This document shows, one piece after another, positions 1-36,925 of a DNA stretch of 36,925 bases. Within the stretch, counting starts at the first letter, position 1. Each line of letters starts with the position of its first letter. The DNA is from Acidimicrobiia bacterium (lineage in GTDB: Bacteria > Actinomycetota > Acidimicrobiia > Spongiisociales > UBA5794). The DNA lies in the NCBI GenBank assembly GCA_041608315.1, contig JBFISZ010000003.1, positions 1 through 36,925 of the forward strand, in the 5' to 3' direction. The position numbers were made by a program, and so were the translations under genes. The notes below the pieces were generated by a model. The model had not been told where the DNA came from, made no database searches, and saw nothing but the letters and a program-made list of their open reading frames with translations.

Positions 1-120
1 GGTTCGCGTTTAATCTTGAAATCGAAGCAGCTTGCGTCTGCGGATGTCAAAAACCGTGTAATCCAATGTCTCGAACGCAGCGCCGTCGACATCGATCGAA
101 TCGAGCTCAAAGGGTGGATT
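1..120 (+). other. Internal fragment resembling a SPINDLY/O-GlcNAc transferase (GT41) C-terminal domain; probably foreign or chimeric edge sequence
   Basis: Frame 1 reads GSRLILKSKQLASADVKNRVIQCLERSAVDIDRIELKGW, resembling the SRLxLKxKxL...IDxxRIEL segment of bacterial SPY-like proteins. Visibly more AT-rich than the rest of the window. Confidence 0.4.
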
Positions 121-769
121 GCCGAACGAAGTCATCACCTCGGCACTGGTGGCTGCCGAGGTGATGGCCGAGCTCCACGCCAACAGCCCGATCCTGGCAG
201 TGGGCGACGTTGGGCTCCTCGAGGCGCTGCGCACGCGGAACCTCGACCTCGTCGAACCCGAAAACCCCGGGGGAGCGGCGGCGGTCGTCATGGGCAAGGA
301 TCCAAACTTCGATCAGCACCGGCTGAACGTGGTGTGCCAGGCGATTTGGAGCGGGGCCGAGTTCTTCGCCACCAACTACGACCCGCGGGTGCCGACGGCA
401 GAAGGTTTCGTCCCGGCGACCGGACCGATGGTGAAGGCAGTCGCCTACGCCACGGGCCAGGAGCCGATCGTCACCGGCAAGCCCTCGCCGTGGTCGGGGC
501 GTATGGCCATGCGGATCCTCGGCGTTGCCCCGGAGCGAGGTCTGGTGGTCGGTGATCAGCTCGCCACCGACATCGCAATGGGCCGCAATGCCGGGATGCA
601 CACGTGCCTCGTGCTCACCGGCACGGCCGAGGCGCACCACCTCGACGAAGCTCCCGAGGATCACCGGCCCCATGTGGTCCTCGCCGACATTGGCCGCCTC
701 ATTCCATGGCTCGACGAGCAGATCTCGACAACCGCAGATTCGTCCGGTCGTGGCGCGAGAGGAGGGTGA
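119..769 (+). CDS. HAD-IIA (NagD-like) phosphatase, 5'-truncated
   Basis: EVITSA, ATNYD, TGKPSP and VGDQLATDIAMGRNAGMHTCLVLTG motifs. The N-terminal DxDG motif is absent and in-frame stops lie upstream (TAA 59-61). Stop is 2 nt before the next ATG. Confidence 0.75.
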   Translation: MPNEVITSALVAAEVMAELHANSPILAVGDVGLLEALRTRNLDLVEPENPGGAAAVVMGKDPNFDQHRLNVVCQAIWSGAEFFATNYDPRVPTAEGFVPATGPMVKAVAYATGQEPIVTGKPSPWSGRMAMRILGVAPERGLVVGDQLATDIAMGRNAGMHTCLVLTGTAEAHHLDEAPEDHRPHVVLADIGRLIPWLDEQISTTADSSGRGARGG

Positions 770-771
770 CG

Positions 772-1890
772 ATGGACTCGAACTACATCCTTTCGTTGGA
801 GGACTGCACCGAGGATTGCGTCGACTTGGTCGGCGGCAAAGGCACAGGTCTCGGGACGATGATCCGTGCCGGAATCCCGGTTCCCCCCGGTATTGCTGTA
901 ACCACCCACGCCTACCGGGCAATGCTCGGAAGCGGGCGCACCGAGAATGCGATCGCCAAGCTCCTCCACGACGTCGATCTTGACGATGTCGACGGTCTCG
1001 AGGAGATCAGCAGCCGGATCCGGGCGGGGATCGAAGCGCGGCCGATGCCCCCGGATGTCGACTTCGCCATCCGTCGAGGTTACGAGGAGCTGACCCGGAG
1101 AAGCGGCTGGGATTCGGAGATGCCGGTGGCCGTGCGCTCCAGCGCCACCGCCGAGGATCTCCCCGGCGCCAGCTTTGCCGGCCAGCAGGACACGTTCCTG
1201 TGGGTGGTCGGAGCCGACGAGGTCGTGGCGCACGTCAAGCGCTGCTGGTCGAGCCTGTACACCGGGAGAGCGATCGCCTACAGGATGGAACAGGGCTTCG
1301 ACCACGAGAAGGTCTTCATGTGTGTCTGCATCCAGAAGATGGTCAATGCCCGAGCTGCCGGGGTCATGTTCACGCTCAACCCCATCAACGGCGACCGCTC
1401 CAAGGTGGCAATAGACGCGAGCTGGGGCCTCGGTGAGTCGGTGGCGTCGGGAGAGGTAACGCCGGACAACTATCTCGTGGACAAGATCGCCGGGCGGATC
1501 GCCCGCCGTACGGTGTCGGTGAAGACGATTGAATACCGGGCGGTCCCGGTGGGTAGGCGTGTCGAGAAGACCGAGGTGCCCGAAGAGCGACGCGAGATCG
1601 CCTGCCTCACCGACGACGAAATCCTCGCCCTCACGCAATTGGCGCGTCGCGTCGAATCGCACGAGGGCCGGCCGCTGGATCTCGAGTGGGCGGTCGATGC
1701 CGACCTGAACCCACCGGACCACATCATGCTCCTGCAGAGCCGCCCCGAAACGGTATGGAGCGAAAGGGACAGGATTCCGGTGTCATCCGCGGAGAAGTCG
1801 ACTATGGATCACATCGTGGCGAACCTCGTGACGGGCGTTCGATTGCGAGGACCAACGCCGGCGAGCCCGGGAAACGAGGGCGGCGGATGA
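772..1890 (+). CDS. ppsB: PEP/pyruvate-binding (ATP-grasp) subunit, phenylphosphate synthase beta / CreI-like
   Basis: VGGKG, VAVRSSATAEDLPGASFAGQQDTFL, SWGLGESV, DLEWA and LLQSRPET motifs. Stand-alone N-terminal PEP-synthase domain of 372 aa. RBS GAGGAGG before ATG 772. Confidence 0.8.
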   Translation: MDSNYILSLEDCTEDCVDLVGGKGTGLGTMIRAGIPVPPGIAVTTHAYRAMLGSGRTENAIAKLLHDVDLDDVDGLEEISSRIRAGIEARPMPPDVDFAIRRGYEELTRRSGWDSEMPVAVRSSATAEDLPGASFAGQQDTFLWVVGADEVVAHVKRCWSSLYTGRAIAYRMEQGFDHEKVFMCVCIQKMVNARAAGVMFTLNPINGDRSKVAIDASWGLGESVASGEVTPDNYLVDKIAGRIARRTVSVKTIEYRAVPVGRRVEKTEVPEERREIACLTDDEILALTQLARRVESHEGRPLDLEWAVDADLNPPDHIMLLQSRPETVWSERDRIPVSSAEKSTMDHIVANLVTGVRLRGPTPASPGNEGGG

Positions 1891-1963
1891 GCTAGGTCGA
1901 CTACTGGCGGCACTTGAACGAGCGGCAGACGAGCCGCGGACATACCAGGCGAGGAGAGGGTTG

Positions 1964-3784
1964 ATGAGCGAGACAAGGTTCCCTAGTCCTTTTGAGGTGC
2001 CCACCCCGGACGGTTGTGAGGGATGGGAGGATCTCTATCCGTACTACTACCTATTCAGCGAGGAACGCAGAGAGTTCGAGGAGTCCAAGTTCTGGTTCTT
2101 CGATGGCATGCACCACCCCGAGGTCCTGTACCCATTCGACACGATCACGAGTGAGAGCTGGTGGGTGGCGCTCGGCGAGATGAACTCGCGGGTCTACATC
2201 GTGCCGCCGGCCCTCGGAATCGACCAGCGTGTGCTCAATGGCCGGCTGTACATCAGCGCCAACGCCATCATGGACGAGGAAGTGGTCGGCGCTCGCGTCG
2301 CCCACTTCATGGAGCGGGCCGGCTACTACTACGAGCATTGGGACGAGCTCTACGAAAAGTGGAAGGCCAAGGCCACGGAAACGGTCGAGGAGCTCCAGGC
2401 GGTCGAGGTGACTCCACTCCCCGAGATGGAGGACTTGGACACGGTTCGGGCCGGTCGCGGGCTGACGTCGGCGTACGACCTGCTGGTGGCCTACAACCGG
2501 GTCATCGAGAACATGCACAAGATCTGGCATCTCCACTTCGAGTTCCTCAACCTGGGATATGCCGCCTACCTGACCTATTTCGGGTTCTGCAAGCAGCTCT
2601 TTCCGGACATCCCCGACCAGGTCGTCGCCCAGATGGTTGCCGGCATCGACGTCCTCCTGTTCCGCCCCGATGCGGAGTTGAAGAAGTTGGCGGCCAAGGC
2701 CGTCGACCTCGGAGTGGTCGAGGCCTTCAAGAAGGACACGGACCCGGCGGCGGTCATTGCCACCCTCGAGCAGACGGATGAGGGCCGGCGGTGGATCGGA
2801 GAGCTCGAGAAGGCCAAGGACCCCTGGTTCTACTTCTCGGTGGGTTCCGGCTTCTATCACCATCACAAGACCTGGATCAACGACCAGACCTATCCCTTCA
2901 GCGGCATCACCGACTACATCGCCAAGATCGAAGCCGGAGTCAGCATCGAGCGGCCGATGGATGAGGTCATCGCGGAGCGTGATCGGCTCTCGGCCGAATA
3001 CGCCGCACTGCTCGACGGCGACGATCTGAAGAACTTCAACGACCAGCTGGGTCTGGCCCGGACGGTCTTCCCGTTCATCGAAGACCACAACTTCTACGTG
3101 GAGCACTGGCACCACGCAGTGTTCTGGAACAAGATGCGTGAGTTCGGGCAGGTGTTCGTCGACAACGGGTTCTTCGAAGCCGTGGACGACATGTTCTACC
3201 TGCACCGTTTTGAGGTCGAGGCGGCACTCTACGACCTCATCGCCTCATGGGGTGTCGGGACACCGGCGCGGGGGCCCGCGTACTGGCCCAAGGAGGTCGC
3301 CCGGCGCAAGGTGCTCTTCGAGAAGCTCGCTGAGTGGACGCCGATTCCGGCACTGGGAGAGCCGCCGGAGGTGGTCACCGAGCCGTTCACGATCATGCTG
3401 TGGGGCATCACGTCGGATTCGATCCAGAACTGGCTCGGCATTGGCGGCGACGACGAGGGCGACTACGACCTGAAGGGCTTTGCCGGGTCGCCGGGCGCAG
3501 TGGAGGGCGTGGCGCGAGTGATCCTCAGCGCCGACGAGCTCCATAACGTGCAGGAAGGCGAAGTGCTCGTCTGTCCGATCACCAACCCGAGCTGGGGTCC
3601 TGCGTTCTCCAAGATCGCGGCCGCGGTGACCGATATCGGCGGAATGATGTCGCATGCCTCCATCGTGTGTCGGGAGTATGGCGTTCCGGCCGTGATCGGG
3701 ACCGGGTTCGCCACGCAGAAGATCGAGACGGGACAGCGCTTGTTCGTCGACGGTTCGGCGGGGACGGTGAAGGTCCTCGACTGA
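1964..3784 (+). CDS. ppsA: Phospho-His substrate-binding subunit, phenylphosphate synthase alpha / CreH-like
   Basis: N-terminus EGWEDLYPYY...FWFFDGMHHPEVLYPFD and EDHNFYVEHW typical of PpsA/CreH. C-terminal swivel domain TDIGGMMSHASIVCREYGVPAVIGTG. RBS GAGGAG. Confidence 0.85.
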   Translation: MSETRFPSPFEVPTPDGCEGWEDLYPYYYLFSEERREFEESKFWFFDGMHHPEVLYPFDTITSESWWVALGEMNSRVYIVPPALGIDQRVLNGRLYISANAIMDEEVVGARVAHFMERAGYYYEHWDELYEKWKAKATETVEELQAVEVTPLPEMEDLDTVRAGRGLTSAYDLLVAYNRVIENMHKIWHLHFEFLNLGYAAYLTYFGFCKQLFPDIPDQVVAQMVAGIDVLLFRPDAELKKLAAKAVDLGVVEAFKKDTDPAAVIATLEQTDEGRRWIGELEKAKDPWFYFSVGSGFYHHHKTWINDQTYPFSGITDYIAKIEAGVSIERPMDEVIAERDRLSAEYAALLDGDDLKNFNDQLGLARTVFPFIEDHNFYVEHWHHAVFWNKMREFGQVFVDNGFFEAVDDMFYLHRFEVEAALYDLIASWGVGTPARGPAYWPKEVARRKVLFEKLAEWTPIPALGEPPEVVTEPFTIMLWGITSDSIQNWLGIGGDDEGDYDLKGFAGSPGAVEGVARVILSADELHNVQEGEVLVCPITNPSWGPAFSKIAAAVTDIGGMMSHASIVCREYGVPAVIGTGFATQKIETGQRLFVDGSAGTVKVLD

Positions 3785-3838
3785 GGAGGGCTGCTCATCC
3801 TTCCTTGGAAGCTGCGCGCAGTTGCCTGCTGTCGGGTT

Positions 3839-4825
3839 CTACGCAAGAACGGGAGGTGCGATCAGCTCCTCCAGGGCCCGCTTGACGAAGACGGGGACCA
3901 TCCGCTTGCGGTAGCGCGACGTGAGGTCGGTGTTGTAGAGGGGGCGGGCCAGCTTGCGGGCGGCTTCGGCGGCGGCGGCAATGGAGTCCGCGCCGAGAGG
4001 TTGCCCGAGCAGCGCTTCCTCGGCCTCGGCTGCGCGTAGCGGCGCTGAGGCGACTGCCCCCAGGATGATGTTCGCTTCAGTGCAGATGCCGGCCTCGTCG
4101 CCGCGGATGGCGGCGGCCACGCCGAGGATGGGGAAGTCGACGCTGCCCCGGCGCCGCAGCTTGAGGTATGTCGCCCGCAGGCCGTCGTCGATGGGAATGG
4201 CCACGCTGGTGATGATCTCGTCCGGCGACTTGGCGAGGTAGTCGATGCCGTCGTCGACGTAGAGCTCGGCGAGCGGCATCGTGCGGGCGCCGCCGGCGCC
4301 GACGAGAGTCACGGCGGCGCCGAGCGCGACCAGAACCGGAGCCAGATCCGAAGAGCTCACCGCCCAGCAGTGCTGTTTGGCCGGTGCCACCCAGCAGGTG
4401 TCGCCGGCGGCCTTGAGACAGGGCTCGGCGGCTTGGCGCCACAGGTCGGGTACGTTCAGCCAGAAGCAGCGGGTGTCGACGCACAGGTTGCCGCCGATGG
4501 TGCCCTGGTTCTGGATGGTGGGCGACGCCACCAGTCCGGCCGCGCGCGCCACCACGGGCGGCACCAGATCAGAATCGACGACTTCCCGCAGTGTTGTCCG
4601 GGCCCCGATGTGGACGGTGTCGCCTTCGCGGCGGATCCCATCGAGATCATCGATCCGCCCGAGGAGAACGACCGTCTCGACCGTGAGCTGGTGGCGCTTG
4701 AGGTTGGGGATCAGATCCGTGCCGCCGGACAGGACGACGGCTCGATCGCCGAGCTCGGCAAGCAACCCGGCCGCTTCCTCGACGGTCGCCGGCGAAGAGA
4801 CTGCCAGCTTGGGGAGGCGCATCAT
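3839..4825 (-). CDS. hcrB: 4-hydroxybenzoyl-CoA reductase-like FAD/[4Fe-4S] subunit
   Basis: SGGTDL and TIGGNLC motifs plus the HcrB-type four-Cys insert TRC-x15-C-x7-C-x8-C. ATGA overlap with the upstream gene. Confidence 0.85.
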   Translation of the reverse strand: MMRLPKLAVSSPATVEEAAGLLAELGDRAVVLSGGTDLIPNLKRHQLTVETVVLLGRIDDLDGIRREGDTVHIGARTTLREVVDSDLVPPVVARAAGLVASPTIQNQGTIGGNLCVDTRCFWLNVPDLWRQAAEPCLKAAGDTCWVAPAKQHCWAVSSSDLAPVLVALGAAVTLVGAGGARTMPLAELYVDDGIDYLAKSPDEIITSVAIPIDDGLRATYLKLRRRGSVDFPILGVAAAIRGDEAGICTEANIILGAVASAPLRAAEAEEALLGQPLGADSIAAAAEAARKLARPLYNTDLTSRYRKRMVPVFVKRALEELIAPPVLA

Positions 4826-7236
4826 GAGGCGGCTCCCGGGGAGTCGGCGGGCGGCTCGACCCGGAACAAGGGCGGGAACTCGTGGTCGGGCAGGCTGGTG
4901 GGCCCGACCCTTCCCGAGCCCCCTTTGGCCAGATCGGCGAGGGCGGTGACCACCGTGTCCGGCCGGAGCGGGATCTCATCAACCCGAATCCCGAGGGCGT
5001 CGTGCACCGCGTTGACGACGGCCGGGATCACGGGTAGCAGTGCGCCCTGGCCGACTTCCTTGGCCCCAAAGGGGCCCTCCGGGTCTTCGGTCTCGATGAT
5101 GATCGATTGCACCGGAGGCATCTCGAGGATGGTCGGGATCTTGTATTCGAGGAGCGAGGGCCCCCGGTGGAGACCGTTGCGCAGAAACGCCTGCTCCTCC
5201 ATCAGGACCTCACCGAGGGCCATGTGGACACTGCCCTCGATCTGGCCGATCGACAGCAAGGGGTTGAGCGCCTTGCCGATGTCGTGGGCCATCCAGACCT
5301 GGTCGACCGTGACGAACCCGGTGTCGGGATCGCAGGTGACTTCGGCAACGCAGGCCGTATACGAGTAGGCGGGCGTCGGGCCGACGCCGGCGCCGCGGTA
5401 GCGCCCCGCCAAACCCTGCGGAGTCTTGTAGCTCCCCGACGTGACGAGTGCTCCCGAGCGCGCCATGGCGAGCTGCACCGCCTCCGCCCAGGTGACCCCT
5501 TTGTCGGGGTTGTCGTCGACGATGATGGACCCGTCTTCGGCGCTGAGCAGATCCGGGTCGACACCGAGCTCGGCGGCGACCGCCTCGAGAATCTCTTCGA
5601 GGAGGCGTTGGGCGGCCTCGAGGGCGGCGTTGCCGGCCATGAACGTGACCCGGCTCGAATAGCTCCCGAGGTCGATCGGGGTGAGGTCGGTGTCGGCGGT
5701 GACCACCGCCAGGTCGGCCGGCTCCAGCCCGAGGACTTCGGCGACGACGGTGGCCAGCATCGTGGTCGAGCCCTGGCCGCAGTCGGCGGCCATCGAGAAG
5801 ACCGTGACGCCCCCGCCCCGGTCGACCTTGAGCATCACCTCCGATTGCGGCATGTCGTTGAAGTAGATGGGGAAGCCGGCTCCCGAGAGGTAGGCGCCCA
5901 CCGCCAGGCCGATGCCGCGACCGGCCGGAAGCAAGGTGTGCTTGTCCGCGAACGAGGAGGCGGCGACGACTGCGTCGAGGCACTCGGCGAGGCCGCAGCT
6001 GGTGACGCGGAGGTGGTTCACCGTGTGCGAGAACGGCTTCACGAGGTTGCGGCGCCGCAACGTCACCGGGTCGATCCCCAGTGCGGCCGCCGCCTTGTCG
6101 AGATGCACCTCGATGGCGAACCGCGGTTGGGGAGTTCCGTGGCCCCGTTTCGGCCCGCACGGCGGCTTGTTGGTGAAGACCCGCACTCCCTGGAAGCGGT
6201 AGCGGGGGATGCTGTAAGTCGTCGTTTGCAGCTGTCCGGTGTACAGCAGGCTGGCGGCGCCGTAGCTGCCGTAGGCGCCTCCGTCGAGGTACGAGCGGAA
6301 AGACATCGCCGTGATGCGGCCGTCGGCGGTGAATCCGGTTCGCACCCACATGAGCACCGGGTGGCGGCCCCGATGCGCATAGAAGACGTCTTCTCTGGTG
6401 AGCGTGATCTTGACCGGGCGGCCGGTGGTCAAGGCGAGGCGGGCGGCGACGATCTCGTGCGAGAAGATGTCGGTTTTGCCGCCGAAGCCGCCGCCGACGG
6501 CAGTCGCGATCACTCGGATCTGCCCGGCCGGTATCTCGAGCACCTTGGCCAGAATCCGATGCAGGTAGTGGGGGACCTGGGTGGAGGACCACACGGTGAG
6601 CCGGCCGTCATCGCCCAGGCTGGCGACGGTTGCATGGGGCTCGAGGGCGGCGTGAGTGTTGCCCTGGAAGAAGAAGGTGTCCTCCTGGATGTGGTCGGCG
6701 AGCGCGAAGCCCTCGTCGACGTCGCCGAACTCGAGCGATGCCTCCCTGTCCACGTTGGCGCCGATGCCGGCCCCCTCGTCATCGCCGTGGATCAGCGGCT
6801 GGGTCGGATCGAGGGCCGCTTCGATGGAGGTGACGTCGGGCAGCCGCTCGTACTCGACTTCGATCAAAGCCAGCGCGGCGTCGGCAGTCTCCGGGTCGAC
6901 GGCCGCCACCGCGGCGACCGGCTCGCCGACGTAGCGCACCTTGTCGATGGCCAGGGCGTTCTCATCCTGGCTCACCGGCAGGATCCCGTACTTGACGGGA
7001 AGGTCGGTTCCGACGAGAACGGCCTGGACGCCGGGGAGGGCGGCCGCTGCGGCCGTGTCGATGCCGATGATGCGGGCGTGGGCGTGGGGGCTGCGCAACA
7101 GCTTGGCGATGACGGTGCGGGGGAGCATGAGATCGTCGGCATAGACGGCGCGCCCTGTGACCTGGCCATGAGAGTCGACCCGGCCCGCGGGGCGGCCCAC
7201 CGCTCCGTGCCCTCGTCCCGCGGCGAGCCCGCTCAT
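4822..7236 (-). CDS. hcrA: 4-hydroxybenzoyl-CoA reductase-like molybdopterin subunit
   Basis: LRSPHAHA, GGGFGGK, RGHG, GQGS, GSYSSRVTFMAGNA and GPFGAKEVGQG motifs. ATG at 7236 overlaps the hcrC stop. Confidence 0.85.
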   Translation of the reverse strand: MSGLAAGRGHGAVGRPAGRVDSHGQVTGRAVYADDLMLPRTVIAKLLRSPHAHARIIGIDTAAAAALPGVQAVLVGTDLPVKYGILPVSQDENALAIDKVRYVGEPVAAVAAVDPETADAALALIEVEYERLPDVTSIEAALDPTQPLIHGDDEGAGIGANVDREASLEFGDVDEGFALADHIQEDTFFFQGNTHAALEPHATVASLGDDGRLTVWSSTQVPHYLHRILAKVLEIPAGQIRVIATAVGGGFGGKTDIFSHEIVAARLALTTGRPVKITLTREDVFYAHRGRHPVLMWVRTGFTADGRITAMSFRSYLDGGAYGSYGAASLLYTGQLQTTTYSIPRYRFQGVRVFTNKPPCGPKRGHGTPQPRFAIEVHLDKAAAALGIDPVTLRRRNLVKPFSHTVNHLRVTSCGLAECLDAVVAASSFADKHTLLPAGRGIGLAVGAYLSGAGFPIYFNDMPQSEVMLKVDRGGGVTVFSMAADCGQGSTTMLATVVAEVLGLEPADLAVVTADTDLTPIDLGSYSSRVTFMAGNAALEAAQRLLEEILEAVAAELGVDPDLLSAEDGSIIVDDNPDKGVTWAEAVQLAMARSGALVTSGSYKTPQGLAGRYRGAGVGPTPAYSYTACVAEVTCDPDTGFVTVDQVWMAHDIGKALNPLLSIGQIEGSVHMALGEVLMEEQAFLRNGLHRGPSLLEYKIPTILEMPPVQSIIIETEDPEGPFGAKEVGQGALLPVIPAVVNAVHDALGIRVDEIPLRPDTVVTALADLAKGGSGRVGPTSLPDHEFPPLFRVEPPADSPGAAS

Positions 7237-7706
7237 GGCGCCGTCACCCGCTGGGCCGCCGCCAGCTGGACCGCCTCGAGGATCTTGAGGTAGCCGGTGC
7301 AGCGGCACATGTTGCCGCCGAGAGCGTGGCGAATCTGGTCGAGGCTGGGATCGGGCTCACGCTCGAGCAGCGCCGCCGCGGTGACGATCATGCCGGGCGT
7401 GCAGTAGCCGCACTGGGCGGCGTTGAGAGCCCCGAAAGACTCCTGGAGGGCGTGGAGGGTGCCACCGTCGGCCACGCCTTCGATCGTCGTCACCTCGCGC
7501 CCCACGACCTGAGCGGGGAGGGTGAGACACGACAGTTGGGGCTTCCCGTCGATCAGCACGGTGCAGGCGCCGCACTCGCCCAGTTCACACCCGTGTTTCG
7601 TGCCGGTGAGCCCGAGATCCTCCCGGAGCACTTCGAGAAGGGTTCGATGGGGCCGCACGAGGAGTTCCTGCGGCTCACCGTTGACGCGCACTTCGAAGTG
7701 TTCCAA
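7233..7706 (-). CDS. hcrC: 2x[2Fe-2S] subunit of the Hcr-like molybdoenzyme
   Basis: GTKHGCELGECGACTV, QCGYCTPG and GNMCRCTGY. TTG 7706 preferred because GAGAGG sits at normal RBS spacing; GTG 7745 is the alternative start. Confidence 0.85.
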   Translation of the reverse strand: MEHFEVRVNGEPQELLVRPHRTLLEVLREDLGLTGTKHGCELGECGACTVLIDGKPQLSCLTLPAQVVGREVTTIEGVADGGTLHALQESFGALNAAQCGYCTPGMIVTAAALLEREPDPSLDQIRHALGGNMCRCTGYLKILEAVQLAAAQRVTAP

Positions 7707-7876
7707 TCTCGCCTCTCTAGCTGGGGGCCGATTGTATACGGGCACCCTCTTCGTGCCGTCGTCGAGATCTGATGCCTGCCGCGTCGGGACCGTGGCTCGA
7801 CACCGTTTGGCGCCCCGGCAGGCGCCGCGGCGATCCTGTACGATCAGCGGAATTGCTCGGCTTTGAGGAGGATGGG
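7707..7876. promoter_or_regulatory. Divergent promoter region between hcrCAB and trpB2
   Basis: Genes diverge here. Candidate -10 boxes TACAAT (minus, 7731-7736) and TACGAT (plus, 7839-7844); no good -35 seen. Confidence 0.45.
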
Positions 7877-9241
7877 ATGTCGGATTACATCAAGGTCACT
7901 CTCGACGAGAGTGAGATACCTACTCAGTGGTACAACATCATTCCCGATCTCTCGGAGCCGCCGCCCCCGCCGCTGCACCCGGGGACTCATCAGCCGATCG
8001 GGCCCGACGACCTCGCCCCGCTGTTCCCGATGGGCCTCATCCTTCAGGAGGTGAGCCAGGACAGCTACATCGACATTCCGGGGCCGGTGATGGATGTCTA
8101 TAAGAAGTGGCGGCCCAGTCCTCTGTACCGCGCCCGTGCCCTGGAGAAGGCGCTCGATACTCCGGCCAAGATCTTCTACAAGTACGAAGGGGGGAGCCCG
8201 GCCGGTTCGCACAAGCCGAACACCGCCGTGGCGCAGGCCTACTACAACGCTCAAGAAGGTGTGACCAAGCTCACAACCGAAACCGGGGCCGGCCAGTGGG
8301 GGTCGGCTTTGGCGTTCGCGTGCGCCCAGTTCGGACTGGAGTGCGAGGTCTGGCAGGTGGCCATATCCTTCGACCAGAAGCCCTATCGCAAGACGATGAT
8401 GGAGACCTGGGGGGCGACCGTCCACTCCAGCCCATCGAATCTCACCGAGGCGGGGCGCAAGATCCTGGCGATGGACCCGAACAGCCCGGGCAGTCTGGGG
8501 ATCGCCATTTCCGAAGCCGTCGAAGCCGCAGTGGGCGACGAGAGCACGAAGTACGCCCTGGGGAGCGTCTTGAGCCATGTGCTGCTGCATCAGACGGTGA
8601 TCGGTGAGGAAGCCCTGCTGCAACTCGCCAAGGTGGGGGAGACTCCCGACCTGCTCGTGGGATGCACGGGTGGCGGGTCGAATTTCGCCGGTCTGTCGTT
8701 CCCGTTCCTGCGGGAGAAGATGGCCGGCAAGATGAATCCGACGGTGCGGTGTGTCGAACCGGCATCGTGCCCCTCGCTCACGAAGGGTGAGTTCCGGTAC
8801 GACTTCGGCGACACCATCGGGATGACCCCGCTGGTCAAGATGCACACGCTGGGGCACGATTTCATTCCCGATCCCATCCACGCCGGCGGACTGCGCTATC
8901 ACGGTATGTCGCCGTTGGTGTCGCACATCTACGAGCTCGGGCTCGTCGAAGCCGAAGCAATCAACCAGACGGAGTGCTTCGCCGCAGGCGTGCAGTTCGC
9001 CCGTACCGAAGGCATCCTGCCGGCTCCCGAGCCGACACATGCGCTCGCCGCGGCGGTTCGGGAGGCCAACCGCTGCAAGGAGACGGGGGAGGAGAAAGTC
9101 ATCCTCACGGCGCTCTGCGGACACGGTCACTTCGACCTGACGGCCTACGACGCCTATCTGTCGGGCCAGCTCGTCGACTACGACTACCCCGACGAGAAGG
9201 TCGCGGCCGCCATGAAGAACGTGCCGGTGGTCACCGGCTAG
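7877..9241 (+). CDS. trpB2: TrpB2-type tryptophan synthase beta chain (stand-alone PLP enzyme)
   Basis: [23 protein letters not shown] (PLP Lys), [24 protein letters not shown] and LCGHGHFD. No trpA nearby. RBS GAGGAGG. Confidence 0.93.
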
Positions 9242-9248
9242 GTCGTGT

Positions 9249-9271
9249 CTTCCCCTGCGTTGGAGGGGAAG
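9249..9271 (+). terminator. Stem-loop after trpB2, possible terminator or stabilising hairpin
   Basis: CTTCCCCT-7 nt-AGGGGAAG perfect 8-bp stem just after the stop; no U tract. Confidence 0.4.
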
Positions 9272-9338
9272 CCGCGGTCCCACATTGCCGGCAAGGCGAC
9301 AATCTCGGCGACCGTGCGTCCTCTGTGACCCGGCGTTT

Positions 9339-9347
9339 TGTTATCCT
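9339..9347 (+). promoter_or_regulatory. Candidate extended -10 promoter for the rid-ior-iaa operon
   Basis: TGtTATCCT about 50 nt upstream of the rid start. Confidence 0.35.
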
Positions 9348-9355
9348 CGCACCAT

Positions 9356-9393
9356 GCCACCCACTGAGGAGGGCGGCCACCCACTGAGGAGGG
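9356..9393 (+). repeat. 18-bp direct repeat at 20-nt period containing the RBS
   Basis: GCCACCCACTGAGGAGGG at 9356-9373 and 9376-9393. Confidence 0.9.
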
Positions 9394-9396
9394 TGA

Positions 9397-9819
9397 TTGA
9401 GCGAGGACCCAGCGCTGAGCCAGCATCTTCTCGTCAACCCGCCCCAGATGGCACCGGCGATCGGGTATTCCCACGCCGTTGTCGCCGCCCCGGGCCGTAC
9501 GGTCTACCTGGCGGGCCAGATAGCGTTCGACGACAAGGGCGTCATCGTCGGCGACACGTGGCTGGAACAGTTCGACGTGGCCCTGGGCAACCTCGTCGCT
9601 GCGCTGGCCGGGGCGGGAGGCCTCCCCGAGCACGTCGTTTGGATGCAGATCTTCACAGTCGACGTTCCGGCGTACCGGGCCGCCCGGCGCGAACTAGGTC
9701 CCGTCTATCAGCGTCATATGGGCCGGCACTTTCCGGCGATGGGCCTCTACGGACTCGCCGAGCTCGCCGATGTCGGCGCGCTGATGGAAGTCACTGCTAT
9801 CGCGGTCGTTCCCGACTGA
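9397..9819 (+). CDS. Rid (YjgF/YER057c/UK114) family protein lacking the catalytic Arg
   Basis: GYSHAV, VYLAGQIA and MEVTAIA motifs; PAM where RidA has PAR. Confidence 0.85.
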   Translation: MSEDPALSQHLLVNPPQMAPAIGYSHAVVAAPGRTVYLAGQIAFDDKGVIVGDTWLEQFDVALGNLVAALAGAGGLPEHVVWMQIFTVDVPAYRAARRELGPVYQRHMGRHFPAMGLYGLAELADVGALMEVTAIAVVPD

Positions 9820-9873
9820 TGCGTCTGCATCTGCCCATCCCCCGGCAGCTGTCTCCCGGTGTGGGAGCGGACG

Positions 9874-12800
9874 ATGAGTGAACATCCGTTGCTGGCGGAC
9901 GAAGCGGGCCGTACCGAGCTGCTGCTGGGAAACGAGGCGATTGCCCGCGGAGCGATCGAGGCCGGAGTCGGGTTTGCCAGCGGCTATCCGGGGACTCCAT
10001 CCACCGAGGTGACCGACACGTTCGCTCGATTGGCTCCGGAGCTCGGCATTCCGTTCGAGTACTCGGTCAATGAGAAGGTGGCTTTGGAGATGGCGTTCGC
10101 GGCTTCTCTGGCCGGCACCCGCTCCATCGTGGCCATGAAGCACCTCGGGCTCATGTCCGCCGGCGATCCGCTGGGCACCATCTCCTACATCGGAACGGTC
10201 GGCGGGATGGTCATAGTGAGCGCCGGTGACCCGTCGCTCCACACCAGCCCCAACGAGCAGGATCAGCGCCATCTGGCGGAGATGCTGCACCTTCCGATGT
10301 TCGATCCGCGAACTCCCCAGGAGGCTCTCGAAGTCACGCGGGCTGCCTTCGAGCTCTCGGAGCGCAGTCGCCTGCCCGTCGTCGTGCGGCCGACGACACG
10401 GGTTTGCCACACATCGGCATCGGTCCGTTTCGGGCCCAGGGCCCGGCCCGTCGTTACGGGTTTTCAGCGCGACCCGAAGCGGTTCCTGCCCATGCCGGCG
10501 AACGCGCGGAGGATGAGGGTCGAGATCAAGGAGCGGCTGGCGATTGCTGCCGCCTTCATGCGCCAATCGCACTTCTTCCAGCGCAGCGGAGCCGGCCGCA
10601 ATGCCATCCTTGCTTCAGGGGCGCCGGCCGCGGTGTGCGTCGACGTGCTCGAGGCGGCCGGGGCATCAGACAGTGTGACGCTACTGTCGCTCGGCATCGT
10701 CTACCCGCTTCCCGAGGAGTGGCTGGTCGCGGCACTGCGCGAGATGGACACGGTAATCGTGGTCGAGGAGCTCTCCCCTTATCTCGAGGATCGGGTGCGG
10801 GCTCTCTGCACGCTCCATGGGCTCTCCACCAAGATCCTCGGTCAGCGCACCGGGCATCTTCCCGGGGAGTTCGAATACGGGCCCGAGGTCATCCAGGCGG
10901 CGCTCCACGACGTATTCGGCCTCGGTTCCCAGCTCGAGCCCGCCCGAACGCCGCAACCCCTCCCGGTGCGGTCACCGACGTTGTGCGTGGCCTGCCCTCA
11001 TCGGTCGGCGTTCTTTGCGGCACGCTCCGTTTTCGGGGACGACGCCCTCTACTTCAATGACATCGGCTGCTACACCCTCGGAGCCCTGCCTCCGTTGAAC
11101 GCAGGCGATGCGCTGCTCTCGATGGGCGCCGGGTTCACGCTCGCCGCAGGTGTCGCCCGTACGACCGGGAAACGAACCCTGGGCTTCGTCGGCGATTCGA
11201 CGTTCTTCCATTCGGGGATGCCGGCATTGCTCAACGCCATCAAGGAAAACGTGAACATGGTGGCGGTCGTGATGGACAACCAGGTGACGGCCATGACCGG
11301 GTTCCAGGAGAGTCCCGGGGTCGAGATCCAGGGACGGGTCGTGCAGCGCTCGGCCGACATCGCCGCCGTGGTGAGGGCGCTCGGCGCCCGTCACGTCGAG
11401 ACGATCGACCCCAACGACCTCGCCGCCGCCGTCTCCGCCTTTGAGCGAGCCAAACAGCGCGATGAGCTCAGCGTCATCATCTCGCAGCGAGCCTGCCCTA
11501 TCTTCTTCGAGCGGGAAGTCGGGCGTCGCGAGCGAGCCATCCCGGACGACGTGGCCCAGGTCGATCTGGTCGACGCTGCCGGCGAGGCCGAAGCGACTGT
11601 GGCCGAGCAAGTCGCCACTGCGATTGCCCGCCAAGGCGATGATCCGACGACACGCGGAATCGCCACCTACGCCATCGATCACGACCGCTGTCAGCACTGC
11701 GGGCGCTCGAGTTGCGGGCAGCGTTGCGCCCAGGGAGTGGAAATCGGCTTCGAACGCGCCATGGCCCGTGCCCGGTCGCTCGAAGCCGGAACGGACCTGA
11801 ACCGACCGCCGATCGCTCCCTGCGCCACCAAGTGCCCCCTCTTCCTGTGCATCCAGGGCTACTCGGCGCACATCGCCGCAGGGCGCTACGGGGACGCCCT
11901 CGAGCTCATAATGAGCGGCTTGCCACTGGCAGACTCGGTGTGTCGCGTTTGCCACCGGCCGTGCGAGGACGCCTGCGTCCTGGGCGAGCAGCCGGTCGCC
12001 ATCAACGAGCTCAAGCGGTTTGTCATGGACTGGGCCGGCGCCCAGGACGAGTTCCCCTATCGGCCGCAGCCTGCGCCCGCCAACGGCAAAACGGTTGCCG
12101 TGGTCGGAGCGGGGCCCGCCGGGCTGGCGGCCGCCCATGAGCTCGCGCTGCGCGGATACGGCGTCCGCCTCCTCGATGCCAACGACCAGCCGGGGGGGCT
12201 GCTCGCCACGGGAATCCCCTCATATCGGCTGCCACCCGAGGCGCTGCGTCGCGACGTCGATCGCATCCTCGGTTTGGGAGTCACGTTCGAGGGCAACACA
12301 CGACTGGGAACCGATGTCGACATTGATGAGCTCCTCGGAGCTCACGACGCCGTTCTGTTGGCAATCGGGACCGGCGTCGCTGCCGACCTCGAGCTCAGCG
12401 GTCGGGGCCCCGCAGTCGTCCAAGGGCTCGACTACCTCAACGGAGGCGGCGCGTCTGCCGACCGGGTCGTCGTCGTCGGTGGCGGCAACACGGCCGTAGA
12501 TGCCGGCCGCACGGCGCTGCGGCGCGGCGCATCCCGAGTAGTGCTGGCGTGCCTCGAGGACCGGGCGGAAATGCCGGCGATCGACAGCGAGATCGCCGCG
12601 GCGTGCGAGGAAGGCGTCGAACTACGCACCCGGCGCAAGGCGGTCGGGCTGGTCGCCGCGGGCATCGAGCTCGTGTCGGTGGAGCCACGAGTTCGAGGCC
12701 GGACCGATCCCGAGAATTTCGAGGTGGTCGCAGGCACCACCACCGCAATCGATGCCGACCTGGTCGTGATCGCCGTCGGGCAGCGCCCCGACCCCTCGAT

Positions 12801-13371
12801 TCGGTGGCTACCCGGCGACGTCCCGGTCTCGGCGGACGGGCCGGTTGTCGACGACGAGTGCGGGGCCACGGCTCACGAGCGGATCTTCGCCGCCGGGGAC
12901 ATGGCAGACGGCGCGGGCAGCGTCACCGATGCGATTGCCGGCGGGCTGCGGGCGGCCTGGGGCATCGACCGCAAGCTGCGGGGCGCCGCCAAAGCGGATG
13001 AGCGGCCACCCCCGCCCCGGGTCCCTTCGGGCCCACCGGCCGGGAGGCCCGGAGTATGGCGGGTCGACGACACGACGCGAGCAGCGACTCCGGAACTCGA
13101 TCCCCGCACGCGCGCGGCTACCTTCGACGAAGTAGTCGGCACCCTCACCGAGAAGACAGCTCGAGCGGAGGCCTCCCGGTGCATGATCTGTGGTCTGTGC
13201 GGCAACTGCAACGCGTGTCTCGATCTGTTCGGCTGTCCCGCGTTCTACGTCGCAGACGGCCTGATCGAGATCGACTCCGGCCTGTGTGTGGCTTGTGGGG
13301 TGTGTGCCCAGTTCTGTCCGAACGACGCCATCTACCCGGTGGCGCGATCGCCGGAGGTCGGGTCGCTTTGA
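9874..13371 (+). CDS. iorA: Indolepyruvate oxidoreductase alpha subunit fused to a GltD/NfnB-like FAD/NAD(P) Fe-S oxidoreductase and a ferredoxin domain
   Basis: LLGNEAIARGA, GYPGTPSTE, NEKVALE, CVACPHR, DIGCYTLG and GDSTFFHSG (IorA/TPP). Then CATKCP, CRVCHRPCEDAC, GAGPAG, GGGNTAVD and FAAGD (GltD-like). Ends with 4Fe-4S motifs including CVACGVCAQFCP. Confidence 0.85.
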   Translation: MSEHPLLADEAGRTELLLGNEAIARGAIEAGVGFASGYPGTPSTEVTDTFARLAPELGIPFEYSVNEKVALEMAFAASLAGTRSIVAMKHLGLMSAGDPLGTISYIGTVGGMVIVSAGDPSLHTSPNEQDQRHLAEMLHLPMFDPRTPQEALEVTRAAFELSERSRLPVVVRPTTRVCHTSASVRFGPRARPVVTGFQRDPKRFLPMPANARRMRVEIKERLAIAAAFMRQSHFFQRSGAGRNAILASGAPAAVCVDVLEAAGASDSVTLLSLGIVYPLPEEWLVAALREMDTVIVVEELSPYLEDRVRALCTLHGLSTKILGQRTGHLPGEFEYGPEVIQAALHDVFGLGSQLEPARTPQPLPVRSPTLCVACPHRSAFFAARSVFGDDALYFNDIGCYTLGALPPLNAGDALLSMGAGFTLAAGVARTTGKRTLGFVGDSTFFHSGMPALLNAIKENVNMVAVVMDNQVTAMTGFQESPGVEIQGRVVQRSADIAAVVRALGARHVETIDPNDLAAAVSAFERAKQRDELSVIISQRACPIFFEREVGRRERAIPDDVAQVDLVDAAGEAEATVAEQVATAIARQGDDPTTRGIATYAIDHDRCQHCGRSSCGQRCAQGVEIGFERAMARARSLEAGTDLNRPPIAPCATKCPLFLCIQGYSAHIAAGRYGDALELIMSGLPLADSVCRVCHRPCEDACVLGEQPVAINELKRFVMDWAGAQDEFPYRPQPAPANGKTVAVVGAGPAGLAAAHELALRGYGVRLLDANDQPGGLLATGIPSYRLPPEALRRDVDRILGLGVTFEGNTRLGTDVDIDELLGAHDAVLLAIGTGVAADLELSGRGPAVVQGLDYLNGGGASADRVVVVGGGNTAVDAGRTALRRGASRVVLACLEDRAEMPAIDSEIAAACEEGVELRTRRKAVGLVAAGIELVSVEPRVRGRTDPENFEVVAGTTTAIDADLVVIAVGQRPDPSIRWLPGDVPVSADGPVVDDECGATAHERIFAAGDMADGAGSVTDAIAGGLRAAWGIDRKLRGAAKADERPPPPRVPSGPPAGRPGVWRVDDTTRAATPELDPRTRAATFDEVVGTLTEKTARAEASRCMICGLCGNCNACLDLFGCPAFYVADGLIEIDSGLCVACGVCAQFCPNDAIYPVARSPEVGSL

Positions 13372-14039
13372 GCGGAACTCTGCAGATTGCCGTTGTCGGC
13401 GTCGGCGGCCAGGGCGTAGTCAGTCTGGCTCGCCTTCTGGGAAGGGCCGCCGTGCAGGCCGGCCTCGAAGCCCGGGTCGGCCAGATCCACGGCCTGTCGC
13501 AGCGGGGCGGCAGCGTCGAGGCGACGGTAGTGCTCGGGCCCGGAAACACCGCCTACGTCTCTCCCGGGCAAGCCGAAGTCGTCGTCGCGCTCGAGCCTCT
13601 CGAAGCGGCGCGGGCCCTTCCCAAGATATCGGGCACTGCCAGCGTGCTCGTGAATCGGACCCCGATCGTTCCTACCAACGTCACCCTCGATCGTGTCGGC
13701 TATCCCGATCTCGGCTCCCTCGTGTCGCAAATCGAGGATGTCGCCCGCGAAGTTCATCTGATCGAAGGTACCAAGCTGGCTCGCCAAGCCGGCAGCGGGC
13801 GCCTTCTCAATGTGGTCATGGTGGGCGTGGTCGCCGGGCTCGATCTGCTTCCGGTCCCCCCCGGCGTCCTGGCCGCGACGGCGGAACAGTTCCATGGCTC
13901 GCCCCACACCGTCGCCAGGCGAAAGGCCTTCTCCCTCGGTGAAGAACTGGGTCGGGAGTTGGCGGCGTCACGCCTGCTGACGGGTCGGGCGGCGATCGGC
14001 GAACCGGGTCGTGACCACCCTGCGGCCCCCCAGCGATGA
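13368..14039 (+). CDS. iorB: Indolepyruvate oxidoreductase beta subunit
   Basis: GVGGQG, IHGLSQRGGSV, ALEPLEAAR and NVVMVG. TTGA overlap with iorA; RBS GGAGG. Confidence 0.85.
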   Translation: MSGTLQIAVVGVGGQGVVSLARLLGRAAVQAGLEARVGQIHGLSQRGGSVEATVVLGPGNTAYVSPGQAEVVVALEPLEAARALPKISGTASVLVNRTPIVPTNVTLDRVGYPDLGSLVSQIEDVAREVHLIEGTKLARQAGSGRLLNVVMVGVVAGLDLLPVPPGVLAATAEQFHGSPHTVARRKAFSLGEELGRELAASRLLTGRAAIGEPGRDHPAAPQR

Positions 14040-14088
14040 TGGAGATCGCCGCGGTAGGCTGGGGCGAAACCGGAAAGCGGGCCTGAGA

Positions 14089-16164
14089 ATGGCGTACAAA
14101 CTCGGTGTCGACGTTGGCGGGACCTTCACCGACTTCTTTCTGTGGTCGGCCGATGGAACGGTCTCCACCTCCAAGACGCTCTCGACACCGTCCGATCCGT
14201 CGATCGGGGTTCTCGACGGGATCCGCCAGATTGCCGCCGACCAAGGCACCGACTTCACCTCCTTTGCGAGTCAGATAACGACCATTGTTCACGGCACCAC
14301 GGTCACCACCAACGCCACGCTGACGAGAAACGGTGCCAAGACGGGCCTGCTGACCACCAAGGGGGTCCGCGATGCGCTCGAAATGCGGCGCGGCATACGC
14401 GAGGAGCAGTACAACAACCGATTCACCAATGTCGTGCCTCTGGTACCGCGCCATCTGCGCGCTCCGGTGGCCGGAAGGCTCGACTACCAGGGAGACGAGG
14501 TGGAGCCTCTCGACCTCGATGACGTGCAAGCAGCCGTTCGGCTGTTTGCCGGCGAGCAGGTCGAGGCGGTTGCCATCTGTTTCATGAACTCGTTTGCCAA
14601 CCAGTCTCACGAAGACGTCGCCGCCGAAATCGTGCGCCGGGAGCTACCGGACGCCTTTCTCAGCGTCTCGTCTGAGGTACTGCCGACGATCCGCTTCTAC
14701 AACAGGGTTTCGACCACCGTTCTCAACTCCTACATTGGCCCGATTCTGCACAGCTACCTCGAGAGCCTGACCTCCAAGCTGGAAGCAGCCGGCTTCGGTG
14801 GCGTGCTGCTGATCATGCAATCAAACGGCGGGGTCGCCCTCCCCGAGCTCGCGATGCGGCGACCGGCGACGACACTGCTCTCCGGGCCGGCCGGGGGCCC
14901 GGGGGCGGCGGTGGCCCACACCAGGGCCCATGGAAGTGACGACTGCATCGTTGTCGACATGGGAGGTACCAGCTTCGACGCTTCATTGGTACGCGACGGT
15001 GAGGCGGCGATGTATCAGGAGAGCGAGATCGATCGGCTGCGCATCGCACTGCCGATGCTGGCGATCACCACCATCGGGGCCGGAGGGGGCAGCATCGGCT
15101 GGATCGATGAGGGAGGGCTGCTGCGGATGGGCCCGCAGTCTGCAGGCGCCGATCCCGGCCCGGCATCCTACGGCCGCGGAGGCGACCTTCCCACCTGCAC
15201 CGACGCCAACGTAGTTCTCGGGTACCTCGACCCCGAGTTCTTCGCCGGAGGAGCGATGCCACTCGAGTCAGATCAGGCGAGCAAGGCGGTTGCGCGCCAC
15301 ATCGCCGAGCCGCTCGGCCTCAGTGTCGAGGAGGCCGCGGCCGGGATGTACCGGGTCATCAACACCAACATGGCCCATGGGGTTCGCGAGATCACCGTTG
15401 AGCGCGGCTTGGACCCGCGCGATTTCCCTCTCGTGGTGGCGGGGGGAGCGGGATCCCTCCATGCGTGCATGATCGCTCGCGAGCTGGAGATCCCCTCGCT
15501 CCTCGTGCCGGCCACCGCCTCGGTTCTGTGCGCTGCCGGCATGGTGCTCAGCGACCTCCAGCACGACTTCGTGCGGTCCTATGTGTCCCGATTCGGCGAG
15601 CTCGACATGGATCGCCTGGCCGAGCTGGTTGCGACCATGACCGCCGAGGGCGATACCCAACTCGGCTTGGAGGGCATCGATCCGAAGCGGGTCGAGCACC
15701 TGATCGATCTCGACCTGCGCTACGTGAAGCAATACCACGAGGTGACGGTGCCCGTTGCCGCCCAAGCTATCGCCGCCGGCGACCTGACCACGATTGCCGA
15801 GGCCTTCCATCGCGAGCACGATCGCCTCTACGGCTACAACCTGGCCGACGAAGGCACCGAACTCGAGCTCATCAACGTCCGGGTGCGGTCCGTCGGACGG
15901 ACCGACAAGCCCGAGCTACCGACCTTGAAGCCGGGGGGCGAGGACCCGGGCGGGGCGCTCAAGGGCACGCGCCGCGCCTACGTTCCCGAGAGCGACGCCT
16001 TCGCCGACGTCGCCGTCTACGACGGGCACCGCATCGAGCCGAACAACGTCATCGCGGGCCCGGCGCTGATCGAACGGGTCGACACGACGATTCTCGTCAG
16101 CTCCTCTTTCACAGCGCGAGTTGACGACCACGGCAGCTGCCTGCTGCGCGCTAACGGAGGATGA
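14089..16164 (+). CDS. Hydantoinase/oxoprolinase A subunit; probable 2-oxindoleacetate(-CoA) hydrolase subunit (IaaCE-like)
   Basis: DVGGTFTD, HGTTVTTN, LLSGPAGG, DMGGTSFD, IGAGGGSI, GPQSAGADPGP and TDAN motifs. Substrate inferred from context. Confidence 0.9.
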   Translation: MAYKLGVDVGGTFTDFFLWSADGTVSTSKTLSTPSDPSIGVLDGIRQIAADQGTDFTSFASQITTIVHGTTVTTNATLTRNGAKTGLLTTKGVRDALEMRRGIREEQYNNRFTNVVPLVPRHLRAPVAGRLDYQGDEVEPLDLDDVQAAVRLFAGEQVEAVAICFMNSFANQSHEDVAAEIVRRELPDAFLSVSSEVLPTIRFYNRVSTTVLNSYIGPILHSYLESLTSKLEAAGFGGVLLIMQSNGGVALPELAMRRPATTLLSGPAGGPGAAVAHTRAHGSDDCIVVDMGGTSFDASLVRDGEAAMYQESEIDRLRIALPMLAITTIGAGGGSIGWIDEGGLLRMGPQSAGADPGPASYGRGGDLPTCTDANVVLGYLDPEFFAGGAMPLESDQASKAVARHIAEPLGLSVEEAAAGMYRVINTNMAHGVREITVERGLDPRDFPLVVAGGAGSLHACMIARELEIPSLLVPATASVLCAAGMVLSDLQHDFVRSYVSRFGELDMDRLAELVATMTAEGDTQLGLEGIDPKRVEHLIDLDLRYVKQYHEVTVPVAAQAIAAGDLTTIAEAFHREHDRLYGYNLADEGTELELINVRVRSVGRTDKPELPTLKPGGEDPGGALKGTRRAYVPESDAFADVAVYDGHRIEPNNVIAGPALIERVDTTILVSSSFTARVDDHGSCLLRANGG

Positions 16165-16167
16165 TTC

Positions 16168-17919
16168 ATGGCTGATCACGTTGCCGCACCCGAGATCGAC
16201 AAGGTCTTGGTGTCCATCATCGGAAGGGCGCTCAAGGCGTTCACCGACGAGATGAGCATCTCCATGGAGAAGACCACTCGCTCGCCGATTCTGTGTGAAG
16301 CGAAGGACTTCGTCACCGGCCTCTACGACGCCGAGGGCCGCATGCTGGAGCAGACGGAGAACCTGCCGATTCTCAGCTTCTCGTTGGGCCCGGTGTGCGC
16401 CCACATTGCAGAGAAATTCGCCGGCAACGTCTATCCGGGCGATGTCTTCCTCCACAACGATGTCTTCTCTCTGGGGAACCAGAACAACGATGTGGCAGCC
16501 TTCAAGCCGATCTTCGTTGGTGAGGATCTGGTGGGCTGGTCGGCCACCAAGGGACACCAGGCCGACATCGGCGGCAACGTCCGCGGCGGTTACAACCCCA
16601 ATGCCACCGAGGTGTGGCAGGAGGGGCTGCGGATCCCGGCCGTGAAGGTGTACGAGCGCGGCGAACTGCGCCGCGACGTGTGGGATCTCATCTTCGCCAA
16701 CGTGCGGCTCGACATCGTGCAAGAAGACATGCGCGCCGAGATCGGTGCCTGCACCGTGGGGGAGCGCCGCCTGATGGCCCTGGTCGAGAAGTACGGGTTG
16801 GAGCGCTTTGAGGCCCACAAGGAGTACCTCTTCGAAGCGACCCGCAAGATGATGGAGGCTGAGATCCGCGCCATTCCCGACGGGGTGTACGAGGGTGAGG
16901 GCCGGGTGTTCTTCGACGGCAAGAACGTCGGCTCGAGCTACACCATCCGGGTGAAGATCACTGTCGCCGGCGACCACATCACGTTCGACTACTCCGACAC
17001 CGACGCCCAGACAGACGCGTTCGTCAACGGGATTTACGCCTCGAGCGCCTCGGCAACGCTGTTGACGTTCCTCCAGATGGTCAATCCCGACATCCCGCAC
17101 AACCACGGCATGATCCAACCGATCGACATCATCATCCCCGAAGGCACGATCCTCAACGCGGCGTATCCGGCGGCAACGACGTTCGGCAACCACCTGTGCC
17201 CGCCGAACGCGGATTCCATCATGCGCGCTCTGGCTCCGGTAATCCCCACCCGGGTGACGGCCGGTTGGAACAACCTGCTGTGCTCGCTGACCAGCGGCGA
17301 TGACCCGCGCAAGAACGACACGTTCGTCGACATCATGTTCATGGGCCTCAAGGGCGGCTCGGGGGCAATGTGCGACACGGACGGCTACGACCACATCGGG
17401 ATGATCGACGCTTCGGGTGGATTACTCGACCAGGACTACGAGATGTTCGAGCAGCAGACGCCGCACCTCCTCCTCAAGCACGAGTTCCTGACCGACTCGG
17501 CCGGCGCCGGCGAGCACCGCGGCGGCCTGGGTGTCGAAACCCGCTATCGCATCGGGTCGGACGATACCCAGCTGGTGACGTTCGGCGACGGCGACGAGGA
17601 ACCGGCGTTCGGCCTCGCCGGCGGCACCGACGGCACGCTCAACAAGATCGAGCTCCACTATCCCGATGGCCGCGTCTACAAGACGACGAGCAAAGACCTC
17701 GTCGAGTCCGTGCCGCGGGACACCCTGTACATCCAGGAAGCCGGCGGCGGCGGTGGATACGGTGACCCGCACAAGCGCCCGGCCGCCAAGGTCCTCGCGG
17801 AAGTGCGCGACGGGGTGGTTTCGATCGGGGCAGCTCGCGACACATACGGTGTCGCCATCGACGCCGCCACTCTGGAGATCGACGAGGGCGAGACGGCCAA
17901 GCTCCGGGGTTCCCGCTGA
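16168..17919 (+). CDS. Hydantoinase/oxoprolinase B subunit (IaaCE-like)
   Basis: PGDVFLHND, HQADIGG, WQEGLRIP, DSAGAGEHRGGLG and GGGGYGDP. Confidence 0.9.
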   Translation: MADHVAAPEIDKVLVSIIGRALKAFTDEMSISMEKTTRSPILCEAKDFVTGLYDAEGRMLEQTENLPILSFSLGPVCAHIAEKFAGNVYPGDVFLHNDVFSLGNQNNDVAAFKPIFVGEDLVGWSATKGHQADIGGNVRGGYNPNATEVWQEGLRIPAVKVYERGELRRDVWDLIFANVRLDIVQEDMRAEIGACTVGERRLMALVEKYGLERFEAHKEYLFEATRKMMEAEIRAIPDGVYEGEGRVFFDGKNVGSSYTIRVKITVAGDHITFDYSDTDAQTDAFVNGIYASSASATLLTFLQMVNPDIPHNHGMIQPIDIIIPEGTILNAAYPAATTFGNHLCPPNADSIMRALAPVIPTRVTAGWNNLLCSLTSGDDPRKNDTFVDIMFMGLKGGSGAMCDTDGYDHIGMIDASGGLLDQDYEMFEQQTPHLLLKHEFLTDSAGAGEHRGGLGVETRYRIGSDDTQLVTFGDGDEEPAFGLAGGTDGTLNKIELHYPDGRVYKTTSKDLVESVPRDTLYIQEAGGGGGYGDPHKRPAAKVLAEVRDGVVSIGAARDTYGVAIDAATLEIDEGETAKLRGSR

Positions 17920-17922
17920 GCC

Positions 17923-19041
17923 ATGGACTTCGCGCTGACCGAGGAACAAGAGGCGGTGCGCAAGCTGTTCCGGGAGTTCGCCGACAACGATATCCGGCCC
18001 TTGGCGAGAGATCTCGATCAGAACCCCCGCTTCCCGGCCGACCTGTTTCGTGCGATTGGGAAGCTGGGCTTCTTTGCGATGCGCTATCCAGAGCCCGAGG
18101 GCGGTGGGGCCGACCCGCTGTCCTACCTGGTGGCCGTCGAGGAGCTGGCCCGGGGCTCGCTGGCCGTGGCCGCCGCCGCAAGCATGCAGTCGCTCATGGG
18201 CACCTTCTTCGTGCACCGCTTTGCCGAGGGCGATCTGCGAGGGCGCCTGCTGGCACCGGCCTTGCGGGGAGACGTCGTCGGCACGATATGTATGACAGAG
18301 CCCGACGCCGGCAGCGACCTGCTTGCGATGACGACGAGCGCCGCCCAGCACGACGACGCCTGGCTCATCACCGGGCAGAAGACGTGGATCACGTCGGCAC
18401 CCGTCGCCGACATGTTCACCGTGTTTGCGCGCACCGGCGAGAGGGAGCTCAGCATCTTCCTGGTGGAACGCGACGCCCCGGGCCTCACGGTGGGGCGCTC
18501 GATCGACAAGATGGGTGTCAAGGCATCTCTGACCTCGGAGGTCTTCTTCGACGAGACACCGGCGACGGCCATGCTGGGCGGGCGCGGTGAAGGGGTTCCC
18601 AGCCTGCGAGAGATCCTCGACGAGATCCGGTTGATGACCGCGGCGCTGGCGCTGGGCGTCGCCGGAGCGGCCTTCGACGATGCCCTCGCCTATTCGCAGG
18701 AACGGGTGCAGTTTGGCAAGGCGATAAACCGGTTCCAGTCGATTCAGATTCACCTGGCCGAGATGCGCACCAAGCTGGCGGCGGCGCGCCAACTCACTCA
18801 TTGGGCGGCCTGGCGCGCCGAGCGCGGCCTGGAGAACACCGACCAGTCGGCAATGGCCAAGCTGTTCGCCTCGGAGACGGCTCTCGAGGTGTGTGAGCGG
18901 GCGGCCCGGATAATGGCCAGCTACGGCTACGCCGCCGAGTACGACGTCGAGCGCTACCTGCGCGACGTTCGCTTCACTCTCATCGGCGGGGGGACATCGG
19001 AGATCCTCCGTCTCAATATCGCCAGGGGCTTGACGAGATGA
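17923..19041 (+). CDS. iaaF: Acyl-CoA dehydrogenase; probable (2-amino)benzylmalonyl-CoA dehydrogenase
   Basis: MTEPDAGSD, GQKTWIT, RVQFGK, AMAKLFASE and IGGGTSEI. Specific name rests on adjacency to the B12 mutase in an iaa-like cluster. Confidence 0.75.
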   Translation: MDFALTEEQEAVRKLFREFADNDIRPLARDLDQNPRFPADLFRAIGKLGFFAMRYPEPEGGGADPLSYLVAVEELARGSLAVAAAASMQSLMGTFFVHRFAEGDLRGRLLAPALRGDVVGTICMTEPDAGSDLLAMTTSAAQHDDAWLITGQKTWITSAPVADMFTVFARTGERELSIFLVERDAPGLTVGRSIDKMGVKASLTSEVFFDETPATAMLGGRGEGVPSLREILDEIRLMTAALALGVAGAAFDDALAYSQERVQFGKAINRFQSIQIHLAEMRTKLAAARQLTHWAAWRAERGLENTDQSAMAKLFASETALEVCERAARIMASYGYAAEYDVERYLRDVRFTLIGGGTSEILRLNIARGLTR

Positions 19042-19436
19042 CGTCTCGCCCGATCCGGGTGCTCATGGCCAAGCCGGGCCTCGACGGCCACGATGTGGGC
19101 GTCAAGGTCGTGTGCCGGGCGCTCATGGACGCCGGCATGGAGGTGATCTACACCGGTCTGCGCAGCTCGCCGGCGGCCATCGCGGCAGCCGCCGCCGATG
19201 AAGATCCCGACGTTGTCGGGCTGTCGGTGCTGTCCGGCGCCCATCTGCCGCTGGCGGCGAAGGTGGTCGACGAACTGGCCAAGCTTCAGGTCGACGGTGT
19301 GCTGCTGCTCGCCGGGGGCAACATCCCGGCCCAGGATCACGACGCCTTGCGCCAGCTCGGATTCGGCGGCATCTTCCCCACCGGAAGCCCCCTCGACGAG
19401 ATCGTGGGCTATATCGAGCAGGAGGTGCCTCGATGA
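19038..19436 (+). CDS. Cobalamin-binding small subunit of an acyl-CoA mutase (IaaGH-like)
   Basis: KPGLDGHDVG (DxHxxG), VGLSVLSGAH and GGNIP. ATGA overlaps on both sides. Confidence 0.9.
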   Translation: MTSRPIRVLMAKPGLDGHDVGVKVVCRALMDAGMEVIYTGLRSSPAAIAAAAADEDPDVVGLSVLSGAHLPLAAKVVDELAKLQVDGVLLLAGGNIPAQDHDALRQLGFGGIFPTGSPLDEIVGYIEQEVPR

Positions 19437-21034
19437 GTAGCCGGGAGCCGGACCGGGTCGAATGGGAGTCGGGACTCGAGGTCAAGGTCGTCTACGGTCC
19501 CGAAGACGTCACCGGCTCCGGTGGCGATGCCGGGATCGGCCGCCCCGGCGAGTACCCGTTCACACGAGGCATTCACCCGTCCATGTACCGCTCCCGCCCG
19601 TTCACGATGCGCCAGTACTCGGGCTTTGGGACCGCAGCCGAGACCCATGAGCGGTTCCTGTTCCTGATCGAGCAGGGCAACACCGGGCTCAACGTCGCGT
19701 TCGACCTGCCAACCCAATGCGGGCTCGATTCCGACGATCCGATGGCCGAGGGTGAGGTGGGCCGCGTCGGAATGGCCGTGGATTCGCTGGCCGACATGGA
19801 GGAAGCCTTCGCCGACATCCCGCTGAACGAGATCACCGTATCGCTAACCATCAACGGGGCGGCGGTGCCGATCCTCGCCATGTATTTCGCCATGGCCCGC
19901 AAGCGGGACTACGACCTGGCGACACTGCGGGGTAACTCGCAAAACGACATCCTCAAGGAGTTCATCGGGCGGGGCACGTGGATTTTCCCAGTCGAGGCGT
20001 CGATCAAGCTGGTGGGCGACACCATCGAGTACTGCGCCCAGAACGCTCCCCGCTACAGCCCCGTCAGTGTTTGCGGCTACCACATCCGCGAGTCGGGAGC
20101 CACGCCGGCCCAGGAAATGGCCTACGGGCTAGCCATTGCCAGGGCGTACCTCGACCATTCGCTCGAGCGGGGTCTCGACGCCAACCGGGTTGCCCGCGGC
20201 CTCACGTTCAACTTCGACGTGTTCGGGAACCTGTGGGAGCAGGTCTGCAAGTTCCGGGCCGGCCGGAGGCTGTGGGCCAAGATCCTCAAGGAACAGTACG
20301 GGGTGACGGACCCCAAGGCGATGCACATGCGAATGATTGCCGGCGGCGGCGGGGGCGGCCTGACGATCGAGCAGCCCGAGAACAACATCATGCGCGGCGC
20401 CTACTACGCCCTGGCGAGTGCACTGTCCGGCACTCAGACGATGGCGCTGTGCAGCTATGACGAGGCGTACACGATCCCGACCGAGCATGCCGCCAAGCTC
20501 TCGCTGCGCACGATGCAGCTCCTGGTTCACGAGGTGGGGCTGGCCGACACGGTCGACCCCCTGGCGGGCTCCTACTTCATCGAGACCATGACCAACGAGA
20601 TGGAAGCCGAGATGGTGCGGCTCATGAGCAAACTCGATGCCGAGGGCGGCATCGTCGCCGCCGTGGCGGAAGGTCGGATCCAAGCCGAAGTCAACCGCCA
20701 GGCCTATGAACGGGAACGCCGTATCGCCGGCGGCGCAGTCAAGAAAGTGGGCGTGAACATCTACCGCGAGGAGGAGGCGGAACGGGCCGTCGCGATGCAC
20801 CCCTACCGGCGGGAGGAGGCCGATGCCCAGCTCGACCGTCTCCGGGCGATCCGAGCCGGGCGCGATGCGGCGGCCGTTGCCACGGCGCTCGATGAGCTGC
20901 GGGCCGCGGCGGGCGAGGGCCGCAACGTCATGCCGGCAGCCATCGATGCGGTCGAGGCATATGCAACGGTCGGGGAGGTCTGCGCCGCGCTTCGCGACGT
21001 CTTCGGGACGTACAACGAGCCGATCCTCTTCTGA
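19433..21034 (+). CDS. Methylmalonyl-CoA-mutase-family large subunit; probable (2-aminophenyl)succinyl-CoA mutase
   Basis: PGEYPFTRGIH, MRQYSGFG, AFDLPTQ, QNDILKE, GYHIRE, YDEA and DPLAGSY. Confidence 0.88.
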   Translation: MSSREPDRVEWESGLEVKVVYGPEDVTGSGGDAGIGRPGEYPFTRGIHPSMYRSRPFTMRQYSGFGTAAETHERFLFLIEQGNTGLNVAFDLPTQCGLDSDDPMAEGEVGRVGMAVDSLADMEEAFADIPLNEITVSLTINGAAVPILAMYFAMARKRDYDLATLRGNSQNDILKEFIGRGTWIFPVEASIKLVGDTIEYCAQNAPRYSPVSVCGYHIRESGATPAQEMAYGLAIARAYLDHSLERGLDANRVARGLTFNFDVFGNLWEQVCKFRAGRRLWAKILKEQYGVTDPKAMHMRMIAGGGGGGLTIEQPENNIMRGAYYALASALSGTQTMALCSYDEAYTIPTEHAAKLSLRTMQLLVHEVGLADTVDPLAGSYFIETMTNEMEAEMVRLMSKLDAEGGIVAAVAEGRIQAEVNRQAYERERRIAGGAVKKVGVNIYREEEAERAVAMHPYRREEADAQLDRLRAIRAGRDAAAVATALDELRAAAGEGRNVMPAAIDAVEAYATVGEVCAALRDVFGTYNEPILF

Positions 21035-21038
21035 TGCG

Positions 21039-22244
21039 ATGAACGATCGACCCATCGTGATCAGCCTCGAGCAGGCGCTGAGCATGCCCTACGGAACCCT
21101 GCGCTTCGTGCACCTCGGCTGGAGGGTGATTCGCGTCGAGTCGACACCGCGGCCGGGACAGCGCGCCCGTGGCGACCCCAACCGCTACATCGGCCGACCT
21201 GTTGGTGGCGACGATCGCCACAGCTACTACGTGGCACCCAACGTGGGCAAGGAGGCGATCGCCCTCAACCTGAAGGACCCGGAGGGGCGGGCCGCCCTCC
21301 ACCGGTTGATCAAGGAGCTCGCAGTGGACGTGGTGTGCACCAACACGATGCCGGCCCGCCATGTGGAGCTCGGCATCGACTACGCGACTCTGCACTCGAT
21401 CCATCCCGCTGTTATCTGGTGCGCGATCTCGGCTATGGGTCTCGACTACCCCGACGTTCCCGGATACGATCCGGTCACCCAAGCCCAGGTCGGCTTCATG
21501 GATCTCACCGGGGAGCGGGACGGGCCGCCCACTCAATGTGGGCCCCCGCTCACCGACCTGAAGGCGGGCGACGAAGCTTTTGCGCAGGTGCTGCTGGCGA
21601 TGCTCGAAAGGGAACGAACCGGCCGCGGCAAGATGATTGACATCGCGATGGCCCAGGCCGCCGCCTCGTGGCTGCACACCTTCACGCCGTTGCTCGACAT
21701 GGGCAGCGCCCCCGAGGAGCTGAGACGCAACGGCAACCGCCACCGCCAGTTCTTTCCTGTGAACGCCTACGCGACGGCCGACGGGTTCATCTATCTGGCC
21801 ATCGGCAGTGACGCCCAGTGGGCCCGGTTTGTCGCCCAGCCCATGTTTGCCGCGTTGGCCGAACGACGCTTCGAGAGCAACGAAGGCCGTCGCGCCGGGC
21901 AGGACGACCTCCACCGCCTGATCGGTGAAGTCATCGCGCAGCACGACAGCGATCGGGTGGCCGCCGCGCTCGATGCCGCCACCATCCCCAATTCGCCGAT
22001 AACGGCGATCGAGGACGTTGGCGACCTTCCCTTCGTGCGAGACACTGCGCTGCACACCGAGACGCCCGCCGGCCACCGCGTCCGCCTCCCGCCGCCCGCC
22101 GTCGCAGTGCCTCATCTAGAGGACCTCGGCAGGAAGCTCCCGTTCCCGCCGGCATACGGTGAACACACCGATGCGATACTGGCGGAAGCCGGGTTCACGC
22201 CAAGCGAGCTGACGGGTTTGCGCGAGCATGGAGTCATAGCCTGA
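21039..22244 (+). CDS. iaaL: Family III (CaiB/BaiF) CoA transferase; phenylsuccinyl-CoA transferase-like
   Basis: LEQALSMP, VIRVES, NVGKEAIALNLK, PGYD, GFMDLTG and PPAYGEHT. Specific name from context. Confidence 0.75.
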   Translation: MNDRPIVISLEQALSMPYGTLRFVHLGWRVIRVESTPRPGQRARGDPNRYIGRPVGGDDRHSYYVAPNVGKEAIALNLKDPEGRAALHRLIKELAVDVVCTNTMPARHVELGIDYATLHSIHPAVIWCAISAMGLDYPDVPGYDPVTQAQVGFMDLTGERDGPPTQCGPPLTDLKAGDEAFAQVLLAMLERERTGRGKMIDIAMAQAAASWLHTFTPLLDMGSAPEELRRNGNRHRQFFPVNAYATADGFIYLAIGSDAQWARFVAQPMFAALAERRFESNEGRRAGQDDLHRLIGEVIAQHDSDRVAAALDAATIPNSPITAIEDVGDLPFVRDTALHTETPAGHRVRLPPPAVAVPHLEDLGRKLPFPPAYGEHTDAILAEAGFTPSELTGLREHGVIA

Positions 22245-23101
22245 TGAGATTCGAGTACTACCAGCCGAGCACGACGGCCGAGGCCCTCGAGCTGGCGGCG
22301 CGTTTTCCCGATGCCGAGATCATCGCCGGCGGCACCGATCTGATGGTGCGCCTCAACAAGACGCGTCGTCGCCCGCCGGCCCTGATCTCTCTGCGTCGCG
22401 TTCGAGAGCTGGCTCACATCGAGAACGGCGCCGGGCTGCGCATCGGTGCCGCGGTCCCACTCCGAGACGTGGCCGCCCACCCTGCCGTGACGGCCGGCTA
22501 CCCGGCTCTGGTCGATGCCATCCGGGTGTTCGGTAGTCCCCAGATCCGCAATATGGCGACCCTCGCCGGCAACCTGTGCAACGCCTCCCCGGGGGCAGAC
22601 TGTGCCCCGCCGCTGCTGATATACGACGCAGTCGTCGAGCTGCGAAGCGCCGCCGGCGTGCGGGAGCTGACGATCGAGGATTTCATCCTCGGCCCGGGCG
22701 CAACCGCGCTGGAGGCGGGCGAGATCGTGACGGCCATCCGGCTGCCCCCACTGCCGCCGGACGCCCGCTCGATGTACCTCCGCAAGGGCCGGGTGCAGAT
22801 GGACCTGGCCATCACCGGTGTCGCGGCCCGCCTCGAGCTGGATGGAGCCATCTGTGTGGCAGCCCGGATCGCGGCCGGGGCGGTCGCTCCGGTGCCGCGG
22901 CGGCTGTCGCGGACCGAATCCGTGGTCGCCGGCGCCGCGGCCGGGGCGGAGACGTGGGCGCGAGCCCGAGCCGAGGCCCAGGACGAGATATCGCCGATAA
23001 GCGACGTGCGAGCCTCCGAGCAATACCGCCGCCACCTGACCGGTGTGCTCGTCGAACGCTCCCTGGCGCAACTCGCCTCAACCAGCGGAGGTGGAACGTG
23101 A
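22244..23101 (+). CDS. Xanthine-dehydrogenase-family FAD subunit (IaaIJK-like indoleacetate hydroxylase)
   Basis: AGGTDL, QIRNMATLAGNLCNASPGAD and SDVRASEQYR; no 4Fe-4S insert. Confidence 0.88.
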   Translation: MRFEYYQPSTTAEALELAARFPDAEIIAGGTDLMVRLNKTRRRPPALISLRRVRELAHIENGAGLRIGAAVPLRDVAAHPAVTAGYPALVDAIRVFGSPQIRNMATLAGNLCNASPGADCAPPLLIYDAVVELRSAAGVRELTIEDFILGPGATALEAGEIVTAIRLPPLPPDARSMYLRKGRVQMDLAITGVAARLELDGAICVAARIAAGAVAPVPRRLSRTESVVAGAAAGAETWARARAEAQDEISPISDVRASEQYRRHLTGVLVERSLAQLASTSGGGT

Positions 23102-23583
23102 AAGTGGAGGTCGGCTTCCGGCTGAACGGCTATGAGGTGCGCGCCGAGGTCGAGCCCCATCGGCGGCTCCTCGATGTCCTGCGCGACACCCTGGGCGAGA
23201 CGGGCACCAAGGAAGGGTGCGGCGAAGGGGAGTGCGGTGCCTGCACGGTGCTGGTCGACGGCGCTGCCGTGAACTCCTGCCTCTTCCCGGTGTGCGAAGC
23301 CGCCGGGACGGCGGTGACAACGGTCGAAGGACTCGCCACGGCGAGCGGATCACTGTCGCCGCTTCAGCGGGCCTTTCTGGATCACGGCGGCGCTCAGTGC
23401 GGGTTCTGCACTCCCGGCATCGTGATGGCGGGCGTGGCTCTACTCGCCGAGAATCCCAATCCGAGCGACGCCGAGATCCGCTATGCGCTGACAGGAAACC
23501 TGTGCCGCTGCACCGGGTACATCCAGATCCTCGACGCAATCCGGACGGCGGCCCTCGTGACGCGGGGCGGCTCGAGTGACTGA
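23098..23583 (+). CDS. Xanthine-dehydrogenase-family 2x[2Fe-2S] subunit
   Basis: GTKEGCGEGECGACTV, QCGFCTPG and GNLCRCTGY. GTGA overlap with the FAD subunit. Confidence 0.9.
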   Translation: MKVEVGFRLNGYEVRAEVEPHRRLLDVLRDTLGETGTKEGCGEGECGACTVLVDGAAVNSCLFPVCEAAGTAVTTVEGLATASGSLSPLQRAFLDHGGAQCGFCTPGIVMAGVALLAENPNPSDAEIRYALTGNLCRCTGYIQILDAIRTAALVTRGGSSD

Positions 23584-25969
23584 GCTGCGCCACATTGGCC
23601 GGGATGTCGCTCGCCCCGACGGCGCCGACAAGGTGGGCGGCAGAGCGCGGTACATCAGCGACATCACACGCCCGGGCATGCTCCACGGGGCGATCAAGTT
23701 CAGCGAACACGCCCACGCCCGAATCGTCGGCATCGATACCTCACGAGCGGAGCGGCTGGCCGGCGTACGGGCGGTCATCACCGGCGACGACGTGCCCGAG
23801 GTGCGTTTCGGTTTCTTGCGCGACAACCTGGCGCTGAAGAAGGGCAAGGTTCGCCAGTTCCGCGATGAGATCGCCGCGGTTGCCGCCATCGACCCGGATG
23901 TGGCGCGAGAGGCGATCGACCTGATCGACGTCGAGTACGAGCCGCTACCGGCCCTCTTCGCGCCCGAGGAGGCCCTGGCCGACGGGGCCGTCCTCATCCA
24001 TGAGACGGACGCGGCCGGCCGGCCCGCCACCTCCAACTTGGTACCGGCGCTGTGTCGCCACAGCTCCGGCGATCTCGACGCGGGCAAGCGTGCCTCCCGT
24101 TTCGTGGTGGAAGGCTTGTACACGGTTCCGCGCATTCAACAGGCCTGTATGGGGACGGCCGGGTGCATCGCCGAGTTCGACCTCAACGGCAACCTCACGG
24201 TCACGGCCAAGACGCAGATCCCCTTCCTGGCACAGCGCGACTTCACCAACGCTCTGCGAGCGCTCGGGATGACGGGCAAGAGTGTCCGGGTGGTTGTTCC
24301 GGCCGTCGGCGGGGCCTTTGGTACGGGGCTCGACACCCACGCCTATGAGTACATCTCGATCCTGTTGGCTTGGCGCACCGGCAAACCGGTCAAGATCCTC
24401 TATGACCGCCACGAGGAGTTCGCCTACCTATCTCCCCGCCAATCGGCCGAGCTGTTCATCCGGCAGGGTTGTGACGAGAACGGCAAGCTGACCTTCCGCG
24501 AGATCGAGGTCACCCAGGACAACGGGGCCTACGTCTCATGGGGTGCCACCTATCCGAATGTCATGCTGGTGGCCGCCACTTCGCTCCATCGGGTGCCCAA
24601 CATCCGCTTCGACGCCAAGATCGACTACACCAACAACACGTACTGCCAAGCCATGCGCGGCTACGGCAACCCCGAGGTGACTTGGCCTATCGAGTCGAGC
24701 CTCGACGACCTGGCCGCCGCTGCCGGAATCGATCCGTACCAGATGCGGCTGCTGAACTGCAACGAGCCCGGAGACCTGACACCGATGGGCCTCGATCTGC
24801 AGACGTGCGGCCTGCGCGAATGCCTCGAGAAGACGGCGGCGACCCTCGCCTGGGAGCGGACGAGGAGTGAGCCCCGCCCGCGCGGACGCGGTGTTGGGAT
24901 GGCGGCTCTGATCAACGTGGGCGGTGGCGGCAAGATCTATCGCTCGGACGGCAGCGGGATCATCCTCAAGCTGGACGATTTCGGAAATGTCAACGTCAGC
25001 TACGGCGGCGTCGAGATGGGCCAGGGCCTGCATTCCGCCCTGACGCTGATGGTTGCCGAAGCGGTCGGCGTCCTGCCGGAGCGGGTGATCATCAACCAGA
25101 CCGACACGGCCACGTCGCCATGGGACGTCGGCACCCATGCCAGCCGGGGGGCCTTCATGGCCGGCAACGCGGCGCGTGCTGCCGGCGCCAAGCTCCGGGA
25201 TCGGATCTTCGCGCTCGCCGAAGAGATCTATCCGCTCGAGGTGGAGCGCAACCTGGCGGCCCTCGGAGAGGGGGAAGGCCTCGACGAGTTCGACTTCCGG
25301 TCCGTCACCCGTGACGGGTTCGACCTGCAGGATGGATGGATCTTCTGCAAGGACGCCGGCGAGGAGCCATGGCTGCGAGTCGAGCTGGGACGCTTCCTGC
25401 GGTCCGCCCACTTCGCCAAGCAGGGTGGCGACGGAACGATATTCACCGAAGAGGCTTTCTACGAGCCGCCGACGGATCTGCCCGACTGGGAGGAGGGGTA
25501 CGGCAACATGTCGGCGGCATACACCTTTGGCGTCCAGGGCGTCGAGGTGGAGGTCGATGAGGACACCGGCGAGGTGACCATCTTGCGGCTGGTGGCCGTG
25601 ACCGACGCCGGGCGGGTGTTGAGCCGCCAGGCCGCAGAAGGCCAGCTCTACGGCGGTATCGTCCAGGGCGTGGGCTATGCACTGTACGAAGAGGTGATCA
25701 GTGCCGAAGGCCGGATCCTCAACCCCGGCTTCACCGACTACAAGATCCCGACCGCCGCCGACATCGCGTTCCCCATCGATTTGCAGTGGGTCGAGACGAA
25801 TGACCCCGAAGGCCCCTTTGGGGCCAAAGGGCTGGGCGAGGCGGGGATCGTGCCGACGGCGCCGGCCATAGCCAACGCCATCTACGACGCAGTGGGCGTG
25901 CGGATCCGAGACCTTCCGATCACGCCGGAGAAGGTTGTCCAAGCGCTCGCCGCCAAGGTGGGGGAGTGA
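23576..25969 (+). CDS. Xanthine-dehydrogenase-family molybdopterin subunit (IaaIJK-like)
   Basis: SEHAHA, GGAFG, AMRGYG, EMGQG, HASR and GAKGLGE with the catalytic Glu kept. Confidence 0.9.
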   Translation: MTELRHIGRDVARPDGADKVGGRARYISDITRPGMLHGAIKFSEHAHARIVGIDTSRAERLAGVRAVITGDDVPEVRFGFLRDNLALKKGKVRQFRDEIAAVAAIDPDVAREAIDLIDVEYEPLPALFAPEEALADGAVLIHETDAAGRPATSNLVPALCRHSSGDLDAGKRASRFVVEGLYTVPRIQQACMGTAGCIAEFDLNGNLTVTAKTQIPFLAQRDFTNALRALGMTGKSVRVVVPAVGGAFGTGLDTHAYEYISILLAWRTGKPVKILYDRHEEFAYLSPRQSAELFIRQGCDENGKLTFREIEVTQDNGAYVSWGATYPNVMLVAATSLHRVPNIRFDAKIDYTNNTYCQAMRGYGNPEVTWPIESSLDDLAAAAGIDPYQMRLLNCNEPGDLTPMGLDLQTCGLRECLEKTAATLAWERTRSEPRPRGRGVGMAALINVGGGGKIYRSDGSGIILKLDDFGNVNVSYGGVEMGQGLHSALTLMVAEAVGVLPERVIINQTDTATSPWDVGTHASRGAFMAGNAARAAGAKLRDRIFALAEEIYPLEVERNLAALGEGEGLDEFDFRSVTRDGFDLQDGWIFCKDAGEEPWLRVELGRFLRSAHFAKQGGDGTIFTEEAFYEPPTDLPDWEEGYGNMSAAYTFGVQGVEVEVDEDTGEVTILRLVAVTDAGRVLSRQAAEGQLYGGIVQGVGYALYEEVISAEGRILNPGFTDYKIPTAADIAFPIDLQWVETNDPEGPFGAKGLGEAGIVPTAPAIANAIYDAVGVRIRDLPITPEKVVQALAAKVGE

Positions 25970-27966
25970 ATGTGCCCGAATACCAGAACCCGCTGCTGGC
26001 CGCTCCGGCCCGACCGCTTCCCGAGAGCGTGGCGATCGTCGGGGCCGGCACGATCGGTCCCGACATCGGCTATTACCTGAAGAGCAACATCGCCGATCTC
26101 GAGCTGGTGCTGGTCGACGTCGCCCAGGAGCCGCTCGACGCGGCGATGGCGCGGATCGCCGGCTACGTCGAAAAGGGCCTCGCCCGCAAGAAGCTCACCG
26201 CAGACCAGGCGGCGGGCGTTAGGCAGCAGCTGGTGCCGACACTCGACTACGACGCGATAGCCGGCTGCGATTGGGTCATCGAAGCCGCCACGGAGAACCT
26301 CGAGTTGAAACGCCGGATCTTCGGGCGCATCGAGGAGATCGTGAGCCCCGAGGCCCTCATCACGTCCAACACGAGCTCGCTGCCGGCGGCACGTCTCTTT
26401 GGGAAGCTGGCGCATCCGCAGCGGGCGACCGTCACTCACTTCTTCGCTCCGGCTTTCCGCAACCCCGCAGTGGAGATCGTCGATTGGGCGGGTGCCGATC
26501 CCGACACCACCGCATACCTTCGCTGGCTGTTCTGCATCACCGGCAAGGTGCCTCTGGTCACCGCCGACGTTGTGTGTTTCATGCTGGACCGGGTCTTCGA
26601 CAACTGGTGCAACGAAGCGGGCTACCTGCTCGATCAGGCGACGGCCGCCCAGATCGACCGCGTCGCCGAGGAGCTGGTGCACGCCGGCCCCTTCTTCGTT
26701 CTCAACCTGGCCAACGGCAACCCGATCATCATCGAGACCAACACCCTGCAGATGGAGGCCGAGGGCGAGCACTACCGGCCGGCGCCCGTATTCGGCTCAG
26801 TGGACCGCTGGTTGACGTCTTCTCAGGGCGCGGAGGTGGCCGTGGACGCTGCAGTAGCCGCAACGATTCGAGACCGGCTGTGCGGCGTGCTGCTGTCGCA
26901 ATCGCTGGACATCATCGATCGCAGCATCGGGACGGCCGCCGACCTCGAACTGGGATGCCAGCTCGCCCTCGGGTTCAAGAAAGGCCCGCAGCGGCTGATG
27001 GAGGAGCTGGGCGATGACGAGGCCCACCGCATACTCGAACGGTTTGCCGCCGAGCGGCCCGGCATGCCGATGCCGGCGCGGCCGCTCGCAGAGTATGCCG
27101 GCGAGCGGCGGCACGTCCTGGTGGACGAGGTCGACGGGGTCGTCGTGCTGACGATCCGCCGGCCGCAGGCGCTCAACGCGCTCGACGACGAGGTCACCGA
27201 CGAGTTGCTCGACGCCATATGTGAGCATGAGGCCGATCCGGCCGTCGCCGGTTTCGTGATAACCGGCTACGGGAACCGGGCTTTCTGCGCCGGGGCCGAC
27301 ATCGACCGCTTCCCGGCGATGCTCGGGCACGCGGATGTCGCAGCGCAGTACGCCCGCGACTGCTCGCGCCTCCTGGTGCACCTCGATGCCATGACCAAGC
27401 CGGTGGTGGCGGCGGTCAACGGGATGGCGCTCGGCGGTGGTCTCGAGTTGGCCCTGCGGTGCCACGGCGTCGTTGCGGTCGACGACGCATGGTTCCGGCT
27501 CCCGGAGGTCACGCTCGGTATCGCCCCGGGTATCGGAGCGTTGGTGGTTCCCTACCGGCGTTGGAGCAAGGCCGGCGCCACCTTCCATGAGATGCTGCGA
27601 TTGGGCAAGAGAGTCACTGCCGCCGAGGCGGTGGAGCTGGGGTTCGTCGACGAGCTGGTATCCGGTATCGGGTCGTTGACGGCGGCGGCGGTCGCACGAG
27701 TGCACGCACTCGCCGGCCGCGTTCCGTCCGTACCGGATGGACCGGTCGCCATCCCGCCGTTTGCGGAGCTCGAATCTGCGACTCTCGATGAGATGGGCGT
27801 GAGCCGCGAGGTCATCGATATCATTGAGCAAGCGATCCGCGAGGCGGCGGCCGCGGCGACGCTCGACGAGGCCCTCGAAGTTGGCTACCGAGCATTCGGG
27901 GCCACGGCGTGCACCGGCGCCGCCCGCGAGGGAATCACCGCATTTGTGTCGGGTGCGAAAGGTTGA
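25966..27966 (+). CDS. iaaP: 3-hydroxyacyl-CoA dehydrogenase / enoyl-CoA hydratase fusion
   Basis: N-terminal GAGTIG, IEAATENLELK, SNTSSL and HFF; C-terminal crotonase AFCAGAD, ALGGGLELA and LPEVTLG. Confidence 0.8.
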   Translation: MNVPEYQNPLLAAPARPLPESVAIVGAGTIGPDIGYYLKSNIADLELVLVDVAQEPLDAAMARIAGYVEKGLARKKLTADQAAGVRQQLVPTLDYDAIAGCDWVIEAATENLELKRRIFGRIEEIVSPEALITSNTSSLPAARLFGKLAHPQRATVTHFFAPAFRNPAVEIVDWAGADPDTTAYLRWLFCITGKVPLVTADVVCFMLDRVFDNWCNEAGYLLDQATAAQIDRVAEELVHAGPFFVLNLANGNPIIIETNTLQMEAEGEHYRPAPVFGSVDRWLTSSQGAEVAVDAAVAATIRDRLCGVLLSQSLDIIDRSIGTAADLELGCQLALGFKKGPQRLMEELGDDEAHRILERFAAERPGMPMPARPLAEYAGERRHVLVDEVDGVVVLTIRRPQALNALDDEVTDELLDAICEHEADPAVAGFVITGYGNRAFCAGADIDRFPAMLGHADVAAQYARDCSRLLVHLDAMTKPVVAAVNGMALGGGLELALRCHGVVAVDDAWFRLPEVTLGIAPGIGALVVPYRRWSKAGATFHEMLRLGKRVTAAEAVELGFVDELVSGIGSLTAAAVARVHALAGRVPSVPDGPVAIPPFAELESATLDEMGVSREVIDIIEQAIREAAAAATLDEALEVGYRAFGATACTGAAREGITAFVSGAKG

Positions 27967-27970
27967 GCCA

Positions 27971-29161
27971 ATGACTCTCGAGAAGTCCTTCATCCCCTAC
28001 GGCGGCTACTGGTCGACGCCGTTCTGTCGCTGGCAGGGCAGCCTCGGCGACGCTCACTCGATCAAGCTGGCCGGTCGCGTCGGCAAGGCGTTTCTCGACG
28101 CGAAGCAGATTCCGCCGGAGTCGTTCGACGGGGTCGCGCTGGGGATCACGGTGACGCAGGCATTCGCTTTCTATGGAGCGCCCTGGTTGGCGGGCATGAT
28201 CGGAGCCGAGGGCGTTACGGGCCCCACCGTCTCGCAAGCTTGTGCCACTTCGGTGCGCGTGCTGGCCGGCGCCGCGCTCGAGGTGGAGACGGGCCAGCGG
28301 GATTGCATTCTCACGGTCGGGTGCGACCGTACGAGCAACGGACCCCACGTCTACTACCCCGATCCCGGCGGCCCCGGGGGGCAGGGCACGTTTGAGGATC
28401 CGGTGCTCGGGAACATGAACAAGGACCCTTATGCCGGCTCGGCCATGGTGCAGACGGCCGAGAACCTGGCCGCCGCAGCCGGCATCACCCGCGAGGAGCA
28501 GGAGTCCGTAGCGCTCGAGCGGTACGAGCAGTACACAAAGGCCCTCGCCGCCGACCGGGCATTCCAGAAGAAGTACATGGTCCCGGTCGAGCTGATGCGC
28601 CGCGGCAAAGTAGTCGGAGTCGTCGAGGCCGATGAGGGCGTTCACGAGATGACCGCCGAGGGCTTGGCGCGGCTGCGGCCCGTTGTCGAAAACGGGACGA
28701 TCACCTTCGGCACGCAGACGCATCCGGCGGATGGGAACGCGGGAATCATCGTCACTTCGCAGGAGAAGGCCGCCGAGCTGGCGAGCGGGCCCGCCTCCAT
28801 TCGGATCCTGTCCTACGGTGAGGCCCGGGTCGAAAAGGCATTCATGCCCAAGGCCGTTGTTCCCGCCGCCCGTGACGCCCTGCAGCGGGCCGGACTCGAC
28901 GCCGGCCAGATGGCGGCGATCAAGACCCACAACCCGTTTGCGGTATCGGACGTCTACTTCTGCCGCGAGCTGGATATCGCGGCCGAGGCCGTCAACAACT
29001 ACGGGTCGACGTTGATCTGGGGTCATCCCCAGGCCCCGATGGGGATGCGGGCCATAATCGAGCTGATCGAGGAGCTCGTCATCCGCGGCGGCGGTTACGG
29101 CCTCTTCTCCGGCTGCGCCGGCGGGGACTCGGCGATGTCCCTCGTCCTGGAAGTGGCCTAG
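27971..29161 (+). CDS. iaaA: Thiolase; probable 2-aminobenzoylacetyl-CoA thiolase
   Basis: QACATS, ADGNAG, GHP and CAGG motifs; HNPF in place of NEAF. Confidence 0.8.
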   Translation: MTLEKSFIPYGGYWSTPFCRWQGSLGDAHSIKLAGRVGKAFLDAKQIPPESFDGVALGITVTQAFAFYGAPWLAGMIGAEGVTGPTVSQACATSVRVLAGAALEVETGQRDCILTVGCDRTSNGPHVYYPDPGGPGGQGTFEDPVLGNMNKDPYAGSAMVQTAENLAAAAGITREEQESVALERYEQYTKALAADRAFQKKYMVPVELMRRGKVVGVVEADEGVHEMTAEGLARLRPVVENGTITFGTQTHPADGNAGIIVTSQEKAAELASGPASIRILSYGEARVEKAFMPKAVVPAARDALQRAGLDAGQMAAIKTHNPFAVSDVYFCRELDIAAEAVNNYGSTLIWGHPQAPMGMRAIIELIEELVIRGGGYGLFSGCAGGDSAMSLVLEVA

Positions 29162-29380
29162 CGTCGGGCGAGAGCCTGCCGGCCCCTATTCAGGGTGGCC
29201 TACCGAGTGATCGATATTGCCTCCGGTTCCCGGACGCTGCGGGGTGCGCGAGACCTGCCGCGTTCCCACGCCGATCACAATAGATACGCCGCGACAACAC
29301 TCCGATCACGAAACAGCGCCTATCGGGCATTCACGAGGGAGTGGGCCCGCACGTCGAGGATTGGCGTCTTCTCTATGCCC

Positions 29381-29409
29381 TTGTGACGTATCACAGATCG
29401 TGATACGTT
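29381..29409 (+). promoter_or_regulatory. Leaderless promoter and operator of the mazEF-like module
   Basis: TTGTGA-17 nt-TACGTT with a TG extension, 7 nt before the ATG. Inverted repeat ACGTATCAC-5-GTGATACGT (29386-29408) overlaps it. Confidence 0.75.
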
Positions 29410-29416
29410 GCGGTGC

Positions 29417-29656
29417 ATGGCTCGAGCGATCTCAGTTCGACTCGACGACGAAGCACTCCGGGCCCTCACCGAGCTCGAGGCAACCGGCATGACGCGCTCC
29501 GAAGCAATCCGCGCCGCACTCGTGGAAGCGGCATCGCGGCTTCACGACAAGCAGGCGCTCGCCGCCGAGGTTGCGGCACTCGAAGCCGACGAAGACGACC
29601 GGGCTGAGATGCTGGCGGTGGCCGAACTCATGGAGAGCCTTCGTGCGCCGGGGTGA
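29417..29656 (+). CDS. Ribbon-helix-helix (CopG-like) antitoxin
   Basis: MARAISVRLDD...TRSEAIRAAL with an acidic C-terminus; overlaps the toxin gene. Confidence 0.8.
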   Translation: MARAISVRLDDEALRALTELEATGMTRSEAIRAALVEAASRLHDKQALAAEVAALEADEDDRAEMLAVAELMESLRAPG

Positions 29657-29960
29657 CATCTTTGCCCTGCGACTTCCCAAAGGTGTGGGCCACGAGCAAG
29701 GCGGGCGTCGCTACGGCGTGGTTGTGCAATCCGATGCTTTCCTCCCGAGGTCGGTTGTGCTGGTGGCGCCAACGTCGACCAGTGCCAAACCGGCATCGTT
29801 CCGGCCGGAGGTCGAGATTGATGGCACGGCGACTTGCGTTCTCGTCGAGCATGTCGGTGCAGTCGATGTCCGGCGCCTCGGCGACCTCGCTGGTCATCTC
29901 ACCCCTGAGGAACAGTGGGGCATCGACGCGGCATTGCTCACCGTTCTCGGACTCAGCTGA
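29643..29960 (+). CDS. mazF: PemK/MazF family endoribonuclease toxin
   Basis: MRRGDIF, GHEQGGRRYGVVVQSD, VLVAPTST and IDAAL. Confidence 0.88.
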   Translation: MRRGDIFALRLPKGVGHEQGGRRYGVVVQSDAFLPRSVVLVAPTSTSAKPASFRPEVEIDGTATCVLVEHVGAVDVRRLGDLAGHLTPEEQWGIDAALLTVLGLS

Positions 29961-30070
29961 GCAGCGCCGATCACGCGCTATGCGCCATAGCGAGCGCGAC
30001 CAGGAACCGAGCCGATCGGCACGTCGCGCACGGGGTTGTCCGGAACCCCTTCCCTCCACTCGCGCGACCA

Positions 30071-30086
30071 GGTATGCTGGCATACC
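30071..30086 (+). promoter_or_regulatory. Operator and -10 box of the vapBC module (leaderless)
   Basis: GGTATGC-tg-GCATACC palindrome abutting ATG 30087 and containing TATGCT (30073-30078); no SD. Confidence 0.7.
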
Positions 30087-30308
30087 ATGAAGCGAACCAC
30101 GGTCAAGCTGCCCGATGAACTCGACGCCAAGCTCCGCCACGAGGCTGAACGGCGTGGAATCACCGTCTCTGAGCTGACCCGCGAGGCAATCGAGGATCAC
30201 CTCGGCGGTCGCGGCCGTCGTCTTGGCGCTGCCGGCGCCGGCCGCAGCGGACGCGACGACATCTCCGAGCGGATCGAGGAGATCCTCGCAGCCGAGGTGA
30301 CGCGATAA
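30087..30308 (+). CDS. vapB: CopG/RHH antitoxin (VapB-like)
   Basis: MKRTTVKLPDELDAKL...SELTREAI...DISERIEEIL, directly upstream of a PIN toxin. Confidence 0.82.
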   Translation: MKRTTVKLPDELDAKLRHEAERRGITVSELTREAIEDHLGGRGRRLGAAGAGRSGRDDISERIEEILAAEVTR

Positions 30309-30718
30309 CCCTCCTCGTCGACGCAGGGCCGCTGTATGCCTACGTCGACGCCGACGACCGCCACCACGCCGAATCGCTCGAGCTACTGCTGCACCATCCC
30401 GGTCCATTGATCGTTCCCGTGCTCGTGATCTCCGAGGTCGCCTACCTCATCGGAACACGGCTTGGCGTCGACGCCGAAGTCCGCTTCCTGGGTGACCTCG
30501 CCGCGGGTGAGTTCGCCATCGAGGCAGTCATGGCAAGTGACTGGCTCCGCATCGCCGAACTCGTCAGTCGGTATCGGGACCTGCCGCTGGGGACCGTCGA
30601 CGGTTCAGTCGTAGCAGCCGCCGAACGGCTCCGAATCACCAGCATCGCTACGCTCGACCGTCGGCACTTCTCCATCGTTCGCCCCACCCACACCGACGCA
30701 TTCGAACTCGTACCTTGA
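30305..30718 (+). CDS. vapC: PIN-domain VapC toxin with a non-canonical ATA start
   Basis: Frame opens ATA-TLLVDAGPLYAYVDADDRHH, then VISE, DGSVVAAAERL and ATLDRRHF. SD GAGGTG lies 5 nt before the ATA. Confidence 0.82.
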   Translation: MTLLVDAGPLYAYVDADDRHHAESLELLLHHPGPLIVPVLVISEVAYLIGTRLGVDAEVRFLGDLAAGEFAIEAVMASDWLRIAELVSRYRDLPLGTVDGSVVAAAERLRITSIATLDRRHFSIVRPTHTDAFELVP

Positions 30719-30940
30719 GATCTGCAACCACGCCGATCACCAGATCCCGGACAGGAACGCTCACCTCGCCAGATAGCGCCGAGCGCCGGATCACCGTTCG
30801 CCTACCTCTTCCAGCGCGAGACCGCAACTGATCGTGCGCGGTCACGCCCCTCATACGAAATCGCGCCGAGCGGCACGAATTCGTGTCCGTCGATTCGTCG
30901 AGGCGCCGGTGCAGCTGAGGCGACAATCACCCGGATTCCC

Positions 30941-30969
30941 TTGACATGCCAACGGGTATGCTCTACTTT
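30941..30969 (+). promoter_or_regulatory. Housekeeping-sigma promoter of the tetR-bcr operon
   Basis: TTGACA (30941-30946), 17-nt spacer, TACTTT (30964-30969). Confidence 0.8.
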
Positions 30970-30973
30970 ACTA

Positions 30974-31001
30974 GTTACCGACCGGTCAGTCGGTCGGTAA
31001 C
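30974..31001. promoter_or_regulatory. Probable TetR operator
   Basis: Perfect 11-bp inverted repeat GTTACCGACCG-6-CGGTCGGTAAC over the predicted transcription start. Confidence 0.8.
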
Positions 31002-31032
31002 GTTGAAACGCAGATGAAACCGGAGAAGCGAG

Positions 31033-31653
31033 TTGAAGGCACAGACCAAGCTTCGCAACCAGCCCGAAGCCACCGCGGCCCGGATCATCGCCGCCGCCAG
31101 GAGCCTCTTCGTCTCGAGCAACTACGCCGACGTCACCACCGACATGATCGCCCGGGCGGCCGACGTCACCAAAGGCGGGTTGTACCACCACTTCGCGAGC
31201 AAGGAACAGCTCTACGTTTCCATGATGCTCGCCGACCTCGATTCGAAACGCCGCCTCTTCGAGCAGGCCACCGCCATGTCGGCCAGCTGCCGGGAGCGCC
31301 TCGCCCGGCTGACCAGGGACTTCCTGGAGCTTCCCGACGAGGATCGAGAGCTGACTCGCCTCGTCCGGCGCGATATCAACACGTTCAGCGGCGTAGAGCG
31401 TGACCAACTCGTGAGGGCCTATCAGGTGGCTCTACCCGAGCAGGTCGAGGCCATCGTCGCCGACGGAATCAAGGACGGAGAGCTGGCCCTGGGAGATGCC
31501 CGGATCCTGTCGTGGTCGTTTATAGCCCTGGTGGAAGTCGTGATCGGCAGATATGCCGATCAGGTCTTCGGGTCCACCACGGCCCGACTCGATCACGTCC
31601 TGGATCTGTTCTTCCATGGAGCCGCCGCCAAGCCAACGGGAGGGACGGAATGA
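31033..31653 (+). CDS. TetR/AcrR family transcriptional regulator
   Basis: HTH region TTDMIARAADVTKGGLYHHFASKEQL. TTG start with RBS GGAG; ATGA overlap with bcrC. Confidence 0.92.
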   Translation: MKAQTKLRNQPEATAARIIAAARSLFVSSNYADVTTDMIARAADVTKGGLYHHFASKEQLYVSMMLADLDSKRRLFEQATAMSASCRERLARLTRDFLELPDEDRELTRLVRRDINTFSGVERDQLVRAYQVALPEQVEAIVADGIKDGELALGDARILSWSFIALVEVVIGRYADQVFGSTTARLDHVLDLFFHGAAAKPTGGTE

Positions 31654-32825
31654 CACTCACGGCTAACAAGGTCTTCGAGGAGTGGCGCGGCAAGTCGCTC
31701 GAAGATGCCCTGCTGGAGTGCCGCGACCAGGTCGAAGCAGCCGACTTCGAAACCGTGCAGCGTTGGCGTGATGCCGGCGGCAAGGTGGCCGGGCACTTCC
31801 AGGTGTACTTCCCGGAGGAGATCGTCCACGCCGCCGGAATGCTCTCCTTCAAAGTGCGGGGGGCTCCCGTCGAGCCCAACAAGGCGGATTCCCACTTCGG
31901 GTCGTATCTCTGCTCGATCCTCAAATCGTCACTCGAGCTGGCGCTGAGCGACATCGTCCAGTTGGACATGTTTGTGTCCCATCCGATCTGTGACGCCGCC
32001 CGCAATCTCGCTGCCATTTGGGGTCGCAACTTCGACTACCCGTGTCAGATCCTCTACCTGCCGCAGAATCCGAACTCGGCCGGGAGCATCGAGTATCTGC
32101 GCAACGAGTACGACCGGATGCGGCGGCTGGCCGAGGAGGTGACCGGCCGCGAGATCACCGACGACGATCTCCGCGACTCGATCGAGGTCTTCAACGAGAA
32201 CCGCCGGCTGCTCCGCGAGCTCTACGACATCAAGCGCGACACCCCGTGGCTCATCGCCGCCGAGGACGCCTACGCCCTGGTGTCGATGGCGGGGATGATC
32301 CCGCGCGAAGAGCACAACGAGATGCTGGCGACCCTGCTCCCACAGATCCGGGAACGGACTGCCAAGGCGGAAGACCGGGTTCGGATCGTGTTCGAAGGCG
32401 GGTTCTGTGAGCAGCCGCCGTTCGACCTGGTTCGCATGTTGGGCCGCACCTCGTACGTGGTCGACGACGATTTCCACATCGGGATGCGCTGGATAACTGA
32501 GGACGTGCCTACCGGGGGGGACCCGCTCCACAACCTGGCCCATGCCTATACCGAGCACTCGTCCTACAGCCCGGTGCAGCACGATCTGCGCAAGCCCAAG
32601 GAGAAGATGCTGCTCGAGCGGATCCGCGGCGCCAAGGCCGATGCCGCCATCGTCGCCGCCGCCAAGATGTGCGAGCCCGGCCTCGAGGAGCAAGTCGCTT
32701 ACACGCACGCCCTCGACGATGCGGAAATCGCGTACTTCGTCAGCGAGTTCGAGGAAAACGAGACTTCGTTCGACCAGCTCGAAATGCAGGTTGAAACGTT
32801 CATCGAGAACCTGCTCTTCGCGTGA
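31650..32825 (+). CDS. bcrC: Class I benzoyl-CoA reductase subunit C/gamma (2-hydroxyacyl-CoA dehydratase family)
   Basis: YFPEEIVHAAG, SYLCSI, PICDAARNL, FCEQPP, VVDDD and KMCEPG, a BcrC-like pattern. Confidence 0.82.
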   Translation: MTLTANKVFEEWRGKSLEDALLECRDQVEAADFETVQRWRDAGGKVAGHFQVYFPEEIVHAAGMLSFKVRGAPVEPNKADSHFGSYLCSILKSSLELALSDIVQLDMFVSHPICDAARNLAAIWGRNFDYPCQILYLPQNPNSAGSIEYLRNEYDRMRRLAEEVTGREITDDDLRDSIEVFNENRRLLRELYDIKRDTPWLIAAEDAYALVSMAGMIPREEHNEMLATLLPQIRERTAKAEDRVRIVFEGGFCEQPPFDLVRMLGRTSYVVDDDFHIGMRWITEDVPTGGDPLHNLAHAYTEHSSYSPVQHDLRKPKEKMLLERIRGAKADAAIVAAAKMCEPGLEEQVAYTHALDDAEIAYFVSEFEENETSFDQLEMQVETFIENLLFA

Positions 32826-32841
32826 GCTCAGGAAGGTTGAC

Positions 32842-34137
32842 ATGACAACGCAAAGCACACAGGAACTGGTCGGAAGGGGTAACCGCGAAGGCGCCGCCCT
32901 GTTCCGGGATTGGTTCGCAGAACTCGACGCCACGGCCCGCAACGGTGGCCAATCGGCGTACGTATTCGTCATGGGAAGCATCAACGAGATTCTGAAGACG
33001 TTCGATCTGCCCGTCGTCTTCCCCGAGATCAACTCGCTACAGACTGCGGTCCGCCGGGTCGCCCACGAGTACCTCGAGGAGGCTGAGGACTACGGCTATT
33101 CGCCGGACATCTGCGGCTACGTCAAGGCCGATGTCGGCATGCAGCTGCGCGGCGGCGAGCACCCGATGGGGCAGATTCCGGTGCCCAGCATGTCGGTGCT
33201 CACCAACGCCTGCAACACCTACATCAAATGGGCTGAGATCTGGGAGCGGATGTACGACACGCCGACGTTCACCATCGACATTCCCGGCACCCGCCAATCC
33301 GGCACCCAGACCTGGCAGGGCGACTCCGACTTCGAAGCCGACCGCAAGTACGTCGAGACCCAGCTCCGTGAGCTGATCACGCTGTGCGAGGAGGTCACGG
33401 GCAAGAAGTTCGACATCGACAAGTTCCGCCAGGTTCTCACCTACGCCAACACGATGAGCCGCTGCTGGAAGCGAGTCCTCGAGCTCAACGCCTCCAAGCC
33501 TTCCCTCTTCAACGCCCTCACCGACGGCACGATATTCCTCGGCGTGGCCAACGGTTTCCGGGGCACGCAGGAAGGCGCCGAGTACTTCGAGCGCCTCGCC
33601 GAGGAGATGGAATACAAGGCGGCCAACGGGATCGGCCAGGCCATCGAGGAGCAGTACCGGCTGCTGTTCGTCGGGGTTCCCTGCTATCCGATCTTCCGGC
33701 GCTTCAATGAGCTGTTCACCGACTGGGGCGGCAGCTTCGTCAACTCGACCTACCTGTGGTTCGCCTCGGGCGGCACCAACCGTGGCTTCGAGTACGACCT
33801 GGCCGACCCGGTGGCAAGCCTGGCCGAGGGGGTGCTCATCAGCGTGCGCGATGCGATGGACTCGATGTTCCATCAGAGCGAAGTGCTCGCCGACATGGCC
33901 CGCGACTTCGACGTCGACGGCGTCATCTACCATCCCATCAAGAGCTGCCGCACCGTGTCCACGGGTCTCGCCGACGGGCGGCGCCACCTGACCGAAGAGA
34001 CCGGCATCCCCAGCCTGTTCATCGAGTCCGACATGATGGACCGCCGGGTGGTATCCGAAGCCCAAATGAAGAATCGAATTGATGCCTTCTTTGAAGGTCT
34101 GGCATCTCGCCGGCTCGCGGCCGGCGTACAAGGATGA
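32842..34137 (+). CDS. bcrB: Class I benzoyl-CoA reductase subunit B/beta
   Basis: FPEINSLQ, GYSPDICGYVKAD, CNTYIKW, HPIKSCR, IESDMMD and NRIDAFFE. RBS AGGAAGG. Confidence 0.82.
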   Translation: MTTQSTQELVGRGNREGAALFRDWFAELDATARNGGQSAYVFVMGSINEILKTFDLPVVFPEINSLQTAVRRVAHEYLEEAEDYGYSPDICGYVKADVGMQLRGGEHPMGQIPVPSMSVLTNACNTYIKWAEIWERMYDTPTFTIDIPGTRQSGTQTWQGDSDFEADRKYVETQLRELITLCEEVTGKKFDIDKFRQVLTYANTMSRCWKRVLELNASKPSLFNALTDGTIFLGVANGFRGTQEGAEYFERLAEEMEYKAANGIGQAIEEQYRLLFVGVPCYPIFRRFNELFTDWGGSFVNSTYLWFASGGTNRGFEYDLADPVASLAEGVLISVRDAMDSMFHQSEVLADMARDFDVDGVIYHPIKSCRTVSTGLADGRRHLTEETGIPSLFIESDMMDRRVVSEAQMKNRIDAFFEGLASRRLAAGVQG

Positions 34138-34146
34138 GGTGATCGA

Positions 34147-34968
34147 ATGTCATATGCAGCAGGAGTGGACGTCGGGTCCACCCAGACCAAGGCCGTCATC
34201 ATCGATGAAGATCGCAGGATCGTCGGACGGTCACTGATCGACACCGGGGCCAACGTCGTCAAGGCCGCCGAGTCTTCGTACCTGGCCGCGCTCAGGCAGG
34301 GCCACATCGACGAGGAAGAGGTCGAGTACATCGTCGGCACCGGCTATGGACGCTACCGGGTGACCTTCGGCAACACCCAGGTGACCGAGATCAGCTGTCA
34401 CGGCCGCGGTGCCGTGCACCTGTTCCCCAATACGAAGACGGTCGTCGACATGGGCGGCCAGGACACCAAGGCGATTGCCGTCAGCCCGGAAGGCGAGATC
34501 AACGACTTCTGCATGAACGATAAGTGTGCCGCCGGCACGGGTCGCTTTCTCGGGGCGGCGGCTGCGGCCCTCGACATCCCGATCGATGAACTGGGGCCCG
34601 TCTCTCTGCAAAGCACCAAGCCCATCAAGATCAGCACAACGTGCACGGTGTTTGCCGAATCCGAGGTGTTGGCCTGGCTCGGCAAAGGCAAGAAGATCGA
34701 GGACATCCTGTGGGGCGTCCACCAGTCGATCGCGTCCCGTTCGGCGGGACTGATGCGTCGCGTCGGCATCCATGACGAGATCACGTTCACCGGTGGGGTC
34801 TCTCGCAATCTGGGCATGGTGAAGGCTCTCGAAGAGCGCCTCGGCAAGAAGCTGAACATCAGCGAAGAGTGCCACTACATGGGGGCGCTCGGAGCTGCCC
34901 TGTTCGCGCACGATCACGTAATGACCGGCCGCGCTCCGGCATCTAGCGCCATGGAGGTGACGTCATGA
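34147..34968 (+). CDS. bcrA: Benzoyl-CoA reductase ATP-dependent activator subunit (short BcrA/BzdQ-like)
   Basis: [45 protein letters not shown] and CTVFAESE. Confidence 0.75.
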
Positions 34969-35798
34969 CAATCACCGCCGGCATCGACGTCGGATCCACC
35001 TACACCAAGTCGATCATCCTCTCGGGAGAGGGCGAGATCCTCGGCAAGGCCTCGGGCCCCACCGGGTTCAAGCTCACCGAGATCGCCCGCAAGATCTATG
35101 ACGCCGCCCGTGAAGACGCCGGCCTGTCCGAAGCGGACGTTGCCTACGTGATCGCCACCGGCGGCGGCCGTCACCAGGTCGATTTCAAGGATCTCCATGT
35201 GACCGACCTCACCGCCAGCGCCCGCGGGGCGGCATACTTCTTCCCGGGCACTCGCACGATCCTCGACGTGGGCGGCCAGACGATGAAGGCGAGCCGGATC
35301 GATGAGAAGGCCAATGTCGTCTCGTTCCGCCTGAACGACAAGTGCGCCGCCGGCACCGGCGCGTTTCTCGAGAAGACGGCGCGCTACATGGGCTACGAGA
35401 TTGAAGAGATCAGCGCCCTGATGACGACGTCGAAGGAGCCGGTGCCGATCTCAGGCGTGTGCGCGGTGTTCGCCGAGTCTGAGGTGATCAACCACCTCTC
35501 GCTCGGGACGCCGCCCGCAGACATCATGCAGGGCGCAATTGAGTCGCTCACAGGCCGCTCCGTACAGCTGATGAAGCGGGTCCGAGCCGAGCCCGAGTAC
35601 ACCCTCATCGGAGGCATCCTCCGCTTCGAGACGATGGGCAAGACGGTAAGCGACCTCCTCGAGGCAGAGGTGAACATCCCAGAGCCCGACATGGTCCAGT
35701 TCATTGCGGCCCTCGGTTGCGCGATCCTCGGCCACCGCCGGCTGGAGAAACTCGCTGCCGGCGAAGGGGTCGCAGCGAAGGCAGTCGCCACGGCATGA
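34965..35798 (+). CDS. bcrD: Benzoyl-CoA reductase ATP-dependent activator subunit (BcrD/BzdP-like)
   Basis: [29 protein letters not shown] and [15 protein letters not shown] overlap with the preceding gene. Confidence 0.75.
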
Positions 35799-36100
35799 GC
35801 TCCGACGACGGCGTGATCATCGGCGACGGGTCGGAGGCCATCTATTGCGCCGGGGGGGTGACGATTCTCCAGGAGCCGCAGCTGGTCGCCGCCGGCTGGG
35901 AGCGCCGCACTGTCACCGATCCCAACCGGATCGACGAGCTGGAGGAGATGTACGCCAGCCTCGGCTTCGAGACGTGCACCACCGAGATGGACCCGGACAG
36001 CTTCGGCGAGGCGTGCAACACCTGCGCCGTCACCGCCTGCGACACGTACCTGGCGTTGTTCACCCGCAAGCAGGCCGGGAACACCTCCGCCGTTCCTTAG
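35795..36100 (+). CDS. Small acidic Cys-rich hypothetical protein, 101 aa
   Basis: ATGA overlap with bcrD, GC-rich third codon positions, GWERR...YASLGFE...CNTC-x4-C. Confidence 0.75.
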   Translation: MSSDDGVIIGDGSEAIYCAGGVTILQEPQLVAAGWERRTVTDPNRIDELEEMYASLGFETCTTEMDPDSFGEACNTCAVTACDTYLALFTRKQAGNTSAVP

Positions 36101-36142
36101 GCGGGGAGCCAGGCGACGAGTCCGCCGCCCGGCCGCCCTTCG

Positions 36143-36925
36143 TCACGACGGGCCGTTGGGTACGACCACGTTGCCTGCCTCGAGGTCCACGGCGTTGGCG
36201 ACCGCTTCTCGCGCCATCGACGACGCCGGGATGACCGTGTCGTCTTTGTCGCGGACCTCGATCCAGAATCGGTCGATGCCGTCGCCGGGTTCGTTGCGGT
36301 CTTCGACGTACACGATGAAATCGTGGTTGCCTTCCGGATCGGGCATCGTCGGGTCGAGGTAGGTCGACTTGCCGCTGAAGCTGGCCCATCCGAATCCGTC
36401 CGATTCGCCCAGCGCCAGCCCGTAGAGGGCGTTGGACTTGACCCGGTAGGTCGAGCCGTCGGCGACGTGCCGGATGAGAAGCAGGCTGCCCTTCACCTTC
36501 TGGCCCTTCTTGTTGTACTCCATCGTGTAGCCGAAGTTGACGACTTCGTCGGTGTTCGGCCACAGGAAGCTCCCGCCACCCGTGCTGTAGCCGAGGCTCG
36601 GGTCGTACACGACCACGACGTCTTCGGCGAACCCTTCGTAGAAGCCACCGTCGACCGTCACCGCCACCGTGTAGGTGTTGACCGCCACCTCGTCGAAGGT
36701 GCAGGTGACGGTGAGCTCTCGGTCGTAGCCGTCGCCGTCGCGGCGCCGTTCGCATTCTTCGGTCGGACCCGCGCTGCCGCCAGGTCCCACCGGGACGAGA
36801 TGCATTGCCACCTCGGCGAGGTCGACGTCTCCGGGCCACGCAGCCCCGAGGGCGTTGTCGGGCTCTGTCTCGGTGACCCGCACCATCAGCTCGAAAGTGC
36901 CGCTGTCCCCGCCGGCCGTCGCGAC
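36143..36925 (-). CDS. C-terminal part of a probable secreted/surface beta-rich protein; runs off the window edge
   Basis: Frame is open to position 36925. Ig-like strand pattern followed by STGGG...NFG...Y..K...GSL and D.FWIEV...GNVVV, a tail seen in large extracellular proteins. Confidence 0.65.
   Translation of the reverse strand, partial: VATAGGDSGTFELMVRVTETEPDNALGAAWPGDVDLAEVAMHLVPVGPGGSAGPTEECERRRDGDGYDRELTVTCTFDEVAVNTYTVAVTVDGGFYEGFAEDVVVVYDPSLGYSTGGGSFLWPNTDEVVNFGYTMEYNKKGQKVKGSLLLIRHVADGSTYRVKSNALYGLALGESDGFGWASFSGKSTYLDPTMPDPEGNHDFIVYVEDRNEPGDGIDRFWIEVRDKDDTVIPASSMAREAVANAVDLEAGNVVVPNGPS

Follow-up and report, generated by a model that had tools for sequence, protein, structure and literature searches.

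Which reaction is catalysed by a reductase of the 4-hydroxybenzoyl-CoA reductase (Hcr) type that carries glutamine where the xanthine oxidase family has its catalytic glutamate? The question is raised by a molybdenum enzyme encoded in the window, by which we mean the whole stretch of 36,925 nucleotides analyzed here, from an uncultured Acidimicrobiia bacterium whose genome (G000) is 72% complete. As set out below, the enzyme is probably a para-dehydroxylase that makes benzoyl-CoA from 4-hydroxybenzoyl-CoA without the glutamate.

An HcrCAB-type enzyme with glutamine at the catalytic site

The following features encode the enzyme:

3839–4825, minus strand: hcrB-like FAD subunit, 328 aa, with a four-Cys [4Fe-4S] insert (C120, C136, C144, C153); 1rm6_B, E 4e-46; TIGR03195, 256 bits (cut-off 404.55)
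4822–7236, minus strand: hcrA-like molybdopterin subunit, 804 aa; 1rm6_A, E 9e-185; TIGR03194, 870 bits (cut-off 994.55)
5047–5049, minus strand: CAG codon of Gln730, equivalent to HcrA Glu726
7233–7706, minus strand: hcrC-like subunit with two [2Fe-2S] clusters, starting at 7706 (or at 7745 by longest ORF); Fer2 and Fer2_2; TIGR03193, 185 bits (cut-off 257.8)

None of the three subunits reaches its NCBIfam equivalog cut-off, but TIGR03193, TIGR03194, and TIGR03195 are still the best-scoring family for each. The make-up typical of the xanthine oxidase family was found by Pfam (MoCoBD_1/2, Ald_Xan_dh_C, FAD_binding_5, and Fer2/Fer2_2) and by fold search. The best PDB matches of the HcrA-like and HcrB-like subunits were 1rm6_A and 1rm6_B, respectively, and the four insert cysteines aligned with Cys122, Cys138, Cys146, and Cys155 of 1rm6_B. 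Thus, the window enzyme shares with Thauera aromatica HcrCAB (PDB 1RM6/1SB3) its three subunits, the hcrC-A-B order, and the four-Cys insert, and with Thauera HcrA the predicted fold (AlphaFold model, pLDDT 94.5; TM 0.92/0.97 and rmsd 1.5 to 1rm6_A), the RGHG and YSSR motifs, Gln220, and Tyr332. It differs in its family scores, in an identity to HcrA of about 42%, in having His260 where HcrA has Phe, and in the loss of Glu726; in addition, the oxygen-dependent boxBC genes frequently accompany the Gln type.

The motif GAKEVGQG on the minus strand, which the preliminary description had reported together with its CAG codon, was confirmed, as was the Glu-type motif GAKGLGEA in the second molybdenum subunit of the window (23576–25969). 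GAKEVGQG aligned without gaps to GAKEASEG of 1rm6_A, placing Gln730 on Glu726, the counterpart of bovine Glu1261; the earlier assignment as a reductase-type HcrCAB with Gln at this site was therefore right. The motif was present in 116 of the 120 nearest homologues (the other four were unmatched by the motif pattern), which rules out an assembly slip or chance as its source, and it occurs in about 2,600 genome stretches. Among 139 representatives of clusters at 50% identity, the catalytic column held Glu in 125, Gln in 4, and another residue in 10. The neighboring Glu of KEVG (Glu727), once considered as a substitute, was rejected as a shifted catalyst, since HcrA (Glu723) and all Glu-type (GAKEVGEG) and Met/Leu-type rows share it. 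PMC11760930 and PMC10420851 describe the catalytic Glu as essential to the family. That it has been replaced invariantly points to altered chemistry, which we count against simple para-dehydroxylation. A search covering few subscription journals found no literature on the Gln variant.

Descent of the Gln clade and its pocket

In a FastTree tree of 82 rows, computed with the Gln column excluded, the Gln clade (support 0.994) was nested in a clade (support 0.996) with P0138, the stand-in for Thauera HcrA, which was not a row. P0138 is a true HcrA-family protein (TIGR03194, 1301.7 bits, above the cut-off), and two further members of the joint clade are also above the cut-off, indicating that the Gln clade descends within a clade of such HcrA members. 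It retains most pocket motifs known from Hcr (Q220, K/R254, Y332, R364-G-H366-G, and Y526-S-S-R); His260 and His366 were invariant in the 13 aligned Gln-clade rows. A plasmid collection yielded homologues of just 37–38% identity among the 25 of 79 matches listed.

The phenol clusters of Desulfobacterota (the phe cluster of Desulfatiglans anilini is described in PMC6114531) encode Glu-type Hcr-like enzymes that belong to the same large clade, have KEVG and the pocket motifs, and lie alongside pps and ppcB genes. These enzymes differ from the window enzyme in keeping the Glu (GAKEVGEG) and in a FAD subunit without the four-Cys insert, at 42–45% identity. Urolithin 9-dehydroxylase UcdCFO of Enterocloster is likewise a three-subunit reductive dehydroxylase of the xanthine oxidase family but, according to PMC11760930, keeps Glu741, has no [4Fe-4S] loop, and uses a free polyphenol as its substrate.

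Association with genes for phenol activation and benzoyl-CoA consumption

Three genes at the start of the contig encode a phenylphosphate-synthase-like system:

119–769, plus strand: HAD-IIA phosphatase (profile match), part of a ppcB-HAD-ppsB-ppsA module also found in genome G226 (locus L137) and Chloroflexales locus L022
772–1890, plus strand: ppsB-like subunit (PPDK_N), 372 aa, 36–53% identical to PpsB-like genes in ppcB-bearing Desulfobacterota clusters
1961–3784, plus strand: ppsA-like subunit (PRK08296 family, phospho-His domain), 607 aa, convergent on hcrB, 42–48% identical to PpsA-like genes of the same clusters

A ppcB-like gene was not found in G000; in the sister genome G896, it lies directly upstream of the phosphatase gene. 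Besides pps, G000 contains bcr, box, and had/oah/dch, that is, genes consuming benzoyl-CoA. PpsA-like genes were present in 9 of 13 relatives with the Gln type versus 1 of 20 without the enzyme; because the genomes are kin, these and the other genome counts overstate independence. In four genomes with a close PpsA (87–90%), a PpcB-like gene is adjacent and the Gln enzyme is the sole Hcr-grade match (822–882 bits; next 463). Of 20 loci fetched, five, each of them in Desulfobacterota, paired the pps/ppcB module with a Glu-type enzyme; the module accompanied a Gln-type enzyme at L022, at L137, and in the window.

Either boxB or bcrB was found in all 13 Gln-type relatives: 10 have boxB, as against 1 of the 20 negatives, and the remaining three have bcrB at 84–88%. 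In a second order, boxB was present in 23/23 Gln-positive versus 8/23 negative genomes, and it lay in the flank of 16 of 80 Gln loci. The second order had no pps in its 23 Gln-type genomes, and 14 of 14 flanks were without any screened aromatic gene, leaving the substrate there unconstrained. Q-type homologues accompany pps genes in the window's class, but they do not track phenol genes exclusively.

Neighbors were annotated for 37 cluster representatives and the nearest 143 of 418 other (unclustered) ORFs, and low-GC loci were mapped by tblastn. An isopropylmalate-synthase-like neighbor occurred at 7 of 12 Gln-type and 3 of 4 Glu-type sister loci. In the congener G895, a PRK08258-type hydratase gene lies with SDR and acyl-CoA dehydrogenase genes convergent on hcrB, a set known from aerobic anthraniloyl-CoA clusters that counts against para-dehydroxylation; the hydratase recurred in 1/80 and 0/12 other loci. 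A link to such a cluster was rejected: no full-length PRK08255 monooxygenase was detected in five genomes searched (two had C-terminal-half matches).

The indole block is probably a later insertion

Beyond position 7706, the window contains the following features:

7877–30718, plus strand: likely inserted block (families by profile) with trpB2, ridA, fused iorA, iorB, iaa-like genes, and then two toxin-antitoxin pairs; missing between hcrC and tetR in G895, G126, and G078
30976–30998: near-palindrome of 22–23 bp upstream of tetR, identical in G895 and G126, there between hcrC and tetR
31033–35798, plus strand: tetR and class I benzoyl-CoA reductase genes (bcrC, B, A, and D-like), back-to-back with hcrCAB in the closest relatives

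The iaa-like genes encode a hydantoinase pair, an acyl-CoA dehydrogenase, a B12 mutase pair, a CoA transferase, the Glu-type molybdenum enzyme, HADH/ECH, and a thiolase. hcrC and trpB2 lie back-to-back, about 130–170 bp apart; a contig from another run bridges this junction with no differences, and G896 has it too. Of the divergent promoter region earlier proposed for the two genes, the layout stands, but a promoter and terminator scan of 7500–8100 found nothing, including no sigma-70-like promoter. Since hcrC is directly back-to-back with tetR-bcr in G895 (91% identical), G126, and G078, the 23-kb trpB2-ior-iaa block was likely inserted later. The near-palindrome is possibly a TetR operator.

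A second Glu-less clade tracks the iaa genes

Met/Leu occupies the catalytic site in another, remodelled Hcr-like clade, which tracks iaa genes in 68 of 72 genomes and sits in iaa operons. The window enzyme lies outside it, on a separate branch with different pocket residues. The Met/Leu clade, 36–37% identical to the window protein, fits the 2-amino role better and is the better candidate for a 2-aminobenzoyl-CoA reductase. Deaminating 2- and 4-aminobenzoyl-CoA reductase activities of Azoarcus evansii and D. anilini, with the same product as that proposed for the window enzyme, are cited in PMC4539516 and PMC7500099. Our literature search, which covered few subscription journals, found no sequence-defined aminobenzoyl-CoA reductase. 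The idea that a Glu-less Hcr enzyme may deaminate 2-aminobenzoyl-CoA gains support from the Met/Leu clade, and the original interpretation as a whole is partly supported.

Weighing the possible reactions

Tree position, Hcr motifs, the boxB/bcrB, PpsA-like, and PpcB-like links, the isopropylmalate-synthase-like neighbor shared with the Glu-type sister, and hcrC-tetR-bcr synteny form the basis of para-dehydroxylation as the probable reaction. Deamination is less likely than dehydroxylation, since the neighboring indole genes probably arrived later and it is another Glu-less branch that accompanies indole genes. Counting against para-dehydroxylation are the sub-cut-off scores of all three subunits, the unconstrained substrate in the second order, the activation of aniline by pps/ppc-like genes in D. 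anilini with its aniline-induced HcrB-type proteins (PMC7500099), and the independent Glu loss in the iaa-tracking clade, as expected if Glu loss goes with deamination.

It is conceivable, though improbable, that the enzyme removes another ring substituent or acts on substituted hydroxybenzoyl-CoAs (e.g., protocatechuyl-, vanillyl-, or halobenzoyl-CoA), with a benzoyl-CoA analogue as the product. As labelled in the records, Acidobacteriota, Gemmatimonadota, and Planctomycetota are common carriers of the Gln clade, in many cases with an operon that stands alone with tetR and mocA; UbiD decarboxylases besides PpcB and several ligase types occur among the neighbors; and a leaving group needing no proton would explain the Glu loss. 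However, the BoxB/Bcr link and the pps/ppcB genes in the window's class point to plain benzoyl-CoA from 4-hydroxybenzoate, and no demethylase or dehalogenase family recurred among the annotated neighbors.

Deamination by the Gln enzyme also appears unlikely. Its most plausible form, a reductase of 4-aminobenzoyl-CoA (alone or with 4-hydroxybenzoyl-CoA) with pps/ppcB acting on aniline, is quite doubtful, even though Glu is lost throughout the Gln clade, a second Glu-less clade tracks iaa genes, the retained para-Hcr motifs suit an amine in the para position no less than a hydroxyl, and RidA-family genes lie in 4 of 80 Gln-locus flanks. In D. anilini, pps/ppc-like genes activate aniline, and pps/ppc homologues and two HcrB-annotated proteins of 332 aa, similar in length to the window subunit, are induced by aniline and 4-aminobenzoate; the aniline-induced large molybdenum subunits, entries of 307 and 183 aa, are known here from names, lengths, and abundances (PMC7500099). 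By contrast, the window PpsA (607 aa) resembles the type of roughly 610 residues in ppcB clusters with Glu-type Hcr rather than the 554-aa aniline-induced protein, no folate or aminobenzoate catabolic family recurred among the representatives and nearest ORFs annotated, and amine removal would need more proton transfer, not less. No pps/ppc-linked ani-like cluster was found at 20 loci around insert-type HcrB matches from one Desulfobacterota order. A broader proposal, which we regard as improbable, would make Glu loss the signature of deaminating Hcr-type enzymes, with the Met/Leu clade as 2-aminobenzoyl-CoA reductase and the Gln clade as a 4-aminobenzoyl-CoA or dual hydroxy/amino reductase feeding benzoyl-CoA to Box/Bcr in thousands of soil and sediment genomes.

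That the Gln enzyme finishes the adjacent indole pathway as a 2-aminobenzoyl-CoA reductase is very improbable. It adjoins the block in the window and in G896, the block landed between hcr and bcr, and the 72%-complete G000 showed no Met/Leu-type enzyme, which leaves 2-aminobenzoyl-CoA there to be handled by something else. NH3 removal, earlier deduced from the indole neighbors, is nevertheless not borne out: the block is missing at the same site in the three relatives, and the Q type did not co-occur with iaa. Orthologues of iaa were absent from all 13 Gln-type relatives (IaaH-like matches had 42–49% identity in 33 relatives versus 56–63% in iaa-bearing genomes; IaaE-like matches reached at most 32%), no iaa genes lay at 80 Gln loci, and no Gln-clade gene lay near 80 IaaC homologues, many on short contigs. 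The rebuilt pocket of the iaa-linked clade is not present in the Gln clade, and the class I reductase with the block's RidA could free ammonia after ring reduction without a molybdenum enzyme. Least credible, too, is that the enzyme, for want of its Glu, is inactive, hydroxylating, or devoted to an unrelated substrate in vivo, since many phyla conserve the intact three-gene unit at 52–91% identity, frequently accompanied by cofactor-maturation genes, and hydroxylation is the direction needing the Glu base, according to PMC10420851.

A para-dehydroxylase would, by the known Hcr scheme, pass electrons from a low-potential ferredoxin through the [4Fe-4S] cluster, FAD, and two [2Fe-2S] clusters to Mo. 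Mo(IV) would bind the para oxygen, and the Mo-SH hydrogen would move to C4 as the C–O bond breaks. Gln730 could hydrogen-bond without proton shuttling, so that the substrate would be bound as the phenolate, and protons may come from water or a nearby His, with His260 and His366 as candidates. The substrate may be supplied by pps/ppcB from phenol, by neighboring ligases from free hydroxybenzoate, or by an aromatic amino acid route; the benzoyl-CoA would feed the class I reductase without oxygen or BoxBC with oxygen.

Implications

A very large branch beside 4-hydroxybenzoyl-CoA reductase has replaced a Glu regarded as indispensable throughout the xanthine oxidase family, which bears on whether reductive C–O cleavage needs a catalytic Glu. 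Automatic annotation already names many Gln-type proteins 4-hydroxybenzoyl-CoA reductase, so their substrate is important when phenol and aromatic degradation are inferred from metagenomes. For the poorly defined deamination of 2-aminobenzoyl-CoA, the Met/Leu clade of the iaa operons offers a concrete gene set. If the Gln enzyme is a para-dehydroxylase, hydroxybenzoate would pass through a reductive step in many organisms that have the oxygen-dependent Box pathway; we did not find such a hybrid described in the literature searched.

A glutamine at the catalytic position of an HCR-like enzyme

The molybdoenzyme of the window is encoded as follows.

3839-7706, minus strand: hcrCAB, three overlapping genes (subunit with two [2Fe-2S] clusters; 804-aa Mo subunit; 328-aa FAD subunit)
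5047-5049, minus strand: CAG codon of Gln730, in the motif GAKEVGQG of the Mo subunit

Thauera HcrA (1rm6_A) was the best solved relative of the Mo subunit (E 9e-185). In the alignment with 1rm6_A, Gln730 stands opposite HcrA Glu726 and Glu727 opposite HcrA Glu723, confirming the glutamine that the preliminary description had placed at the catalytic site. The HcrB-type insert that it had reported is also present, with all four cysteines retained in the FAD subunit. The Mo subunit was predicted with AlphaFold from a 91-row alignment (pLDDT 94.5), and the model superposed on 1rm6_A with TM 0.92/0.97 and rmsd 1.5. The glutamate of KEVG was rejected as a replacement catalyst, because HcrA, Glu-type relatives with GAKEVGEG and every tabulated group have a glutamate at this position as well.

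HCR models were top-scoring for all three subunits, yet each score was under the model's cut-off. The enzyme is predicted to work like HCR, but it lacks Glu726 and falls below the family cut-offs, and for both reasons we set it apart as an HCR variant. Most of its named homologues came from Acidimicrobiia. Neither a description of the Gln branch nor a sequenced aminobenzoyl-CoA reductase was found in the literature searched, which covered few subscription journals.

Extent and ancestry of the Gln branch

The Gln motif was present in 116 of the 120 nearest homologues, the remaining four being unmatched by the search pattern. A motif scan of species genomes returned 120 loci (about 2,600 stretches estimated), whose record titles name Acidobacteriota, Gemmatimonadota, Planctomycetota, Rokubacteria, Chloroflexota, Actinomycetota, Myxococcota and Thermoplasmata; having been chosen for Gln, this set is uninformative on Gln frequency. 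Across the family as a whole Gln is unusual: among 139 cluster representatives, the catalytic column held Glu in 125, Gln in 4 and other residues in 10.

Two FastTree runs placed the window protein in one main Gln clade (support 0.963 with 148 rows and 0.994 with 82 rows), the sisters of which are Glu-type and likewise bear the four-Cys insert. In the 82-row tree, built with the Gln column removed and from rows that do not include Thauera HcrA itself, this clade nested with P0138 and two other over-cut-off members (support 0.996). P0138 is a true HcrA-family protein, at 1301.7 bits versus a cut-off of 994.55. Further, separate origins of Gln were seen in L025/L038, L079 and P0146.

The Mo subunits of the Rhodospirillales loci L025 and L038 carry their independent Gln in GAKEAGQGA, without the four-Cys insert; a 2,3-dihydroxybenzoate-AMP-ligase-like gene follows the Mo subunit, and trpB2 lies about 4 kb off in L038. 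At L263 (10289-16300, genome G251), Glu-type and Gln-type Mo subunits flank single four-Cys FAD and Fe-S subunits, the Gln here also being of independent origin. Eight Hcr-like Mo subunits stand in tandem within 20 kb of L266 (G281:C52); their pocket loops differ, one subunit carrying Gln (GAKEAGQI) and another GAKTSEG.

Indole genes beside hcrCAB

In the congener G895, whose Mo subunit is 91% identical, hcrC lies back-to-back with tetR-bcrCBAD, the class I benzoyl-CoA reductase genes; DNA matches to iaa or pps were sought in this genome and none was found. Two other relatives, G126 and G078 (80%), share this layout, their two blocks lying about 390 bp apart. In the window, 23 kb of DNA stands between hcrC and tetR-bcr and includes trpB2, ridA, ior, iaa-like genes and two toxin-antitoxin pairs. 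A near-palindrome of 22-23 bp, which the relatives carry in the hcrC-tetR gap, is still with tetR in the window, and the hcrC-trpB2 junction was common to the window and G896 only (95-96% DNA identity) among five congeners searched. These layouts suggest that the indole genes are likely an insertion. Loss of an ancestral block in three lineages, belonging to two families, could also explain them but is less parsimonious. The indole-pathway link proposed in the preliminary description is not supported, as the block is missing between hcrC and tetR-bcr in G895, G126 and G078.

The two toxin-antitoxin pairs, RHH with MazF/PemK (29408-29960) and RHH with PIN (30036-30718), close the putatively inserted block on its right. 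IorA is fused to a GltD-like flavin/Fe-S domain (9859-13371), and a fusion of equal length precedes the hydantoinase in L340, L341, L342, L359 and L362. At 36143-36886 (minus strand), an ORF of 247 aa weakly matches a post-COAP-1 domain; it probably encodes the last part of a large secreted protein that the contig end truncates.

Co-occurrence across genomes and loci

The enzyme was present in 14 of 251 genomes of the class, including that of the window (G000, completeness 72%), and all 13 others have Gln. The genomes compared are kin; therefore, we give counts only, without significance. Best matches to the window IaaH-like mutase were 42-49% identical among the 13 positive and 20 negative genomes, versus 56-63% in iaa-bearing genomes, and IaaE-like matches (at most 32%) occurred in one positive and three negatives. 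The benzoyl-CoA-consuming gene boxB was found in 10 of 13 positives versus 1 of 20 negatives, with bcrB in the other three positives, and PpsA-like genes in 9 of 13 versus 1 of 20. A second order had boxB in all 23 Gln-positive genomes (one partial) versus 8 of 23 negatives, and PpsA in none of the 46.

The flanks of 80 Gln loci (mean 14 kb; three outside the main clade) contained boxB (16), benzoate-CoA-ligase-like (10), PaaK-like (8) and RidA (4) genes, one each of pps, ppcB, bcrB and trpB2, and neither iaa hydantoinase nor IaaH. Conversely, 80 metagenomic IaaC-homologue loci (contigs of 2-22 kb) showed neither a Gln-clade gene nor trpB2. Of the two associations raised earlier for Gln-type enzymes, that with iaa failed in both sets of loci, and that with pps held in the class but not in the second order.

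A phenol-type module and the likely substrate

HAD-ppsB-ppsA lies at the window's left end, convergent on hcrB. In the genome G226 and in a Chloroflexales locus, ppcB-HAD-ppsB-ppsA stands beside the Gln enzyme. In G896, the stretch that matches the window's start has a PpcB-like gene immediately upstream of it; none was found in G000, whose contig begins at that point. The Gln enzyme was the only Hcr-grade match in the four genomes with close PpsA. The pps/ppcB module accompanied a Glu-type enzyme in 5 of 20 loci fetched, all five from Desulfobacterota, and their order resembles that of the D. anilini phenol cluster described in PMC6114531. The preference for 4-hydroxybenzoyl-CoA as the putative substrate rests mainly on this interchange of Gln and Glu types beside one module. 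The interchange is not proof, because in D. anilini, according to PMC7500099, pps/ppc homologues serve aniline too, and aniline and 4-aminobenzoate induce two 332-aa HcrB-annotated proteins. The aniline-induced Pps-alpha homologue of D. anilini has 554 aa, versus 607 aa for the window PpsA.

A conserved set comprising isopropylmalate-synthase-like, LeuC-like, PrpF-like and BbsB-like thiolase genes with a small partner was seen in L137, L138, L140, L141 and L144-L146, and on G000 contigs C45 and C201. It also holds CoA transferase, hydratase, SDR, Ior and Kor genes, beside or co-directional with hcrCAB; on C45 it occurs without hcr. The set could shorten arylpyruvate to aroyl-CoA through benzylmalate and phenylitaconyl-CoA. 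G000 C34 (99-6263) and L475 carry a PaaK-like ligase, ubiX, acyl-CoA dehydrogenase, SDR, PRK08258 hydratase (of a type associated with abm clusters) and iclR, running toward the contig end; the C34 run may continue through the missing ppcB into the window's start. In G895, ligase, dehydrogenase, SDR and hydratase genes are convergent on hcrB.

Proposed mechanism

In the HCR scheme, Mo binds the para oxygen, hydrogen is transferred to C4 and the C-O bond is cleaved, and the window enzyme would follow the same steps. Electrons would pass from ferredoxin through [4Fe-4S], FAD and two [2Fe-2S] clusters to Mo, as in the HCR path summarised in PMC11760930. Genes for 2-oxoacid:ferredoxin oxidoreductase adjoin hcrCAB in 7 of 12 class loci, and their product is a likely electron source. 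In oxidases of the family, Glu activates Mo-bound hydroxide (PMC10420851); in the reductive direction, the phenol, being acidic, could enter the site in its phenolate form, and protons could come from water or His260/His366. The window's own 2-aminobenzoyl-CoA might be handled without a Mo enzyme, the adjacent class I reductase reducing the ring before RidA-assisted imine hydrolysis, although RidA may equally serve TrpB2.

A Met/Leu clade as candidate for the iaa step

A separate HcrBCA-type enzyme with the four-Cys insert and Met or Leu at the catalytic site is linked to iaa genes in one Desulfobacterota order.

L315, L318-L320, L323, L324, L328, L414-L463: Met/Leu enzymes, in or beside iaa operons

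Among 96 genomes of this order, 72 had the enzyme, 75 an IaaH orthologue, 68 both and 17 neither; the two genes were at most 20 kb apart in 30 of the 68. The enzyme gene often follows the iaa Mo enzyme, co-directionally (20 loci, partly picked for linkage). At the catalytic site, 50 of the 51 rows have Met (34) or Leu (16), four genes being represented twice. The pocket is rebuilt, with Ala for Gln220, Val or Ile for Tyr332, Met or Gln for Ser528, and Cys, Ala or Val for Arg529. The enzyme shares 36-37% identity with the window protein and branches outside the HCR clade. A sister clade, Glu-type with the four-Cys insert and TKEVGEG in place of GPFGAK, was seen in L316, L322, L329, L330, L332, L333 and L264. 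The Met/Leu enzyme is not universal to iaa clusters, since no member was found in G000 or seen in the 80 IaaC loci. By its genomic linkage, it is a candidate 2-aminobenzoyl-CoA reductase and a better fit to the iaa step than the Gln enzyme.

The Gln enzyme is a real, widespread active-site variant, and the Met/Leu clade bears on its role in two directions. It plausibly takes the ortho-amino role from the Gln clade, which keeps HCR motifs; at the same time, loss of Glu in a plausibly deaminating enzyme leaves a 4-amino or dual role possible for the Gln clade.

Follow-up and report, generated by a model that had tools for sequence, protein, structure and literature searches.

A putative iaa-type operon with a 2-oxoacid oxidoreductase in the position of the ligase IaaB in an uncultured actinobacterium

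Gene content of the array and its host

The window, the whole stretch of 36,925 nucleotides that was analysed, belongs to a MAG with a completeness of 72%. Positions 7877-29161 carry 15 closely packed genes, all on the + strand, and assignment with Pfam and NCBIfam profiles recovered, in place and on that strand, every gene family named in a preliminary description of this DNA. That description had counted 14 co-directional, mostly overlapping genes: the genes are co-directional, but a RidA gene had been missed, and the coordinates give overlaps (1-8 nt) at 7 of the 14 junctions, gaps of 3-4 nt at four and larger gaps (39, 49 and 155 nt) at three.

The array opens with TrpB2, a TrpB-like PLP enzyme (7877..9241; NF009057, 727 bits against a cut-off of 366), and the largest intergenic gap, of 155 nt, lies directly 3' of it. 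The following gene encodes a member of the RidA/L-PSP family of enamine/imine deaminases (9397..9819; PF01042, E = 1.3e-18; TIGR00004, 42 bits, below the cut-off of 106). IorA (9859..13371; Pfam POR_N, TPP_enzyme_C, Fer4_20, Pyr_redox_2 and Fer4) is a fusion of 1170 amino acids with an inserted GltD/NfnB-like FAD/NAD(P) module and Fe-S domains, as well as a C-terminal 4Fe-4S domain. TIGR03336 (IOR_alpha) matches residues 20-557 with 606 bits, NF009410 matches residues 652-1158 with 372 bits, and residues 640-1045 match NfnA/NfnB-like and GltD chains in the PDB. IorB (about 13368..14039; PF01558 POR, E = 4.6e-27) has an uncertain start that abuts or overlaps the iorA stop, and reaches 148-156 bits with the IOR_beta models; the IOR_alpha and IOR_beta scores are both under the equivalog cut-offs (650.9 for TIGR03336). 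IOR enzymes accept several arylpyruvates, and we infer the specificity of this one for indolepyruvate from its context alone. The inserted module makes NAD(P)+ the likely electron acceptor of the fusion; free ferredoxin may not be.

The junctions hcrC-trpB2, ridA-iorA, iorA-iorB and iorB-hydA are spanned by short contigs that are nearly identical to the window and come from public runs of separate studies. The same genes, with 89-98% amino-acid identity, occur on a contig of a MAG named "uncultured Acidimicrobiaceae bacterium", and TrpB2 is 78-83% identical to TrpB2 of genomes from the same family. These matches bear out the earlier placement in a likely actinobacterium: the host is an uncultured marine or sediment member of the Acidimicrobiia.

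Orthology to the iaa genes of Aromatoleum aromaticum EbN1

The EbN1 genome (G537), in which the published iaaF primer (PMC8360864) matches exactly at the gene start, served as the reference. Eleven of the 15 array genes match EbN1 iaa genes with 35-72% identity. For 10 of the 11 catalytic Iaa proteins with a counterpart here, the best match in the MAG lies inside the array (41-72% identity). Only for the FAD subunit IaaI is the array copy (35%) not the best match. The preliminary description had pointed to reciprocal best hits as a check, and the reverse search was also best for all four proteins tested: HydA, the mutase large subunit, the CoA-transferase and the Mo subunit.

The hydantoinase A (14089..16164; Hydantoinase_A) and B (16168..17919; Hydantoinase_B) genes encode an IaaC/IaaE-like ATP-dependent hydantoinase/lactamase, whose subunits are 60% and 72% identical to IaaC and IaaE. 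Among NCBIfam models, those for caprolactamase alpha and beta come closest without reaching their cut-offs. HydA scores 883 bits, the next match 345. The acyl-CoA dehydrogenase (17923..19041) is 57% identical to EbN1 IaaF and is the orthologue of this (2-aminobenzyl)malonyl-CoA dehydrogenase (decarboxylating). It precedes an IaaG/IaaH-like B12-dependent acyl-CoA mutase with a small (19038..19436; Pfam B12-binding) and a large subunit (19433..21034; Pfam MM_CoA_mutase), 59% and 64% identical to those of EbN1, the latter with 744 bits and a next match at 373. The family III CoA-transferase (21039..22244; PF02515) is 55% identical to IaaL (453 bits against 147). An IaaI/J/K-like Mo-hydroxylase, assigned with Pfam, comprises FAD (22244..23101), 2Fe-2S (23098..23583; 49% identity to EbN1) and Mo subunits (23576..25969; 41-45% identity to IaaK, 589 bits against 238). 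The last two genes, likewise assigned with Pfam, encode a 3-hydroxyacyl-CoA dehydrogenase/enoyl-CoA hydratase fusion (25966..27966; IaaP-like, a name assigned here) and an IaaA-like thiolase (27971..29161), 64% and 53% identical to their EbN1 counterparts and both the best matches in the MAG.

The IaaF orthologue carries a C-terminal LIGGGTSEI, with GGG instead of YEG. This signature, described in PMC8360864, is present in all 33 IaaF orthologues listed at at least 50% identity; relatives about 70% identical include proteins named benzylmalonyl-CoA dehydrogenase by JGI. A quick tree places the window sequence inside the clade of EbN1, apart from a YGGG sister group, and joins it to sequences from Planctomycetota and metagenomes. 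Together, the reciprocal best hits, the GGG motif and the conserved order HydA-HydB-IaaF-MutS-MutL identify the array, at the level of sequence, as an iaa-type operon, as had been proposed.

The missing ligase and the linkage of ior and iaa genes

The array had been described as a ligase-less iaa operon, and this contig indeed encodes no IaaB-like ligase. A tblastn search of the whole MAG with EbN1 IaaB placed the best four matches on other contigs; AMP-ligase homologues with 30-39% identity to IaaB lie on contigs C58, C34 and C38, and the top one (38.6%, C58) adjoins ABC-transporter genes. EbN1 and a locus of a gammaproteobacterial MAG (L008) carry iaaB directly 5' of hydA, the place taken here by iorA-iorB, 49 nt before hydA.

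The preliminary description had staked its reading on a conserved linkage of ior with the iaa genes, and the linkage is kept in other lineages. The order IorA fusion-IorB-HydA-HydB-IaaF is also found in two long metagenome contigs (L086 and L094), 5 of 11 Planctomycetota loci (L184, L186, L187, L189 and L192) have the ior-iaa order, and L085 has IorB directly 5' of IaaF. None of these other ior-iaa loci has an IaaB-like gene, and three further loci (L185, L007 and L009) lack both an IOR and a ligase upstream. Among 401 Planctomycetota genomes (one sample), IaaF was detected in 11 and an IorA-matching open frame of fusion length (at least 1121 aa) in nine, both occurring together in seven; no fusion was found in the other four IaaF-positive genomes. 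Both halves are listed as matching for seven of the nine frames, and only the N-terminal half for those of G926 and G643. The fusions, of about 1120-1170 aa, form a broadly distributed family and co-occur with IaaF. For nine IaaF matches and nine IorA-fusion matches the longest contigs of the assemblies have identical lengths (e.g. 11638, 19743 and 1206541), which is indirect support.

The array might instead be an ordinary auxin operon acting on free indoleacetate (IAA), with IOR genes as mere neighbours for general arylpyruvate oxidation. All characterised iaa systems begin with IAA (PMC8360864), and as the MAG is 72% complete a ligase for IAA-CoA formation could be encoded elsewhere, several AMP-dependent ligases being present in it. 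We nevertheless think this unlikely: iorAB sits in the iaaB position, the ior-iaa order recurs in seven other loci of different lineages that lack an IaaB-like gene, fusion and IaaF coincide as described, and a true IaaB orthologue, in L008, is 52% identical to the EbN1 protein, far above any ligase of the MAG. An operon of iaa-like chemistry directed at another N-heterocyclic or aryl 2-oxoacid is more improbable still. It would suit the breadth of the IOR family and the distant sister clusters L099 and L107, whose acyl-CoA dehydrogenases (42-44% identical, with YGGG) adjoin mutase and Mo-hydroxylase genes and show that the chemistry has diversified; but at 8 of 11 steps the window proteins share 53-72% identity with their EbN1 counterparts, with reciprocal best hits, and IaaF falls in the EbN1 clade, outside the YGGG group. 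Entry into the iaa pathway through IOR is, as far as genes and their order can tell, well supported.

The case is different for TrpB2, which the preliminary description had included in a trpB2+iorAB+iaa linkage. This part is not conserved: TrpB2 was found in none of seven other IOR-type loci, L192 included (L094, L184, L186, L187, L189 and L192 lack it, and for L085 and L086 there is no sequence upstream of iorA). Orthologues with 61-83% identity occur in 25 of 41 relatives, counting one unpublished genome (G971), and also where IaaF was not found; a search of 400 further genomes from the class at E ≤ 1e-120 found no IaaF. By this distribution TrpB2 is a resident Acidimicrobiia gene outside the conserved ior-iaa unit. 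There is an even chance that TrpB2 and RidA take no part in the pathway, an ior-iaa island gained by horizontal transfer having inserted next to two resident genes of housekeeping or salvage function, and that the conserved functional unit begins at iorA; the grouping of IaaF with Planctomycetota and metagenome sequences and the gap after TrpB2 agree with this. However, two relatives from different families (L196 and L197) carry the same orthologue (80-83% identical) within a cluster of tryptophan dioxygenase (TDO), kynureninase, TrpB2 and an aryl-CoA ligase of the benzoate-CoA-ligase family, which is predicted to be another way of turning tryptophan into an anthraniloyl thioester. In at least three genomes TrpB2 therefore neighbours genes for tryptophan degradation, by two different chemistries, in keeping with a function in tryptophan catabolism. 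RidA genes also recur, near TDO in L196 (52% identity) and 3' of the Mo subunit in L186, and any role of RidA here is putative. Even if both genes were bystanders, every step of the iaa-type interpretation would stand save the entry of indole.

Proposed pathway and comparison with known systems

A four-subunit reductase is encoded 2.5 kb downstream of the array (31650..35798, + strand), with two toxin genes and one TetR-family regulator gene (31033..31653, + strand; PF00440, PF17932), 5' of the reductase genes, in between. Three subunits match PDB entries 9g87/9gai (MbdN, E = 1.2e-158; MbdO, E = 1.8e-161; MbdQ, E = 4.8e-125); the PDB comparison covered these three, and the fourth (34965..35798) is assigned as MbdP from gene order, PF01869 and BcrD/BzdQ-type NCBIfam matches. 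Every NCBIfam model for BCR stays below its cut-off. The "BCR downstream" of the preliminary description is thus a ring reductase, but its similarities make it one of the 3-methylbenzoyl-CoA reductase (MBR) type, a class I aryl-CoA reductase with MbdN/O/Q/P-like subunits, not a canonical BCR; it is a candidate for 2-aminobenzoyl-CoA or benzoyl-CoA. Oah is encoded on contig C45 of the MAG (571 bits against a curated cut-off of 464).

The array is probably an operon for oxygen-independent, iaa-type degradation of the tryptophan side chain in which a 2-oxoacid oxidoreductase replaces IaaB. Tryptophan would be converted to indolepyruvate by an aminotransferase encoded outside the window, which has no such gene; L192 is the only other IOR-type locus where one adjoins iorA, its class I/II aminotransferase gene directly preceding and overlapping iorA. 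The IorA fusion and IorB would then convert indolepyruvate and CoA to indoleacetyl-CoA and CO2, with electrons probably passing to NAD(P)+, as the domains suggest. The Mo-hydroxylase, hydantoinase, CoA-transferase, B12 mutase, IaaF, hydratase/dehydrogenase and thiolase would proceed as in Aromatoleum to 2-aminobenzoyl-CoA and acetyl-CoA, the ATP-dependent lactamase-like hydantoinase opening the oxindole lactam ring; this chemistry is taken from work on EbN1, and the orthology is from the present analysis. The MBR-type reductase and Oah may process the ring further. Indole could be an additional entry if TrpB2 joins it to serine (or phosphoserine) to give tryptophan, a plausible but somewhat doubtful step and the weakest of the scheme. 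The route previously drawn, from tryptophan through indolepyruvate and IAA-CoA to 2-aminobenzoyl-CoA and acetyl-CoA via IOR, keeps its oxidoreductase in the iaaB slot and its recurrent linkage, while its aminotransferase is not in the window and its acceptor may not be ferredoxin.

The earlier statement that no characterised cluster has this layout still holds in that we found no characterised example, but the layout is widespread in uncultured Planctomycetota and metagenomes. The array represents a genuine and still uncharacterised version of a pathway already known: where EbN1 and L008 have iaaB directly upstream of hydA, it has iorA-iorB in the same slot.

Gene content and integrity of the operon

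The array between 7877 and 29161 comprises 15 genes, all on the + strand. It opens at 7877 with TrpB2, RidA/L-PSP, IorA and IorB (genes 1-4), continues with hydantoinases A and B, an acyl-CoA dehydrogenase and the small and large subunits of a B12 mutase (genes 5-9), then a family III CoA-transferase and the FAD, 2Fe-2S and Mo subunits of a xanthine-oxidase-family hydroxylase (genes 10-13), and closes at 29161 with a fused 3-hydroxyacyl-CoA dehydrogenase/enoyl-CoA hydratase and a thiolase (genes 14-15). The preliminary description had counted 14 genes: the co-directional, packed array stands, but the RidA/L-PSP gene had been overlooked. From iorA to the thiolase gene, junctions are overlaps or spacings of 3-4 nt, with the exception of 49 nt before hydA, and the widest intergenic gap of the operon, 155 nt, lies directly 3′ of trpB2. 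A promoter scan of 7300-14200 returned 0 sites, and a terminator scan downstream gave terminator-like sites at no more than chance level.

The MAG totals 2.42 Mb in 204 contigs and is 72% complete; the window is the whole of its contig C3, which has a G+C content of about 66%. Near-identical sequence is present in DNA runs from several studies labelled as marine, sediment and soil metagenomes, and no RNA runs carrying it were found among the sequencing runs listed. Short contigs from these independent studies cover several gene junctions, which argues against a chimeric assembly. None of them reaches across the whole operon, and the piece listed over the trpB2-ridA gap enters ridA by only 10 nt.

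As a reference for iaa genes, which degrade indoleacetate without oxygen, we searched with IaaF in the family of an Azoarcus genome, where 19 of 151 genomes matched. Aromatoleum aromaticum EbN1 was picked by the exact match, at the gene start, of the iaaF forward primer published in PMC8360864. A 37-kb region of this genome has the order thiolase, 512-aa AMP-ligase (IaaB), HydA, HydB, IaaF, mutase small and large subunits, FAD, FeS and Mo subunits, CoA-transferase and binding protein, with the hydratase/dehydrogenase gene upstream on the opposite strand. In tblastn searches of the MAG, 10 EbN1 proteins find their best match within the window operon, by wide margins: IaaE (72% identity), IaaH and the IaaP-like protein (64% each), IaaC (60%), IaaG (59%), IaaF (57%), IaaL (55%), IaaA (53%), IaaJ (49%) and IaaK (41%). 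The FAD subunit is the sole exception (35% identity), as it is outscored by MAG paralogues. Reverse searches of the EbN1 genome returned the iaa gene first for the window HydA (883 vs 345 bits), mutase (744 vs 373 bits), Mo subunit (589 vs 238 bits) and CoA-transferase (453 vs 147 bits). The mutase, hydantoinase, Mo enzyme and CoA-transferase are therefore reciprocal best hits with EbN1, with bit margins of 1.9- to 3-fold, and the assignment of the first three to the Iaa proteins, on which the preliminary description had staked its proposal, survives the comparison. The gene content is that of an iaa-type operon, with a predicted conversion of indoleacetyl-CoA to 2-aminobenzoyl-CoA.

The C-terminus of the window dehydrogenase carries FTLIGGGTSEIL (LIGGGTSEI, with GGG in place of YEG). 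According to PMC8360864, GGG at the catalytic YEG position marks the IaaF subclass of acyl-CoA dehydrogenases. It is common to all 33 of the IaaF orthologues collected at 50% identity or more; a MAG paralogue, L002, has GEG. The MAG also encodes a second GGG-bearing acyl-CoA dehydrogenase (L003; G000 contig C82, 2469-3596), which is only 34-36% identical to IaaF, and the motif alone is therefore insufficient to define IaaF. Four metagenome loci (L099, L107, L108 and L110) form sister clusters whose acyl-CoA dehydrogenase is 42-44% identical to IaaF and has YGGG where IaaF has IGGG. These clusters also hold a CoA-transferase, a mutase, a Mo-hydroxylase and a divergent Hcr-like enzyme, and may perform iaa-like chemistry on another substrate.

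Indolepyruvate oxidoreductase in the position of the ligase

The preliminary description had called the operon ligase-less and had proposed that indolepyruvate oxidoreductase (IOR) takes the place of the ligase; the first claim holds for the contig, and the second remains a well-supported prediction. EbN1 IaaB has no match on contig C3, and its best match in the MAG (38.6% identity) lies on contig C58 beside ABC-transporter genes. In a gammaproteobacterial MAG (L008), a true IaaB, 52% identical to that of EbN1, is encoded directly upstream of hydA as in EbN1, the slot which iorA-iorB occupies in the window.

This order recurs elsewhere. With a cut-off of at least 50% identity to the window IaaF, orthologues number 6 among the 80 genome-contig loci listed (L005-L010) and 12 among the 80 metagenome loci listed (L085-L096). 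Most other listed loci are generic acyl-CoA dehydrogenases; L011-L084 and L097-L164 were left out of the linkage counts, with L099 and L107 kept as the sister group. Among the metagenome matches listed, L086 and L094 have the window's order from iorA through thiolase, with IaaF 72% and 62% identical, respectively, and in L085 iaaF is immediately preceded by the 3′ end of a fused iorA and by iorB. IaaF is present in 11 of 401 sampled Planctomycetota genomes, and 5 of these 11 loci (L184, L186, L187, L189 and L192) show the order IorA-GltD-like-(IorB)-HydA-HydB-IaaF. The ior-iaa linkage is thus conserved across L086, L094 and these five, as the preliminary description had anticipated. Other arrangements occur in three (L188, L191 and L193), and none of the 11 contains an IaaB-like gene. 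A further one, L185, has no IOR upstream, yet its genome carries the fusion on another contig. Upstream sequence is too short for IOR scoring in L183, L190, L087-L093 and L203. No IOR was found within the available sequence of L188, L191/L006, L193, L095, L096 and L010, whose arrangements differ, and an IorA-like fragment (34% identical) sits at the edge of L095. In a Desulfobacterota sample, IaaF was present in 2 of 401 genomes: L203 begins inside hydA, and in L204 the 4.6 kb that precede IaaF revealed neither an IOR-like nor a ligase-like gene.

The fusion also co-occurs with IaaF. Fusion-length IorA open frames are found in 9 of the 401 Planctomycetota genomes, 7 of them IaaF-positive. Another 16 genomes yield matches of the ordinary IorA type, in open frames of about 590-924 aa, and IaaF was found in none of them; unfused IorA genes of about 590-650 aa are thus known from Planctomycetota without IaaF. 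We give these as counts with no statistic because related genomes are not independent. In a large protein collection, 9 IaaF and 9 IorA-fusion matches come from assemblies of identical longest-contig size, an indirect indication. Position, recurrence and co-occurrence together strongly support a predicted replacement of IaaB by IOR. In the literature searched, we found no description of an IOR-type iaa operon, a point on which published iaa operon comparisons and the Ferroglobus placidus pathway may bear, and no link between IOR, indolepyruvate or indoleacetyl-CoA and iaa-type genes. In one IOR-type locus, L192, a class I/II aminotransferase gene overlaps the start of iorA, which supports entry from an amino acid; deamination by an aminotransferase would then be the first step. 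No aminotransferase of this kind is encoded in the window.

Residues 20-557 of the window IorA match positions 3-541 of the 595 of the IOR_alpha profile, at 606 bits against a cut-off of 650.9, and IorB has a POR domain and scores 148-156 bits with IOR_beta (cut-offs 206-238). The C-terminal half of IorA contains Fer4_20, FAD/NAD(P) Rossmann domains and a terminal 4Fe-4S domain; residues of about 650-1160 match a GltD-like ‘NAD(P)-binding protein’ family, and the nearest solved structures are NfnA/NfnB-type and glutamate synthase small-subunit chains. Fusions of about 1120-1170 aa, most of them annotated just as ‘FAD-dependent oxidoreductase’, occur in MAGs assigned by their labels to Planctomycetota, Gemmatimonadaceae, Deltaproteobacteria, Acidobacteria and Acidimicrobiales. 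Because IorA carries this NfnB/GltD-like module, NAD(P)+ is the likely acceptor of the fused IOR: electrons from indolepyruvate oxidation would pass through the module to NAD(P)+. NfnB-type modules carry out electron bifurcation and confurcation, and by likeness to them such a role is conceivable here too.

In a quick, midpoint-rooted tree of IaaF, from which the direction of transfer is not readable, the proteobacterial sequences group in a single well-supported clade that contains both ligase-type loci, and IOR-type loci fill the rest. The window sequence and its Acidimicrobiaceae twin are placed among Planctomycetota and metagenome sequences. No IaaF was found in 400 other genomes of the class at E<=1e-120, and horizontal acquisition of ior-iaa, with no direction claimed, fits this absence.

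TrpB2, RidA and the flanking genes

TrpB2 scores well above the cut-offs of NF009057 (727 bits, cut-off 366) and TIGR01415 (626 bits, cut-off 519), and a TrpB1-like gene is present separately on contig C109. The function of the TrpB2 family is still under debate. The preliminary description had proposed a synteny of trpB2, iorAB and iaa, of which the ior-iaa part recurs, but TrpB2 was detected in none of 7 other IOR-type loci. The sequence of L085 and L086 does not extend upstream of iorA, and in L094 a hybrid histidine kinase gene is found there. TrpB2 orthologues of 61-83% identity are present in 25 of 41 relatives (the unpublished G971 included), and TrpB2 is a gene of the lineage that lies outside the conserved ior-iaa unit. 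The nearest relative, G405 (= G959), has the same hcrA-hcrC-trpB2 arrangement on a contig that stops there; its operon is spread over short contigs, with the ridA-iorA part missing from the assembly.

We read the trpB2 neighbourhoods of 8 relatives, and 2 of them, from different families, hold a tryptophan dioxygenase (TDO) cluster (L196, 4363-10909, in G969; L197, about 8001-13261, in G309; both Acidimicrobiia). Both clusters have the order tryptophan 2,3-dioxygenase (PF03301, 335 and 353 bits), kynureninase-like gene, TrpB2, with an adjoining benzoate-CoA-ligase-family gene that scores above its cut-off, and L196 encodes a RidA 52% identical to that of the window. TrpB2 there lies within what appears to be an oxygen-dependent cluster from tryptophan to anthraniloyl-CoA. 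No TDO or kynureninase was found in the MAG itself. The presence of TrpB2 beside two chemically different routes from tryptophan to an anthraniloyl thioester is the strongest indication that it channels indole into the breakdown of tryptophan, a role which this association makes plausible, with chances about even or lower. One possible role of RidA is to remove aminoacrylate that TrpB2 sets free; another is hydrolysis of an imine or enamine at some other point of the route. A RidA gene follows the Mo subunit in the Planctomycetota locus L186. In another, L184, the Mo subunit is followed by a gene (941-2041, - strand) for a PLP enzyme of the D-cysteine desulfhydrase/ACC-deaminase family; we considered this PALP gene as a second TrpB and rejected it on its placement, below cut-off, in that family.

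Divergent from trpB2 are the three subunits of a Mo enzyme that resembles 4-hydroxybenzoyl-CoA reductase (Hcr-like; 3839-7745, - strand). Its alpha subunit scores 870 bits with TIGR03194 (cut-off 994.55). An insertion of about 40 aa, which we take to be typical of HcrB, lies within the FAD domain of the FAD subunit. Upstream, at 604-3784 (+ strand), a PPDK_N protein (428-aa ORF) is followed by a 607-aa protein with a PEP-utilisers mobile domain. The pair presumably resembles phenylphosphate synthase PpsB/PpsA, and its position beside the Hcr-like genes fits a module for phenol or a hydroxyaromatic compound.

Downstream of the operon lie MazF/PemK-like and PIN-domain toxin ORFs (29571-29960 and 30407-30718, + strand), a TetR gene and then four reductase genes; the toxin ORFs, between operon and reductase, may mark the seam of a mobile or mosaic island. 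Three of the four reductase subunits were searched against the PDB and matched MbdN, MbdO and MbdQ (E 1e-125 to 1e-161), whereas matches to BzdO/BzdN are far weaker (E 1e-24 to 1e-26); the fourth is MbdP-like on the basis of Pfam and NCBIfam only. The benzoyl-CoA reductase of the preliminary description is, by its PDB matches, a class I aryl-CoA reductase of the 3-methylbenzoyl-CoA reductase (MBR) type and not a canonical benzoyl-CoA reductase. It is a candidate for acting on 2-aminobenzoyl-CoA. The end of the MbdP-like gene is overlapped by a 127-aa cysteine-containing ORF (35717-36100, + strand), and the contig closes with a 260-aa open-ended ORF (36143-36925, - strand); neither has a Pfam match. 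A ring-opening hydrolase, Oah, is found above cut-off on MAG contig C45. With this Oah and the Hcr-like, Pps-like and reductase genes around the operon, contig C3 is part of an anaerobic aromatic-degradation island.

Significance and relation to known systems

The mineralisation of tryptophan and indole without oxygen is poorly resolved, and to our knowledge the sole route studied biochemically starts from free indoleacetate, in denitrifying betaproteobacteria. The operon and its relatives suggest that many uncultured anaerobes feed the pathway straight from the amino acid through an oxidoreductase, an entry which would avoid the ATP cost of a ligase and supply reducing equivalents. They offer three candidates, namely a fused IOR predicted to be linked to NAD(P), a catabolic TrpB2 and an MBR-type reductase for an ortho-amino ring, and would add Acidimicrobiia of marine, sediment and soil metagenomes to the bacteria that degrade aromatics anaerobically via benzoyl-CoA. 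A more far-reaching joint reading, which we put forward tentatively and think somewhat improbable as a whole, is that the IorA-NfnB/GltD fusion would be a widespread uncharacterised indolepyruvate:NAD(P)+ oxidoreductase, maybe one that confurcates low-potential electrons of the 2-oxoacid with electrons of high potential, for instance from IaaF. It would let uncultured Planctomycetota, Acidimicrobiia and others convert tryptophan to 2-aminobenzoyl-CoA without oxygen and with a saving of ATP; TrpB2 would serve catabolic indole capture in Acidimicrobiia, and indole would be mineralised via tryptophan by TDO-kynureninase with oxygen or by ior-iaa without, both leading to an anthraniloyl thioester.

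Aklujkar et al. in 2014 are said to have proposed a tryptophan pathway for F. placidus, and anaerobic degradation of tryptophan to a 2-aminobenzoyl thioester was thus reportedly proposed before. Predicted iaa operons of strict anaerobes such as Desulfatiglans anilini and F. placidus, with a dedicated ETF, are reported in PMC8360864, which cites Schuhle et al. 2016 for the operons. The window shares with them the occurrence of iaa genes outside denitrifiers, but contains no ETF.

The reductase resembles MbdONQP (PDB 9g87, 9gai), a class I ATP-dependent enzyme, in having four subunits, in the order N-O-Q-P, but lies beside iaa genes rather than mbd peripheral genes. Like IorAB of anaerobic archaea and bacteria, the window enzyme has TPP/PFOR domains in IorA and a POR domain in IorB, and the IorAB reaction yields indoleacetyl-CoA, the compound at which the iaa pathway is entered. 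Canonical IorA has about 600 aa and reduces free ferredoxin, whereas the window IorA is a 1170-aa fusion with an NfnB/GltD-like module (residues about 650-1040) and a terminal 4Fe-4S domain.

With the iaa operons of EbN1 and A. evansii, the window shares orthologues of IaaA, C, E, F, G, H, J, K and L and the hydratase/dehydrogenase (41-72% identity), and with EbN1 also the core order HydA-HydB-IaaF-MutS-MutL and the GGG motif of IaaF. It lacks the IaaB ligase, the IaaQ/IaaR regulators, the truncated iaaD and the binding protein IaaM, associated with indoleacetate uptake, for which tblastn with the EbN1 protein gave no match at E<=1e-10 in the 72%-complete MAG. EbN1 is a denitrifying betaproteobacterium, whereas the window host belongs to the Acidimicrobiia, and its operon is headed by TrpB2 and RidA, has the iorA fusion and iorB where EbN1 has iaaB, shows the CoA-transferase relocated between mutase and Mo enzyme, and carries the hydratase/dehydrogenase and thiolase genes at its 3′ end on the same strand.

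Follow-up and report, generated by a model that had tools for sequence, protein, structure and literature searches.

A flavoprotein module between the core and the ferredoxin of an IorA-type subunit: a candidate indolepyruvate:NAD+ oxidoreductase in an Acidimicrobiia bacterium

The window analysed here is a 36,925-nucleotide stretch of the genome of an Acidimicrobiia bacterium. ORF analysis revealed a single and unbroken open frame on the plus strand (9859..13371), within which a gene ending with the TGA at 13369-13371 encodes a protein of 1165 aa (P0001). ATG 9874 is the likely start codon because a GGGAG motif sits 8 nt upstream. From the N- to the C-terminus, this protein combines an IorA TPP core, an extra Cys motif, a NfnB/GltD/DsrL-like Fe-S flavoprotein and an IorA-type 2x[4Fe-4S] ferredoxin. 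The features of the locus are the following:

9874..13371, plus strand: whole fused gene, IorA core + Fe-S flavoprotein + IorA-type ferredoxin (ORF, Pfam, homologues)
9916..10488, plus strand: IorA N-terminal pyrimidine-binding (POR_N) domain, aa 15-205 (Pfam PF01855)
10969..11529, plus strand: TPP-binding domain with the proximal [4Fe-4S] site C371, C374, C399, C541 and the GDS...N Mg-TPP motif D441, N469 (PF02775)
11530..11664, plus strand: low-confidence linker, aa 553-597 (pLDDT < 50 at 556-574 and 580-593)
11665..11748, plus strand: IorA-ferredoxin-like lead-in 'YAIDHDRCQHCG...C' with C606, C609, C618 (Cys conservation)
11815..12045, plus strand: Fer4_20 (GltD/NfnB/DPD-type) helical Fe-S domain, aa 648-724 (PF14691; NfnB, NfnA and StnC alignments)
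12085..12993, plus strand: FAD- and NAD(P)-binding two-Rossmann module, aa 738-1040 (PF07992; alignment to 5jca_L and 4ylf_B)
13090..13191, plus strand: helix + RCxxC element, aa 1073-1106, which supplies C1103 and C1106 (aligns with the NfnB N-terminus)
13192..13353, plus strand: IorA-type 2x[4Fe-4S] ferredoxin, aa 1107-1160 (TIGR03336 positions 551-595, 35.2 bits)
13368..14039, plus strand: IorB, beta subunit, POR domain (PF01558, 95.8 bits)
14011..29161, plus strand: iaa-type genes downstream (Pfam, NCBIfam, conserved gene order beside IorA, fused or unfused, in other phyla)

The N-terminal half matches POR_N (aa 26-205, 50.3 bits) and TPP_enzyme_C (aa 396-535, 70 bits) above the curated Pfam cut-offs, and TIGR03336 positions 3-541 align with aa 15-552. 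In the structure model of the fused protein (pLDDT 84.9), residues 12-356 can be superposed on the alpha subunits of OFORs with Z-scores of 31-33.5 (9bt4_A: Z 33.5, rmsd 2.7, 329 aligned). The four proximal cysteines, D441 and N469 are kept in 49/49 fused proteins. With TIGR03336, the IOR_alpha equivalog, the full-length score is 606.4 bits, below the curated cut-off of 650.9; on DNA, the model matches in two pieces of 572.5 bits (model 2-541) and 35.2 bits (model 551-595). A second, canonical IorAB is encoded in the same genome, its IorA reaching 679.5 bits. The IorB gene next to the fused gene has a TTG start overlapping the TGA of the latter (TTGA), with GGAGG 10 nt upstream. The IOR_beta models are its best matches, yet at 148-156 bits against cut-offs of 206-238.

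The C-terminal ferredoxin gives a Fer4 match above the curated cut-off (aa 1131-1154, 27.8 bits). Its eight cysteines, C1109, C1112, C1115, C1121 in CGNCNACLDLFGCPAF (aa 1109-1124) and C1138, C1141, C1144, C1148 in CVACGVCAQFCP (aa 1138-1149), are kept in 49/49 fused proteins. We compared this ferredoxin core with the PorD-type tail of stand-alone flavoproteins: the IorA-ferredoxin HMM scored higher in 99/99 fused proteins (59.7 versus 31.0 bits), and the IorA spacing CxxCxxC-x5-CP was present in 99/99 fused and 21/22 canonical proteins. The flavoprotein thus separates the IorA core from the ferredoxin that belongs to IorA itself. The first-pass annotation, all of whose quoted strings occur in the translation, had described about 480 aa of flavoprotein between IorA-like ferredoxin strings, in agreement with the roughly 500 aa seen here (aa ~611-1108). 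It had placed the insertion at the ferredoxin domain of IorA. The location is correct, but as all eight cysteines of a complete ferredoxin are found in the C-terminal part, the insertion precedes the domain and does not interrupt it.

The inserted part begins with YAIDHDRCQHCG (aa 599-610). This lead-in ('YAIDHDRC..C') contributes to a universally conserved 4-Cys site: C606, C609, C618 and C659 are kept in 49/49 fused proteins, and C614 in 9/49. We propose that C606/C609/C618 and C659 form one extra [4Fe-4S] site. The Fer4_20 domain follows (PF14691, aa 648-724, 56.9 bits, above the curated cut-off) with C650, C654, C659, C690, C693, C697 and C701, of which C654, C693 and C697 are likewise kept in 49/49. 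The helix and CxxC that form the N-terminus of NfnB here follow the flavin module, an order shared with NfnABC/Stn (9bov_A, 9n5u_A, 8oh5_C); HMMER aligns query 474-507 to 4ylf_B 9-42, with a weak 2.7 bits for this stretch. Of the 49 fused proteins, 29 have C650, C701, C1103 and C1106 together and 20 lack all four, with no mixtures, a pattern that fits one shared cluster assembled across the permuted element. Their joint loss is limited to one clade and would therefore be a single event.

The flavin module itself is a Pyr_redox_2 match (PF07992, aa 740-1023, 93.4 bits, above the curated cut-off) with the FAD GxGxxG at aa 745-750 and the NAD(P) GGGN at aa 869-872. G745, G747, G750, G869-871 and D876 are kept in 49/49 fused proteins. 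Both Pfam domains that define the NfnB/GltD type are therefore present, together with the FAD GxGxxG and NAD(P) GxGxxA loops.

Such an unusual combination could be an artefact, arising from chimeric assembly or from the decay of a fusion that has no function. The source genome is indeed fragmented (204 contigs, 72% complete), and the frame is interrupted at one related locus (L036). However, 116 of the 120 homologues listed as best database matches align over at least 98% of its length, and the same single ORF recurs in these 116 database clusters. From 583 relatives in species genomes, we retrieved 80 loci, 50 with both halves and 30 with unfused IorA; both halves lie in one ORF at 48/50 of the former, which carry about ten phylum labels, and IorB is downstream of the fused gene at 48/50. 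A contig from a public run spans the junction (11208-11947), and the contigs of four public runs showed no indels. The cofactor residues are all invariant among the 49 fused proteins. Full-length homologues, one-ORF loci and invariant residues thus in practice refute an artefact, to which we give next to no credence. The earlier description of the frame as uninterrupted is borne out by the single 1165-aa ORF, and the misassembly that it had named as a possible refutation did not materialize. A literature search did not find a publication on an IorA-flavoprotein fusion. The architecture appears to be a variation on known OFOR and Fe-S flavoprotein parts, the fusion itself being apparently undescribed.

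Comparison with these known parts helps to define what the fusion may do. IorAB (TIGR03336/TIGR03334), for which PMC5109826 cites the enzyme of Pyrococcus furiosus, shares the TPP core, the proximal cysteines, the x5-spaced ferredoxin and the adjacent IorB. In contrast to IorAB, the fused protein has about 550 extra residues between core and ferredoxin, which contribute FAD, a binding site for NAD(P) and, besides the 4-Cys site, clusters of the GltD type, and its predicted acceptor is NAD+ and not free ferredoxin. DsrL and DsrL-like/PRK12771 proteins (NF009410) resemble the insert in having Fer4_20, FAD/NAD(P) module, linker and C-terminal 2x[4Fe-4S] ferredoxin, as well as a YRR/non-YRR switch, and DsrL-like genes are described beside OFOR genes (PMC7596348). 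The fused protein nevertheless misses the NF009410 cut-off (372 versus 516 bits, aa 647-1153). It differs from DsrL in that the module is fused into IorA, the ferredoxin is IorA-type and not PorD-like x3, and there is a further Cys site on the N-terminal side. The combination of Fer4_20 and Pyr_redox_2, without NfnA and without Arg333, is also found in stand-alone NfnB-like ferredoxin:NADP+ oxidoreductases (Cac_0764 type), but they are separate proteins that need free ferredoxin and were characterised with NADP. They are presented in PMC12221290 as plain Fd:NADP+ oxidoreductases carrying out non-energy-conserving transfer between Fe-S clusters and pyridine nucleotide.

OFOR electrons also reach NAD(P)+ through a bound flavoprotein in the phenylglyoxylate:NAD+ oxidoreductase PadEFGHI of Azoarcus/Aromatoleum and in the pyruvate:NADP+ oxidoreductase (PNO) of Euglena/Cryptosporidium. 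Pad is a five-subunit enzyme with one GltD-like subunit, and PNO carries a cytochrome-P450-reductase-type FMN/FAD module fused at its C-terminus; neither is known to have a flavoprotein placed between core and ferredoxin. Pad converts phenylglyoxylate to benzoyl-CoA (PMC5109826, which cites Hirsch 1998), and PNO work is cited in PMC13768988.

The closest relatives of the flavin module are found in NfnA/StnC, its best match by sequence (E about 1e-69), and residues 640-1152 of the model superpose on NfnA of NfnABC (9n5v_A) with Z 41.5, rmsd 2.7 and 460 aligned residues (StnC: Z 40.6). The NfnL domain of NfnA/StnC (9n5u/9n5v, 9bov, 8oh5) has the same RCxxC helix after the flavin module, with a ferredoxin-like domain next, and its FAD is a non-bifurcating gate between pyridine nucleotide and cluster chain. 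These proteins differ by a YRR (NADP) motif, an N-terminal [2Fe-2S] part, a formate-dehydrogenase-like C-terminus and NfnB/C partners, none of which occurs here.

The flavin could in principle be bifurcating or confurcating, that is, it could couple low-potential oxoacid electrons with a second, higher-potential donor or acceptor, given that the nearest solved relatives belong to the bifurcating complexes NfnABC, Stn and NfnSL. Moreover, the acceptor of the IaaF-type acyl-CoA dehydrogenase, whose gene is syntenic at 23/50 fused loci, is stated as not identified in the Discussion of PMC8360864. However, the homologous FAD of NfnABC, as described in PMC11829005, only passes NADPH electrons into the cluster chain, bifurcation taking place at the FMN of another subunit. 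A conserved Arg333 beside the FAD (P. furiosus numbering) and an upstream nfnA are given as markers of NfnB in PMC12221290, and neither is found: the equivalent residue is I903 (alignment to 5jca_L), among 47 fused proteins this position is F in 20, I in 15, L in 7, S in 2, W, A and D in one each and Arg in none, and no nfnA-like or NfnBC-like gene adjoins the fused gene, which is flanked by RidA-family and TrpB-like genes upstream and IorB downstream. Unfused IorA also occurs in the same synteny. Bifurcation is thus very unlikely. A shade less likely still is a confurcation point at which very low-potential electrons from indolepyruvate and high-potential ones from the syntenic IaaF-type benzylmalonyl-CoA dehydrogenase would merge onto NAD+; this would provide an NAD+ endpoint without ETF or quinone, with the extra 4-Cys site as second entry. 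We infer instead that the flavin is a plain one-/two-electron converter lacking a bifurcation site.

As for the nucleotide, the YRR motif, which binds the 2'-phosphate of NADP(H) in NfnB (PMC7596348), is replaced by C893-L894-E895 at the end of beta2 (nt 12550-12558), the loop reading CLEDRAEMPA (aa 893-902). The same source gives measured specificities: DsrL with YRR is strictly NADP-dependent, and non-YRR DsrL-1 proteins prefer NAD or use only NAD. The first-pass suggestion that CLE in place of YRR hints at NAD agrees with these measurements, and NAD+ is accordingly the predicted nucleotide here. Fused relatives carry xxE at 30/48 loci and YRR, the predicted NADP type, at 16/48 (16/54 in a larger protein set). 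In raw counts that take related loci separately, iaa-type genes are linked to the fused gene at 26/30 xxE loci versus 6/16 YRR loci.

The fused gene can be read as heading a tryptophan/auxin breakdown cluster common in uncultured bacteria. The region 14011..29161 encodes hydantoinase A/B, an acyl-CoA dehydrogenase, B12-binding and mutase subunits, a family III CoA-transferase, a Mo-hydroxylase (FAD, 2Fe-2S, Moco), an enoyl-CoA hydratase/3-hydroxyacyl-CoA dehydrogenase and a thiolase. All the iaa-type families are present in order, as assigned by general family models, NCBIfam having no Iaa models; the CoA-transferase would be IaaL-like, the B12 mutase IaaGH-like and the acyl-CoA dehydrogenase IaaF-like. 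The roles of IaaB/L/GH/F are taken from PMC8360864. None of the scanned ORFs of the window matched the CoA ligase family PF00501. A hydantoinase and a Mo-enzyme reportedly belong to the iaa pathway in the work of Ebenau-Jehle and colleagues (2012).

Taken together, these data favour, at a probability of roughly 0.6, a self-contained indolepyruvate:NAD+ oxidoreductase making indoleacetyl-CoA for an anaerobic-type auxin/tryptophan pathway. The substrate, cluster order, direction of flow and nucleotide preference proposed here build on the observed architecture, conservation, motifs and synteny. The gene would encode an indolepyruvate (arylpyruvate) oxidoreductase alpha subunit with a built-in electron acceptor module. 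Together with IorB, this subunit would convert indolepyruvate and CoA to indoleacetyl-CoA and CO2 by oxidative decarboxylation at TPP, and the two electrons would exit singly along a [4Fe-4S] wire, probably running from the proximal cluster (C371/374/399/541) through both clusters of the IorA-type ferredoxin and the extra site (C606/609/618/659) to one or two GltD-type clusters. FAD would gather both electrons and then reduce the pyridine nucleotide. The enzyme would open an oxygen-independent iaa-type route from tryptophan/indolepyruvate to 2-aminobenzoyl-CoA/benzoyl-CoA, standing in for the indoleacetate-CoA ligase step. If so, indolepyruvate electrons would end on NAD+ instead of free ferredoxin. 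The indolepyruvate:NAD(P)+ reading already offered in the first-pass annotation agrees in silico with the gene neighbourhood, with the cysteines for the clusters and with FAD/NAD(P) motifs that are intact.

The choice of indolepyruvate comes from synteny only, since IOR-family enzymes turn several arylpyruvates into arylacetyl-CoA (PMC5109826). The same chemistry and NAD(P) module could thus serve phenylpyruvate, 4-hydroxyphenylpyruvate or another 2-oxoacid, with loosely related iaa-type neighbours. The IOR_alpha score is under its cut-off, 10/16 YRR-type loci are unlinked, and 16/50 fused loci have no iaa-type gene, including six for which some 10 kb was available to either side (L016, L022, L028, L031, L038, L076). 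We nevertheless consider another substrate unlikely: at least one of hydantoinase A/B, mutase and CoA-transferase is present, in tight operon-like linkage that also involves the acyl-CoA dehydrogenase, at 34/50 fused loci from many phyla, and TrpB-like genes adjoin the fused gene in the window and at two other loci (L063, L065). Unfused IorA shows the same linkage at 15/30 loci, and in Bacteroidota it persists at 29-31% IorA identity. As unfused IorA shares this synteny, the flavin module would not be needed for the pathway.

The presence of a complete, surface-exposed ferredoxin domain, which could still donate to external acceptors, leads to another scenario. Ferredoxin or an external carrier would be the main acceptor, and the flavoprotein a reversible NAD(P)H:ferredoxin link that buffers the clusters or passes on low-potential electrons, for instance to a BCR-like enzyme. 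BCR-like genes do lie 18 kb downstream of the fused gene, and DsrL enzymes work in both directions in vitro (PMC7596348). A six-frame scan for C..C..C...CP gave one match in the window, inside the fused ORF. The first-pass statement that the window has no free ferredoxin thus holds for the classical motif, its scope being limited to that motif; two Mo-enzymes of the window have [2Fe-2S] subunits. Against this scenario, BcrAD/HGD-D homologues occur at 0/50 fused loci at the thresholds used, the bifurcating-NfnB markers are absent, and, with an intact flavin site, the passage of electrons from about the potential of the 2-oxoacid couple to NAD(P)+ would be downhill. NADH reduces BCR-type ferredoxin only with coupling. 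We therefore regard an external main acceptor as doubtful, NAD+ being the preferred endpoint. The earlier idea of a hub supplying BCR and Hcr does not fit the conserved partners, which are iaa-type genes. The gene labelled 'Hcr' scores 515 bits against a cut-off of 994.55 for the 4-hydroxybenzoyl-CoA reductase alpha subunit and is more likely the Mo-hydroxylase of the iaa-type pathway. A BcrAD-like match of 27-32% was seen at locus L068.

An open reading frame without break lies on the forward strand at window positions 9859 to 13371. From an ATG at 9874, with GGGAG before it, to the TGA stop at 13369-13371, it encodes a protein of 1165 amino acids (P0001). The gene behind it, which carries the POR domain of IorB in Pfam, opens at a TTG at 13368, and the two overlap in the letters TTGA. 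All strings quoted from the protein in the first-pass annotation are present in P0001, which confirms that observation. The Pfam domains of P0001 above cut-off are as follows.

aa 26-205: POR_N
aa 396-535: TPP_enzyme_C
aa 648-724: Fer4_20
aa 740-1023: Pyr_redox_2
aa 1131-1154: Fer4

The NCBIfam model IOR_alpha matches aa 15-552 over positions 3-541 of its 595, with 606.4 bits against a cut-off of 650.9, and its final 45 positions recur on the DNA at 13195-13332 (35.2 bits). NF009410 (PRK12771), a model for a stand-alone 'NAD(P)-binding protein', spans aa 647-1153. Judged from its sequence, P0001 has the core of an IorA and the insert of an NfnL/DsrL-type flavoprotein, and it falls short of the curated cut-offs for both. 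Relatives are named 'FAD-dependent oxidoreductase', 'indolepyruvate ferredoxin oxidoreductase alpha subunit' or 'ferredoxin--NADP reductase' in public annotations.

A misassembled fusion, the possibility raised against this architecture in the first-pass annotation, is ruled out by homologues, by the loci of relatives and by metagenome contigs. In a collection of 5.8 billion proteins, where E was ≤ 0.001 for 1192 of 8000 scored candidates, 116 of the 120 best matches (51-100% identity) extend over 98% or more of the query and share its Pfam set. Relatives are encoded in 583 stretches of one-genome-per-species contigs; among the 80 loci fetched from these, 50 contain both halves and 48 contain them as a single ORF of more than 1000 aa. 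The fused loci come nearly all from MAGs and are labelled Acidimicrobiia, Planctomycetota, Krumholzibacteriia, Acidobacteriota, Myxococcota, Gemmatimonadota, Bacteroidota, Ignavibacteriota and Armatimonadota, among others, the nearest record being an Acidimicrobiia MAG (L009, 77% over the core). Public metagenome contigs from four runs of four studies cover the ORF without indels, although piecewise, these contigs being short, of low depth and none containing the whole ORF. One piece (11208-11947), which may originate from the source sample, bridges the junction between core and insert. Among the public runs listed for this stretch, none was of RNA. Apparent joints at 11102/11189 and 12131/12881 each came from a single contig in a single run, the short sides measuring 20-28 letters, and were taken as sequence of other organisms. 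At one locus (L036, 10001-13487) the fused gene is matched over residues 5-1156 in an interrupted frame rather than as one ORF, and at another (L076, 10001-12961) the match ends at residue 1040, the C-terminal ferredoxin being seemingly absent.

The origin of the C-terminal ferredoxin was assessed with two HMMs, one derived from the tails of 22 canonical IorAs and the other from seven PorD-type tails of stand-alone flavoproteins. Over the 8-Cys core, the IorA model outscored the PorD-type model in 99 of 99 fused proteins (means of 59.7 versus 31.0 bits); for P0001, in which this core spans aa 1109-1148, the scores were 62.8 and 31.4 bits. The spacing CxxCxxC-x5-CP is found in all 99 fused proteins and in 21 of the 22 canonical IorAs, whereas the seven PorD-type tails all have x3. 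On these two measures, the C-terminal ferredoxin of P0001 is of IorA's own kind. The proposed order of IorA core, flavoprotein and IorA ferredoxin therefore holds. The insertion had been placed at the ferredoxin domain, and this site stands, but the break precedes the domain rather than falling inside it, and the C-terminal ferredoxin is complete. A cruder comparison of 75-aa tails gave the IorA model the higher score in 35 of 102 cases, with tails that included an NfnB-like RCxxC element and a 'stand-alone' set that mixed one fragment of the fused family with four proteins of IorA-like spacing. The IorA model also scored higher for four other stand-alone flavoproteins (P0153, P0163, P0196 and P0222), by a clear margin in two cases (53.5 and 48.4 bits); IorA-like tails are therefore not confined to the fusion.

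An AlphaFold2 model based on an alignment of 54 sequences reached a mean pLDDT of 84.9 and a pTM of 0.75; the linkers at 352-369 and 556-593 are weak. Its residues 640-1152 superpose on NfnA of the Thermococcus sibiricus NfnABC (Z 41.5, rmsd 2.7 Å, 460 residues aligned) and on StnC (Z 40.6), residues 622-1040 on NfnB (Z 33.4) and residues 12-356 on OFOR alpha subunits (Z 31-33.5); Foldseek concurs. From these homologies we infer the order of clusters in P0001. The lead-in to the insert ('YAIDHDRC..C') holds C606, C609 and C618, which, with C659, are kept in 49 of 49 fused proteins, and we infer an additional [4Fe-4S] site from these four. A helix followed by RCxxC (aa 1073-1106) aligns to the N-terminus of NfnB, with a weak score for this stretch, and is placed after the flavin module, the same as in NfnA/StnC of NfnABC/Stn. 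C650 and C701 of Fer4_20 and C1103 and C1106 of the RCxxC element occur together in 29 fused proteins and are jointly missing from 20, with no mixed case. Such a pattern would be expected if the four ligated a single cluster across the permuted element. As the 20 proteins form a single clade, the loss counts as one evolutionary event rather than 20. The 54 closer relatives have 24 invariant cysteines, enough for six [4Fe-4S] clusters; the divergent clade of 20 would have five. In that Bacteroidota-dominated clade (20 fused loci, e.g. L039-L045 and L058-L072) the equivalents of the four cysteines are mostly S, F or Y, and C690 is Gly. A clade without one whole cluster could be useful for studying electron wiring.

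In NfnABC, the FAD of the homologous domain takes hydride from NADPH and passes single electrons to a [4Fe-4S] chain, bifurcation occurring elsewhere, at the FMN of NfnB (PMC11829005). Stand-alone NfnB-like proteins are plain ferredoxin:NADP+ oxidoreductases; the marks of bifurcating NfnB are Arg333, a long N-terminus and nfnA as the upstream gene (PMC12221290). The residue of P0001 aligned with Arg333 is I903; among 47 fused proteins this position is F, I or L in 42 and Arg in none, and the flanking genes encode a RidA-family protein and IorB. Taken together, these points favour reading the flavin as a simple one-/two-electron converter, which would work in the exergonic direction from TPP through the clusters and FAD to NAD(P)+. 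For the nucleotide, Y310-R311-R312 of NfnB are reported to bind the 2'-phosphate, and in assays of DsrL the YRR enzymes were strictly NADP-dependent, whereas those without YRR preferred NAD or used NAD only (PMC7596348). The triplet of P0001 at this position is C893-L894-E895. By analogy with these measured specificities, which fit the earlier reading of the triplet as a hint of NAD, NAD+ is the better guess for the acceptor. Triplets of the C/L/E type occur in 35-38 of the 54 aligned sequences and Y-R-R in 16; among 48 loci, 30 have xxE (E at the third position), 16 have YRR and two were unparsed. This switch between YRR and x-hydrophobic-E within one family could be useful for studying nucleotide specificity.

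The fused gene and its IorB partner lie among the following features of the window.

604-1890 and 1961-3784 (+): PPDK_N-domain and PEP-utilizer-domain proteins, of the phenylphosphate-synthase-like two-protein kind
3839-4825 (FAD), 4822-7308 (Moco) and 7233-7745 (2Fe-2S) (-): second XDH-family Mo-enzyme, adjoining the PPDK_N/PEP-utilizer genes
7772-9819 (+): TrpB-like PLP enzyme and RidA-family protein, directly upstream of the fused gene
14011-29161 (+): iaa-type gene set, complete, directly behind IorAB
29571-29960 (+): ORF with a MazF/PemK-like toxin domain (PF02452, 63.7 bits), between the thiolase and the BCR-like block
31033-35798 (+): TetR regulator, then four BCR-like genes with benzoyl-CoA reductase subunits C, B, A/Q and D as best NCBIfam names

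An ORF at 7326-7772 (+) was rejected as a shadow of the minus-strand 2Fe-2S gene.

Behind IorAB lie genes for hydantoinase A/B, an acyl-CoA dehydrogenase, B12-binding and mutase subunits and a family III CoA-transferase, then a three-subunit Mo-hydroxylase (FAD/2Fe-2S/Moco), an enoyl-CoA hydratase/3-hydroxyacyl-CoA dehydrogenase fusion and a thiolase. By family names these genes correspond to the set of the Aromatoleum iaa (indoleacetate) pathway. Neither the iaa-type neighbours nor the BCR-like genes obtained an NCBIfam name above cut-off; the best names for hydantoinase A/B, caprolactamase and acetophenone carboxylase, also fell below it. The CoA-transferase ORF as listed starts at 20823 and overlaps the end of the mutase gene at 21034; its true start therefore probably lies further downstream. 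For the pathway, steps by a hydantoinase and a Mo-enzyme were reportedly described by Ebenau-Jehle in 2012. In Aromatoleum, as outlined in PMC8360864, IaaB makes indoleacetyl-CoA and IaaL, IaaGH and IaaF act later. The window ORFs scanned include none with an AMP-dependent CoA ligase domain. The simplest reading is that IorAB would convert tryptophan-derived indolepyruvate directly to indoleacetyl-CoA, the entry metabolite of the iaa-type route, with the ligase step spared.

Linkage was examined by tblastn of the window proteins against the 80 loci (present at ≥40% identity and ≥50% coverage). IorB comes next in 48 of the 50 fused loci and in all 30 unfused ones, and at least one of hydantoinase A/B, mutase and CoA-transferase is present in 34 of 50 and 15 of 30, respectively, extending to Bacteroidota loci whose IorA is just 29-31% identical. 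Sixteen fused loci are without iaa-type genes, six of them with about 10 kb of flank on each side. The linkage is found at 26 of 30 xxE-type versus 6 of 16 YRR-type loci, in counts that ignore kinship. In the Bacteroidota-dominated clade, the fused gene lies downstream of the mutase and CoA-transferase genes, not upstream. Neither BcrAD/HGD-D nor PpsA/B-like genes were conserved partners among the 80 loci. Synteny lends no support to the earlier idea of a hub for BCR and Hcr; the label 'Hcr' (515 bits against a cut-off of 994.55) is better replaced by that of the pathway Mo-hydroxylase. The BCR-like genes (31512-35798), all far below NCBIfam cut-offs, could encode a divergent class I BCR or another ATP-dependent reductase/dehydratase, and could plausibly take the 2-aminobenzoyl- or benzoyl-CoA end product. 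The TrpB-like enzyme (NF009057, 726 bits, above cut-off) was likewise no conserved partner among the 80 loci, with one or two exceptions; its gene adjoins IorA in L063 and L065 too, and RidA-like genes lie within the cluster in eight fused loci, mostly Bacteroidota. Such neighbours hint at feeding from indole and serine through tryptophan to indolepyruvate.

Oxoacid:ferredoxin oxidoreductases normally need a low-potential carrier in free form. With an Fe-S/FAD wire to NAD+ built into IorA, organisms lacking a ferredoxin economy would be able to oxidize arylpyruvates, and in the hosts of the fusion, many of them MAGs of Planctomycetota, Bacteroidota, Gemmatimonadota and Acidimicrobiia, the reaction would give indoleacetyl-CoA directly. 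The fused IorA is predicted to work in the manner of the phenylglyoxylate:NAD+ and pyruvate:NADP+ oxidoreductases, without belonging to either. The CoA-dependent, oxygen-independent degradation of tryptophan and auxin is known from Aromatoleum and a few anaerobes. The iaa-type linkage under about ten phylum labels suggests such a route, which would be far more widespread and, with entry at indolepyruvate, would spare the ATP-dependent ligase. Being compact, the fused enzyme is also a candidate for biocatalysis, in acyl-CoA synthesis coupled to NADH. The literature covered, mostly open-access and including a November 2026 PFOR review, describes neither a fusion of IorA with a flavoprotein nor iaa clusters that contain IOR genes; the supplementary tables of DsrL and Fnor papers may list OFOR-linked relatives. 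We regard the fused IorA as moderately surprising and readily testable, its pathway context adding interest.

In a midpoint-rooted tree of 82 IorA cores, fused forms occupy at least four places, among them an all-fused clade of 20, the window's own clade (24 members) and several single branches placed deep in the tree. At least four state changes are needed on this tree; with a midpoint root only, repeated gain and loss of the insert would both be compatible with it. The sister of the window's clade consists of 19 unfused IorAs, mostly iaa-linked. Another contig of the source genome carries a canonical IorA (602 aa, 679.5 bits) together with an IorB partner (L001, contig C45, 600-3276, -). This IorB (291 aa) has a C-terminal extension with two CxxCxxCxxxCP motifs, which places the extra ferredoxin of the second IOR on its beta subunit; another OFOR alpha-like gene follows. 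Three stand-alone proteins of 585-608 aa (P0131, P0134 and P0144) start at the 'Y.ID...C..C' lead-in and end with an IorA-type ferredoxin, and seem to be possible split versions of the fusion.
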